A stretch of 64,000 nucleotides of DNA from Okamejei kenojei (Eukaryota): positions 20,584,001 through 20,648,000 of the forward strand of contig CM069133.1 in NCBI GenBank assembly GCA_035221665.1, in the 5' to 3' direction. Within the stretch, counting starts at the first letter, position 1, and the number at the start of each line of letters is the position of its first letter. Below are positions 1 through 64,000 of the stretch, in pieces. The position numbers were made by a program, and so were the translations under genes. The notes below the pieces were generated by a model. It saw nothing but the letters and a program-made list of their open reading frames with translations, had not been told where the DNA came from and ran no database searches.

Positions 1-450
1 CGGAGGACAGGGCAAGCGGGAGGGAGCGCTGTCTAAAAAATTCACACGGTACAAAGCCAAAGTGAAACAGCCACACACCACGATGAACAGGAAGGTTGGC
101 GCTGTAAAATGATGGCTAAAGCACAGTGTACGGTAAGTCCTTTGAAAGAGGGGTAAGAGGGGGGAGAAAGGGGGAGAAGGAGTGGAGACAACTTTTAAGA
201 AGCCAGAGATACACGGCCGGAAGCTCGGCGGACATTTAACATTACCGGTCGGTTATCCTATGGTTCTGAAAACGTTTTCTTTTCCCAATACCTTTTTTTT
301 TCCCAATGAGCCAAATTCACCGGTCAGCTACAACCTACGAGAACCTCCGATAACCTTCGACCTCCTGGCAACCCATTAGGACCTCCTGGCTGCCCACCTA
401 TGGCTGGAGAATTCTCGCTACTTTCCATGGCGGCTTCATTCTAATCACCG
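1..450. mobile_element. Probable partial non-autonomous DNA transposon (MITE-like), cut by the window edge
   Basis: Short reiterated ACCTACGA/GACCTCCTGGC motifs at ~330-400 resemble the interiors of the MITEs at 7981 and 56997; no termini seen. Confidence 0.3.
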
Positions 451-899
451 CTATAACAACATTTAAAAGACATTTGGACAGGTACATGGATAGGAAAGGT
501 TTACGGGGGTACCAGCCAAAAGTATGCAGGTGGGACATCATGGACAAGTTGGCTCAAAGGGCCTATTTCCATGCTGTATGACTCTGAGAATATGACTATA
601 GATGCTGAAAATCTGAAATCAAAACAGAAAATATTCAGCAGGTCAGGCCACATGTGTGGTGTAAGACACAGAGGGTTTTTGAAAGGGTCCCAATCTGAAA
701 CGTCACCGATCCATGTTCTCCAGATATGTCGGTTGAACGGCTGACACACTCCAGCACTTTGTGTCTTTTTTTTTTAAAGCAGCATCTGCAGTTCCTTCTT
801 TCTATGTGAAACATTAACTCTTCCCAAAAGATTCAGCCTGATCTGCTGAATATTGGCGGTATTTTTCTGTTTTGCTCCATTATGCAGCATCAGGGTATC

Positions 900-1760
900 A
901 CAGTTTGAGTTTAGTTTATTGTCCCGTGTGTACAGTGAAGAGCTTTTGTTTTGCGTGCTAACCATTCAGAAAGACAATACATGATTACAATGGAGCCGTT
1001 CGTAGTACATAAATACATGATAAAGGGAGTCATGTGAATAACGTTTAGTGCAATAAAAAGCCAGTAAAGTCTGATCAAAGATAGTCCAAGGGTCTCCAAT
1101 AAAGTAGATAGCAGTTCAGGACTGCTGAACAGTTGCCTGGGAACAACTGGGAAGAAACTGTCCCTAAATCTGGAGGTGTGCGTTTTCGCACTTCTATACC
1201 TTTTGCCCGATGGGAGAAGGAGTTGCCGGGGTGTGACTCATCCTTGAATATGCTGCTGGCCTTGCCGAGGCAGCGTGAGGTATAAATGGAGTCAATGGAA
1301 GGGAAGATAGACCGAAAACTTTGGTCTTATCAGGACAGGCAGCATCTCTGGAGGGAAGGGTTGGGTGACGTTTCAGGTCGCGAGCCTTCTCCAATGGAAG
1401 GTAGGTTGGTTTGTGTGATGTTCTGGGCTGCGTCCACAATTCACTGTCATTGCTTGTGGTCTTGGATGGAGCTGTTCCCAAAACCATGCTGCGATGCATC
1501 CCGATAAAAATGCTTTCCACGGCGCGTCTGTCGAAGTTGGTGAGAGTTGTTTGGGGGACATGTCGAGTTTACGAAGCCTTCTAAGGAAGGAGAGGCGTTG
1601 GTGTGCCTCCTTGGTCGTTGTTTCGATGTGGGTGGCCCAGGAGAAGTTGTTGGTGATGTTTACTCTTCGGAATTTGAGGCTGTCAACCATCCCTACGTCG
1701 GCGCCGGCATTGCAAACCGGCGCATGTGTACCACTTTGCTTCCGGAGGTCGAACACAGTG
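900..1760 (-). mobile_element. Rex1/Babar-clade LINE, 3' fragment, interrupted by a hammerhead module at ~1305-1392
   Basis: Minus ORF contains VNITNNFSWATHIETTTKEAHQRLSFLRRLRK and SGCIAAWF (post-RT region typical of Rex1/Babar); 3' end ACAATAAACTAAACTCAAAC on minus. Confidence 0.8.
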
Positions 1761-2704
1761 CGGTGACTGCGGTGGCCATTTAGTAACCCAGCAGTTCCAA
1801 TCTCACAACCGCAAGCTGACAAAATTCATTACGTTGTCAAACTGGCAATGATGGATTAATGCTTCATTCTATAAAAGAGTTTAGAGCTGTGATTACTTTT
1901 TGCTGCCAGTAATCCACGGACATAGATCATAGGTAAAATAAAGATAGGCACAATACATGCATTATGATAGCAAAATATAGAGCACACACGATGCTGTGGG
2001 GTGATTATTCCCACAGATGATACATTTGCTAGTACATTTGCAATCAATTTTCAGCAACATTTCCTGCTAGTCAAATGTAATGAAATTAACTTATTTTAAT
2101 CATGTGTCATCATTTATTCATTCAATGAACTATATTTCATGCGTGTTACATTTAATTACATTTTAATCAAGGCTATCAACATGCTTTTATAAATGAAACA
2201 TATCGTGCACATAAAACACTGCATTATATTTTAATTAGCAGCCTTAACATGCAATTCCGAATGCAACATTTATCTTCCTGTTATTTTATTGCATGCTGCT
2301 AAATGAAAAAACAGATAGTCCCATAATGTGTGAGAGTCTAATTAAAACACTGAGAAATAGAGGAGGCATAATGTTAGGAAGCCTGATTTAATATCGGGCC
2401 TCCTACAAAGACAGTGGATAGAATCAGAAAGTCACAGAGCAGAGAGAAGCAGTGAGCCATGGTCTCTATGATGAACAAATTGAAGCTATATAAGAAATTC
2501 CCCATTTCTGTCCCCGGCCTCGGGACATATTATTTCACTAATTCATATTCTCATCTCAGATGTCTTCTAAATGTAATTAAGATTTCTGCCTCCAGTACCG
2601 TTTCTTGCTGTGAATCCCATATCCCCACTATACGTCAGCTAAAATTATTTTTGTGCAACATTCCCCTAAACCTCACTTAATTATGTCTCCATCCCTGATC
2701 TTCA

Positions 2705-2972
2705 AACCCAGGATCGATCCCGACCAAGGGTGCTGTCTGCAAGGAGTTTTCACGTTGTGCCCATGACTGTGTGGGTTTCCCCCGGGTGCTTTGGTTTCTT
2801 CCCACATTCCAAAGACGTGCAGGTATGTAGGTCAATTGGCTTTTGTAAATTGCGCCTCGTGTGCAGAATGCGAAATTGGGATAACATGGAATTAGGGTAC
2901 GGGAGATCGATGGTCGGCATGGACTGGTGGGCTGAAGGGCCTGTTTCCACGCTGTATCTCTATACTTTAAAA
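2705..2972 (+). mobile_element. V-SINE (HE1-like), 5' truncated
   Basis: V-domain GGGTTTCCCCCGGGTGCTTTGGTTTCTTCCCACATTCCAAAGAC plus CR1-derived tail GGGCTGAAGGGCCTGTTTCC. Confidence 0.85.
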
Positions 2973-3259
2973 CTTCTTGCTCACTCACACTGGCCTCTTG
3001 TGAGTTTGTACATCATACTTACATCTTCCCTTGGTGTTCTTTGCTTCAAAAAAACATATTTACCAATCTAGCAATCTCCCCTCAAATAAAAATATTTACC
3101 AATCTAGCAATCACCCCTCCCATTTCATTTCATTTTATGTTGAGTTGAGTTTGGTTGAGTTCAGTTTATTGTCTTTTGTTGCGTGCTAACCAGCCAGCGG
3201 GAAGACCATACATGACTACCATCTAGTCATCCACGGTGTAAAGATGCATAATAAAGATA

Positions 3260-4420
3260 CAATAAGCCAGTTCAGTATTCCGACTGCGCATGCACAGGTC
3301 ATGGATCGTTCGGGATAAACACTTTCAGCGGCCGTGCCGCTGCATGGGTGCAGACCTGCGTCTTGTCCCTGACCACCCGCCACAGGGCAGTCCCCGTCCC
3401 CTCCCGAATGTCCCGAGGGCCGGCGGGAGCCGGATGGGAGCGGAGGAGCGCGGGGGGTGGGGGGGGGGGGGGAGGGCGCCGGCTTCAGCTGGGCTCTGCC
3501 TGTCCTGCCGGAGCGGTGGCCCAGGACCGCAGGCGGTGCGGAAAAGAAGCATCAACTCCAGCTCAACCCCGCCCGTCCCACCGACTGGACAAGCAGAGTC
3601 GAGCTGGGACCGGCACCTTCCCTCCTCGCTGACTGCCGTCCTGGACCTCTGGATAGAAGACCCTCCTTCAGACTTCCTACATCATTAGACTTTTGCGCCA
3701 TGGTTGGGATGGATGGGAGCGGGGATTTCCACGGGCGCAAGGAACAAATGACCTAAAGTTTGCGTTGAGTGAACTGTTCTTAACATCCTCGCCGAACACT
3801 GGCGTTTTGTGAGAGTGGCTGGATTCCAGCTTCAGCTCAGCCTTCAGTCGGTCACATTATCCGGACAGGCGACGGGGCATCGGCGATGGTCTGGAATCCT
3901 AGTCGGCCGCCGTCGAGCAGCGGGGTCAAGGAGGCAGCGGCCGACCCGGGGAATAGACGAGTCGGTTCTTCCAGCGGCGAGCGGAGAGGCACCAGCTACC
4001 GCGGGCTCGATCCCGGGATCCAACCACTCTCACAAAGCGGCGGGGTAGACGAGGACGGTAAGAACACTCGGTTCATTCAACGTCGTTGGCCATTTGTTCC
4101 TTGCGCCCGCAGAAATCTCCAGCGTGGTCGAGACGAGGGGGTTGTGAAGTTGCATTCTCTCGATTGAAGACATTTTCTCGACTCTCCTAGAAGCAACGAG
4201 CCATGGCTTTACCAGTGGTTGTCTGTCTAACTGAAACCTCTCTCCCCCACATCTCACCGTCTCGCTCCCTGTCTCCCGCACGCATCTGCCCCCTCTCTCT
4301 CGCTGTTACACCCCGCTCACCCCCGCTACCAGGCACCCCGTCCACTTTTTTTATTGTCGAATAACCTTTGCCAAATCCCATGATTCCTTGCGTTTTCAGG
4401 AATACCGAACTGGCTTATTG
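3260..4420. mobile_element. Unclassified non-autonomous TIR element, GC-rich interior
   Basis: 22-bp TIR with one mismatch: CAATAAGCCAGTTCAGTATTCC (3260-3281) / GGAATACCGAACTGGCTTATTG (4399-4420); internal ~105-bp inverted repeat. Confidence 0.75.
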
Positions 4421-4430
4421 GCCACTCCAA

Positions 4431-4820
4431 ATGAGTAGGTTAACCTATGATGAGCGTTTGTCGGCACTGGGCCTGTACTCGCTGGAGATTAGAAGAATGA
4501 GGGGGGACCTCATTGAAACATACAGAATAGTGAAAGGCTTGGATCTGGAGAGGATGTTTCCACTAGTGGGAGAGTATAGGAGAAGCAGTCATAGCCTCAG
4601 AATTAAAGGACGTCCTTTTAGGAAAAGATGAGGAGAAAGTCAGTGGATATTTTTGAGGCAGAGATAGATTCTTGACTAGTACAGGTGTCAAAGGTTATGG
4701 GGAGAAGGCAGGAGAGTGGGGTTAGGAGGGAGCGATAGATCAGCCATGTATGAATGGCAGAGTAGGCTTAATGGGCCGAATGGCCTAATTCTACTCCTAT
4801 TCCTATGACCTTATGACCTT
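4431..4820 (+). mobile_element. CR1-clade LINE 3' fragment
   Basis: LTYDERLSALGLYSLEIRRMRGDLIETYRIVKG; CR1 3' UTR with (CTTATGAC)n-like tail. Confidence 0.9.
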
Positions 4821-4849
4821 ATAAAGGGAATAACATGAACAACACATTG

Positions 4850-5400
4850 GGAGGTGGTTGTCATTGGCAAAGCTAGCATGTATTGCTCATGCGTATTTCC
4901 CATGGGAAGTGATTGAGAGTTGCCGGCAGTCTTTCTGATGAAGGTGGTCGCACATCAATGTTGGGGATGGAGATTTAGGATTTACACACAGTGACTATGA
5001 AGGACGTATAGTAGCTTTCCAAGTCAGAACTGTTTGTGACTTAGAGGGGGAGCTGCAGATTGATGGTGTTCCCAATTGCCTGTATCCACACCCTTCTTGG
5101 TGGTAGAGGTTATATACTTGAGATGTGTTGTTGGAGTAGCCTAGACTAGTAATTAAAGTTTACCTCTTATGTAGCTACTGTGTGCTGGTACTGTAAGGAA
5201 TGATTTTTTACAGTGGTGGATGAGGCACCAATCGAACAGTTGCTTTGACTCAGCGGGTCAGGCAGCATTTCTGGAGAACATGAAATTCTCTAGCATTTCA
5301 GGTCGAGACCATTCCTCACACGCAGACCACATGAGCTCCTTGAGTGTTGCTGGAGCTCCACTCATCCAGGTACATAGACCCAACTTGACCAAGATATCCC
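4850..5400 (-). mobile_element. Old, diverged LINE 3' fragment (CR1-like)
   Basis: Recalled resemblance to a common shark LINE 3' end (GGCAAAGCTAGCATGTATTGCTCAT...CCTTCTTGGTGGTAGAGG); no intact ORF. Confidence 0.4.
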
Positions 5401-5593
5401 GCATAAGCTAGTCTCTGGTCCTACACTCATCGTTAGAACATCTACACACGATATGATACGATAGAATTTTATTTATCCCAGGAGGGAAATTAATCTGCCA
5501 GCAGTCATAAAACACAAGATACATGAAATATGAAATTAAAGAGACGTGTGGAAAGGATTGGGGATGTGCAAAGATTGGGGAGGGCGTGGGGGT

Positions 5594-5634
<41 letters not shown>
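5594..5634. repeat. Poly-G tract inside a Rex-like 3' UTR fragment (~5447-5710)
   Basis: Uninterrupted G run; the related repeat copy at ~26345-26560 lacks it. Confidence 0.9.
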
Positions 5635-5635
<1 letters not shown>

Positions 5636-6024
5636 GGGGGGGGGGTGGTTGGGTGAGGGAGAGTCAGTCTACCCCACAACCGAAGGGGGAGGAGTTGTAC
5701 AGTTTTAATATAATATTGTGCATAACAAGCAGTCTTACGTCAGGCAGTCTAAAGAAGGGTCCACCTATCCACGTTGCCAGAGTCAGAGTTACTCCAGCAC
5801 TTTGAGCCTTCTTTTGTAAATCAGCGTCTGCGGTTCCCTGCTACATATTTAATGACTGCAGCTCTGCCTTCAACACATAATCCCAACCATACTCATCTCC
5901 AAACCACTGGACCCCTCTGCCACTGAATCTTGACTTTCTGAACCATAGACCACAATCAGTGGGGTTAGGCAACAAAACATCTTCCACGATAATTCTCAGC
6001 ACCGGTGTCTCTCCAGGCTGAAAT

Positions 6025-6325
6025 GTTTTAGTTTTTAGTTTTAGTTTTAGTTGATACAGCGCGGAAACAGGCGCTACAGCCCACTGGGTCCGCGCCGAGC
6101 CGCATATTGACGCTATCCTACACACAGTCGGGACAAATCTTACATTTACCAAGCCAATTAACAAACCTTTGGAATGTGGGAGGAAACCGGAGATCTTGGA
6201 AAAAACCCACACGGGGCGCAGGGAGAACATACAAACTCCGTACAGACAGCGCCCGTAGTCGGGATTGAACCCGGGTCTCTGGCGCTGCAAGCGCTGTAAG
6301 GCAGCAACTCTCCCGCTGCGCCAGC
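6025..6325 (-). mobile_element. V-SINE (HE1-like)
   Basis: tRNA-like head on minus (TGGCGCAGCGG, GGTTCAATCCC), V-domain, (CTAAAA)n tail. Confidence 0.9.
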
Positions 6326-6838
6326 ATGCAGCCTTCCACAAACGGTGCCAAAACCTGCCGACTGTTGCGTATAGGCTCACTGGGCTGTTTCTACGTATTA
6401 TACACTTATTGTACCTTATGTATGGCAATAATCTCCTGAGCTGTATGCAAAAAAGGAGTTTCACTGTTCATGGGTACATGTGATAACGGCGGAAGCAATG
6501 AATCATTGCTTGGGGTTGTGCTCCCAGTCCCTTACTGCGCTCCCTCTCTCATGGTGGTGCAGCCAGATTCTGCTCGAACTCCATTTACAAGTTTGAGGAG
6601 CTCAAACAAGTATGAGATGGAGTACAAGAAGGAGATAGAGAGCTTAGTAACATGGCATCAATACAACCACCTCGCCCTCAAAGTCAACAAGGCTATTGAG
6701 CGGTCCTCCCATATGTTAGGATGTAGTCCCAATCTTCCTGCCAGACGTTTTTTTTGTTCTTTTTGCACTACGTTGCACTTGTGGAAGCAAGGAATGGCAG
6801 ATGCTGGTTTAGAAAGCAGACACCAAATGCTGGAGTAA

Positions 6839-7389
6839 AGGGCCTGTCCCACCAGCACGCGACAGCATGCGTCTAGCGCGACCTAACATGGTCGCTTGAG
6901 CCGTACGGCCGCACGGGGCCGGTCCCACTTCGATCGCCGGAGCCGTATGGAGTTGTGTGGAGCTGGTCCCGACATCGCGCGGGGCTCCGAAAAACTGACA
7001 CTGTCCAAAAATCCCGCGCGGCAACGGCCAGTTGGCCCGCAGCCGCATTGAGGCCGTACGCAGCGTCTCGACGTCGCACGCAGTGTCTTGACGTCGTACG
7101 CCATGTCTGGATGCCGTACGCAGCGTCTTGATGGCGTACGCCCAGCGCGTGGCATTGCGCGATGACGTCACCGCCCCGGCGTGCCGTTGCGTGATGACGT
7201 CACTGCCAGACGCCGTGCGACGTCCAAATTCAGTCGGCCCGCCTCCTGCCCAGCTGATTGGAGAGTATGATGTCGGGGCCAGCTCCATACGGCTCCGCGG
7301 TTGGAAGTGGGACCGGCCCCTGCGAGGCCGTACGCCTCAAGCCACCACGTTTGTCGCGCTCGCCGCATGCAATCGCATGCTGGTGGGAC
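6839..7389. mobile_element. PIF/Harbinger-type MITE with long imperfect TIRs, right tip lost
   Basis: Starts TAA|AGGGCCTGTCCCACCAGCA; about 150 bp mirrored at ~7268-7389 (ends GCTGGTGGGAC); internal 20-bp tandem units at ~7052-7142. Confidence 0.75.
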
Positions 7390-7825
7390 TGAAGAAACAT
7401 CTGAAACATCACCTATACATGTTCTCCAGAGATGCTGCCTGACCCACAGAGTTTGTGTCATCTGTTGTACTTGTGCATGGCCTAATTATACTGATATCTC
7501 GTATGCTTTGATTTCACTGGATGCACACAAAAGGGCGGCACAGTGGCACGGCAATGGAGTTGGTGTCGGGCGACGTGGAGTGAGGATCCCGCTGCCGTGG
7601 GAAATAACATTGGAGGATCCGCGTGGGGTGACCGCCATGAGGGGGGGGGGGGGGGGGGGGCGGGGGGGGGTGATGAGAGGGAATTACAAAGGCGCGGATA
7701 CTGTGGGAATTTTGTAACTTGGTCAGCGTCCTTATATGGTGACCATTTGCACACCTTGGGTAAGCAAGCAAAGAATTTCGCTGTGACTTGTCACATGTGA
7801 CAATAAAGTACTCATTCATTCATTA

Positions 7826-8290
7826 CAGACACAGAGACCTGACTTCGATCCTGACTACAGGTGCTGTCTGTACGGAGTTTGCACGTTCTCCCTGTGTTTT
7901 CTCCGAGTGCTTCGGTTTCCTCCCACATTCCAAAGACATACAGGTTTGTCGATTAACAGGCTTCTGTAAACTGTACCTTATGGGCCATGTCCCACTTAGG
8001 CGATTTTTTTGGGTGACTGCTGCAAAATTTTAAACATGTTGAAATTTTTTCGGCGACTGTGGCGACAATTTCTGCTGTCGTAGGTTGACGTAAGCTGACG
8101 TAGGTGTTATCGTAGGTGCTGCCGTAGGTTGTCGCCAGATGTCGAAGGTGAATTCTATTAAAACGAGTCCCTGGCAGTCGCCTAAAGAGTGGCCAAAGTG
8201 GGACAGGCCCATTAGTGTGCAGGATAAAACTAGTGGATCGCTGGTCAGCGCGGATCCACTAGTTCCACGCTGTATCTCTGAAACTAAAAA
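7826..8290 (+). mobile_element. V-SINE split by a MITE
   Basis: V-domain at 7860-7945; SINE resumes at 8212 (TTAGTGTGCAGGAT) through the CTGTATCTCTGAAACTAAA tail. Confidence 0.8.
7981..8211. mobile_element. PIF/Harbinger-type MITE
   Basis: TIR TGGGCCATGTCCCACTT / AAGTGGGACAGGCCCA, flanked by a 3-bp TTA duplication (TWA TSD is characteristic of PIF/Harbinger). Confidence 0.85.
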
Positions 8291-8454
8291 AAGCTTTTCA
8301 CCGTATCTCGGTACAAGTGACGGTAATAAACCAATCCTAAAACCAACTCACCAGGCCTAGTATCCCTCATTACTTTTTCCTGCACCCCTTTTAAGCTCGC
8401 GTTTCCTGTTCCCTGTGTTCCTTTCACTCACCTTGTTATTTCCATGGTTCCATG

Positions 8455-8795
8455 ATAGAGTGGGTGTGGAGAGGATGTTTCCACTCGTGGGAGAGTTTAG
8501 AATTAAAGGTCATTGCCTCAGAATTAAAGGACTTTCTTTTAGGAAGGAGATGAGGGGGAGTTTTTTTAGTCAGAGGGTGGCGAATCTGTGGAATTCTTTG
8601 CCACAGAAGGCTGTGAAGGCCGTCAATGGATATTTTTAAGGCAGAGATAGATAGATTCTTCATTAGTACGGGTGTCAGAAGTTATGGGGAGAGGGCAGGA
8701 GAATGGGGTTAGGAGGAAGAGATAGATCAGCCATGATTGAATGGCGGAGTAGAATTAATGGACCGAATGGTCTAATTCTGCTCCTATCAATTATG
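8455..8795 (+). mobile_element. CR1-clade LINE 3' fragment
   Basis: RMFPLVGEFRIKGHCLRIKG...FFSQRVANLWNSLP plus CR1 3' UTR. Confidence 0.9.
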
Positions 8796-9549
8796 AACAC
8801 CCACTGGGTCCCTGTTTCAATCCAGCACTGAGATTGAGGCCCTAATATTTCCCTTTGTTGATGCACGTCAGGATTCCTCCAGAAATACTAGCAGCACACG
8901 TGACAAACCTTTAAAATGAACAGGGCGAATATTGATCATAAAATCATTAAAAAACGAGCACGTGAAGAATAAATGCATCTAATGGATCTTTATAAGCTTT
9001 TCCCTGGAGCCTGTGGTTGGCTTATTTGCAATTATTTGCTCATTTATTCTGATATGCTGTCAAATATCTAGCCAGGATCTAATTTGTAGACAGTGCTCTG
9101 AGTTCATGTCTCAGATTTCCAACGAGCTATTAACTTATATTTGTATTAACCAAACCTTTAACCCCACTACAGAGATGTCATAATAACATTGTTCATGTAT
9201 TACATCTGTCCACTGATGGTCATGTGGTATCGCTGGAGCCTCGAGTCAGAAGTCTGCAACCTCCACGTAATTAGCCACGATCGCAAAATCTACCGTCGCT
9301 CCCTGTGGCGCGCAGGCACGGTCTGACTGCAGTGTCGGAAGCTGAGGACAGGAGTTCATCCCAGCTCCGCAACCCACATGCTGAAGCAATCCGCTCATCG
9401 CCACGATATCAAGTCGAGGTTATTGTAAAATGCACAAATACAGTGAGGTGCAGGAACTGTGAAAATCTTACTTGCAGCAGCATCACAGCCACATACACCT
9501 ATACTAACACGCAAAAACATCAATCAAATGAGTCAAGCACAACAGAATA

Positions 9550-9701
9550 NNNNNNNNNNNNNNNNNNNNNNNNNNNNNNNNNNNNNNNNNNNNNNNNNNN
9601 NNNNNNNNNNNNNNNNNNNNNNNNNNNNNNNNNNNNNNNNNNNNNNNNNNNNNNNNNNNNNNNNNNNNNNNNNNNNNNNNNNNNNNNNNNNNNNNNNNNN
9701 N
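9550..9701. other. Assembly gap (152 N)
   Basis: Run of N. Confidence 1.
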
Positions 9702-9805
9702 TATTTTGATTAGTAGGGGTGTTGGGGAGAAGTTATGGAGAGGAGGCATGAGAATGGGGTTAGGAGGGAGAGATAGATCAGCCATGATTGAATGGAGGAG
9801 AAGAC

Positions 9806-9810
<5 letters not shown>

Positions 9811-9868
<58 letters not shown>
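9811..9868. repeat. (AG)n microsatellite
   Basis: Direct read. Confidence 0.95.
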
Positions 9869-9869
<1 letters not shown>

Positions 9870-10120
9870 CTAGAGTCGGCTGCCTGCCCCTTTTCCGGGC
9901 CTACGTCCGTGCACGTGTGTCCCTGGAGCGGGAACATGCGGTGTCCACGGGGACTCTGGAGGCCTTCCGTGGGCGCTGGTCACCGCGTGGGGTTCAGTGT
10001 ATTGTGAACAATGATTGTATTGTTGTACTATAATGGTTGTATATAGTGCCATTTTTGATTATGGTTTGATGTGTTGTATTATATGATTGTGTCAATAAAG
10101 TTTTTGAAAAAAAAATAAAA
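9869..10120 (+). mobile_element. Tx1-clade (L1-like) LINE, extreme 3' end
   Basis: CLPLFRAYVRARVSLEREHAVSTGTLEAFRGRW resembles Tx1 ORF2 C-termini; followed by stop, short UTR, AATAAA and poly-A. Confidence 0.7.
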
Positions 10121-10299
10121 TATATATATATATATATACACACAAGGGAAGGAACAAAGGACTGCCGTGAGTGGTGGGGTGGGGGATGGAGGGTGGGAGA
10201 CCAAAGGGCACACTGGATCCTTTTGTCAATGCCCTTTATGAGCGACTATTTGCATACCTTGGGTATGCAAGCAAAGAATTTCACTGTGACTTGTAAAGT

Positions 10300-10570
10300 A
10301 TTCAATTCAATCCAATAAAAACAAACAATAATAGTGCAAAAGGACAAATCCAATTCCCTGTAAGTCTGTAGTTCAGAGCTTATTTGCAGGTTGTAGTGTT
10401 TAATAGCCTGATGGCTGTAGGGGAGAAATTGTTCCTAAAGCTGGATGTTACCGTTTTCGGGCTTCCATATCTTCTTCCCGATGGCAGAGATGAAGTGAGT
10501 GTGTGGCCAGGGTGATGCGGGCCTCCGACGATGCTGCCTGCCTTTTTGAGGCAGCGACTCCTGTAAATCC
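10300..10570 (-). mobile_element. Rex1/Babar LINE 3' fragment
   Basis: IYRSRCLKKAGSIVGGPHHPGHTLTSSLPSGRRY...SFRNNFSPTAIRLLN. Confidence 0.8.
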
Positions 10571-10661
10571 CGAGCAACTTCCTGCCCTGTTTCATGTATA
10601 TAGTCGGGCAACTTCCTGCCCTGTTTCCTGTAAATAGTCGGGCAACTTCCTGCCCTGTTTC
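10560..10661. repeat. 34-bp tandem repeat, about 3 copies
   Basis: GCAACTTCCTGCCCTGTTTC starts at 10574, 10608 and 10642. Confidence 0.9.
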
Positions 10662-10811
10662 TGTGCTTCAAAAAAATCAAGAAATCTGTGATCCTAAAAC
10701 TATTGATCTCCGCACTGAAAATACTCAACCATTGAACAACCCCACAGCCAATCTGAATAGGGAATTAAAAAAATTAACAAACATTGGCCAAATAAATATT
10801 TTCTCGTCTCT

Positions 10812-11560
10812 AGGCAGCATGGTGGCGCAGCGGTAGGGTTGCTGCTTTACAGCACCAGAGACGCGGGCTCAATCTTGACTATGGGTGCTGTCTGTACGGA
10901 GTTTGTATGTTCTCCCCGTGACATGTGTGAGTTTTCCCTGGGAGCTCCGGTTTCCTCCCATATTCCAAAGACGTAGGGTTTGTAGGTTAATAGATTAACC
11001 CAGGGGCCACAGTCTTAGAAACCAGGTGCCACGGTCTTAGGATCCAGGGATCTTATAGAAACATATAAAATTATAATAGGACTGGACAAGCTAGGTGCAG
11101 GAAAAATGTTCCCATTGTTGGGCGAGTCCAGAACCAGGGGCCACAGTCTTAGAATAAAGGGGAGGCCATTTAAGACTGAGGTGAGAAAAATAAATTTCAC
11201 CCAGAGAGTTGTGAATTTGTGGAATTCCCTTTCCCAGAGGGCAGTGGAGGCCACACCACAGTGTGGATTTAAGAGAGAGTTAGCTAGAGCTCTAGGGGCT
11301 AGTGGAGTCAAGGGATATGGGGAGAAGGCAGGCACGGGTTATTGATTGGGGACGATCAGCCATGATCGCAATAAATGCCGGTGCTGGCTCAAAGGGCCGA
11401 ATGGCCTCCTCCTGCACCTATTTTCTATGTTTCTAATTGGCTTCGGTAAAATTGTAAATTGTCCCTAGTATGTGTAGGATAGTGCCGGTGCGCGGGGACC
11501 ACTGGTCATCGCAGACACGGTGGGCCTAAGGGCCTGTTTCCTGGCTGCGTCTCTAAACAT
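10812..11560 (+). mobile_element. V-SINE interrupted by a CR1 3' fragment (~10995-11434)
   Basis: Head GGCAGCATGGTGGCGCAGCGGTAG and V-domain; CR1 peptide MFPLLGESRTRGHSLRIKG...QRVVNLWNSL; SINE resumes at AATTGGCTTCGG. Confidence 0.85.
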
Positions 11561-12134
11561 TCGTTAAAAAAACCTAAATGGCTGACCCTCCATCCTGAGA
11601 CCATGCTCCTAGCTGTGGGAAAACGGTTTCTCAGCAACTCTCCTTCCATGCAGTTTGAAATCTTGCATTCCTCTAAACTCTACTAATCTTATTCAATCAC
11701 TTCCCATAGATTAACCTTCAATTTAGGAATTAAACTTGAAATTTTCACACTGTAGGCTAGTGTATCTGCAACTGCGTACGGTCATAAGATCATAAGTGAT
11801 GGGAATAGAATTAGGCCATTTGGCCCATCAAGTCTACACTGCTGTTCAATCATGGCTGATCTATCTCTCCCTCCTAACCCCATTCTCCTGCCTTCTCCCC
11901 GTAACCTCTGACACCCATAAGTGGGCTAAATTGCAGATAATGCACTTGGTGGGTTTTTGGTAGCATCCATACACAAATGCAATCTGACTTCAACTTTCTT
12001 GTACGCCAGTTACCTTGTTACAAAGGCCAACGTATAGAGGCCAAAGGCCTCGATTCCAAAGGCCTTGTTACAAAGGCCAACGATGCCTGCTTTCCTCATT
12101 GATTGCTTTACCTGTATGTCCACTTTCTGCTCTT

Positions 12135-12550
12135 TAATTGATTGATTGATTGAAAGATTGAAAGGTACAGCATGGAAACAGGCCCTTCGACCCACTGAGT
12201 CCAGGCTAACCATCGAGCAACCTATCACGCCAGTTCTACCGTATCCTAGTTTGGCATCCACTCCCTACACACGACTGGCAGTCTCAGAGGCCAATTAACC
12301 AACAACCCTGCACGTCTTTGCAATGTTGGAGGAAACCGGAGCATCCTGTAGCAAACCCGCAGTCTCAGGAAGATCGTTCAAACTCTGCACGTCTTTGCAA
12401 CGTTGGAGGAAACCGGAGCATCCCGTAGCAAACCCGCAATCTCAGGAAGATCGTTCAAACTCCGCACAATACAGCACCCAGGGTCAGGATGGAAGCCAGG
12501 TCTCTGGTGCCGTGAGACAGCAACTCTACCAGCTGCACCATTATGCCGCC
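12135..12550 (-). mobile_element. V-SINE with a tandem 77-bp internal duplication
   Basis: Near-identical units at 12308-12384 and 12385-12461 span the V-domain. Confidence 0.85.
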
Positions 12551-12574
12551 CTTCAGCCAACACAGCAGGCCATG

Positions 12575-13007
12575 TGTCTGAAGAAGGGTCTCGACCCAAA
12601 ACGTCCCCCATTCCTTCTCTCCAGAGATGCTGCCTGACCCGTTGAGTTACGCCAGCTTTCTTGTGTTTTTCTTCGGTGTAAACCAGCATCTGCAGTTCCT
12701 TCCCACACAAGCCAACCTCTTGCTCGCCTCTACAGTGCGGTGTCGATGAACGGTGGTGTGGTATTTCGTGTCTAGCTGACTTGGCAGCACTGTGAAAGGA
12801 AGTTGTGCTTTGCAGGGGAGCCTATCATTGAGTTATGCCAGGCAGCTTCTCGGGAGAAATACCGTCTGAATGGAGTCTGAAGAAGGGTCGGGACCCGAAA
12901 CATCACCTCTGCCATTTCTCCAGAGATGCTGTCTGACCCGCTGAGTTACTCCAGCGTTTTGTGTCCATCTTCGGTGTAAACCAGCGTCTGCAGTTCCTTC
13001 CTACACG
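12575..13007 (+). mobile_element. Two direct copies of the PLE terminal module with mutated hammerhead cores
   Basis: CTGAAGAAGGGTC..GACCC at 12578 and 12877, each followed by the ~100-bp tail ending CTGCAGTTCCTTCC.ACAC. Confidence 0.8.
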
Positions 13008-13334
13008 TTCAGTTATGCCATACGTTGCAACTTAACCTGCAGCCCAAATGTTTCTATTTTTAGTGCAGCCAGTTAATTCATCCAACTTCCCAGTGGACGA
13101 CTGGACTCAGCATGTCAGGAAGCTGCAGTTTCACAGGGCAGCTGAATTGCCTCAGGTGCAAGGGGTCACAAATTGAATCTATTTGTCCATCAATGCTTCC
13201 TTCATCAATCACACAGCGTGTCCCTCGGAGAGGATTACGCTGGTTCAATGCCTGCCGCACAAGGGCCAAGTAACATCGGATCGTGGAACGTAGTGCTCTC
13301 CTTCCTGGAGACTTCCACAACGCCTTTACTCACT

Positions 13335-13637
13335 TTAGGCTTTTTAGACCTTACGGAGACAGGCCCCTTGGCCCAGCGAGCCCGCGCCGATCACCCCGTA
13401 CACTAACACTATCCTACAAACTAGGGACCATTTACAATCTTTACCGAAGCAAATAAACCTGCAAACCTGTACGTATTTGGTAAAGTGGGAGGAAGCCGGA
13501 GCACCCAGAGAAAACCCACGCAGGTCACGGGGGAAAATGTACAAACTCCGCACAGACAGCACCCACAGTCAGGATCAAACCAGGGTGTCTGGCGCTGTAA
13601 GGCAGCAACTCTACCAGTGCAACACTGTGCTGCCCCT
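13335..13637 (-). mobile_element. V-SINE
   Basis: tRNA-like head, V-domain and tail on minus. Confidence 0.85.
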
Positions 13638-13892
13638 CTTTTCTGAAGGCCGACTACCTCTTTCCACTCTGAATGTTAGTATTTACTGCAGGTAGTTCCT
13701 ATGAGCCCAAATCTATTCTATGCAGTTATTGCTGTGGTGACAATGCGTGTTCCTGAAATACCAGGCAGCCACTATTATAAGTTTCAGTTTAGTATATTGT
13801 CACGTATATCGAGGTACAGTGAAAAGCTTTTGTTGTGTGCTAACCAGTCCACAATGTGCAGATACACGATAAAAGGAATAACGTGAATAGGA

Positions 13893-14975
13893 GCATAGAA
13901 AAATAGACATGGAAAATAGTGGAGGCCATTCGGCCCTTCGAGCCAGCACTGCCATTCAATATGATCATGGCTGATCATCTACAATCAGTACCCCGTTCCT
14001 GCTTTTTCCCCATATCCCTTGATTCCGTTTGCCCGAAGAGCTAAATCTAACTCTCTCTTGAAAACACCCAGTGAATCGGCCCCCACTGACTTCTGTGTAA
14101 CAGAGAATTCCACAGATTCACAACTCTCTGGGTGAAAACATTTTTTTTCATCTCAGTCCTAAGTGGCCTACCCCTTATTCTTAAACTGTGACCCCTGCTT
14201 CTGGACACCCCAAACATGGGGAACATTTTTCCTGCAGCTAGCCTGTCCAATCTCTTAAGAATTTTATATGTTTCTATAAGATATCCTCTCATCCTTCTAA
14301 ATTCCAGTGGGTACAAGCGCAGTCGACCCATTTGTTCCTCATATGTCACTCCCGCCATCACGGGAATTAACCTAGTGCATCTTTCGCCGCACTCCCTCAA
14401 TAGCAAGAAAGTCCTTCCTCAAATTAGGAGACCAAAACTGCACACGATACTACAGGTGTGGTCTCACCAAGGTCCTGTACAACTGCAGTAGGACCTCCTT
14501 GCTCCTATTCTAAAATCCTCTCGCAATGAAGGCCAAACATGCAATTAGCTTTGGTAGACAAAAATGTCTACCAAAGAAACTCAGCGGGTGAGGCAGCATC
14601 TATGGAGCAAAGGAAATAGGCGACGTTTCGGGTCGAAACCCTTCATTAGCTTTCTTCACTGCCTGCTGTACCTGCATGCTCACTTTCAATGACTGATGTA
14701 CAAGCACACCCAGGTCTCGTTGCACCTCCCCTTTTTCCTAATCTGACAACATTCAGATAATAATCTGCCGTCTTGGTCTTGTTCTTGTCACCTTCTTGTT
14801 TTTGTCACCAAAGTGGATAACCTCACATTTATCCACATTATACTGCATCTGCCATGCATCTGCCCACTCACCCAACCTACCCAAGTCACCCTGCATTCTC
14901 ATGGCATCCTCATCGTGGCTCACACTGCCCCCCCAGCTTTGTGCCATCCAAAAACCTGGAGATGTCACATTTACT
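13893..14975 (-). mobile_element. CR1-clade LINE 3' portion
   Basis: MQGDLGRLGEWADAWQMQYNVDKCEVIHFG and LEFRRMRGYLIETYKILK...QRVVNLWNSL; carries a TSD-flanked insert at 14553-14644. Confidence 0.9.
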
Positions 14976-15296
14976 TCCCTTTGTTTAAATCTGATTGGAC
15001 TGACGGGACACCTGCTTCTCCGCGCTGCCCATATTTCCCGCAAGCCCAGGCAGGTTAACCAGACAGAGTTGAGCTGGGTTTAGCGCTGCTTCTCTGCGCT
15101 GGCTGTGGGCCTGGGGGTACAGCTCGCGTCTGACTCCCGACCTCTCTGGCCACCCGTGGGGGGGGGGGGGGGGGGGCACTCGGGTGGGGGCGGGACAGTA
15201 CCGGAGACCCGGCCGGGATCGATCCTGGCTGTGGATGAGGTGCAGGTCTGTGCCACCAGTCTCCCTCCTCCAATCACCGCACTCTATCCTCAGGTA

Positions 15297-15590
15297 TAGA
15301 AGTGTGACAATGCACATCTCCAGATTCAGGGACTGTTTCTTCCCAGCTGTTATCAGGCCACTGAACTGTCCTACCAACAACTAGAGAGCTACTATCTACC
15401 TCATTGGAGACCTTCGGACTATCTTTGGTCAGAATTTAATGGACTTTATCTTGCACTGAACGTTATTCACGTTATTCCGTTTATCATGTACCTGTATGGT
15501 TCAATTATAATCACATATTGTCTTTCCACAACAAAAGCTTTTCACTGTACCTCGGTACACGTGACAATAAACTAAACTCAACTCAACCAA
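15297..15590 (+). mobile_element. Rex1/Babar LINE 3' end
   Basis: RYRSVTMHISRFRDCFFPAVIRPLN; ACAATAAACTAAACTCAAC tail. Confidence 0.75.
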
Positions 15591-16548
15591 ATGCTCGGAC
15601 TTATCCTGGATCACAAAGTGCTCAGTGACCATCAGTTGCTGCGCGATTCTACTGCTTGGAATCCGTAACGCTGTGGCACTCGCTGTCAGGAGGTTACGAC
15701 TTAGGCTCCACAATTTGTGCTCGGGCAAATTTCCCTTGGGCACAGGAGGCAAATCTGCCAGTCTCATTGTGTCAATGGCTGTAATAATTAGCACCAGTGA
15801 TTAAGCAATCGCAGTTCAGCCTGGCTGGCCAGATGTGGCACGGGAGATGCCCTCTCCACGCCGGGTCATTCGCCATCGTGCAGCCCTGACCATTCCAGCG
15901 TCTTGAGTCGAACGTTTAATTGCTAACATTATAAAAAGAACGTTACTTCCAGTAACAGTAATTTGATTCGGATATAAATCTGACGTATGCTGGATCTCTC
16001 TTCCCCGAAGTTTAATCCGTCAGAGGCAAGAGAAAAAAGAACCTTCAATTAACATTTGGAATGGTTTTTTTTGGACATGAGCCATCCCATATGGTTATCC
16101 TGCGCAAGTTTGTACTGTTACTTCATTTTGTGCTTCACTGCTCCACGCGGATGTACTGTATGAATCCCTCTGTAATTTATGGTACAGATGCCACACAGCG
16201 TCATTGTGAAGCCAGTTTCCGAGACGATTTCTTGATGGATTTCGTCTCCCGTGTCTCATTTACTCCCAGACATTGCATTTAATGTGGATAGATTTGATTC
16301 AGCTTGCGGCTGAACTGATGTTAAGGCCCGGCCAAATTGCAACTGTGCAGCAAGTCGTATGAGGGACGGCCCGCTTTGAATCAGCCTCTCTCAACCATTC
16401 AGCCTGACGAAGTCAAAATCAATAGGCCCCATGTCAATACGGTTCGGGGCAGTGAGTTGTGAAAGAGCCGAGACACAAAGGCAAAGAGGTTCAAAATGCC
16501 GGAGTAACTCAGCGGCACAGGCAGCACCTCTGGAGAGAAGGAATGGGC

Positions 16549-16576
16549 GACGTTTCGGATCGAGACCCTTCTTCAG
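16549..16576 (-). ncRNA. Minimal hammerhead ribozyme motif in a PLE 3' fragment (~16490-16800)
   Basis: Minus strand CTGAAGA A GGGT CTCG ATCC GAAAC GTC. Confidence 0.65.
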
Positions 16577-17064
16577 TGTGAGGGGGACACAGAGATATGG
16601 GAGGGTGCGGTGTGAAAACGAGACATCAAGGGGGATGACGGTCAAGGAAAATGTTGAATAGACCAGTGGTAGCTAGGGGAAGGTGACAACGAGGCATGCA
16701 AAGATAACATTTAATCAGGTGGACCGTCAAACTGGTCGGAGAACTAGGATGGGGGAGGGGTGGAGAGAGAGGGACAGTAAGGGTTACTTGACATTAGAAT
16801 AGATCATTGGAGCTTTCAAGTTAACAGCCTGCACAGAGGAAACGACATTATGACTCCAATTAAACACAAGAGACAAGTCCACCATTTTGTTTTTGGTGAA
16901 AATCACAATCGGTTTATGAGCACATTTTCTTTTTTGGTCCGTATCTGTATTTAAGAAACAGATTGTAAGTCACAGTGGGATTACTTTGCAGAATCGCATT
17001 CAAATTATTTCTTACATTTCAGATGTGAGAAATATTAACTTCAACTCGGATATGATATCATGAA

Positions 17065-17370
17065 ATCATAGAGTGATACAGTGTGGAAACAGGCCCTTCA
17101 GCCCAACTTGTCCACACCGACCAACATGTCACATCTTCACTAGTCCCACCCGCCTGCGTTTGGCCCATATCCCTCTCAACCTGTCCTATCTATGGAGCTG
17201 TCCAAATGTTTCTTAAATGTTGCAATAGTACCAGCCTCGACTACCTCCTCCAGCAGCTCGTTCCACACACCCACCAAAAAGATACCCCTCAGGATCCTAG
17301 TAAATCTTTCCCCCCTCACCTTAAACCTATGTCCTCTGGTTCTTGATTCCCCTACTCTGGGCAAGAGTAT
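17065..17370 (-). mobile_element. CR1-clade LINE 3' fragment (second subfamily)
   Basis: PRVGESRTRGHRFKVRGERF...WNELLEEVVEAGTIATFKKHLD; tail GGGCTGAAGGGCCTGTTTCC shared with the V-SINEs. Confidence 0.85.
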
Positions 17371-18644
17371 CGGATCGAAGTATCAGATCTGTTCATCTCC
17401 TAAATCTATTCCTCTCCTTATTATGTTCATGAATATGATTAGTGAAGAAAACTGCTGGTAATTGTAGTCGAATTTCAAAGTTCCAGAAGCTAATTTTATA
17501 GCCCAATAGTTCAAAGATGAAGTTGAAACTCCACCAGTTCTTCTGCATTTTAACAGAGTTTGTTCAAAAGTATAAAAAATGGGTTTGCCAAAAGAAGCCT
17601 TGTAACACGTGTGAACACCCTAATAATAACAGTTTTTCATCTAGGTTTGTGGTGAACCTCCAAATCAACAGGTAGAAATGGGGAACTGTTTCATAGGAAC
17701 ATGGCAACTTGTTAGCTAGCCAAGACCATTGAGCTTATCCATCCTTCAATCAGGTTGTGGCTAACATGCTGTCCAATTCCATGCACCAGCTTCCTCCTTC
17801 ATTGCCCTTAACATCTTCATTTAACACGTCTGCCCTTTGCAGAATTAACATTAATTAACATCGGTTTGTATTTACAGAAGACAATTCCAGATTCCTGTCA
17901 CATTTTGCACTTAGAAGTGTTTCTTGCTTCTAATATTTAGGTAACACCCCTGGGTCTAAAACTTAAATATCATAGAAACATAGAAACATAGAAAATAGGT
18001 GCAGGAGTAGGCCATTCGCCCCTTCGAGCCATTCAATATGATCCTGGCTGATCATCCAAAATCAGTACCCCGTTCCTGCTTTTTCTCCATATCCCTTGAT
18101 TTCGTTAGCCCTAAGAAGTAAATCTGACTCTCTCTTGAACTCTCTCTCTCTTTAGGACTAATTAGGTTCTAATCAGTTCCCCTTAATATATTAAAATAAC
18201 GTCAATTAAATCATCCCACGATTTTCTAAAGTAGGACACACAACCTCAAATAATATAATCCCTCTTTCTATTCGTAGATCAGGCAACATGTTGGTGTATA
18301 CACTGCACTGCCTCCAGCCCCAATACTCCCAAAGATATTGTGCCCAGAATCACTCGTTGGTTTAACCTGAAGGAATAAAGGCATGGACTACTTTCTAAGT
18401 GGGGAAAGGATTCAGAAAACGGAGATGCAAAGAAACTTGGGAGAGCTGGTGTAGGATTCTCAAAACATTAATTTGCAGGGTAAGTCGGTAGTAAGGAAGG
18501 TACCCAAAAAGTCAGCATCAAAGGTTAAAGGTAGGAAGCAGAAGAATAGGGTTGAGAGGGTGAAAATGGATCAGCCATGATTGAATGGCGGAGTAGACTC
18601 AGTGGGCAGAATTCTGCACCTATGTCTTATGGTCTCATGGTCTT

Positions 18645-20045
18645 TAGACTTTAGAGATAGAAATGTAGAAACATGGAAAATAGGTGCAGGAGTAGGTCAT
18701 GGCTGATCATCCAACTCAGTATCCCGTACCTGCCTTCTCTCCATACCCCCTGATTCCCTTAGCCACAAGGGCCACATCTAACTCCCTCTTAAATATAGCC
18801 AATGAACAGGCCTCAACTACCTTCCGTGGCAGAGAATTCCAGAGATTCACCACTCTCTGTGTGAAAAATGTTTTTCTCATCTCGGTCCTAAAAGACTTCC
18901 CCCTTATCCCGAGACTGTGACCCCTTGTTCTGGACTTCCCCAACCTCAGGAATAATCTTCCTGCATCTAGCCTGTCCAACCCCTTAAGAACTTTGTAAGT
19001 TTCTATCAGCTCCTCCCTCAATCTTCTAAATTCTAGCGAGTACAAGCCGAGACTTTCTTCATATGAAAGTCCTGACATCCCAGGAATCAGTCCAGTGAAC
19101 CTTCTCTGTACTCCCTCGATGGCAAGTTACAGTGTGAAAACAGGCTGTTCGGCCCTTTGGCCCTCCGAGCTCATGCCGACCAGCGCTCAGGCTGTACACT
19201 AGCACGATCTTACACACTGGAGACAAATTCCAATTTACAAACAAGCCTGTACGTCTTTGGAGTGTGGGAGGAAAGCAGAGCATCCAGAGAAAACCAATGT
19301 GGTCATAGGGAGAACCTGCAAACTCTGTACAGGCAGCACCCGTAGTCATCAACAGGTCGATGGTGGAAAGGGTCAAGATCTTCAAATTCCTGGGCGTGCA
19401 TATTTCCGAAGATCTCTCCTGGTCCCACAACACTCATAAAGAAAGCACATCAGCGCCTCTATTTCCTGAGAAGATTACGGAGAGTCGGTATGTCAAGGAG
19501 GAGAGTGCATGCTGACCGGTTGCATCGTGGCTTGGTTCGGCAACCTGAGCGTCCAGGAGCAGAAAAGGCTGCAAAAAGTCGTAAACACTGCACAGTCCAT
19601 CATCGACTCTGACCTCCCTACCATCGAGGGGATCTATCACAGTCACTGCCTCAAAAAGGCTAGCAGCATCATCAAGGACCCACACCATCCTGGCCACACA
19701 CTCATCTCTCCGCTGCCATGGGTAGAAGGTACAGGAGCCTGAAATCTGCAACATCCAGGTTCAGGAACAGCTACTTCCCCACAGCCATCAGGCTATTAAA
19801 CACAACTTCAAATAAACTGTGAACTACAACAACCTATTGCGCTTTATCTGTTTACTGATGTGTGTATATATATATATATTCTATGGTATATAGACACACT
19901 TATCTGATCTGTATTTATGAGTACAATATGCTGTTGTGCTGCAGCAATGCAAGAATTTCATTGTCCTATCTGGGACACATGACAATAAACTCTCTTGACT
20001 TGACTTGAACCCTAGTCTCTGGTGCTCTAAGGCAGCAACTCACCC
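18645..20045. mobile_element. Nested cluster: minus V-SINE split by CR1 (~18665-19125, minus) and Rex1/Babar (~19350-20005, plus)
   Basis: CR1 LGLYSLEFRRLREELIETYK; Rex LTGCIVAWFGNLSVQEQKRLQKVVNTAQSII...CLKKASSIIKDPHHPGH; SINE pieces at ~19127-19350 and ~20006-20045. Confidence 0.85.
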
Positions 20046-20594
20046 GTTTTGGTCACATCTTCAAAAACTCAATCAGACTCAATCCCACTTGCAAATTCGT
20101 ACTGAATATCCCTATTCAACCCTTGTCCATCCAAATGCATGTATATCGTATCGCTCAGAATACTCTCTCGTAACTCTCTGACCACAGGTGTCACTGACCT
20201 ATGGTTCCCAGGCTTTCCTGGCATCCCTTCTTAAATAGAGGGACAACATTTGCCACCCTTCAGTCTTCCGACACCTCCCCCCCCCCGCCCCCCATCCCCC
20301 CCCCCCCCCCCCCCCCCCCCGTCCTTAATTATGACCCATAAACCTCAACCAGGACGCTTGCAATTTCCTCTCCAGCTTCCCACAGTGTCCTCGGATACAT
20401 CTCATCAGGCCTGGGAGACTTGTCAAGAATCAAGAGTGTTTGAATTGTTTTATGTCCCAAAACAAAAGAATGAAATTCTTACTTACAGCAGCACAACAGA
20501 AGATGTAAACCTAGTCCTCTGTAAACAATGTAATGAACTAAATAAATGTCAGTATATATTTCAGTATATGTATATGACTGAAGAAGAATGGAGA

Positions 20595-20622
20595 CTGAAG
20601 AAGGGTCTTGACCCGAAACGTC
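20595..20622 (+). ncRNA. Minimal hammerhead ribozyme motif, intact core
   Basis: CTGAAGA A GGGT CTTG ACCC GAAAC GTC. Confidence 0.7.
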
Positions 20623-20781
20623 ACCCATTCAGGCAGCATCTCTGGAGAGAAGGAATGGGTAATGTATATATATATATATATGTATATGTATAGATGTATA
20701 TGTATACATATATATATATATATTTATATCCTAATGTGATTGAAGGTAAATGCATATGATGGCTTTGCTTTTGTGTACATA

Positions 20782-21432
20782 TCTTCTATACTATTACTAA
20801 AACACTCATCTTGACCATTTCCAGTCTGCGTTGCAATTAAATTTGCGCAAAAACGTTCCCCCATAGCGCTACGATTTTTCGCCACCTTACTCAACATTCT
20901 CCTCTGCTGCAAGTAAATAAGTTTTTTTTGGATTGGTGACATAGTACAAAAGTTATGAAGGTTTAAAAAATTGTGAGATGAGCAGATTGGTCTTCTCGCC
21001 TGTCAGTCACCATGAGGGTAACACCCCTTCCGGCACCCACTGTCCGGCGGGGAGAATAAAGCTGAAGCGGACTGCGAGCGAGGGTCTGTGCTCAGCGAGC
21101 GGGGGCTGTGCTCAGCGAGCGGGGGCGTAGACCACCCGGGTGCCGATGTGTGCAGCCGGGGACGAGAGCCTGCGAGTGTTGCTGGAGACGGTGAGTGCAG
21201 TCGGAGCCGGGGCCGGGAGCTACTGAGCCTACACACCCCCCCCCCAAACCCCCACCCCGCCACACCACCCCACCACGCCACACCACCCCTCCCCCCCACA
21301 CCACCCCATCTACCCCACACTACCCACTGCCCCCACACACCACCTCCTGCCCCCCCACCAACCCTGCCCCCCACCCCCCCTTATCAACCCCTCCCCCCAC
21401 ACCACCCCCTGCCCACCCACACCACCCACTGT
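20782..21432 (+). mobile_element. Possible non-autonomous Helitron, 5' part
   Basis: A|TCTTCTATACTATTACTAAAA start resembles Helitron 5' ends; GC-rich then C-rich interior; no 3' hairpin+CTAG seen. Confidence 0.4.
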
Positions 21433-21859
21433 CAATGTACTGTAATATCCGTATGATTGTATAGCATCCAAAGCAAAGCTTTTCACTGTACCACAATGCA
21501 CGTAACAATAATAAACCTCATTCTTAGGTTAATGCAAATGCTTCTGATGGTTATTGTAAAGTTTACGGGATGAATATTCATCCTCCGGCGTATGGATCAG
21601 ATGCATACTGTAATAAAATATGAGCAATGAACTCCATTTCGAGAATTGACTTCCATTAACTTCATTAACGCTACACTGACACTAGAAATAGAATTTCCAG
21701 AGGAAACTACCATTTTTTTTGTGTAGAAAGAAACTGCAGATGCTGGTTAATACCAAAGATAGACACAAAGTGCTGGAGTAATTTAACGTCAGACATCAAC
21801 ATCTCTGGAGAAAAAGTATGAGTGACGTTTCGGGTGAGAACCCTCCCTCAGACCGAAGA

Positions 21860-22290
21860 AATCTGAAAAATGAATTAATGTTTATTGGCCAAGTATTCAC
21901 ATACAAGGAATTTGTCTTGGTGCTCCGCCAGCAAGTGACAGCATGACATACAGTGACAGTTAGAAATGACACATAAAACATTAAACAATAATAATAAAAC
22001 ATTATTGATTAAACATGTGAATTAAATAAAGTAGCAGAGCAAAAGGAGGCCTCAGATTTTTGGTTATTGAGTAGAGCTACTACTCGAGGAAAAAAGCTGT
22101 TTTTATGTCTGGCTGTGGCAGCTTTGACAGTCCGGAGTCGCCTTCCAGAGGGAAGTGATTCAAAGCGTTTGTGGCCAGGGTGAGCGGGGTCAGAGATGAT
22201 CTTGCCCGCTTGCTTCGTAGCCCTTGCAATGTACAGTCAATGGAGGGAAGGTTGCAGCCAATAACCTTCTCAACTGATCGGACGATCAAC
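21860..22290 (-). mobile_element. Rex1/Babar-like LINE 3' fragment
   Basis: IVRSVEKVIGCNLPSID, then a frameshifted DPAHPGH...LPSGRR segment. Confidence 0.7.
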
Positions 22291-24939
22291 CCGAAATGTC
22301 CCCCATCCATTTTTCTCCAGAGATGCTGCCTGACCCGCTGAGTTACTCCCGCATCTTTGTGTCCATCTTTCTTTTGTGTCTATCTTGGATCTTAATAGTG
22401 TCATCAGCTCTGTCTTAATGTACAGCTATTTAGGCTTCCCATGTGAACATTGGGCAATTTGAACGAAACAGAGCATCTTTTGCTCCGTGTTTCTCTGCGC
22501 TATGTTAGTCCAAACCACTGCCAATCACCTCTTTGAACAGCTGAGAAAGCAGAACCGTGTGAACAGACGGATCAAGAAGTTAACAACCAACCACTAATCT
22601 CCACGACTGTCACAACAGCACCGCTGATAGAATTTTCCACCTTCCAGAGAGATAAACCATTAACCTTGCAATCCCTGCACTACAACCTTAAGGAAGTGTC
22701 AAGGTTTGCGCTTGGCAGGGGGTCTGAAGGTGTTAACAAACACTTGCAAATATCTCAGCTGTTTGCTAAATAGGAAAGTTGAAGTTTGTTGTCGACTGAC
22801 TGAACACAAAAAAATGCAACCAGTTGGATAAATGCAACAGTTAAGATTGAGTAACCCAGATGGGACAGGCAGCATCTTCTCGATCAAAAGACCATCCTCG
22901 ACCTGAAACATCACCATTCCTTCTCTCCAGAGATGCTGCCTGTCCTGCTGAGTTACTCCAGCATTTTGTGTCTATCTTGGGTGTAAACCAGCATGTGCAG
23001 TTACTTCCCACACAGTTAAAATTGATTGATTGAATTGACGGAAAGGTACAGCATGGAAACAGGCCCTTCGGCCCACTGAGTCCAAGCTGACCATTGATCA
23101 TCCGTTCACGCTAGTTCTATGTAGAACCAGGAACTGCAGATGCTGATTTACAAAAACAAAAAGACACAAAGTGCTGGAGTTATTCATCGGGTCAGGCAAC
23201 ATCTCTGGAGAACATGGATAGGTGACGTTTTGGGTTGGGACCATCTAAAGAAAGGTTTGGACTCAAAACGTCACCTGACCATGTTCACCAGAAATACTGA
23301 TTTTTTTTCTCGTGGGCAAACTTGCCATCATATTACAATAGTGACTAGAATACTAGAATATATTTATTGGTTGTTTTAAATGCTTTGGAGCATTTATCAG
23401 ATTTAGAGTAATCCTATATCTGAAGATAGGTCTCGACGACCGTAAACATCACCTATTCCTTCTGACGACCCGCTGCAGTTACATCCAGATTTTTGTGTCA
23501 TCTGTTTGGTTTAAACGCAGCATCTGCAGTCTCCTTCTTCCTACTACTCAAGTGTGCCTTCAATGTCTTTGTTTTAAAACCCACCGTGATAAATTAGTGC
23601 TTTGAGGGGTAGAGATTGGTAAATGTCTCATTCTGACGCCCACCTCCATTAAACTCCAACTACTGGTAGAGCAGCAATTAAACACATGTTCCCTGCCCTT
23701 CTCCCTGATGTTCTCACCTGGCCACCATGGGATTCTGCACTTTTCATTCCTCGTGGAACAATTATATCCAAGCTTTGCGGCACCATTTCACACTGACAAT
23801 CATTCAGCCCCAAATGGGACCAATTCTCAGCATTTGCTGAAAAACTCAGCGTGGACTAAGGCTTCCACCAAGGATGCTCCAAAATGCTGCCGGACCAATC
23901 TGAGATTGTGATTAAATGATAAGTGAAAAATGATAAAATCACGCAAGTGAACTTAAATCGTGCAGGAAGGAACTGCAGACACTGGTTTATACCAAAGATA
24001 GACGCAAAGTGTCAAGAGTCAAGGGTCAAGAGTGTTTTATTGTCATAATTCCCAGAACTGAACAATGAAATTCTTACTTGCTGCAGCACAACAGAATATG
24101 TGAACATGGTAGGTACACAAAAATGCTGGAGGAACTCAGCGGGTGCAGCAGGATCTATGGAGCGAAGGAAATAGGCAACTTTTCGGGCCAAAACCCTTCT
24201 TCAGATTCCTGTCTACTTCAATGTGAACATTGCACACTGTAAACAATATAATAAATGAGAGGGAATAAAATGAACTGGACAGGTACATGGATAAGATAGG
24301 TTTAGAAGGGCCAAATGCATTTATTATAAAGTATATGTACACACACACACCCCCAAACAGCAGTGGTGCAAAAAGACAAAACCAATGCCCCTCGATCTCT
24401 GAAGCTCAGTGCTGGCGTAACTCATTGGGTCAGGCAGCATCTATGGAGAAAAAGGATGGGTGACGTTTTGGGCCGGAACTCTTCTTCAAGCTGAAAATAG
24501 ACGGGGGAATGGGGTTGGGGGGGAGGGAGGAATCGTGTTTATTTAATAAAAGAGCTGTGGAAAAGTCAAAGAAAAGGAAGCACTCAATAGAGCGAGAGAA
24601 TTACCACATTGTTATTCAAAAAGACAGTCAGTCCTTAATCCTTTGCAAGACTCACATCAGCCTTTCATTCCCTGAGGACAGCACAACTCATTTACAAGAT
24701 GTGTATCATTATGTAAATATAACTTAATGATTTAGCCATATATCCCATTACTCTTTATTGGATTTCTCAATGTGCAAATTTCTTGCAGTTTTTTTTATAT
24801 TTCAACTGTGGGCCCATTCAAAAAAATAACTTTATTATGAAGTGTCCAAACCCAAACCGTCGCCCATCCATGTTCTCCGGAGATGCTGCCTGACTCGCTG
24901 AGTTATTGCAAAACGGTATTTTTTTTGTTTGTTAACCAG

Positions 24940-25650
24940 CATAGAGTCATAGTCATAGAGCTTGGAAACAGGCCTTCCAGTCTCTCTAGCCCACAGCCAA
25001 ACAACACGCCTCACCTACACTTGTCCCAACTGCCTGCATTTGGCCCATGTCCATCTATCCATGTCCATTCCTATCCATATACTGTACCTGTCCAAATGTT
25101 TTTTAAACATTGTGATAATACCTGTCTCATCAACCTCCTCTGGCAGTTCTTTCCATACGCCTTTGTGAAAAAAATTCTCCTCAGGTTCCTATTAAATCTC
25201 CAACTCTCCCCTCACCTTAAACCTCTGTTCTCTGATTCCGGATTCTCCTTCTCCAGGCATTTACCCAATCAATTCCTCTCGTGATCTTATTCATCTCTAT
25301 ACGATCACCCCTCATTTTCCTGCGCTCTCAGGAATAAAGTCCTAGCCTGCTCAACCTCTCCTTATAACTCAGGCATCTCGAGTCCTTTCAAGAGAGAGCT
25401 TGATAGGGCTCTTAAAAATAGCAGAGTCAAGGGATATGGAGAGAAGGCAGGAACGGGGTACTGATTTGGGATGATCAGCCATGATCAGTTGAATGAGGTT
25501 CTGGCTCAAAGGCCAAATGGCCTACTCCTGCTCCTATTGTCTATTGTCTATTGTCTATTGTCTGTTGTCCTGGCCACATCCTTGTAAATCGTCTCTGCAC
25601 GCTTTCGAATATAGCAACATCTTTCCTATAACATGGGTAACCAGAACTGA
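24940..25650 (-). mobile_element. CR1 fragment containing an oppositely oriented CR1 3' end (~25385-25565)
   Basis: CR1 3' UTR motifs on both strands; (TCTATTG)n tail at ~25533-25565. Confidence 0.75.
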
Positions 25651-25897
25651 ACACAATAACAGTTCCTTGTTTCTTTGTTAAATATAAAGGGCTTTTGAAC
25701 AGACTATGTTAAATATAAAGGGCTTTTGAACAGAGTCTCAACCCGAAACGTCACCTATTCCTTTGCTCCAGAGATGCTGCCTCACCCGCTGAGTTTCTCC
25801 AGCATTTTTGTCTACCTTCATTTTTTTCCAGCATCTGCAGTTCTTTCTTAAACGTAAAATAAAGACTTTCAACTACCCTTTATATTCAATATAATTT

Positions 25898-26180
25898 CTA
25901 AGATGCCCGAAAGCCTTTGGCCCACCGGGTCCGTGCTGACCAGCCATCCCTGCACACTAGCACTATCTCACACGCACAAGGGAAAATTTACAATTATACC
26001 AAGCCAAATAACCTACAAACCTCTACATGTTTGGAGTGTGGGAGGAAATCGGAACTCCCAGAGAAAACCTACGCAGGTCACAGGGAGAACGTACAAACTC
26101 CTTACAGACAGCACCCGTCGTCAGGATCGAACCCGGGTCTCTGTAAGGCAACAATTCTACCGCTGAACCACCAGGCAGCC
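25898..26180 (-). mobile_element. V-SINE
   Basis: V-domain and B-box-like GGTTCGATCC on minus. Confidence 0.85.
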
Positions 26181-27993
26181 CATTAAGCAAATTAAAATTT
26201 TAAAAAGTTTCCTTTTCTCCAGAGATGCTGTGTGGCCCGCTGAGTTACTCTAGCTTTTTGTGTCTATTTTACGCAAATTAAGTGCATTAATGAATTATAA
26301 GGGGCTTCTGTAAGGTGCAATGGCTGGAAGCATAATTTAACCTTGCAACAACTGGAGATCCTTTCTCCCAGTGGCTATCAAACTGTGCAACTCCTCCCCC
26401 TTCTGTCGTGGTAAACTGACTCCCCTCCCAAATCTTTGCACATCCCCAATCCTTTCCACTTGTCACTTTAATTTCATGTTTCATACATTTGCGTTTTATG
26501 ACTGTTGACAGATCAATTTCCCCTCCTGGGATCAATAAAGTTCTATCGTATCGTATCGCATCGTCGAACTTCATTTGCCCCTTAGGGAAACTGGCCAGTA
26601 TGTCTGAATTGAAGGATGTTAAAAGATCCTCTTGAATTTGCAGTAGATCAAGGCTTCTATTTGCCATCGGATTTCCTCCATGATATGTGGCTGGGGTCTG
26701 AATCATCAGCAGGATTGCAGGACGGATTTGTTAGCCCTTGAGCCCGATTTGCATTTCAATGACAGACCCCCAGGATGTGCTTCACTATCATTTCTCAATC
26801 TAATCACACCAAGGGAAAGGCTTCACATAATTGGTTTCCTTGCATGGCGATTCCTTTTTTTTCCAGATAGCATCATTGTGTGAAATTGCCCCCTTCTTAT
26901 GCAAATGCCACATTTGTCCAAGTTCACAGCAAGCCATAGGAAAGAAAAGCACAAAGTGCTGGAGTAACTCAGCGGCATCTCTGGAGGACGAAGATTAGTG
27001 ACGTTCCGGGTCAGGACTCAGACTGATTGCAACAGGGTGGAGGAAGCTGGAAACTAAGTGGGGGCGGGGCAAAGCCTGACAATAGATGGACACAGACTGC
27101 TGGAGTAACTCAGCGGGAGAGGCAGTATCTCTGGAGAGAAGGAATGTGCGACGTTTCGGGTCGAGACCGTTCTTTAGACCCAACCCGAAACGTCACCCGT
27201 TCCTTCTTTCCAGAGGTGCGGCCTGTCCCGCTGAATTACTCCAGCATTTTGTGTCTATCTTTGGTTTAAACCAGCATCTGCAGTTGCTTCCAACACAAGT
27301 TAGGTAGATATAGATGGGGGAAGATAGTGGCATTTAAGTGGATTTTGGATACTTGTATATGCAACGAATGGAGGGATATGTATCACATGCAAGGAAAGGA
27401 GATTAATTTCACTTTGTATCACGTTTCAGCATTGACATCGTGGACCAAAAGTCCAATTCCTGTGCTGTACTATGTTTTATGTTCTCTATGTAATGCTCTG
27501 AATTCAACCATCTATTGGTGCTGGTATTGGTTTATTATTGTCATGTGCACTGAGATACAGTGAAAAACGTAGTTTGCGAGCTACACCAAAAGGCACAAAG
27601 TGCTGAAGTAACTCAGCAGGTCATGCAGCATCTCTGGAGAACATGGAGAGGTGACGTTTCAGGTCGAGAACCTTCTTCAGATCTTGTAGAAGGTAGTCAA
27701 AAAAAACTCAGCGGGTGAGGCAGCATCTACGGAGCGAAGGAAATAGGCGACGTTTCGGGTCGAAACCCTACTTCAGACCCACAGAGGGAAGGCAGTGAGA
27801 GAGGAGGTCGTTAAACTGTCTTTGGAGGGGGGAGGGGACCGTCTTCAAAGTAGGCATACCTTGAGGAGATATCGCAGTGGAGTAGACAAAATGCTCAAGA
27901 AGGAACTGCAGATGCTGGAAAATCGAAGGTAGACAGAAAATGCTGGAGATACTCAGCGGGTGAGGCAGCATCTGTGGAGCGAAGGAAATAGGC

Positions 27994-28021
27994 AACGTTT
28001 CGGGTCGAAACCCTTCTTCAG
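27994..28021 (-). ncRNA. Minimal hammerhead motif, UUCG-loop/GUU variant, within a cluster of modules (~27590-28025)
   Basis: Minus strand CTGAAGA A GGGT TTCG ACCC GAAAC GTT. Confidence 0.7.
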
Positions 28022-29189
28022 ATGTTATAGATGTGTATTTGTCCCTGCTATACTGACTTGTTGCTTTGTTTCAATTGGAGTACACTGGTATATTCTATTG
28101 TAGAACATAATCCATGTGTAGGAATGTATTGTTTGCATCCATGTCTATCGACAACAAAACTCTATGTACTGTTATTACTTGTTGGCAATAGCGTCTTTCA
28201 AACGGCATTCAGCTGTTTTGGACTATCTCTGCAATATTATTTTGAGACATCAGCACATCTTGAAACTGTCAAGCAATTACATGGGAGCATCAGGATCAGG
28301 AGCTACATTTATCACCGTACATGCTATCAATATCCAACTTTCACTAATTCGTCAACAAGCAGAACAGATTAATAAATATCTCAAGAATGCAAGAAGCGTG
28401 AATGGGCCTTTCAGTTGTTCCACCATTCGATTAGACCGTGGCTTACCGTTCACCTCACCTCCTCTTACCACCACCAACCCCACAACCTTAGATGCCCCTA
28501 ATATCCGGAGGATCCGGCTTGGGGCACCGCCATGAGGGAGGGGGAGGAACAATGGATAATGGAGGATCTGGTGCGGGGGAGACCACCATGTGGGAGGGGG
28601 AGGGGGGGTGAAAAAAGGGGGACCTGGCACGGGTGTACTTTGTAACTTTGTCAGCACCTTAATGGGCGACCATTTGCACACCTTGGGTAAGCAAGCAAAG
28701 AATTCCACCATGACTTGTCACATGTGACGATAAAGTATTCATTAATTCATTCATTCACATGCAACAATCTTTGTCTTGAATATGCTCAGTGCCAGAACAT
28801 CCACAGTCTTCTCAGAAACAGATTTCCGAAGAATCAAGAGTCAAAGAATCTTTTATTTGTCATATGCATCAGATATGAATCAGAGCAATAAAATTCCCCC
28901 CCCGAAACGTCACCCATTCCTTCTCTCCAGAGATGCTTCGTGTCCCGCTGAGTTACTCCAACTTTCTGTGTCTTATCTTTGGTTTAAACCAGCATCTGCA
29001 GTTCCTTTCTGCACAATGAAATTCGTACTTGCTGCAGCTTTCACAGGCACATGAGTCACAATGACTACAATCGCAGTTTAACAACCGCAAAAATAAATAT
29101 CCAATAAATTATCCATGATTCCAAGTAAATGACCATGACAGTGCAAAACCAAAGTATGGAGAGCAAACAAAGGAGGTCAAAGAACCTGA

Positions 29190-29332
29190 TGATTCTTCTT
29201 CTTTTGTGTGGCGTGCACAGCCTAAAGGTGTAGGACAACTTGTTCTATTTGATCTTCCGTTTGTGCACGTCGAGTTGATTGCATTAGTCGAAACCGGGCG
29301 GACCACATGAAGGTTGCAATCTTCCACCCCAC
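29190..29332 (-). mobile_element. Probable RTE-type LINE/SINE 3' end
   Basis: Short segment ending in an (AAG)n tail on minus; clade assignment from tail type and recollection only. Confidence 0.35.
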
Positions 29333-29356
29333 CTGATGATTGAATGGGAGGAAGTT

Positions 29357-29870
29357 AGACAATAGACAATAGACAATAGACAATAGGTGCAGGAGTAGGC
29401 CATTTGGCCCTTCGAGCCAGCACCGCCATTCAATGTGATTACGGCTGATCGTCACCAATCAGTACCCCGTTCCTGCCTTCTCCCCATATCCCCTGACTCC
29501 GCTATTTTTAAGAGCCCTATCTAGCTCTCCCTTGAAAGCATCCAGAGAACCTGCCTCCACCGCCCTCTGAGGCAGAGAATTCCACAGACTCACCACTCTC
29601 TGTGAGAAAAAGTGTTTCCTCGTCTTCGTTCTAAATGGCTTACTCCTTATTCTTAAGCTACGGTCCCTGGTTCTGGACTCCCCCAACATCGGGAACATGT
29701 TTCCTGCCTCTAGCGTGTCCAAGCCCTTAACAATCTTATATGTTTCAATGAGATGCCCTCTCATCCTTCTAACTCCAGGGTGTGCAAGCCCAGCTGCTCC
29801 ATTCTCTCAGCATATGACAGTCCCGCCATCCCGGGAATTAACCTTGTAAACCTACGCTGCACTCCCTCAA
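29357..29870 (-). mobile_element. CR1-clade LINE 3' fragment
   Basis: RFTRLIPGMAGLSYAERMEQLGL, MRGHLIETYKIVKG...; (TCTATTG)n tail. Confidence 0.9.
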
Positions 29871-30325
29871 GTTCTTCATGAACCTTGAGGTAATAGATCT
29901 CAAACTCCTGCACCACCTTCCTGAAGGTGGCAGTGAGACGGACCATGGCCAGGGTGGTGTGATTCCTTGATGATATCTGGGTGATGGGTCCAGGACAGAT
30001 CACCAGGGATATGTGTACCCAGGAAATTGAATCTGTTGACTGACTCCACTTTCATCCTGCCAATGAAGACAGATGGGGGCTTCTGTTGCTGCATAATGTT
30101 CTCCCTTTCAAAGAGTGCGTAAAAGGCATTGAACTCATTCTGCAGTTTAGTTTAGTTTAGTTTAGTTTATTATTGTCACGTGTACCACGGAACAGTGAAT
30201 GTTTTTTGTGTTGCATGCTATCCTGTCAACAGAAAGGCTATAGATGATTACAACCAAACCGTCCACATTGTACAGATGCAGGATAAAGATTAGTGCATGT
30301 TTAGTGTAAGATAAACTCCGGTAAA

Positions 30326-31833
30326 ACCTTTCAGGGACCCAAGCAATCCTTCCAGGTCCGACAGAGGTTCACCTGCGCCTCCTCCAACCTCATCTACTGC
30401 ATCCGCTGCTCCAGATGCCAGCTGATCTATATCGGTGAGACCAAGTGGAGGCTTGGCGATCGTTTGCCGAACACCTCCGCTCGGTCCGCAATTTACTTTT
30501 AAAATATATTTCAAAATATACTTTGATAAATATATACAATACATTAACCTTGCGGAAAATCCATCCGAACATTTTCGGAGGCTGTACAATAGATCAATAC
30601 AGTTTAGACATTTCTTTTCCCCAAGTTTCCACAAATCAGTCCCCCACTCGTGCCACAATGGCGTGGGATACCTTCCCTTATATTGAGGGGCGTCTCCACA
30701 TACCGTACCCCCCATGTCCAGCAGCGGAAGGGCGTTAGACTGTGGCCCTCCCCCACCGAGCCTTGGCGTTGGCTGCACCGAGCTTCAGTGCGTCCCTCAG
30801 CACGTACTCCTGCAGTCTGCAGCGGGCCAGTCGGCAACATTTCCCTGACGGACATCTCGCTCTGCTGGGTGGTGAACAATGCCCGGGCAGACCAAAGGGC
30901 GTCTTTTACCGAGTTGATGACCCTCCAGCAGCACTCGATGTCAGCCTCTGAATGTGTCCCTGGGAACAGTCCGTAAATCACAGAGTCCTCTGTGACGCAG
31001 CTGTTCAGGATAAAGCGTACCAGGGACCCTTGCATTTTTCTCCAGACTCTTTTAGCAAACCCACACTCTGTGAAGAGGTGGGCAACCGTCTCCTCGCCAT
31101 AGCAGCCGTCCCGAGGGCAGCGTGCGCTGGCAGTGGGTTCCGACGGTGCAGGAAGGATCTGACTGGGAGGGCTCCCCTCACCGCCAGCCAAGCCAGGTCT
31201 TGGTACTTGTTGGTGAGTTCTGGCGATGAGGCATTTTGCCAGACGAGCTGGGCAGTCTGCTCAGGGAACCACGCCACCGGGTCCATAGAGTCCTTTTCCC
31301 TGCAGTGCCTGCAGGACATTCTGTGCTGACCACTGCCCAATGGACATGTGGTCAAAGGTGTTGGTCCGGAAGAACCCTTCCACCGACGACAGATGGGGCG
31401 GCAATGTCCAGCTGACTGGCACATTGCGTGGCACCTGCGCCAGGCCCATCCTTCTCAACACCGGGGACAGGTAGAACCTCAGCAGGTAGTGACACTTGGT
31501 GCCCACGTGCCTTGGCTCTACACTCCGCCTGATGCAGCCACACACGAAGGTGGCCCTCAGAAGTTGGGCACGCTTTTACCCCGTTGTCTGCTGACTTGTA
31601 CATTTGTACATTTATTGCAGACCGCTCGGTCTGTTAACCCTTGCTGTCTCCTCCCCTTCCCACCTCTCCTCAGCCCTCAGGCTCCTCCTCCTCCTTTTTC
31701 CTTTCTTCTTCTCCCCGACACCGCCACCTCCCATCAGTCTGAACAAGGGTTTCGGCCCGAAACGTTGCCTATTTCCTTCGCTCCTTAGATGCTGCTGCAC
31801 CCGCTGAGTTTCTCCAGCCTTTTGTGTACCCCC
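30326..31833 (+). mobile_element. PLE fragment split by a Tx1 LINE
   Basis: GIY-YIG piece (IYCIRCSRCQLIYIGETK) at 30326-30492; 3' terminal module resumes at ~31621-31833. Confidence 0.8.
30493..31575 (-). mobile_element. Tx1-clade LINE ORF2 C-terminal fragment (zf-RVT), frameshifted
   Basis: WQNASSPELTNKYQDLAWLAVRGALPVRSFLHRR; CPRDGCYGEETVAHLFTECGFAKRVW (CCHC); VKDALWSAR. Confidence 0.85.
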
Positions 31834-32662
31834 GATTAAAGATAATTTGAAGGTCCCCAATTTTGTAGGTGGTAGTTCAGGACCGATCTTTATTGCGTTC
31901 TAAAGACGATTTCTGTTCTAATGCAGTTAACATTTTTCAGTATCTTATTCTCTTATACACTAAAAACTACAATGAATTTATTTAATAACCTCACAGAAAT
32001 AGCAAACAAGATTTGGTGCAGAACTAATAACCTAATTATGTGACACATACATCAAACTTCAAAGGAAACCTCTTCCCTTGAGGTGTTATAAGAAAGATTG
32101 CAAAATTTACATAATGTTAAGTATGTATTTTGTTAATTGTATTATGGAACTAATGACTATAAGAACTATAATTATATAGACCGCTACATAAGAATTATAA
32201 TCTGGCAGTTTGTCAATATAGATGCCAGGGGAATATATCTCCTGGCCAGAATATCTAGAATCTATTTGTGAGAGAAGCTTCAAATTACATGTAGGAAGGA
32301 ACTGCAGATGCTGGTTTACACCGAAGATAGACACAAAATGCTGGAGTAACTTTTCAGACCCTTCTTCAGACTGAGAGTAAGGGGAGAGGGGAGACATAGA
32401 GGTAAGGTGTGAAAACACCGATCAAAGGAGCCGATGATCAGGGAAATGTGGGAGGGATGGTGCATTGTTAGCTGCGGGGAAGGTGACAACGAGGCTTAAC
32501 ACAGAGTAGTGGGTACACAAAAAGCTGGAGAAAACTCAGCGGGTTGCGCAGCATCTAAGGAGCGAAGGAGATAGGCGACGTTTCGGGTCGAGGACCCTTC
32601 TTCAGACTTTACACAGAGTTAGTATTTATCAGGAGGACAACAACTGGTCGGAGAGCTGGTCG

Positions 32663-33810
32663 ACTATTGATGAGGCTCGCACCAGGGTCTCCTCCCTTCA
32701 GAGAACGGGGATTCCCCTCCCCCACTATTGATGAGGCTCGCACCAGGGTCTCCTCCATACCCCGCCAAACACTGCCCTCGATCCCCATTCCCCCACTCGC
32801 AAACAGGGCAGAGTCCCCTGGTCCTCACCTTTCACCCCACCAGCCGGCAATACAACATATAGTCCTCCGCCAATTTCGCCACCTCCAACGTGACCCTCCA
32901 CCCGCCACATCTTCCCATCTCCCCCCTGTCTGCCTTCCGCAAAGACCGCTCCCTCCGCAACTCCCTTGTCCATTCTTCCCTCCCCTCCCACTCTACCCCT
33001 TCCCCGGCACTTTCCCTTGCAACCGCAAGAAATGCAACACTTGTCCCTTCACCTCCCCCCTCCACTCCTTTCAGGGACCCAAGCAGTCCTTCCAGGTCCC
33101 GACAGAGGTTCACTGCACCTCCTCCAACCTCATTACTGCATCCGTTGCTCCAGATGCCAGATGATCTATATCGGTGAGACCAAGCGGAGGCTTGGCGATC
33201 GCTTCGCCGAACACCTCCGCTCGGTCCGCAATAACCAACCCGACCTCCCGGTGCTCAGCACTTCAACTCCCCTCCCATTCCACATCCGACCTCTCGGTCC
33301 TGGGCTCCTCCACGGCCCAGAGTGAGCAACACCGCAAGCTGGATGGAGACAGCACCTCATATTCCGCTTGGCGGAGTCCACTGCATCCTTTGGGCTTGAA
33401 TATTGAATTTTCTCAATTCTGTTAACCCTTGCTGTCTCCCTCCCCGCTTCCCACCTTCCCTCAGCCCTCGGGCCCTGGCATTCCCTCTATCTCTATCTCC
33501 CATCCCCCACCCAAGTCGCACCAGCTTCTCATTTTCACTACCACAAAACAGGCGTACCAATGGCTTGTTCCCTTTTATCACCGATATACTATTTTTGCAT
33601 ATCTTTCACTCATTGTTCCATTATCTCTCCACATCACCAATCTATGTCTCTCGTATTCCCTGATCCCTGGACCAGTCTGAAGAAGGGTCTCGACCCGAAA
33701 CGTCGCCTATCTCCCTTCGCTCCTTAGATGCTGCTGCACCCGCTGAGATTTCTTCCAGCTTTTTGTGTACCCTCGATTCCTCCAGCACTTCTGCAGTTCC
33801 CTTTTTAAAA
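32663..33810 (+). mobile_element. Penelope-like retroelement, 5' truncated, with GIY-YIG endonuclease remnant and hammerhead-bearing terminal repeat
   Basis: GTFPCNRKKCNTCPF (Zn linker) and YCIRCSRCQMIYIGETKRRLGDRFAEHLRSV (GIY-YIG); frameshifted; inverted terminal copies lie upstream at ~32290-32660. Confidence 0.9.
33677..33704 (+). ncRNA. Minimal hammerhead ribozyme motif, intact core, in PLE terminal repeat
   Basis: CTGAAGA A GGGT CTCG ACCC GAAAC GTC; loopless palindromic helix III (ACGT). Confidence 0.75.
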
Positions 33811-34784
33811 ACTCGGTTCGGGAAACAACCAGGATTGGTGAGGGACGACGAGAGGAGAGGAAAGCCAAGAGTTACTCATAAATTGGGGCTCCCCATGACT
33901 GCGTGGATTATCTCCAGGGTGCTTCTCATTTCAGCTCCACCAATCCAAAGAGGTGCAAGTTTGTAGGTTTGTAGGTTTAGGTAGTTAATTGGCTTCTGTA
34001 AATTGTCTCCAGAGTGTGTAGGATATGAACTAGTGTTATGGGATCGTGGACAGTCGGTGCCGTGGGTAATCTCACGACGGGTCGCCAATGTCCGACAGCG
34101 CTTCGCGCCTGTGGACTTCGGTAGCCGTGCGGCCTCTCGTGTGAAGGCAGGCGGCCGCTCCCAGACATACCGAGCCGCTGAGAGTGTTTCACCCGACGCC
34201 CTGAGCTTCACTCCGCGAGAGGCCTGAAGCATCGGGGCTGCTGTTAGCGGCGACTGCGACGAACGGCGAACTGCGGAGGCCTCAATAGGCCCGAACTATG
34301 GGTGTGAAACTGGGACGGGACCTTTTGCTGTGCCTGGCCCCGCCATCCCCCGCACAGGGGAACCATTCGTGTGGGATATTTTCAATGCTTATTGTTAAAT
34401 TCTCTAAAGTTGTGTCTATTCTTTACTTCTGTGGTGGCTGCAATGGCAAGTTCAAAGTTCTCACTACACAATTGGTGTATGTGATTTTAATAAATGTCCT
34501 TTGTAATCCTTTGTTCTGTTGCAAGTAAGAATTTCATTGTTCTGTTTGGGGCCATATAGACCAATAAAACAACTTTCGACTCTTGAATCTTGACTTGAAA
34601 TCCAGCACAGCATATAACGAGGTGGTGGGTACCTTATCCCATAATGAGGAGCAGAGCATGAATTTTCCTTACCACGTGATTCCACCACAGTCACGACGTT
34701 ATTCCCATCTCCCCCCTTTCCACTTTCCATTAAAGGAACCTACTCCCTCTCCGCAACTCCTCGCTTCACTTTATCCCGAGAGTC

Positions 34785-35770
34785 AGAGTTATCCGAGTGA
34801 TACAGTGTGGAAGCAGGCCCTTCGGGCCACAACTATGCCCACACCGGCCACACATGTACTCTGCTACTCTCTTGTCCCACCTGCCAGCAATTTGGTTCCA
34901 AATCCCCCCAAACCTGTCCTATCCAATTAACCTGTCTAGTAGCTTCTTAATTGTTAGGATCGTCCCTGGCCTCAACATACAACCTCTGGCAGCCTTGTTC
35001 CCATACATACACCACCCTTTTGTTGTGAAACAATGTTTTATCCCTCAGATTCCTATTAAATCTCTCCCTTTTCACCTTAATCTATGTCTCTGGTTCTCGA
35101 ATTCCACCTACTCTGGGTCATAGAGATCTCTGTGTGTACTAACCCGATCTATTGCTTCATGAATCTTTTTACACCTCTTTAAGATTACCCTTCTTCCTCC
35201 TGCGTTCCATGGATAGAGTCCCAGCCTACTCAAACTCTGCCTCTTAGCTCAGAACCCTCTAGTTCCTGGGCAACATGCTCGTAAATCTTCTCTAGTATCA
35301 CTTTGCAGCTTGAAACAGTACTCATCCTAACTGCTGATCTATTCTCTCCCTCCTAACCCTATTCTCTGGCCTATCTGCCCATGACCCCTGACCCCCCGTA
35401 CCAGTCAATTAATCTATCTATCTCTGCCTTAAATATATCCACGGATGGCCTCCACAGCCTTCTGTGGCAAAGAATTCAACAGATTCACACACCGTCTTGA
35501 CTACAGAAATTCCTCTTTCATCTGCCTTTCCTAACAGAAAGTCCTTTAATATTTGAGGCTATGTCCTCTAATTTCTAAACTCTCCCACGAGCGAGGAAAA
35601 CATCCTCCACACCATCCACCTCCATCCAGCAGCCCTTTCACTATTCTGTGAGTTTACAAATGACGATCCCTTTCCCCCCCCTCATTCTTCTAAAACTATC
35701 TCCAGCGAGTACAGGCCCAGAGCCGGTCCACATAAACCCTCATCACATGTTAAGTCATTCCTGGGACTCA
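34785..35770 (-). mobile_element. Two adjacent CR1 3' fragments, indel-rich
   Basis: CR1 3' UTR and ORF-end motifs recognisable at DNA level. Confidence 0.7.
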
Positions 35771-36499
35771 TGCTTTGCTAACCTATTTTAAAACTCATCC
35801 TTCCCATTCCCATGGCCAGTCTCATGAAGGGTCTTGACCCGAAACTTTCAGCTATTTCCTTTTCATCAGAGTGATGCTTTGCCGGACCCACACTGAGTTA
35901 CTCCGGCAATTTTGCGTTCCAACTTCGGTTGTTAAACCAGCTATCTGCAAGTTATATCCTCCAAAAAAAAACATCACCAAACCTTTCTGTTTTGGGTCTC
36001 ACTCCAGTTGCCCAGTGAGTGAGGCCAAACTTGGAGGTGAACAAGCACCTCACATTCTACTTGGGTGGTGGGTTTTACCACCACAATGGTGATGAACATC
36101 AATGATGTCCAATTTTAGCGTACATGATCCTCCTCTTTTTGCCCTTCCCCTTCAGATTGCATCCTCCACTCCCACCTGTCCCTGTGTACCTATTTCGCCC
36201 ACTTATATCACCCTCTTTCCGTCTTCTCACCACCATTTCCACCCCTTCTCCATCCACCCATATCTTCCTCCTACCCTCAGGGGCTTTACCACTTCATCCC
36301 TTATCTGACTCCCTTTGTACTCCTTTCCATCTCACCAGCCTAATGCCTCAACTCATCCATCAATCAAACCCCACCGCCTCCCCCTTTTCCACATCCACCT
36401 GTTCACTTGCCAGGCTTTTGTCCTGCCCCCACCACTTTTCTCAGCTTTTTCTCCCCCCCACCTGTGAAGAAGGATCCTCACCCAAGGCTGTCTTGGAAG

Positions 36500-37350
36500 A
36501 AGGGATAGGACGAGGACCCACGATCCTTGTTTCTATCCAACTCGGGTCGATTGTGAGGGACGGTTGGAGAGGGTCCAAAACCTTCAAACTCCTGGGCGGT
36601 TTGCATCATCTTCCTGAATGATCTTATCCTGGGACCCAGCACACTGGATGCAAATTTATAAAGAAGTCACATCAGCGCCTCTACTTCCTGAGGAAAGACT
36701 TACGGAGATTCGGTATGTCAAAAGGGAGGATTCTCTTGAACACACTGCAGGTGCACAGTTAGTAGGAGAGCATTTACAGACTGGCTGCTATCTGGCATCG
36801 TTGGCCTGGTTCGGGGCAAACTTGAACGTCCAGGAGTGGGAAAAAAAGTCTGCAAAAAGTTGTGACCATCTGCAGCAGTTCCATCACCGGCTCTGAACCA
36901 TCCCCACCATCGAATGGAATCTATCCGCAGTCGCTGCCCCAAAAAAGGCAGACAACATCATCATCAATGACCACACCATCCTGGCCCACGCACTCATCTC
37001 TCCGCTGCCCATCGGGGAAGGGAAGAAGGTGCAGGAGCCTGGGGAAGTGTAAAACTGTAACGTCCAGGTTCAGGGGAACAAGCTTCTTCCCTGCAGCCCA
37101 CCAGGCTATTAAACACGACAACAAATAAGCTCTGAACAGGCAACATACTATCTGTATTTATTACAACTATATTTGTTATTTTATTTGATATTGAGTGGTT
37201 TGTGTGCATGTGTATACACAGGGCACCTGAAACATGTTTTTCTCGCCCGTTATTGTAACTAGTGTTTTAACATACTCTGTTATGCTCAACAAGTAATGAA
37301 TTTCATTTGTCCTATCTGGCGACATATGACAATTTTAAAACGCATCTTTG
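36500..37350 (+). mobile_element. Rex1/Babar LINE 3' fragment, indel-rich
   Basis: Colinear with the copy at ~19350-20005 (CATCAGCGCCTCTACTTCCTGAG; CACACCATCCTGGCC). Confidence 0.8.
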
Positions 37351-37409
37351 ACTGTTTCATTCCCTTCGCATCATGCTGCCGGGAGCTGGTGAGTTACTCC
37401 AGCACTTTA

Positions 37410-38130
37410 GTCCGCGCCCGACCAGTGATCCCCACACACTAACACTGTCCTGCACACACTAGGGACAATTTTTATAATTTTACCAAGCGCCATGTAACCG
37501 GCAAGCCTGCTTGTCTTTGGAGTGTGGGAGGTAAATTACCGGAAGAAAACGACACGCAGAACCACGGGGGGGGGACGTACAAACTCCGTTTACAGCCATG
37601 CGCCATAGTCAGGAATCGAACCTGGGTCTCTGGCGCTGTAAGGGCAGCAAAGCTTACCGTCTGCGCCACGTCGGGCACGCTCATTTTACTCCAAGATCCC
37701 AGCTATCCTATCTGCCAGCGCTCATCTGCGACTCAGAATTCCTTCTCCTTAACTTTTTAAAGAGTGGCACTGGTGCCGCAGTGGGTAGAGTTGCTTGCCT
37801 TTTACGGCACTCATGAGTGCCAGATGATCAGGGCTCGATCTTGACTACTGGTGCATGTCTGTACGAAGAGTTTCGCACCGATCATCACCCGTGGACCTGT
37901 GTGGGTTTTCTCCGAGAATCTTCGGCTTTCCTCCCCCACTCCAAAGACGTACAGGTTTGTAGGTTTAAATTGGCTTGGTATGAATGTTAAATTGTCCTTT
38001 TAGGGGGTGTTTTTTGTGTAGGATAGTGTTATTGTTGCGGGGATCGCTGGTCAGACTAGATTTGACGCGTTGTGTCGAAGGGCTGTTTTTCTCTGTTAAC
38101 CCCCTCGAACTCCCCCCCCCCTAAACTCAA
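37410..38130. mobile_element. Head-to-head pair of V-SINEs (minus ~37410-37680, plus ~37765-38130)
   Basis: V-domain on each strand. Confidence 0.75.
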
Positions 38131-38749
38131 AAAAAACCAATTTTCCTTGGTAAATTTAGCCTTTGCTTTGCCTTGCTGTCTCCTCCCCTCCTCAGCTCTT
38201 CCTCAGGCCGCTGGCACCTCCTCTTCATTTCTTCTTCCTTACCCCCTCCCCCCCCCCCCCCACCCTACATCCAGTCTGAAATAAAGGGTTTCGGCCCGAA
38301 ACGTTGTCCTATTTCCTTCGCTCATAGATTGCTGCCGCCACCCGCTCTGAGTGGTGACTCCAGCAAATTTTTGTCTACCTTTAAAAACTAAAGTGTTCAC
38401 TCTGAATAATGAATCGACAGTTGCTGTGGATTCAGAAGGCTGTTGCTCAGAAAAACACTTTCATAATAGCTCGTGGATCGGTTAGTTTTTTGCATTCAGC
38501 TCCACCATCAAGCTGCCATCAGTGCCTCCTCGCCCTCTCGGTTAAATGGCTGCTGTTGCATGTGTTGTATCTGAAATGGCAGGCCTTCCTGAGGCAAGCT
38601 GTGTCTTGCTCTTTGCACTGACACTTTACATTTTCAACTCGTCCTCTCAAATGTTGCTTCATTTCCTTATGGTTTTATAAAATTTGACGTTATAATTGTG
38701 CAAAAGTCTCGCAGATGGTGATGGGAATATCGTACAGATCTAAGCTTCA

Positions 38750-39520
38750 TTTATCCATTAAATAACCCAATCGGATAGTCAGAAATATATCCAGCATCCT
38801 TCCTCCACAGAGAGTTAAGAGAGTCATTAAAGGGAATTGAGTACAAGAGCATGGAGGTTCTACATGCAGTTGTACCAGGGTCATGGTTGAGGCCACACCT
38901 GGAGTATTGCGTACAGATTTTTTTGGTCTCCTAATCTGGAGGAAGGAAAGAAGACCATGCTTGCCATAGAGGGTAGTACAGAGAAGTGATTTCAACCAGA
39001 TTGCATTCCTGGGATGGCACGACTTCCATAGGAAGAAAGACTGGATAGGACTTGGGCTATGTACTCGCTGGAATTTAGTAGATTGAGGATGATCTCGTAG
39101 AGACTTACAAAATTCTTAAGGGGTTGGGACAGCTAGATGCAAGAAGGATTGTTCCCGATTTTGGGGAAGTCCCAGGACAAGGGGGTGGTCACCGTTTCTA
39201 AGGATAAGTGGGGAAAGTCTTTTTAGACCGAGATGAGGAAAATCGTGTTTTTTCACCACAGAGAGTGTGTGAATCTGTGGATATTCTCTGCCACAGTAAG
39301 GTAGTTGAGGCCAGTTCGTTGGCCATATTTAAGAGAGAGTTGGATTGTGGCCCTTGTGGCTGAAGAGATCAGGGGTTGGTCTGGAAGAGAAAGAATAGGC
39401 AGTGTACAGGATACTGAGGTTGGATGATTCAGCCATGATCATATTGAATTGGCGGTGCAGGCTCGACAGGGCGAATGGCCTGCTCCTGCACCTAACTTTC
39501 TAGTGTTTTCTATGTTTTTA
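38750..39520 (+). mobile_element. CR1 3' portion, indel-rich
   Basis: Colinear at DNA level with 45650-46300. Confidence 0.8.
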
Positions 39521-42500
39521 AAGCACAAACAACAGGCCCTCCGTCAGCACTCGTGTCCCACCAATGCCCCCAGTTAAGCTAGTCCCATACACCCTTATTT
39601 GGCCGCATATCCCGCAAAACCTTTCATACCCTTGTATATCGTCCAAGTGTCTATTGGCTGGTATAGTACCTGCCTCCTCTGGCCAGCTTGTCTTCTTATA
39701 CCCGCCTCACCCTGGAGAATGAAACAATTGCCCATGAGGTTCCTAATTAAAATCTGTGCACTCTCCATACCTTTGGAACTATGTTCTCTTGGTTATTGAT
39801 GTACTGTTCACCCCAATATATCTCCCCTCATGGTTTTAGAACACCTGTGATATCATTCTGCGAGAGAAATATGTTTTCCAGTAAGTCAGCAAAACTATCC
39901 ATTGTATTCAGTGGCCTAACCATATGTATTACACGAAACAAAAAACAAACTGCAGAGATACGGGTTTATACCAAGATAGACACAAGGTGCTGGAGTAATT
40001 CAATGGGTCAGGCAGCAACTCTGGGAAGAACATGGATAGGACAACCAAAAACTTCAACCTATCCCGTGTTCACCAGAGAGACTGCCTGACTTGATAAGTT
40101 ACTGCAGCATTTTGTGTCTATAACTATGCATGACAGCATGTCAGAGAGTAAAATGCAAGAATGCTGGTTTCTTCAAACCAAAGGCAAGACAACCAAATAA
40201 CTGGAGTAACTCAGCGGTACAGGGCATCTCTGGAGAACTGGATTAGGACGATGTTTGTCTATGGTGGAGATCCTTCTTCAGACTTGAAGAGGTAGGGGGG
40301 ACTAACGGAAACGAGAGATATAGACGGTTACTTAGGACAATTCTGCAATGGAATGATAATATGCAGATAAGCAACGAATAATCATGGAAAATAGGGAGCC
40401 CACAATGGTCCATTGGGCTGCTGGGAATAGTGGTGATAATCCTAGTTTAATTACAGGACACTGGAGCTACCATTCCAGATACAGTAAATACTTGCATTGG
40501 TCTCTGCACTCAAGTGATATCTGGAAGCTAACCTTTCCTTTCTCACACTGATTTAGTTTGGTTTGGTTTAGTGATATAATCTAAGCACATTAAAGCTACC
40601 CTAAAACACACAAGGGTCAATTTTTACCAGGATTACAAGGGAAAAAGAGTTAATAACCAAATAAAATACATATCTTTAGAAGTATGTTATCGATCGAAAA
40701 ACAAATGAGGACCGCATACAAAATATAGTAAGCAGTATGTTTAGTGAGGAACCAGCAAGCAGATTGGCTTTAATGGTTTAAAATAAACAGGTTGGGAACA
40801 AATAATGAAGAGCTAGAAAAATTTCTAAGATTTGAAACAAAAATTAGATACAGCGCGGAAACTCCATAAAATGAAGCATCTTTGTTATGTTTTATTGGGG
40901 TGAGTCTCGACAGCCACTTGTTGTTTGAGCTCGTTTATAACTAAAAATGAGTCGAAAAGTGGATATCTCCAACACACATTGGAGATGAATCGGAAGACAT
41001 AAATTATAGTGTGCTAATTATATCCTCCTTATATGCTAATCCGTATGCGACCAGCCGAACGATACTCCCAGAATTATAACGCACTAGCTGGTAATATTAC
41101 GAGAGCCTAATTTTACGTAATGATTCCAAAGAGAGACGAATATGCATACAACAAACTATCCCAATTTCATAGCCTGTAGAGTCATCGGATGGCACCCTAT
41201 AAACAACTTACATAGATAACAAGGGGTTAGAGCACTGAACAATTACAAAGCTTGACACCAACGAAAAACAGGTTTAAGCCAATGCCAGAAAACACTCGCA
41301 GCCAGCCAATTAACTCAAACCTGTATCGTTGGAGTGTTGGGAGGCAACTGAAGATCTCGGAGAAAACCCACGCAGTCACGGGGAGAACGTTACAAACTCC
41401 GTACAGACAGCGACCGTAGTGGGGGGAATCGAAAACTCAGGTCTACCGCAAGCGCTCTGTAAAAGGCAGCAACTCTATACCGCAGTGTTGTTACTGAGTG
41501 CCGCCACTGATGGAGAGAGGAACTCGCAATACTGCACTCAAGTCCCTATTAACACCTCCATAACTTCAATGCAAGTAAACCAATGACACTTACAGGCCTG
41601 TCAATTGAAGAAGGTGTTTTTAAAAATTTTAATCTTTAACTGGTTAACTACTCGCCTGAGATGAGGGTCAATTGCATTGGGAGGAACAGTGGGATTGCTT
41701 GGCATGTCTTAGCATCACTCTAGCTTACATTTATAGGAAGCGATTTGAATTGCCTTCCACAATATCCATGCCATATGAAGATCAAATCCCGTTAATAGAT
41801 CATCCCTGTGGGCTCTGTTTAATAATGAGCACTGCGTAATCTTGCAGAAAGAAAACAAACAAAATAATTCTGTGCAGGGGAGAAACTGAAGATGCTGGTT
41901 TACATCGAAGATAGACACAAGAAAAGCTGGATTAAGGTCAGCGGGTTCAGGCAGCACATCATAGGAGAAAAGGCAAAAAAGATGACGTTCCGGGTCGAGA
42001 CCATTTCTTCAGATGTTAGTAGTCATGGGAAAGGGAGAAACTAGAGATATAGCAGCAAGGTATAAAACAAATCATGAGCCAGACACCGATGACAAGGAAA
42101 GGTTTGGAGCCCACCAATGGTCCATTTGTTGGCAGTGGTAGAGGTGATAATGAATGGATTATGAACAGTGAAACTGCAGGAAGACAGCAGAGAAACTTAG
42201 GGGTGAGGGGAGGGACGGGGAGATACCGGGAAAGCCAAGGGGTACTTTGAAACTAGAGGAAATCATATATTCATACCACTGGGTTTTGCAAGCTGCCCCT
42301 AGTGAAAAATTATATGCAGTTGGTTCCTCCAATTTTGGTGTGGAATTCTTAAGGGTTTAGGTTATAGGTTTGAGTTACGGATTGTTTGCTTATTTTGACT
42401 TCATTCAAAGGTTTGCATTTTCCACCCTCTGCTGTGTTCGAACAGGCAAAATCACATGAAATACAACAACAACCATTGTAAAGTGGTGGGCCGCAACTGT

Positions 42501-43703
42501 GTAGTTATCTTGGGGTATGAGTTATATTAATTAAAGCTGTACCACATTTCAGCACAGGACACCTATAAAGCATCACATTATTTATCCATCGACCAGCTGG
42601 GACATTGTTTTACAAGATTTTTGTGGTTAAGTGGCAGAAAACCCAAGTTCTACACACAGATTGGCGCAACTAAATGTAAACATGTGCAACCGATGAAGAC
42701 TCCGTGAGGTGTAAAAATAAAGATCAGTTAGCAGCTTTGTCTGATGTTCTTCTGAAGCTTTGATTAAAACGAATACCTTAAACCTGAAAATTACAGTAGG
42801 CAGAGATTTGGGTCAAGGTTTCAGGTTACAGGGAATGTATGTGGGTGTCTCAATTTGAAGCGTATTACTTACTTTATGCTCTGATGTTGAAATATCTCAG
42901 TTCTGTGCCATTTGGCATCAACCCAATTGATTCTGGCATCTGGCTATAGTTTTGTGCTCAGCATTCATCCTGCACAAATCCAGGAGTTTTGCGTTTGCAA
43001 TGGTGGGCTCTTGCAAAGCATTCAATTTGGTAACCATTAAATTGATCCCTGACAAATATAAGATACCATCTGAAAGTGAACAATCATTTGCCATGTTTTA
43101 CATGTGGCACAACTCAGCTGCCATTAGCAATGGGGCCGTTCTTGAGCATCAGATCAAACAATAAGGAGATTTAAGGGCTTTTATTCATTAAAGGAGTGCA
43201 TCGTGGAGGGTCAATCTGTTCTAGACTAACCAAGATCAACCTGTAACTCTCTGCAGCTCACCCATTTTACCAAATCAACCACTTATTTCCCCACAGTTGG
43301 CCATGCCCACTTTTCTATATGTGTGTGAGTGTTCGTGTGTGTATATACACACACACAATATGGATATATATAAATGCACTCACACACCATATATTTATAT
43401 GCACACACACTAGACAGATGGATAGATAGAGAGAATATAAGACAGACAGACAGACAGGACGACAGGACCAGGACAGACAGACAGACATGACAGACAGGAC
43501 AGACCAGACAGAACAGACAGAACAGACAGGACAGTCATTTTTGTTGTTATTTTATTATCAGTTTTTAACAGAGTAAGTACTATGTGTTACATTTTGGAAG
43601 AAGGGGTCTAGACCCCGAAACGTTGCCATTCCTCCTCTGCTGAGATGCTGCCTGTGCCCGCTGAGTTACTCCAGCATATTGTGCTACCTTCGATTTAAAC
43701 CAG

Positions 43704-46326
43704 CATCTTCACTAAGGAGGACACAAACAATCTTCCTGGATATAGTAGTGGCCAGAGGATCTGGGGTGAACAGAGGAACTGTGGAAATCCACATTAGGCT
43801 GAGGATTGGAAATTGGGTAGTTCGGGTTAGTCTGATGGGACTGAAGGCTGATAAATACCCAGGGCCTGATTGGTCTGACCCAGTTGGTACTTAAGGAAGA
43901 GGCTCTAGAAATCGTGGATGCATTGTTTTGATTAATTTTCCAATGTTCTATTGACTCAGGATCAGTTTCCTGTGGATTGGAGGGCAGCTAATGTTTATCC
44001 CACTTTTTAAGGAAAGCGCATGGGAGATGAGGGGAAAACACGGAATTATAGACCAGTTAGCCTGACATCGGTGGTGGGGAAGATGCTTGGAGTCAATTAT
44101 ATAAGATGAATAGCCCACACATTCTGGATCAGCAGTAAACAAGATCGGTCCGAGTCAGCATGGAGTTACGAAGGGGAAATCTATGCTTGAACTAATCTTC
44201 TGGAATTTTTTGAAAGATGTAACTAGGAAAATGGACAATGGAGAGATAAGAGCAGCCAGTGGATGTTAGTGTACCTGGCACTTTTCAGAAAGCATTTTGA
44301 TAAAAGGGTCCCACATAGGCAGATTAGTGGGCCAAAATTAGGGCACCAGGTATTGGGGGTGGTTTTATCGAGTGGCTGACGATGGATTAGAAAATTGGAT
44401 GGTTGACAGACAGGAGGAAACAAAAGAGTAGAGATTAATCAGGAATCAGATTCAGAATCACACTTTATTCACTCAAGTATTTTTGCGACATACGAGGGAA
44501 TTTTCATTGGCCAGGTCAAGTCAATACAAATTAAAAGCATTAGATCACTCAAAACATATTTGATATAACATGAACATCCCAACCACAGTGACTCCTACAC
44601 ATTCCGTCACTGTGATGGGAAAGGCGGAAATAAAGTTCCAAGGCCTTCTTTTCCTTTTTGTTCTTCCTCGGTCATGTGACCTCAAGCCCTCCGTTTTTGA
44701 ACAGGACGATCTTTGACTCCCGTAGCCGGCTGGCGTTTGGGCCCTCCGCGTTGAGGCGATCAGCTCCTGCATCGGGGGGATGCTCAGCTCCTGCCCGCGC
44801 CTGAGGCCGATCGAATCTCCCGTCGGGGCTTGGACGAACCTTCCGCGATGTTGTAGCTCCCGAACTCGGCCTCCCCCGGAGACTGCGAGCCCTTGATGGA
44901 GTGATTCCGAGCGTGGTCGCGGTGGGGAGCGATCCCAGGTAAGTCCACGCCCCACGTGAGGGCTCACGGGACAGTACCGAGGCAGGCTTCCAGCTCCATC
45001 GATGGTATGGCCGCAGAGCCCGGGGAAATGCGGATCGGAAAATTAATCACATCTCCAGGGATGGTAAGAGTTTGGGAAAAAAAGTTTTCCCCGCGATTCC
45101 CTCCACCATCCCCCCACATTATAAGCAGAACCGAGAACCATTTAAAACAAACTTTTAGAGCATTAAAAATAAGAAATGAAAAAATGAACAGAACTGGCCG
45201 GCAGAGGCACTGTCCATCGCCCACAGGCGCCACCTTGTTGGTCTGGGTCCCTTTCATGAATGGCAGGCAGTGACTGGTGGGTACCGCAAAGGCTCAGTTT
45301 GCTGGGACCCCGCAACCTATTTACAATATCACATCAATGATTTGGAATGACAGGGATTCAAAGTAAACATTAGCAAATTTGCAGATGACACAAAGCTGGG
45401 TGGCAGTGTGAACTGTGTGAGGAAGTGATGCTATGCGAATGACAGGGTGACTTGGACAGGTTGGGGGATGTGGGCAGGTGCTTGGAAGATTAAGGTTTAA
45501 TGTGGATAAATATGAGGTTATTCCACTTTGGTAGCAAAAAACCCAGGAAGGGCAGATTACTATCTGGTGTCACGTGGGGAGAAGAAGGGGAAGTACACGG
45601 GATCTGGGGGTCCATGTTCATCAGTCTATGAAAGTAAGCATGCAGGTACAGCAGGCAGTGAAGAAAGCGAATGGCATGTTAGCCTTTATAAAACGAGGAG
45701 TCGAGTATAGGAGCAAAGAGGTCCTTCTGCAGTTGTACAGGGCCCTAGTGAGACCACATCTGGAGTATTGTGCACAGTTTTGGTCCCCTAATTTGAGGAA
45801 GGACATTCTTGCTATTGAGGGAGTGCAGCGTAGGTTCACAAGGTTAATTCCCGGGATGGCGGGACTATCATATGCTGAGAGAATGGAGCAGCTGGGCTTG
45901 TACACCCTGGAGTTTAGAAGGATGAGAGGGGATCTTATTGAAACATATAAGATTGTTAAGGGTTTGGACACGCTGGAGGCAGGAAACATGTTCCCGATGT
46001 TGGGGGAGTCCAGAACCAGGGGCCACAGTTTCAGAAGGGGTAAGCCATCTAGAACAGAGACGAGGAAACACTTTTTCTCACAGAGAGTTGTGAGTGTGGT
46101 ATTCTCTGCCTCAGAGGGCAGTGGAGGTTGGTTCTCTGGATACTTTCAAGAGAGAGCTAGATAGGGCTCTTAAAAATAGCAGAGTCAGGGAATATGGGGA
46201 GAAGGCAGGAACGGGGTACTGATTGGGGATGATCAGCCATGATCACATTGAATGGCGGTGCTGGCTCGAAGGGCCGAATGGCCTACTCCTGCACCTATTG
46301 TCTATTGTGTATCGACTATTGTCTAT
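43704..46326 (+). mobile_element. CR1-clade LINE covering the RT domain to the 3' tail, interrupted at ~44440-45245
   Basis: KYPGPD, NYRPVSLTSVVGK, QHG, KFADDTK (~45375) and the clean ORF 45574-46164 (LYRALVRPHLEYCAQFWSP...RRMRGDLIETYK); (TCTATTG)n tail. Confidence 0.92.
44440..45245 (-). mobile_element. Non-coding retro-insertion inside CR1 (probable non-autonomous Rex/L2-type element)
   Basis: Minus 5' end CAAGGTGGCGCC, GC-rich body, AATAAA plus (CTGATT/CTGAAT)n tail; CR1 sequence GATTAA|GGGTCCCTTTC rejoins across it. Confidence 0.6.
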
Positions 46327-46986
46327 AGTCATCTGCAGTTCTCTCTTACACATGTTTATATATCTGTTGTGCTGCTGCAGGTAAGAATTTCATCATTCCG
46401 ATACGGGACATATGACAATAAAACTCTCTGGACTCTTGGCAAGATATGATGGCAAATTCAGGCAGCAACTGATGGAGAAAAAGAATAGGTGATGTTTCGG
46501 GTCGAGACCCTTCTCCAGACTTGTGCTGTAAATGAAAAAGGCTGTTTTTACACCATCCCTTTTTATTCTTTTGCTGTTCAGCCTGCAGTTCAATTCATTT
46601 CCCTGCAGTCCAAGTAAAATACCAATTTGTGTAATTTGAACATGCGTCATATCGCTGCTCAGTCAACTTTGGCTTCAGTCCAGCTGATTTTGGCACCTTG
46701 CTGTGGATTTTTGTGCATTGGTTGCTTTAGTTAACAGTTAATAGCTAACCTGCATGAATGAGGAAGCCATGATAACCTTAACGAATTGTTCTGATAATTG
46801 GAACCTTCATCATATGCTATTTCTAGAACTAAATAAATCCTCCTTGTAGGCCTTCAAAATATTTCTTTTGTCCAGAGGGTTTGTGGTTTATGTAACCAAC
46901 ACCAATCATTTTACCAATAGGTGATTATGAAATAAATGTAGAATGCAAAATGAGGAGATTTGTTTAATCGTAAAATAGCTCCTTGG

Positions 46987-48812
46987 AGCATGGTGGCGCA
47001 GCAGTAGTGTTGCTCCCTTACAGCGCCAGAGACCTGGGTTCGATTCTGACTCTGGGTGCTGTCTGTACGGAGTTTGCACGTACTCCCCATGGGCCGTGTG
47101 GGTTTCTCTGGGTGCTATGGTTTCATCTACACAGTTTGGGTTTTTTCGTCTAGGTTAATTGGCTTCTGTAAATTAGACAATAGATAATTGGCAATAGACA
47201 AAAGGTGCAGGAGTAGGCCATTCGGCCCTTCGAGCCAGCACCGCCATTCAATGTGATCATGGCTGATCATTCCCCAATCTATACCCCGTTCTGCCTCCTC
47301 CCCATATCACCTGACTCCGCTATTTTTAAGAGCCCTATCTAGCTCTCTCTTGAAAGCATCCAGAGAACCTGCCTCCACCGCCCTCTGAGACAGAGAATTC
47401 CACAGACTCACCACTCTGTGAGAAAAAGTCAAGTCAAGTCACATTTATTTCTATAGCACATTTAAAAAACAACTCTCGTTGACCAAAGTGCTTTACATTT
47501 GTTATAAGAGTAGTATACACAAGCAGGCTACATACATATATACAAATAGCCCTCGCTCAGAGGACGTCAGGAAAGGCTTGGGAGAACAGATACGTTTTTA
47601 GACTAGACTTAAAGGAGTCGATGGAGGGGGCAGTTCTGATGGGGAGGGGGATGCTGTTCCACAGTCTAGGAGCTGCGACCGCAAAGGCGTGGTCGCCCCT
47701 GAGCTTATGCCTAGACCGCGGGACATTCAGCAACCCCAAGTCGGCCGATCTGAGGGACCTGGAGGTGGTGTAGTGGGTGAGAAGACTTTTAATGTAGGTG
47801 GGTGCAAGCCCATTGAGGGCTTTGTAGACAGAGAGGAGGGTCTTGAAATTAATTCGGAACCGCACAGGGAGCCAGTGGAGGGAGGCCAGGATCGGGGTGA
47901 TGTGGTCCCTTTTTCGGGTGCCCGTCAGGAGTCTCGCTGCGGCGTTTTGGACCAGTTGCAGGCGGGACAGGGAAGATTGGCTGATGCCAGTGTAAAGGGA
48001 GTCGCAGTAATCTAGGCGGGAGGAGATAAACGTGTGGATGATCTTTTCAAGGTCATCAAACTGGAGGAATTGTTTTATTTTAGTTATCATCCGAAGCTGG
48101 AAGAAGCTAGCTTTAACCATGGCATTGACTTGTTTGTCAAACTTCAGTGCTGAGTCAAATATCACGCCAAGGTTTTTGACGTGAGGTTTGAGTAGTGGGG
48201 TAAGGCTTCCAAGGCTGCCTGCTATCATTTTGATTGTGTCCGAGGGGCCGAGAATGATGACCTCAGACTTACTCTTGTTTAGTTGGAAGGAAAATTGTTT
48301 CCTCATCTCCGTTCTAAATGGCCTACCCCTTATTCTTAAACTGTGGCCCCTGGTTCTGGACTCCCTCAACACCGGGAACATGTTTCCTGCCTCTAGTGTG
48401 TCCAAGCTCTTAACAATCTTATATGTTTCAATGAGATCCCCTCTCATCCTTCCAAACTCCAGAGTGTACAAGCCCAGCTGCTCCATTCTCTCAGCATATG
48501 ACAGTCCCGCCATCCCGGGAATTAACCTTATAAACCTACGCTGCACTCCCTCAATAGCAAGAATGTCCTTCCTCAAATTAGGGGACCAAAACTGCACGCA
48601 ATACTCCAGGTGTGGTCTCACTAGGGCTCTGTACAACTGCAGAAGGACCTCTTTGCTCCTATCTTCGATTCCTCTTGTTATAAAGGCCAACATGCCATTC
48701 GCTTTCTTCACTGCCTGCTGTACCTGAGAGTGGAGGATAGAACTAGTGTATGGATTCTTGGTCGGTGTGGACTTGGTGGCCCAAAGGGCTGTATCTCTAA
48801 AAACTAAAACTA
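46987..48812. mobile_element. Triple nest: V-SINE (+) containing CR1 (~47175-48725, minus) containing L2
   Basis: SINE head 46987-47173 and tail ~48730-48812; CR1 peptide QVQQAVKKANGMLAFITRG...RTRGHSLRIRG. Confidence 0.9.
47426..48296 (-). mobile_element. L2-clade LINE 3' fragment with uninterrupted reading frame
   Basis: QLNKSKSEV...VKNLGVIFDS...FISSRLDYCDSL...LQLVQNAAARLL...HITPILASLHWLP...APRLWNSIP...FKSSLKTYLF; (TTGAC)n tail. Confidence 0.92.
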
Positions 48813-49254
48813 ATGTGGAGTTCTGTGCTAAGTTTTTGGTCTCCTCACTGAGGGAGGATGTTTGCGCAATGGAGGGAATGCAATGGAGAAGTATTCGACT
48901 AATTCCTGGGATGGTTGGACCGCGTGGAGAGATTGAGTTATTTGGTGACATGAGGAACTGTGGTTTCTGGAATCTTGAGCAGAATACAAAGAGCTAGAGG
49001 AAACCTACAGTGCATCAAGCAAAAAAAAAAAGCACCTGTGGAAAGAATGCTCAAATGATGCTTTGTGTTGTGAACACTCCTATCACACGCATCGGGCCAG
49101 CAGTAAATCGCAGAGGGTGGGAGCCAGTGACGGGAGGGTCACTTACAGACACTCCCTCTGAATGAGAAGCGTGCCCGAACAATAATGGGCAGCTGCCATT
49201 TACTCCACGGATACTGCCTGACCTCTGAGTTTATTTTAGTTTAGTTTGGAACAT

Positions 49255-50062
49255 ACGTGTAAAAACCGCAAGAAATGCTACATTTGTCTGCAACCCGCAA
49301 GAAATGCACGCTCGCTTGTACCTTCACCTCCCACCCTCCACTCCTTTCAGGGACCCAAGCTGTCCTTTCCAGGTCCCGACAGAGGTTCACTGCACCTCCT
49401 CCAACCTCATCTACTGCATCCCGACTGCTGGCTCCAGATGCCAGAGATGATCTATATCGGTGAGACAAGCGGAGGCTTGGCAGATCGTTTCGCCGAACAC
49501 CCTCCGCCTCGGTTCCACAAAAAAAACCAACCTGACCTCCCGGGTCGCCTCAGCAACATTCAACTCCCCCTCCCATATCCGTATCCGGCCTCTGGTCCTG
49601 GGTCCTCCATCCATGGGGCCAGTGAGTGAGCAACACCGCATAGTTGGAGGACTACAGCACCTCATATTACGCTTGGGGAGTCTGCATCCTTTGGGCTTGA
49701 ACATTGAATTTTCTCAATTCTGTTTCACCCATGCTGTCTCCTCCCTTTTTGCCCACCTCTCCCTCAGCCTCGGGCCCTGGCATTCCCTTCTCATCTCTTA
49801 TCTCCTCCCCAACATTAGTTGCAACTAGCTTCTCATTTTCACACCACAAACAGCTTACAATGGCTTGTTCCCTTTATCATCGACACTTTTTTGCATATCT
49901 TTCATTCATTGTTCTTTATCTCTCCACATCACCGTCTATATCTCTCGTTTCCCTGATCCCTGACCAGTCTGAAGAAGGGTCTCGACCCGAAACGTCGCCT
50001 ATCTCCTTCGCTCCTTAGATGCTGCTGCACCCGCTGAGTTTCTCCAGCTTTTTGTGTAACCC
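49255..50062 (+). mobile_element. Penelope-like element, second 5'-truncated copy
   Basis: Colinear with ~33020-33773 (MIYIGET...DRFAEH); same terminal module. Confidence 0.85.
49969..49996 (+). ncRNA. Minimal hammerhead ribozyme motif, intact core
   Basis: Identical 28-mer to 33677-33704. Confidence 0.75.
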
Positions 50063-50069
50063 CCAGTGT

Positions 50070-50335
50070 AAAAACAAGCTCTTTGGCCCACTGAGTCCGT
50101 GCCGACCAGCGTTCCCTGTGCACTAGCACTACCCTAAGCACACTAGAAAAATGTTACCTAGGCAAATGAACCTACAAACGTGTACGTCTTGGAGTGTGGG
50201 AGGAAACCGAAGCTCGAGGAGAAAAGCCACAGGGTCACGGAGAGGACATGCAAACCCCGTCCAGACAGCACCCGTAGTCAGGATTGAACCCGGGTCTCTG
50301 GCACTAGAGGCGGCAGCTCTATACAGTGGACACAG
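50070..50335 (-). mobile_element. V-SINE
   Basis: V-domain and GGTTCAATCC on minus. Confidence 0.8.
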
Positions 50336-50837
50336 TACTTGCTAATGGAAAAAAAAAGGAAATCCTGGAGGGCAACTTTTTCAGATAGCCATTCCATGTG
50401 AAAGTTTATTGCTGAATGAGGGAGGGCTGCGATAATGCAGGAAAATGATAAATCTACCAGTTGCATAAATCGTAATTACAAATATTCCCCCTGGAATGTA
50501 AAGTTCCAAGGGGAACAACGTCATAACAGTGATTTCATGAGAAATGAAATTGTGAAAATCGGAGCAATTGTTACAAATGAATCAGCTGAGTATAGAAAGA
50601 AGGAAATGAAGATGCTGGTTTACTAAGGAAAGACACAAAATGCTGGAGTAATTCAAGCAGAATCCCTGGCAAACATGGATTGGTGACGTTTCAGACTGGA
50701 CAGTTCAGATCAGAACCCATCTTGAGATTGTAGTGTAAAGATGGATCCCAAATGTAATCCCAAAATGGCACCTCCTGCCTTATGGTCTCCATGTGGGCTG
50801 TTCTGTGCATTCTGTATTAACCGGGGGATCGTGCTTA

Positions 50838-52590
50838 GAGAAACATAGAAAATAGATGCAGGAATAGGCCATTCAGCTACCACCATTCAATATGATCATG
50901 GCTGATCATCCAAAATCAGTCCCCCGTTCCTGCTTTCTCCCCATATCCCTTGATTCCGTTAGCCCTATAAGAACTACATTATATCCAACTCTACTCTTTC
51001 GGAAAACATCCACTGGAATTTGGCCTCCACTGCCTTCTCTGGCAGAGAATTCCAACAGATTCACAAACTCTGTGAGGCGGAAAACATTTATTCTCTCATC
51101 TCGAGTCCTAAGTGGCTTACCCCATTACTATTACCAACTTTATTATTGTACAGGGAAAATCTTACTTTGAGCTGCAGGCAAAAAAATGTATGTCACTGTA
51201 ATGTTGAGACACATGACAATAAAAGAAACCATTGAACCATTGAGCCCCCCTCGGGAAAGCTTCATCACACCCGTGTTCGCCAGCGATGCTGTCTGACCAT
51301 TATAGATTTCAGCATTATAGACATAGATACAATAGGTGCAGGAGTAGGCCCATTAGGCCCTTCGAGCCATACACACCACCATTCAATGTGATAATGGCTG
51401 ATATCACAATCAGTACCCCCGTTCCTGCCTTGCTCCCCATATCCACTGACCTCCGCTTATCTTAAAGAAGCACCTATGTATCTCTCTCTTGAAAGTATCC
51501 AGAGAAACTGGCCTCCACCGCTCTATCTGAGCAGAGAAATCACAGACTCACAACTCAGGGTGAAAGGTGTGTTCCGCATCTCGTTTCTAAATGACTTACC
51601 CCCTTAATTCAAAGATATGGTCCCTGGTTTGGGAACTACCCAACATTCGGGAACATGGTTTCCTGCTCTATGAGTGTCAAACCCTTATTAATTTGATATG
51701 TTTCAATAAGATATCCTCTCATCATCTATGTCCGAGATGTACAAGCCAGCCGCTACATTCTCTAAGCATTATGACTTACAATTGAAATGGATATAATTCC
51801 TGAGACAAACAGACAAATGTGTTACCATGATTTGGCGAGCTTGATAGAGTCATAGAGTTGTTATCAACTGTGGGAAAACAGGCCCTTCGGAAAATCCTCC
51901 TGCCACACCGGCAAAATACATAAGTCAGTACACTGCTCCCACCTTGCCTGCGTTTGGTCCCTATAAAACCTCCAAACCTGTCCTGTACCCTGATATTGAG
52001 GGCACTGTTCATCCTCTCTCCAAGAATATTGCAGCTTCAAGGGACTCAACACCCTTGAATTCTACAACTAAGATCACGTGCTGTATCAGAACTGGCCATT
52101 CTGCCATGCAGCTATTCTGTCTGTGAAATTTGCTAAGTATTATTGTCCTCCCCCCATGCATAGCCTGACCTACTGGGCATGTAGGCTAAACCTTATTTTA
52201 AAGGTCAGAAGTTGGGGGATAAAGGAGCAGAATTAGGTCATCCGGCCGGCCCCATCCTCCAGTCTACTCTACCATTCAATCTGGCTGAACTATCTCTCCC
52301 TCTCAACCCCATTCTCTGCCTTTCTCCCCATAAAACCTTTGACACCCATACATCAGTGCCTGTCGATCTCCACCTTAAAAAAGACCCAATGACGGCATCA
52401 CAAGCCGTCTTGGAATGATTCTCAGATCGCCAACTGACTAAATAAATTCCTCTCATTCCTCCTTCTTAAGATAGGCCTTTTATTTTGAGGACTATGACCT
52501 CTGGTCTAGACACTTAATGGAAAACATCCTCTCCACAATCCACACTCTAATCAAGGCCTTTCACTATTCCAGTATGTTTTCAATGAGATT
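50838..52590 (-). mobile_element. Cluster of CR1 3' fragments (~50838-51130, 51305-51775, 51845-52010, 52200-52590)
   Basis: CR1 3' UTR motifs; indel-rich. Confidence 0.7.
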
Positions 52591-53338
52591 TCCTTTCACC
52601 GTTTTGGGAAGTGTAGGTTATGTGGGGGTTATACAGCCGCGGTACAGAATATAGCGCGCTGGTAATTTTCGGAATAAACCCGCTCGGGATGTATGCTGAC
52701 ATGATGTCGCGCCTATCTGTTTGATTTATGCCTTTTCAATTTGCCGATGCTTGACAGCCTATAAATCCAGTTATTATAAAAACACAGGGGGCCTGTATTT
52801 TGATGAGGTGAGAGGAAAAGGATAGAAGTAAAACACAAAGTGCGTAGGAAGCAACCTGCAGAAATTGGTTACATCAAAGATAGATCAACTAAGTGCTGGG
52901 TAACTCAGCAGGTCAGGGCAGCATTGTAGAGGATGGCTGGACAACAGTTTTTGGGCAGGAGCCTTCTAGACCGTCGATCCAAAACGTCACGTATTCCTGT
53001 TCCGCGAGATGCTGTATGATCTGCTGAGTTACTCCAGGTTTTTGCATCGATCTTCGGTTTCAACCAGGATTTGTAGTTCCTTCCTACATAAGTGATGGAG
53101 TAACTCAGCCTGAATAACGGAGCAGTGTCCTGACCAGAAATGTCGCTTGTCCATTCCTTCCGCAGATGCTGCCTTATCCCCTGTGTTGCTCCAGCATTCT
53201 GTGTTTTATTCAGTATCTGCAGATACACACAAAAGGCTGGAGTAACTCAACGAGCCAGGCAGCATCTCTGGAGAGAAAGAATGGGTAATGTTTTGAGTCG
53301 GGACCGTTCTTCGGGACCAGTGTCAATACTTCATCAGT

Positions 53339-53366
53339 CTGAAGAAGGGTCTCAACCCGAAACGTC
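53339..53366 (+). ncRNA. Minimal hammerhead motif, intact core, in a fold-back pair of modules
   Basis: CTGAAGA A GGGT CTCA ACCC GAAAC GTC. Confidence 0.7.
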
Positions 53367-55799
53367 ACCCATTCCTTCTCTCCAGAGATGCCGCCTGTTC
53401 CGCTGAGTTACGGCAGCACTTTGCGTCTATCTTCAGTTTAATCCAGCATCTGCAGTTCCTTCTTACACATTCCAGTATCAACAGTTCTTTGTGCCCCAAG
53501 GCAGAGATAGAAGCTGATTTTTTAAATCAAAAATATTTTGAAACTTTACGCTGCACCTTTTAATGAATTAACGTCTTTGAACCTCATTATGTGCTTGTTA
53601 TAACAATATTAAATCATGCCCAGATATGAACCTTCACAGCATCTGAGCTGCTTATGATGAAAAAAAAATAGATAGAATGCTCATTACATGTTTTGTACTT
53701 TGTGGGGACTAATTTAATGGTTAGCTCATGGAATTTTATTTTTGGAAAATATACCATTGCAAATGCTGCAGGTTCTTGGACTTTCACCAGATGAACACTG
53801 AAAACAAACCCACAAGAACTTGCCAAAAACAATTGGATTCATGTCAAACTACAAAAAACAGAGATGCAATGTATTTTCCAATTATCATAGCAATCTTTTG
53901 GAGTTAAAACAGCTTTTGCATTAGCATAGGTTCGCTGATTAGCTTTTAAGTAAAGGAATCAATATTAATTCCAGTTTTAAATATAATTTGCTGAGATTTT
54001 ATTTATAGGTTCCAAAGCTTCGAATGCAGAACCTTGATCACTGGTGTTAAAATGCTTTGTAAATTGGTTCCTGTCGACATCAGCTAGTTTTGAATACGAG
54101 TTGAAAGATAGCTAATGCCAATAGGAACCAATTTACAAACATTTTGTGGGAAAAAAAACAGTGCAAATATTAATGCAAAGCCTAATTTCAGGTAACTGAG
54201 GTATAAATCTGATAAACCGCGATGCTAAACAATCCATTTCTGACTGCACCCGTTTACTTTGACCGACCAGACTGAACTTCCCTTGAATTGCACACGAGGA
54301 CACACAATTGGAAGCGTGTTGTGTTGATATTTAATTGGGTTTGATAAGCTCCAAAAATAAGGCCTCTGCTGCTAGAAACTACCATTACATGAAGGGCATT
54401 GGTTTTGTCTTCTGCATTATTATAGGTTTTTTGTGTGAGTCACGTTGTGAGGCATGTGTGTGGTACACACACCACACGTTATATTTATACACATATATAA
54501 TATATTTATTTTTTTTTTTTTTATATTTTTTTTCTCATTATTTATATTATTTACAGTTTGTTTACTATTCTAGTGCTGCTGCTGCAAGTAAGAATGCCAT
54601 CGTCCTATCTGGGACATGTGGACAATAAAAACACCTTGACTCTCTTTGAAGTTCCTAAAATTCCCAATAATATGGTGTTTGCTATGGTGCTCTGAAGTTT
54701 CGAAAGTTACTAAGATGGTATTAACTATTTCAATTAATTATCCGTAAAACATCTTTCTCTTTCTTTTGTCCCCATGTTTTCAACTACAGAATTGGGTCAC
54801 GTTCCTTTAAAATTCTCCCCGTGGGCCGCCATTTCGCTACGGTGTGTGGAATTTAGGATAAAAGGCATGTTTTTTTTCTCTTTTAAAATCAGAAACATTT
54901 GTGATTTGTTTATCCTTTGGATATCCCCTTCTGTTCCAATGTACTGGAAAAATCTCAGCCCAGCCTCCCTCCTAGTTCCTTCTTTTATTATAGTTGGAAT
55001 TATTCCACTGGGATCTGCTCGCTAAGTAGCTTCAGTTTCCCAGATGCCGAATAACGAAACTTCCTGGTAATCTCTGATTTCTGTTAAGCGCTTGCGGGTG
55101 CCCTTGAGAACTAAATAACTCTCAGGGCTGGAACACTGCTTTGTTTTTCTCTCTGTGTTGGCTACTGATGAAAAGAATGATCATAAATGATAAGTGTTGG
55201 TACCACTTATTTTCGTAATGATCGTACCCGTCCTTAAATATTCTAAATGAGTGGGAACAAAGAGAAAATGCTGCCTCCTCACCAACTTCTTTTTCACATT
55301 TATTTTTCCTCTCCCCACTGATTGCTTTTTTAATACCTTTCCTGTTACTTTTATTCTGTACAATCCCTTTCCCCCGCTCTCGTAAAATCTTTTTAAGTTT
55401 GCCTTTCATGACCCACTTTAAATTTTTATATCATTAGCATCTGGGGTATCGTTTTTGAATTTTCCTCCCTCCTGTTACTCTTAGCGAAGAATGTTTTTCC
55501 AAATCTTAGGCACTGTACATAACAATGCCAAAGTACAATTTTGTGTTTTGTGGCCAAGTTTCTCCTTCTTACAAACCTGGTGATATCTATTGATGTTCTT
55601 CAGTACCATATGTTTTTTGATAACTTTTCATAGTAATTAGAGTCATGCACCATGGAAATGAGCTTTTGGCAACGGTGTATGGTCTTCTCATTAAGTTCCC
55701 CTCTTAACTACTCTCAATTACCTTAATCTCAATACCTTAGTAATTCAAGTGCTTCATACGTCTAAGTGTTTTTTTTAACGTGTGTGAAACCTTCGACCT

Positions 55800-56120
55800 T
55801 TTAGACTATAAACTTTAGAGATACAGTGCGGTAACAGGGGGGGGGGTCCTTCGCCCCCTCCGAGCAGCGGTGACCAGCGATCACCCTGTACACTAGCACT
55901 ATCCTTACACACTAGGGGGACATTTTACATTTTTCCATTACAAATTAAACCTACATCCTGTAACATCTTTGGGGTATTGGAAGGAAACCGTTAGCTCCGG
56001 AGAAAAACCTGTAGTGGTCACAGGAAACACAACGTACCTTCGCATTAACAGCAACCAGTTGGTCATAAACCTGGGTCTCTGGCTCTGTATGGCAGCACTC
56101 TACGCTTGCGCACTGTGCTG
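55800..56120 (-). mobile_element. V-SINE, degraded
   Basis: AGACTTTAGAGATACAG-type tail and SINE body on minus. Confidence 0.7.
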
Positions 56121-56996
56121 ACCTTAAAGATTAAGGACTTAAGGGCGCCCTTAAGATTCTTCAGGATCTTGTGGGGTGATTGTGTATATCACAGCATTAT
56201 TAGTCTCTCTAAAAATGCAAAACTAACTGTTTTCAGGAATAAAATTATAGCCGACAATTTATCTTCCCATCTCATGAACTCATTAATATTGTTACGTTGA
56301 TGTAGATGACCTTCTCCACTGTCAACAACAGCAACCATTTTGTGTTTTATCATTTGCAAGAATTATTACTTTTGCCTATAAATGCAAACGACTTGAAATT
56401 TTTTATCCATGTTAAGTCTTTCTGTTTTCAACAAAAAGCTTTTGGCATTGTGCCTCGGTACATACGGAAACGGAACATCCAAAACATCCTACGCATTAAA
56501 GATAGACGCAAAATGCTGGAGTAACTCAAAACAGGTCAGGCAGCATCCCGAGAAAAATAAATAAGGTAACGTTTGGGGTCGACGAGGCCCTTCTTCAGAC
56601 TTCACCTATTCCTTTTCTCCAGAGGACGAGCTGCCTGAACCCGATGGAGTTAATCCCCTGCCATTTTTGTGTCTTATTCAGTGTAAAAACCATGCATCTG
56701 CAGTTCTTCCTACACATCCTCAACATTTTTTTTTTCGATATATTATAACAGCACCAAGGGTCCCAGCACCCAACATTATGATACTCCACTGGTCAACAGG
56801 CTAACGAGAATCAAAATCCATTCTATCCACCCAACGTCAATTTCAGATCAAATTTGCTCCAAATGGGTCTTTAGAATACCAGTGCACAGTTTATTTTGGA
56901 TCAATTCTCCCTGTCATAGGCTTTTACTGAGGTAATTGCTGCCTACATTAACTGCACGTGTGCGCGCAGTGGTAAGAGTTTGCTGCTAATCTCTAA

Positions 56997-57277
56997 TGGG
57001 CCTGTCCCACTTAGCCGATTTTTAGGTGACCACAGCCGTCTGCCGAAAACATTGTTCAACATGTTGAAAATGGAAAATCCTCTGGCAACAGTTGGCAACA
57101 ATTTAGGCCTGTCCGTAGTTGCTGTGATAGGTTTGTCGCCAAGTTTTAAAAAATCGAGGTAGATTGTCGCCAGGTGACCTAGGTATTGTCGATGGTGCTG
57201 ACTTCGGTGATTTTCCCATTGTCCTCGTCGCTTGGCAGTAGTCGCCTAAGAAATTGCTTTAGTACGGGACTGGCCCA
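56997..57277. mobile_element. PIF/Harbinger-type MITE inserted in a V-SINE head
   Basis: TAA|TGGGCCTGTCCCACTT ... GGGACTGGCCCA|TAA; related to 7981-8211. Confidence 0.85.
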
Positions 57278-57992
57278 TAACAGGCCAGAGTGACCCGATG
57301 TTCGATCTCCTGACCATGGGTGCTGTCTGTTAGGAGTTTGTACGTTTCTCCAATGATTTTCTCCGGGTGCTCCGGTTTCCTCCCATTATCAAAGAACGGA
57401 ACTAGGTGTGTAGAATTAAAGCAGGTTGGTCACACCTTGGATTCAGAAGGAATGCTTCACTGATCAATGGAAAAAGTAGAGGCTTATTTCTTGGGCTGGT
57501 CGAACCAAGGAAGAGAAGTTGTTATATTGATGACACGCGAAGAAACTGCTAGTATGTGGAATATTGAACAAAACACCAAAGTCACGGGAAGGAACTTGGC
57601 AGTCAGGGCAGCATCTGTATGGCAGGAATGGTACTTGACGGACATCTTGGGTTTGGGGACTTCTTTCGAACTTAGTAAACCGGCTTATCATTTCTGATCA
57701 GAGAATCAAGGCGGATTGTATTGTCCAGAGCTGTCAACCAGGCCAATTCCCTTTTATTTTGATACCTTCTGAGCTGAATCCAGAGCTAGGATAGTCATCA
57801 TAACTTAAACCAACCACTCTTTCGTCTTCAATAATACATTTCATGGCTTGTTGATTTAAAAGGAAAACACCTGGGTTTGAGAATGTCTCGGCCCAATGTT
57901 GTTCTCACATTCAGCTTTTGACTAAGCAGAGGTATCTGTTTCTGCTATCGCATTGTCTGTTTGGGAAGTTGCTGTGTGCAATAACAGTAATG

Positions 57993-58350
57993 TTTAGTTT
58001 AAATTTTTGGTTTAGTTTAGATTAAAGATACAGCGCGGAAACAGGCCTGGGCCCACCGGCCGTCCGCCGCCCCCCCCCCCCCCCCCCCCCCCCCCCCGAC
58101 CAGCGATCCCAGACACATTACCATATCCTACTCCACTAGGGGACAATTATTTTACATTTACACCAATGCCAAATTATACCTACAAACCCTGTGCGTCTTT
58201 GGAGTGTGGGAGGAAACGAAGATCTCCTCGAGAGAAAACCCACACAGACGTACAGACACAGTACAGACTGCACCCGTGGTCAGGATTGAACCTGGGGCTC
58301 CGACGCTGCAATTCGCAACAAGGCAGCACCTCCTACCGCTGCGCCACGAG
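57993..58350 (-). mobile_element. V-SINE with internal poly-C expansion
   Basis: Head GTGGCGCAGCGGTAG on minus; C run at ~58070-58097. Confidence 0.8.
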
Positions 58351-58534
58351 TGACCCCCTCCGTGACCCCATCCCCCAGTTGCCTCCGAGTTCTCTTACTC
58401 AACAGTGCTAGACATACTTCAAAGAATTTAATTGCCTACAAAGTGCTGTATCAAGTCCTGGAAGGTAACACATAAATCCAAGTGTGTAGGAAGGAACTGC
58501 AGATGCTGGTTTAAACCAAAGATAGATACCAGCA

Positions 58535-59195
58535 TCTAGGAGTTAAAGTTCATGGTTCCTTGAAGGTCGAGTCACAGGTACGTAAGGTGGTCAAAAAGGC
58601 TTTTGTCACTTTGGCCTTCATCAGTCAGAGTATTGAGTATAGAAGTTGGGAGGTCATGTTGCAGTTGTATAAGACGTCGGTGAGACCGCATTTAGAATAT
58701 TGTGTTCAGTTCTGGGCACCGTGTTATAGGAAAGATATAGTCACAGCTTTGAAGGATTTCAGGAAAAGATTTTACGTGGATGATTGCCAGGACTTGAGAG
58801 TGTGAGCTATAGGGAGACGGTTGAGTAGGCTGGGGTCTTATTCCATGGCGCATAGGATGATGAGGAAGAGCATCTTATAACTGGTATACACAATATCATG
58901 AGAGGAATAGATTGGGTAGATGCACAGAGTCTTTTACACAGAGAATGGGGGAAATCGAGGACAGGAGGAACATAGGTTCAAGGTGAAGGGGTAAAGATTA
59001 TAATATAGGAATCGATGGGTAACTTTTTCAACATACATATCTATGGAACGACATAGCTGCCAGAGGAGGTAGTTGAGGCTTGGGTCTATCCCATCGGTAT
59101 TAAGGATCAGTTGGGACAGGGACATGGATAGCGACGGTTTGGAGGGATATGGACCAAGCGCAGGCAAGTGGGACTAGGGTAGCTGGGACATTGTT
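58535..59195 (+). mobile_element. CR1 3' portion
   Basis: VMLQLYKTSVRPHLEYCVQFWAPCYRKDI. Confidence 0.85.
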
Positions 59196-59200
59196 GAGGT

Positions 59201-59228
59201 GACGTTTCGGGTCGAGACCCTTCTTCAG
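59201..59228 (-). ncRNA. Minimal hammerhead motif, intact core, almost without flanking module
   Basis: Minus strand CTGAAGA A GGGT CTCG ACCC GAAAC GTC. Confidence 0.7.
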
Positions 59229-59532
59229 ACTGAGAATCGTTCATTTTTTCTTACTTTGCATCTTCTTCCTCCTTTCCCCTTTAACCACCTGTAACATAGC
59301 ACAGTCCATAACCCTCTATTCCATGCATATCCATGTACCTATCCAAGAGCCTCTTAAATACCACCATCGTATCTGCCTCAAACCACCACCCATGGCTCTC
59401 TCAGGATGGTAGGCAGCATAGATTTAGAAGGGTCTGCCAGGAAAGCCTGCTGAGTTGCTGCAGTACATTCCAAACTGGCAGAGAGAGTGGGGGTTTAAGA
59501 TGTCTGACCTGCTGGTTTATTTCAAAGGCCCC

Positions 59533-60719
59533 CAAATAAGTGTGGTTCGGTATTCCGACGGCGCATGCCAAAGGTTCAAAGGGCACTCAGCATAACACAT
59601 TGCAGTGGTGGAAGCAGTGGAGCTTAGCTGTGAGACTATATCATCATCCGTTTTTTCCAGGTTTTGATTCTTCTAGGTAAGAAAATACCGTTTTCAAACT
59701 ATGAATTAGATGTACTACTTGTTCCTTAATGTTAAAAACCTAAGATTATTTGTAGTTTTTAATATGCTTTAAATGGCTTCGTGTGAGTGAGCGAGTGGTC
59801 GGGGGTCCGAAGCTTTCCCGGCGCTCTGCGGGTTTACTGTAGAGTGCTGCTGCTGGGCTGTCCTCCGTCCCCCCCAGGTGATGGTCGTCCTTGTCCCGGG
59901 GGCTGCCGGAGGTGTCCGGAGGTGTCGAGCGGCGTGCAGCGGCGCATCTCTCCTGTCCAGTGCGGCGGTGGACGAGCGTGGTCATCGGCCTGTGGGCCGG
60001 TTTGCTCCGGGCTCGCTCTCCTGTCTATTCAGGCCCGGGGGCTGTGGGGTTGGCTCAGCGGGGCAGGTTAGGAGTTGAGCTGGGGTTGGCGTTCTTCTCC
60101 TCGCTGTTGGGGCGCCCGCTGCTCTGGGGTTCGCCACGGACGCTCTCCACCCGCCCCCGGACGGGGATGGGACACTCGGGTGGGGATGGTCCAGTGCGGT
60201 TTTCAGCAAGCACCTTGCGCGGCCACGGGACCCGGGTTCGATCATTGGCTGTCGGAGGAGGTGCTGGTCTGTTTGCGCATCAGCTGACGAGGAATGTCTT
60301 CTCCCGTCGTTTTCAGTCTCTCCCTCCCCCCTCCCCATTCCACTCGCAACTTCTGCCCCCCCCCCTACTTGCTGTTACACAACTCTCCGTCTACCTGCAC
60401 CCCCCGTGTCGCCTCCGGGGTGGTACATCCCCGTCCCGGTGGCTGGCCCGCGGTGCCCGCCGGTCCCGTCCCCGTTGTCCCCCGGTTCCGTTCCCGCCGT
60501 GCCGTCCGACTAACTGGCACCCCGATCGTTTAGTCCAGCAGCCGTCTCTCAGATTAAACTGGTATTTTTAACACGTATAAATCATGAATAACGAATAGGA
60601 ATTTATACACTGATTTTATACAGTCATCGACTTTCGTATGCTTTCTCTTATATTGAATGACCTTTAAAACAAATCCATGTTTCTTGCGTGTTTTTTTCGG
60701 GAATTAACCCCCATATTAT
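59533..60719. mobile_element. Relative of the TIR element at 3260-4420
   Basis: Left end AATAAGTGTGGTTCGGTATTCCGACGGCGCATGC; right end GAATGACCTTT...CAAATCCATGTTTCTTGCG...GGAAT; both align to the ends of 3260-4420. Confidence 0.65.
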
Positions 60720-60869
60720 CAGTTATGGAAACTAAAGTCTGAAAAACCATATTTTTTTTTTAATTGATCTTGGTATTTCTGCTTGGCAAAATATCAAACT
60801 AAAGGACCATCCTTCCTTAATTGTTGAAATTCTGCATTCTACGTGTGTTCTTTAAAAACGCAAGCTTCA

Positions 60870-61352
60870 ACTTATAGAAACATATAAAATAATAAAAAGG
60901 TAAAGAAACATATAAAATTAAAAACGACGCTGGGACAAGCTTATAGAAAACATTTAAAATTTAAAAGGGACAGGGATAAGTTAGATGGCAGGAAAAAAAG
61001 ATGTTCCAATATTGGGCGAGTCCAGAAACCAGGGGGCCACAGTCTTAGAATAAAGAGGGGAGGTCATTTCTTTAAGGACTGAGCTCTGAGAAAAAAAAAC
61101 ATTTACAGAGAGTTGTATAATGGAATTTTCTCTGCCACAGAGGGACAGTGGAGGCAAAATCCACTGGATGAATTTAAGAGAGAGTTAGATATAGAGCCTA
61201 GACTAGGGGCAAGTGGAGTCAAAAACAGGGATAATGGGAGAGAGTCGAGGGCACGGGTTCTTGATAGGGATGGATCAGCCATGATCGTATTGAATGGCGG
61301 TGCTGGCTCTAGGGCCGAATGGCCATCCTCCTGCACATTTGCTATGTTTCTA
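60870..61352 (+). mobile_element. CR1 3' fragment with reiterated 5' junction
   Basis: AGAAACATATAAAAT-like unit occurs three times before the CR1 ORF end. Confidence 0.75.
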
Positions 61353-62599
61353 GTATACAGCAATTTCTAAATATTTTTCAGCTGATTTCCATTTTCACTT
61401 CACGTTCTGTGCATCATTTTGTTAGATCCAACTATCCTCAAAATTGCTGGTAGACACAAAAACGCTGGAGTAACTCAAGCAGGACCAGGCAGAGCATCGC
61501 GCTGGAGAGAAGGATGATGGGGTGATGTTTCCGAGTCGTTCTTCAGACTCAAAGATTATCAATAATTCTCAATATTGCTATTATAAATATGCGACGAAAA
61601 AAAAAATTCATTTTTCTTTGCAAATTAAACACTACATATTGCCCAGGGCAATATAATTATTGGCCAGAAGTTTAATGCATTCAATTTTTAAAAAATATAA
61701 CCTGGACTATTTACACCTATCCTCAAAAATACTTTAAATTAGCCATCTCTGCAGTTGTCAAAAAAATTCAAAAATGTCTTTATCCTATTGGGTAGAAGTA
61801 ACTGCAGAATGCTTGGTTTACACTGAAGATAGACCACTCAAAAAATGCTGGAGTACCTCAGTGGGGACGGTCGTGTGAGATTAAAAGCAATGGGATGCTG
61901 AAAAAGCTGAGAAGAAAAAGGAACATCTTATGAATACCTATAGCAGGGAAAGGAGGGATATGAATCAAGTGCAGGCAGGGAGAGATTTGTTTAGCACTCA
62001 GTCAGTTATGGACCAATGTGGGCTGAAGGGCCAATTTCCTGTGCTCTACTGTTTTGAATATATTTGTTGTACACTTTTTTTTACAGAGGTCCAAAACGTT
62101 AAATAGCTGATGAACCTTAGATTGAATAAAAATAATTCTAAAGGAAGTTCCTGATTTCAAGTTGGCTTAATTACTTCTGTAAAGATATCCAGCAAAATCC
62201 CTTGGAAGAGACTGTCTAAATGTGATGTTGGTGACTAAACAGAGTGACGTTCTATTGCATCATCCAAACTGCATTCTACGAGCTTCAATGGTCCCTTGGA
62301 TGGCTTTGCATATTTGGCAAAGCAGATGTAGTGATTAAAATTATACATTTTAATAGCTCTGTGCATCTCAGTAGGTACTCAGACACGGAGATTTTCCAGG
62401 CCCAATTAATTCCCATTAAAACAAGCCTAAAATGAAATGTATTCTTTTTGCCAAGTTAAGAGATATGCTTTAATAACATTTGCAAAGCAACAGCAGTGCG
62501 TGAATGCACCAAGTGCTGGTGTAACTCAGTGGGTCAGGCAGCATCTCCAGATTCTGGGACTGTTTACTTCCCTGTTGTTCACTTGACACTTTACCTGCG

Positions 62600-63190
62600 A
62601 CTTTGAAGATACAGCAATGAAACAAGCCCTTCAGACCATACAAATTTCCATGCTGGCCAGATGCTCAGGCATATCCTACACGCTACCGGACAAATTTTTT
62701 TACAACTCATTCCCAAAGCCAATGAAGTAAACGAAACCTTGTGCGATTTGTGGGTTTAAAAGTTATGGGAGGAAAACTGAACACAACCTGAGAAAACCCA
62801 CATGGTGACGGGGAGAATGATCAAACCCTGTACAGACAGCACCCGTAGTCAGGATGGAACCCGGGTCTCCGGCGCTGTAAGGCAGCAACTCTACCACTGC
62901 GCCACCGTGCCATTATCAGGCAACTGAACGGTCCTTTCATCAGCTGGAATGCATTCCTGACCTCCCATCGACCTCATTGGAAACCTTTGAACTGTTTCAT
63001 AATTGGACTTTATGGGACTTCACTGTCCTATCTCGCGCTAAATATTGCAGTCTTGACCCTTTATCTGAGCACTGTGGATAGATTGATTGTATTCACACAT
63101 GGCCGTTTCCTTCACAGCTTAGCACGCTAACAAAAGCTCTTCACTGCACCTCCATGCACATGATAATAACATACTAAACTAAACTGAACA
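62600..63190. mobile_element. V-SINE (minus, ~62600-62912) followed by a Rex 3' UTR (plus)
   Basis: Head GGCACGGTGGCGCAGTGGTAG on minus; TTATCAGGCAACTGAAC...ACTAAACTAAAC. Confidence 0.75.
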
Positions 63191-63304
63191 TTGCTGGAGA
63201 ACATAGAGAGGTAACATTTTGGATCGGGACCCTTCTTCAGACCCAAAACATCACCTATCCATGGTCTCCAGAGATGCTGACTGACCCGCACTGGTCAGCA
63301 CTGT

Positions 63305-63712
63305 GCCTGGACTCGCTGGAGTTTAGAAGGTTGAGAGGGAATCTCATTGAAACTTACAGAATAATTAGGCATAGATAGAGTGGATGTGGAAAGGATGTTT
63401 CCAATGGTGGGAGAGCCAACGACCAGAGGCCATAGCCTCAGAATTAAAGGGCGCACTTTTAGAAAGGAGGTGAGGAGGACCTTCTTTAGTCAGGAGGTAG
63501 TTAATCTGTGGAACTCATTGCCACAGAAGGCGCAAGTCGGTGGAAATTTGTAAGGCAGAGATAGACAAATTCTTGATTAGAACGAGTGTCAAGGGTTATG
63601 GGAAGAAGGCAGGAAAATGGGATTAGGAGGGAGAGATCAGCCATGATTGAATGGCGGAGTGGACTCGATGGGCCGAATGGCCTAATTCTGCTCCTGTAAC
63701 TTGTGAACTTGT
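63305..63712 (+). mobile_element. CR1 3' fragment
   Basis: CTCGCTGGAGTTTAGAAGG...CR1 3' UTR, (AACTTGTG)n tail. Confidence 0.85.
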
Positions 63713-63782
63713 GAGCCCGCTGAGTTACTCCAGCATTTTGTGCCTTTTTCTGCTTTAGTAACGGTTGCAAACCAATAGCTGC

Positions 63783-63802
63783 CTGAAGAAGGCCGAAACG
63801 TC
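63783..63802 (+). ncRNA. Ultra-short hammerhead-like motif
   Basis: CTGAAGA A GGCC GAAAC GTC: core intact, helix II reduced to GGCC. Confidence 0.45.
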
Positions 63803-64000
63803 ACCCATTCCTTCTCTCCATAGATGCTGCCTCACCCGCTGAGTTACTCCAGCATTGTGTGTCTACCGGCAGTGCATCAATGTTTTGCAGAAATTTCAGA
63901 GCACTTGAAGTCCTCGAAAAACATTAATATGTAAAGCATTTTAGGACATTACAAACTTTTCAGAACTCCTGATTTACTCTCGGTGAGATAGCCAACGATA

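Follow-up and report, generated by a model that had tools for sequence, protein, structure and literature searches.

The hammerhead motifs dispersed over the window, the whole 64-kb stretch of Okamejei kenojei DNA analysed here, lie in the terminal repeat (pLTR) of what, judging by its sequence, is a recently active Neptune-type Penelope-like element. The motif and its class are already known, and the one surprising feature is that the 5′ ends of the copies are heaped 1–5 nt before the ribozyme core. From their base changes, the copies appear to decay largely neutrally, most of them are probably dead and the swarm does not look like one of working ribozymes. The explanation that we favour, at about even confidence, is that the motifs are the heads of short decaying pLTR insertions, most likely run-off cDNAs from internally primed, uncut RNA starting at the ribozyme edge.

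Hammerhead units in the window and in the genome

A profile search (E up to 0.001) found 63 hammerhead–tail units on both strands of the window (683..63890), and 44 of them cover the head. At least 9 of the 11 core bases are kept in 35 units and all 11 in 14. The number 35 fits the roughly 35 copies counted in a sequence-only reading that preceded this analysis, but its density of one hammerhead per 2 kb did not hold, as three quarters of these units are broken. The structural descriptor, which required the core, a helix II of at least 3 bp, a palindromic loop III and UH, recognised only nine fully intact family hammerheads, and a tenth match at 26709 (−) does not belong to the family. All eight intact cores listed in that reading were found where it had placed them and pass the descriptor; the ninth, at 27653..27680 (−), was absent from its list. 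The exact pattern given in the reading occurs 6 times in the window, 20 times with up to three substitutions and 24 times with up to five. The repeat unit, the extent of which had not been described, is 95–130 nt long with the motif at its head; the parent element and the heap of 5′ ends had also gone unnoticed in that reading.

The intact minimal hammerhead at 33677..33704 (+; C3 to H17, helix II of 4 bp and helix I of 2 bp by the descriptor) is located in the 3′ pLTR of a 5′-truncated Penelope-like copy at 32660..33809 (+; approximate start). This copy contains a broken ORF end with the Cys linker and GIY-YIG (E 0.005, under Pfam's cut-off), a 3′UTR of ~250 nt, the hammerhead and the tail, and is 95–96% identical to many genomic copies. 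The second 5′-truncated copy, at 49266..50060 (+; approximate start), carries its hammerhead at 49969–49996 and is without a tail (sequence, descriptor and profile). The intact hammerhead at 53339..53366 (+; descriptor and profile) belongs to a short unit (53336–53469) lying head to head with 53217–53314 (−). Intact cores were also mapped by descriptor and profile at 16549..16576 (−), with 3′UTR upstream and helix I lost, at 27994..28021 (−), in a short unit (27892–28022) whose 5′ end is at −1, and at 59201..59228 (−), in a 35-nt fragment. The core at 20595..20622 (+; descriptor) sits in a 40-nt fragment without helix I. End mapping, descriptor and profile together placed the core at 32577..32605 (−) in a short unit (32509–32608) with its 5′ end at −3 and a 9-nt direct repeat flanking it. 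The profile further showed a head-to-head inverted pair at 27080..27297, made of 27080–27179 (−) without tail and 27179–27297 (+) with tail, and similar pairs at 23122–23299, 39944–40122, 52843–53090, 56493–56714 and 63189–63289.

Genome-wide, the exact pattern has at least 77,139 matches and the reversed-pattern control none; the window, with 6 matches in 64 kb against a genome average of 1 per 36 kb, is about threefold richer. In evenly spaced samples of 600 kb, 269 units made up 4.3% of the bases, which agrees with the earlier suggestion of a major repeat class in this genome, and extrapolation gives a copy number of about 1 million. All 11 core bases are kept in only 124 of 587 units. The descriptor matched 57 sites in 1.064 Mb, 55 of them family copies, as compared with 0–1 per shuffle in 10 shuffles, and it revealed no second hammerhead family in the same 1.064 Mb. 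Cores with another base at position 7 numbered 7,063, the first 100 of which mostly resemble variants of the same family. Rfam, searched with E up to 1, returned no hammerhead family, only AT-repeat artefacts, and no relative was found in viral contigs.

The parent element and its hammerhead

Open frames with RT, PADKG, CX4CxxC and GIY-YIG were found upstream of the motif at two loci (L021 and L035). Each is a single ORF with RT and, at its C terminus, GIY-YIG, the Pfam matches to RVT_1 and GIY-YIG being just under the curated cut-offs, and in L021 the CX4CxxC linker lies between RT and endonuclease. The Neptune-clade assignment is by the CX2-5CxxC linker, which also occurs in Nematis. The hammerhead lies in the pLTR and has the same orientation as the ORF, which is ~250 nt upstream of it; the apparent start codon follows ~165 nt downstream. 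A tandem copy with pLTR was found at one further locus (L040), there are 1,497 relatives, and partial tandems, an inverted 5′ copy and an optional tail are all present in the element.

The core CUGAnGA, GAAA and UH and helix II are present together with an extra base after A9, a G10.1–C11.1 pair and a palindromic helix III. The sequence, the parent ORF and the relatives bear out the prior assignment, in which an additional A and a palindromic helix III mark the motif as the minimal type I hammerhead found in Penelope-like elements. Of the 80 loci of related elements, 27 contain descriptor matches, 31 in all and 28 of them in ORF sense (0–2 per shuffle), and these elements keep the core while the helix II sequence differs completely. 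Compensatory helix II changes are clear across the related elements of other animals; none was found among the subfamilies of this genome. Across six subfamilies, 0 of 24 core and stem columns show a majority change as compared with 10 of the 32 tail columns not used for classing (p 0.003). As a sign of selection, the loop that varies while the stem holds was not confirmed: stem-breaking G>A changes occur about as often as C>T changes after which a G-U pair remains. Double changes of the G15–C20 type were seen twice among several hundred sequences, and within-genome stem conservation was rejected as proof of selection because transitions explain the pattern. In 20% of copies G12 is altered, which matches the other CpG sites. 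The core adenines are slightly more conserved than downstream adenines (4.3% vs 8.1%), and thus the decay is not perfectly neutral.

Helix I has 2 bp, as the reading had cautioned; U-A and U-G are both used, G-C is constant, and its predicted probability is at most 0.002. In nearest-neighbour models the dimer fold lies 12–18 kcal/mol above the best co-fold. The proposal that such motifs can cleave as dimers would apply in cis to few copies, as only 8 of 348 headed copies are in tandem, which is not the head-to-tail arrangement of retrozymes. Single folds paired the core with the end of the tail; this pairing was dropped, as the consensus fold lacks it. The structure predicted at the 5′ edge of the ribozyme is weak.

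The 5′ ends and the arrangement of copies

The 5′ ends were mapped in 420 copies: from the 587 units, 442 cover the downstream anchor, 435 of these were alignable and 15 discordant alignments were removed. At −5 to −1, 129 of the 228 copies at risk begin (0.113 per nt). Around the cut site the figure is 9 of 380 (0.005 per nt, the same as in the 3′UTR); five pyrimidine-rich edge copies were reassigned to read-through in these counts. A further 130 ends fall at 0 to +19, and the heap is therefore ragged through helix II. The first base after the cut site has 5 ends against ~2 per position nearby. The heap was found in five subfamilies and is alike in single and inverted copies. Of 114 single edge copies, 27 are flanked by direct repeats of at least 9 nt, against 1.2% in permutations, and 21 of the 27 lie within −4 to +7 nt of the 5′ end, indicating that the target duplications, 9–16 nt long, abut the 5′ ends.

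Among the 100 young copies listed, 75 keep the head and 26 of these have the 3′UTR junction. Six of 30 ORF-bearing copies also begin at the edge, and 20 read through it into the 3′UTR. The read-through of the young subfamily is up to ~45% in genome counts (20,953 vs 45,954) and 10 of 44 in the sample. UTR-bearing copies number ~74, a figure slightly off as one "UTR" reference is an inverted unit. An initiator-like YYANWYY is found at the edge with its A at −3, matching in only 28 of 64 UTR-bearing copies and out of register in some, and YAG at −4 to −2 is kept in all UTR types. A TATA-like word near −33 was rejected as weak and not general: one subfamily lacks it, and it recurs at other places in the UTR. 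Contigs of four public runs have loose ends at the heap position, the kind of run being uncertain and the contigs possibly DNA; their depth tracks copy number and is uninformative on expression.

The 3′ ends form two clusters, +89 to +94 and +120 to +131 from C3. Head-to-head pairs hold 199 of the 587 units, and a long arm is combined with a short one in 74 of 100 inverted pairs, against 49 expected. In subfamilies 1, 2, 4 and 5, UTR- or ORF-bearing copies have the same diagnostic bases as short copies, and in the older subfamily 0 3′UTR-bearing copies are nearly absent (1 of 48). No tRNA head was found on the short units.

Discussion

The ribozyme is complete in the insertions, which end at its 5′ edge, and this speaks against linear cut RNA as the in vivo template; most of the pieces begin just before the motif and not at the predicted cut site, and so were likely copied from uncut RNA. 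In the explanation that we favour, the reverse transcriptase would prime inside the tail of the element RNA and run off an uncut RNA at its 5′ end, which would lie at the ribozyme edge. The heap would mark this RNA 5′ end, with the initiator-like A at −3, selection would keep the hammerhead in source elements only, and cleavage is predicted only with the element protein or a partner copy. The read-through of the edge by 20 of 30 ORF-bearing copies runs against an RNA start there, and implies that many templates extend further upstream or that the enzyme jumps templates. The higher young-subfamily read-through in genome counts than in the sample, the raggedness of the heap and the initiator match in only 28 of 64 UTR-bearing copies also sit poorly with such a start. 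The patchy TATA-like word, the five ends at the first base after the cut site and the slightly better conserved core adenines likewise count against this explanation. We further suggest, as something possible rather than probable, that the swarm is a record of strong-stop-like cDNAs. RNA would start three bases before the core, which would be why helix I has only 2 bp, and priming in the 5′ tail would give a 95–130-nt cDNA that is inserted directly or, like retroviral strong-stop DNA, transfers to the 3′ repeat, building partial tandems. If true, Penelope-like elements would have their R region in the hammerhead–tail unit, and RNA that has been cut would take no part in transposition.

The heap could also be a stop or processing site of the same element. 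A bound protein or a folded domain might stall the reverse transcriptase there, the cDNA might fold back on itself, or the intermediate might be resolved at the edge by the endonuclease. The ends ragged through helix II, the head-to-head pairs (199/587), the near-palindrome at the edge, the many long copies passing the edge and the self-priming at palindromic junctions argued in PMC3846280 all suit this reading. We nevertheless consider it doubtful: a fixed stop should halt long and short cDNAs alike, yet 6 of 26 long copies end there as compared with 129 of 228 of all copies, the same heap occurs in single copies with abutting target duplications, and the predicted edge structure is weak. A SINE-like non-autonomous family with its own transcription, mobilised in trans, would account for the fixed ends, the target duplications, the ~1 million copies by extrapolation and the 3′UTR in only 1 of 48 copies of subfamily 0. 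It is unlikely given that subfamilies 1, 2, 4 and 5 include UTR- and ORF-bearing copies with identical diagnostic bases, that inverted pairs and an optional tail are the signature of an autonomous element, that a tRNA head is lacking and that old UTRs may have escaped detection.

That the edge is a splice acceptor, with pyrimidine tract and YAG, and that the copies come from spliced RNA, has a precedent in Drosophila Penelope, whose intron ends at helix I according to PMC4209133 and PMC2377424, and the YAG kept at −4 to −2 in all UTR types would fit. This appears very unlikely, however, as the target duplications abut the 5′ end and leave no space for an upstream exon, and in none of 206 edge copies does internal element body precede the edge (36 upstream matches on the same strand were 35 inverted units and one missed UTR). 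The predicted 5′UTR-to-core junction has no genomic match and no recurring GT-AG joint is among the public-run contig joints shown; the splice model was rejected for want of junction matches and an upstream exon. That ribozyme activity resides in the dispersed copies themselves, which would cut host transcripts as monomers or dimers and be under selection, is highly improbable. The at least 77,139 intact-looking heads and the slight excess conservation of core adenines would agree with such activity, but all 11 core bases are kept in only 124 of 587 units, G12 has changed as at other CpG sites, the predicted helix I and dimer folds are unfavourable, and no monomer and low dimer activity was found in PMC4209133.

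These findings bear on what the hammerhead does in Penelope-like elements and on how the pseudo-LTR arose. This genome adds scale, with at least 77,139 exact heads and, in the samples, ~4% of the DNA, as well as a population statistic on insertions that end at the ribozyme 5′ edge and not at the cut site; the heap gives a precise testable position on the element RNA.

Comparison with known systems

The pLTRs of metazoan Penelope-like elements were described in 2014 as containing minimal type I hammerheads, with no activity as monomers and low activity as dimers (Cervera and De la Pena, PMC4209133). The core, the extra base between 9 and 10.1, G10.1–C11.1, the palindromic 15.2–16.2, the pLTR position and the thousands of dispersed single copies are common to both. 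Helix II has 4 bp here and 7–8 in Schistosoma, helix I has 2 bp as compared with 4–5 typically and 2 in D. virilis, and the richest vertebrate of that study has ~9,000 copies against at least 77,139 here. Helix I has 3–6 bp in most related elements of the 80-locus set. Shark or ray names are absent from two of the three supplementary files of PMC4209133, and a literature search returned no paper on shark or ray hammerheads or on 5′ ends heaped at a ribozyme edge. Motifs of this type may be in Lunse et al. 2017, going by the review PMC6765202. With the Neptune clade (Craig et al. 2021, PMC8557442), the element shares RT, the CX2-5CxxC linker, GIY-YIG with CCHH, partial tandems, the inverted 5′-truncated copy and the optional 30–40-bp tail, and differs in that ~165 nt separate its hammerhead from the apparent start codon downstream.

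The accessible part of Frangieh et al. 2024 (PMC11167929) reports that Poseidon of Anolis carolinensis was primed in vitro internally at two sites, with both target strands primed, and that its hammerhead was protein-assisted and dispensable for insertion. In that text, the two internal priming sites match the two 3′-end clusters found here, the inverted pairs agree with both target strands being extended, and the main substrate, uncut RNA, matches the lack of cut-site ends; a genomic heap of 5′ ends at the ribozyme edge is not described in it. Poseidon is of another clade and, according to the same text, its ORF starts inside the ribozyme, unlike here. The animal non-LTR retrozymes, for which one cartilaginous fish was sampled, are likewise non-coding hammerhead units derived from pLTRs; they form head-to-tail tandem arrays, whereas the units here are dispersed, single or head to head (bioRxiv 10.64898/2026.07.22.740005).

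Results

The hammerhead pattern of the sequence-only reading (CTGAAGA-A-GGGT[NNNN]RCCC-GAAAC-GT(C/T)) gave six exact matches in the window and 24 at up to five substitutions, and was found to be the head of a longer repeat, a unit of 95–130 nt in which the hammerhead is followed by a tail. An iterated profile recovered 63 units in the window, 44 of them spanning the head. The swarm of about 35 copies claimed earlier corresponds to the 35 units retaining at least 9 of the 11 core bases, but only 14 retain all 11 and only nine copies passed the full structural descriptor. These nine are the eight cores previously listed as intact and one more at 27653–27680 (−). The descriptor matched 57 times in 1.064 Mb versus 0–1 in shuffles; the whole genome (2.76 Gb) contains 77,139 exact matches of the pattern and 0 of its reversed form, and 269 units made up 4.3% of bases in sixty evenly spaced 10-kb samples. 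The motif was not recognised by Rfam in the window. A nested cluster (G000 C1 2018389–2018543) carries three exact heads within ~110 nt.

Two window copies (32660–33809 and 49266–50060) contain a broken GIY-YIG frame, a 3'UTR of ~250 nt and then the motif, all in the same sense, and their genomic relatives are 95–96% identical. Among the genomic loci of the parent element, L021 and L035 have open frames of 727 and 1,064 codons, respectively, each with RT, PADKG, a CX4CxxC linker and GIY-YIG, while L040 is a partial tandem ordered 3'UTR, hammerhead, tail, 5'UTR and next ORF. The Pfam RVT_1 and GIY-YIG matches fall slightly below cut-offs, and the closest named proteins are from shark and ray (64–73%); a cartilaginous fish is the likely host. 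On the sequence features described in PMC8557442, the parent can be placed among the canonical endonuclease-positive Penelope-like elements and carries a Neptune/Nematis linker. The ORF starts are 98–100% alike among 40 copies, which shows recent activity of the family. An antisense open frame of 255 codons over the endonuclease region (L021 7133–7897 (−)) recurs in several young copies and probably results from the C-richness of the sense strand. At L040 7865–7880, ~165 nt after the core, an apparent start codon lies in a splice-donor-like context.

Six subfamilies within the genome, classed by downstream columns, differed at 0 of 24 core and stem columns versus 10 of the 32 tail columns left out of the classing; their head changes were confined to loop II and position 17, and no compensatory change was found among them. 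The same architecture was present in 27 of 80 metagenome loci of related elements (31 matches, 28 in ORF sense, against 0–2 per shuffle); helix II is highly divergent in sequence there. Such relatives offer good comparative support for the predicted hammerhead. The U3-A8 core variant seen in related elements L243, L248, L258 and L215 was previously described in PMC4209133. The earlier caution about a helix I of ~2 bp was borne out, as it has 2 bp in the genome (U-A or U-G, then G-C) and 3–6 bp in most relatives. In nearest-neighbour models, with tertiary energy outside the model, the predicted helix I probability was ≤0.002 and the predicted dimer fold lay 12–18 kcal/mol above the best co-fold. 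Such motifs are described in PMC4209133, with no monomer activity and low dimer activity; in PMC11167929, cleavage was seen only when the element's protein was present, and insertion did not need it.

All core bases were kept in 124 of 587 units. G12, within a CpG, was changed in 20% of copies and downstream CpG sites in 17%, and transitions breaking the stem were about as common as those keeping it. In a base-matched comparison, core G and T decay as flanks do, whereas core adenines are somewhat better kept (4.3% versus 8.1% changed), owing perhaps to selection among source elements or to alignment within the A run. Same-strand neighbours able to dimerise were rare (8 of 348). The swarm is mostly dead.

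Two clusters of 3' ends, at +89..+94 and +120..+131 from C3 (the first core base), are the optional tail of Penelope-like elements. Head-to-head arrangement involved 199 of the 587 units in 100 pairs, 74 of which combine a long arm with a short one; tail-to-tail arrangement numbered 20. The clusters and paired copies fit the internal priming at two sites on both target strands reported in PMC11167929. A stem with a small hairpin inside, linking a block ~20 nt past the cut site to the tail, was seen at window 53390–53450 and in all long units; it is constant across subfamilies with double-sided change absent, and is a candidate reverse transcriptase binding or priming element.

The 5' ends were non-random. 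Upstream of 348 headed copies lay unrelated DNA (169), an inverted unit (97), 3'UTR (74) or a tandem unit (8). When 5' ends were mapped against natural UTR-bearing copies (442 of 587 units covered the downstream anchor, 435 were alignable and 15 discordant ones were removed, n = 420, with five pyrimidine-rich edge copies counted as read-through), the ending chance per base was 0.113 at −5..−1, 0.026 at 0..+7, 0.017 at +8..+19, and 0.005 near the cut site (+26..+30) as well as in the 3'UTR. Exactly at +28, the first base past the cut, five ends were found versus ~2 per position nearby, an excess that is at most weak. Direct repeats of 9–16 nt, mostly abutting the 5' end, surrounded 27 of 114 single edge copies versus 1.2% by permutation. 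The genome lists (totals of 46,042, 45,954 and 20,953) agreed in direction but with more read-through, as 75 of 100 young copies kept the head and 26 of these 75 had the exact UTR junction. Loose ends at the same edge were present in contigs of four public runs, which may be DNA.

Other repeats in the window include fragments at 45535–46164, 47557–48993, 14047–14418 and 18716–19126, repeated on both strands and presumably resembling CR1- and L2-type LINE 3' ends, for which Pfam gave no match; a broken non-LTR retrotransposon end at 30604–31454 (−), whose match to zf-RVT is weak (E 0.003); and a dispersed family (D12, D16) of >110 nt at 6168–6286, 13478–13596, 26030–26148, 50187–50305 and 62758–62876, which we take to be SINE-like and in which ARAGORN found no tRNA.

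Discussion

Ribozyme-cut templates would give 5' ends at +28, and because ends are scarce there, most inserted cDNAs must derive from RNA that was either never cut or had been religated at this site. The pile-up of 5' ends at −5..−1 would be explained most simply by RNA that begins just before the core, where an initiator-like word has A at −3, and the run-off product of tail priming would match the observed length. We tentatively favour RNA that starts at the ribozyme edge. A less probable extension is a strong-stop reading, in which the short tail-primed cDNA would insert directly or jump to the 3' repeat. Promoter signs are weak, and the main rival is a stop or resolution site at the edge as the origin of the pile-up. 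Among 30 copies continuing into the ORF, six start at the edge, four inside the unit and 20 have 3'UTR upstream; these 20 require longer transcripts, circles or template jumps if RNA starts at the edge. Less likely are a SINE-like family as the origin of the short units and an edge acting as splice acceptor; the genome yielded no spliced junction joining the L040 start-codon region with the core.

The motif, host element and insertion structure are already described. A search of published papers returned no report of hammerheads in sharks or rays and none of a 5'-end pile-up at the ribozyme edge. The 3'-end clusters and paired copies agree with the structures in PMC8557442 and PMC3846280. The Drosophila element differs, as its start site lies 46 nt ahead of an intron (PMC2377424) that ends at helix I (PMC4209133).

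Follow-up and report, generated by a model that had tools for sequence, protein, structure and literature searches.

How did a fragment of a hammerhead ribozyme come to stand alone inside a decayed LINE, between the two copies of a short target-site duplication (TSD)? The question is raised by a 92-nt insert (positions 14553-14644, minus strand) in the 64-kb stretch of Okamejei kenojei DNA analysed here, hereafter the window. A preliminary description had taken it for a unit of about 0.1 kb that integrates as such, belonging either to an independent SINE- or retrozyme-like family or to the extreme truncations of Penelope-like elements (PLEs). Based on comparison of many genomic copies, we favour, with a probability of about 0.7, the reading that short copies of this kind, thousands of which break off at a single point and often bear an extra G, are strong-stop cDNAs which would have run off the capped 5' end of PLE mRNA, this copy having lost 8 more bases. 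The single insertion is ordinary and no new family is involved, as the insert is a PLE module of known class; it is the mechanistic footprint that is new, and the interest is carried by the population signal.

The 9-nt repeat ATTAGCTTT lies, as read on the plus strand, at 14544-14552 (left copy) and 14645-14653 (right copy) with 92 nt between, and these previously given coordinates were verified. The repeat occurs as a single copy in two sister LINEs within the window (46284-45384 and 48303-48726), and when the insert and one TSD copy were excised in silico the flanks aligned gap-free to both, with 78.6% identity to the former and 83.6% to the latter. Since the sister LINE sites are empty, the authenticity of the insertion is settled, and it is confirmed that 14553-14644 is not an erosion product. 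The left TSD copy would have provided the primer end for cDNA synthesis. Among young copies, the window included, TSDs of at least 8 nt were found in 16 of 64, vs. 7 of 150 shuffled flank pairs, and ranged in length from 8 to 25 nt. The host is a decayed LINE fragment comprising the end of ORF2 (13923-14948, minus strand), frameshifted and carrying stops; from its ORF2 motifs we take it to be CR1-like, and a Pfam search of the sister LINE ORF gave no match. The earlier statement that the CR1 reads through once the insert is removed holds for the colinear DNA but not for the frame, which shifts just past the site and meets several stops.

With the C of the hammerhead box CTGAAGA as reference for all positions, sequence comparison assigned the insert to subfamily A of a Neptune-like PLE, of which it is the 3' terminal module. 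It runs from +5 of the core to +93, the start site that leaves no tail, and ends there in TTTTGTCTACC; no homology was seen between the target and this 3' end. The insert begins at +5 and hence lacks CTGAA of the box. The putative remnant of a minimal type I hammerhead at 14622-14644 (minus strand; motif layout as described in PMC4209133) keeps GA of the CUGANGA box, stem II, GAAAC and the GUC cut site, and is predicted to be inactive because CUGAA is missing. At the 5' joints of TSD-bearing young copies 1-3 nt of microhomology is often seen, and in this copy the minus-strand end of the right TSD (GCTAAT) resembles the missing element bases (TCTGAA), which to judge from the letters is likely an imperfect microhomology. 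A second, independent PLE module, of subfamily B, occupies the same CR1 site with the same +5 joint (L037:6657-6744), a recurrence that fits trimming through annealing to an element-like target end. Inserts at this CR1 position amounted to 6 exact-pattern cases genome-wide, a count with no denominator, and site-specific targeting of the position was not retained as an explanation.

The insert also contains a fold-back, which alignment to the family reference and DNA folding resolved into a perfect 12-bp hairpin on the plus strand (arms 14549-14560 and 14565-14576, loop AAAA; -12.2 kcal/mol) that includes four target bases. Where the family has CCAG, this copy has eight nucleotides (14567-14574) that were copied by fold-back from the end of the insert and two bases of the target, a replacement that the first inspection of this locus had missed. 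The fold-back arose after the cDNA was linked to the target, during insertion or later replication. Such structures are rare, an arm of at least 8 bp being present in only 1 of 128 other copies scanned. At two query-picked loci (L004, L012) this position, some 14 nt from the start site, has likewise been replaced by a fold-back.

Module matches number 67 within the window, against 0 for a reversed-sequence control. At other loci the sequence upstream of the module is a pyrimidine-rich UTR, about 100 nt long in subfamily A, 235 nt in B and 210 nt in older copies, which leads into the end of a GIY-YIG endonuclease. Some A copies reach this endonuclease end; the complete parent is known from subfamily B (L032), no whole subfamily A element having been recovered. 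L032 consists of a pLTR, a frameshifted ORF with reverse transcriptase (RT) motifs and endonuclease, and a second pLTR, the tandem being flanked by a 10-nt direct repeat. The frames of L032 and L031 show the RT followed by a C-terminal GIY-YIG domain with two cysteines between GIY and YIG (CCHH), preceded by the linker CNRKKCNTC (CX4CxxC; the Neptune criterion is CX2-5CxxC). A first Pfam search of the parent and host frames at 0.01 gave no match; GIY-YIG on the parent frame was weak (E 3e-4; 21.5 bits, just under the cut-off of 22.6), and the parent's look-alikes in the Atlas scored 0.96 for GIY-YIG (56% of members) and 0.92 for RVT_1 (48%). In the pLTR the core boxes of a minimal hammerhead and a palindromic ACGT were located by eye, with a helix I of apparently only 2 bp; Rfam at gathering score found no match in the window and the minimum free energy folds contained no hammerhead. 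The parent is a canonical EN+ PLE, with a partial pLTR tandem, an optional tail, inverted 5' copies and variable TSDs, and its motifs suggest the Neptune/Nematis pattern, for which we use "Neptune-like". As described in PMC8557442, EN+ PLEs of Neptune/Nematis type share with it the two-cysteine GIY-YIG and the CX4CxxC linker, and likewise partial tandems, inverted 5' arms, an optional 30-40-nt tail, variable TSDs and, to judge from the core boxes, a minimal pLTR hammerhead; a CX2-5CxxC linker is common to Neptune and Nematis and absent from Penelope/Poseidon. Long subfamily B copies extending toward the endonuclease region occur in the window at 32559-33800 and 49300-50070 (plus strand), the former with an inverted short arm at 32514-32609.

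An unbiased sample, drawn as 78 stretches of 10 kb at even spacing (778.5 kb of called bases, 43% GC), yielded 334 module matches, about 430 per Mb. Ends were counted in 73 young copies, defined by at least 90% identity to A or B over at least 40 nt and lying clear of stretch edges, with older matches and 30 query-picked loci left out of all end counts. At the 3' side, 43 copies ended at +88 to +102, 28 at +125 to +133, which corresponds to a tail of about 35 nt, and 2 elsewhere; L032 has this tail at one place only, behind the module where the 5' pLTR meets the ORF. The proposal that the module ends in TTTTGTCTACC is right for this copy and for the 43, but with 28 of 73 copies tailed this is not the sole 3' end. 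By analogy, the two ends would represent internal RT initiation at two sites, as demonstrated in vitro for Poseidon PAc, a PLE of the anole (PMC11167929). In that system as in ours, the tail is set by a pair of adjacent internal start sites, target and RNA share no homology at the start, either strand can be extended, and the hammerhead cut is dispensable. It belongs to another clade, its model uses multi-copy tandem transcripts, and cDNA run-off at a nearby capped end is not discussed in the available main text of that paper, which calls the PLE steps after the internal start unvalidated.

The 5' ends of the same copies were far from evenly spread. Just over half (37 of 73; 23 of subfamily B and 14 of A) fell within the 16 nt from -9 to +6, while 12 lay at +7 to +50, 5 beyond +50, 3 at -10 to -99, 7 at -100 to -499 and 9 were longer. 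Expressed per nucleotide, this is 5.6% at the hammerhead edge vs. 0.44 (+7 to +50), 0.19 (-10 to -99) and 0.14 (-100 to -499), i.e. 13-40 times the rate elsewhere; the pile-up extends from about -5 to +6, and starts within the peak scatter over -7 to -1. The preliminary description was right in favouring insertion over erosion, and the truncation lengths form a sharp short-unit peak, not the smooth continuum that it had named, along with a lack of independent subfamily structure, as the sign of ordinary truncated PLEs. The 92-nt insert is itself off the mode, as it starts at +5 rather than -3 and has no extra G. None of the 73 copies began at the ribozyme cut (+26 to +30), and hammerhead cleavage was rejected as the origin of the 5' end. 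Among exact young B copies that reach -3, 12533 of 18545 continued to -11 (10 of 23 in the sample), a difference that points either to a leaky stop or to an excess of long copies in the youngest set; when 21 copies starting with C that failed the -11 match were fetched, 6 proved to be long copies with a point change, so that long copies are common.

It is very improbable that these are ordinary random 5' truncations with a peak produced by alignment to diverged UTRs. The different pyrimidine-rich UTRs of older subfamilies do halt alignments at the hammerhead, and the end of the present copy (+5) is off the mode. Still, the peak holds in B copies of 96-99% identity (23 of 37) with TSDs abutting the end, a pyrimidine-rich flank was seen in 1 of 37 peak copies, the one that may be a miscalled older or other subfamily, and purine junctions at -3 (1779) exceeded those at +14 (168) and -7 (231), counts obtained with patterns of different length.

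We also consider improbable an independent pLTR-derived SINE- or retrozyme-like family, transcribed from its own short masters and moved by PLE protein, even though the units have fixed lengths of about 97 and 133 nt and TSDs, reach 334 matches in 778.5 kb, and might in some cases be re-transcribed, and non-autonomous PLE derivatives such as MRC1 and retrozymes are known. Against such a family, no variant separates short from long copies in either subfamily (smallest p 0.08, from small samples of 26 short and 10 long in A and 32 and 12 in B), the peak is present in both subfamilies, the copies are mostly not in tandem and none begins at the cut site. Jump products, described below, include the tail and body to +240, so the template continued into the ORF. 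All 92 nt of the insert are pLTR or fold-back, and no tRNA, 7SL or 5S Pol III head of the kind that defines a SINE was found, in agreement with the absence of Rfam matches from the window. Non-LTR retrozymes, as described in bioRxiv 10.64898/2026.07.22.740005 (and in PMC4209133 for the minimal hammerhead), resemble our copies in being pLTR-derived, in their type I hammerhead and in their many dispersed monomers, but they are arranged in tandem, every unit having a complete hammerhead. Units here do not run from cut site to cut site, and the solo, non-tandem copy without CUGAA was accordingly not classed with them. Of the two identities first proposed for the insert, the independent family was not borne out, and "extreme PLE truncation", which is closer to the data, fails in that the truncation point is fixed rather than random; neither option fully fits because of this fixed point. 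PMC4209133 ascribes solo minimal hammerheads to truncated PLEs and proposes a circular template, and PMC8557442 reports frequent 5' truncation in EN+ PLEs, not described in its available text as fixed at the hammerhead edge or as bearing an extra G. Searches of the open-access literature yielded no account of a fixed 5' boundary or an extra G in PLEs, though subscription papers, Repbase notes and supplements may contain one.

The base at the boundary carries a further signal. In genome-wide exact counts for subfamily B, A(-3) was preceded by C in 16311 cases, G in 992, A in 787 and T in 455, and C(-4) was preceded by a purine in 994, with a G:A ratio of 70:30 by eye among the first 100 matches listed. 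At the control positions -8 and +13 purines numbered 231 and 168, with G:A ratios, also by eye, of 40:60 and 47:53; tested against the pooled controls, the G excess gave p values of 0.001 and 2e-5. These tests concern subfamily B, and the 92-nt insert is of subfamily A. TSDs were present in 13 of 30 G-start copies examined, with the G outside the TSD in 10, target-derived in 2 and unclear in 1, whereas among 20 A-start copies examined, 12 had a TSD and the A was target-derived in 6, a comparison of few copies that were chosen by their first base.

The boundary sequence YCAGT fits the initiator consensus. Transcription start sites inside the pLTR are described for Penelope and Chlamys-3 (PMC8557442, PMC2377424), and the untemplated G at the 5' ends of full-length L1 and SVA copies has been attributed to the cap (PMC3287187). 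Considering the fixed boundary, the extra G, the pLTR start sites and YCAGT together, we infer a capped RNA 5' end at -4/-3. Transcription of Penelope in D. virilis starts far upstream of the hammerhead, ahead of an intron (PMC2377424, PMC4209133), so the geometry differs here. A DPE-like motif at +28 was set aside as a lead, as just ACGT matches RGACGTGY. Four assembled-contig datasets, which we presume to be RNA, showed depth falling from module to body, a profile that cannot rank the parts, and contained no start, end or interpretable splice joint.

A PLE origin is also compatible with another cause of the boundary, in which the RT stalls, or the RNA is processed to an uncapped end, at the 5' edge of the hammerhead. 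The ribozyme itself, folded or bound by protein, a nuclease cut or the near-palindrome TCAG-T-CTGA might be responsible, and the G would stem from a terminal C added by the RT. We regard this as unlikely. The boundary does coincide with the 5' strand of helix I, is passed by two thirds of the youngest B copies and is a frequent meeting point of head-to-head arms, but an RT that travels 3' to 5' is expected to halt on reaching a structure and not once past it, the controls at -8 and +13 have no G excess, and the RT stops again at the same place after jumping back (27560-28080, L135). A stall at an intron branch point was rejected on general grounds, the candidate adenines being 4-11 nt from AG and too close.

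Such jumps leave characteristic junctions. We found 480 same-sense jump-backs genome-wide, in which a partial module directly precedes a new start at about -3, and 0 in the control. Among the first 100 matches listed, read by eye, the base before AGT was C in 63 (the reference), G in 32, A in 2 and T in 3, G thus making up 32 of the 37 non-reference bases. In other products the jump from the same end lands in the 5' body, at +199 or +240, and synthesis halts once more at -1 (27560-28080, L140, L137). The window copy at 27560-28080 (minus strand) consists of module, tail and 5' body to +240, an extra G and a second module from -2, and is clearly a jump-back product; L137, of the other subfamily, shares its +240 joint. 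A composite at 31734-31856 (plus strand), with an A-type UTR and 5' module half and a B-like 3' half, is a possible template-switch chimera, and as the one candidate of its kind it was not interpretable as proof of RNA-RNA jumps. Short tandem arrays of the hammerhead core, with units of 49 nt and about 41 nt, were seen at G000:C2:52296734-52296972 and in L024; possibly such arrays are made by repeated jump-backs and offer a route to retrozyme-like satellites.

The junctions bear as well on a small circular or spliced RNA as the source, formed by hammerhead cleavage and ligation or by back-splicing of AAG|GTATG (+161) to CAG|TCTG (-1), which we hold to be extremely improbable. Both splice-like motifs are present, the intron of Penelope has its end at helix I and PMC4209133 proposes a circular template, but the exact back-splice joint was found at 3 places among 15 matches genome-wide, a shared spliced first exon in 0 of 128 upstream flanks, and jump-back acceptors spread over +26 to +45, cleaved ends (+27) not being concentrated among them. 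The donor-like AAG|GTATG at +161 (L032:4560-4575, minus strand), kept in A, B and older copies, overlaps the first ORF ATG and is possibly an intron start.

Returning to strong-stop cDNA as the preferred reading, the following order of events can be proposed. The GIY-YIG endonuclease would make staggered nicks that give rise to the TSD, and synthesis would begin inside the RNA, at +93/94 for tail-less copies or at +129 for tailed ones, the mechanism being borrowed from PMC11167929 and the 3' ends being those observed here. Synthesis would then cease where the 5' ends accumulate, immediately ahead of the hammerhead core at about -5 to +6; this boundary would be the transcription start, with an Inr-like YCAGT and A at -3, and the extra G would be copied from the cap. 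The resulting cDNA of about 97 or 133 nt would be joined to the target as a solo unit, as at 14553-14644, or alternatively be joined head-to-head to a second cDNA or jump back into the same RNA; these products are all represented in the genome and the route to them is conjectural. More speculatively, the long copies would arise when the cDNA jumps seamlessly to the 3' pLTR or when tandem copies are read through into one transcript.

PLEs are the sister group of telomerase. In LTR retroelements, minus-strand strong-stop DNA is primed about 100 nt from the capped 5' end, runs off that end and jumps to another template. The primer here, in contrast, would be nicked chromosomal DNA, with no tRNA primer and no integrase, so that failed products become fixed in the genome. 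Tentatively, and at somewhat less than even odds, we extend this to PLEs as a whole, which may replicate through a retrovirus-like, chromosome-primed strong-stop intermediate. Their capped mRNA would start 3-4 nt before the hammerhead, and the RT, starting about 97 or 133 nt downstream, would run off the cap and have to jump to the 3' pLTR; the solo hammerheads that are so abundant in animal genomes would record first jumps that failed, and repeated jumping at that place would account for pLTRs, tandems and inverted arms alike. If the short copies are strong-stop products, solo hammerheads and supposed mini-SINEs would in large part be abortive PLE products. The strong-stop reading predicts a discrete cDNA intermediate of about 97 or 133 nt, and the fixed 5' boundary with its cap-like G would map the RNA start from DNA alone.

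Apart from the PLE modules, the window contains dispersed repeats of about 110 nt with a tRNA-like appearance (6168-6290, 13478-13634, 26018-26148, 50187-50305 and 62758-62910), possibly akin to the HE1-type SINEs of sharks and rays.
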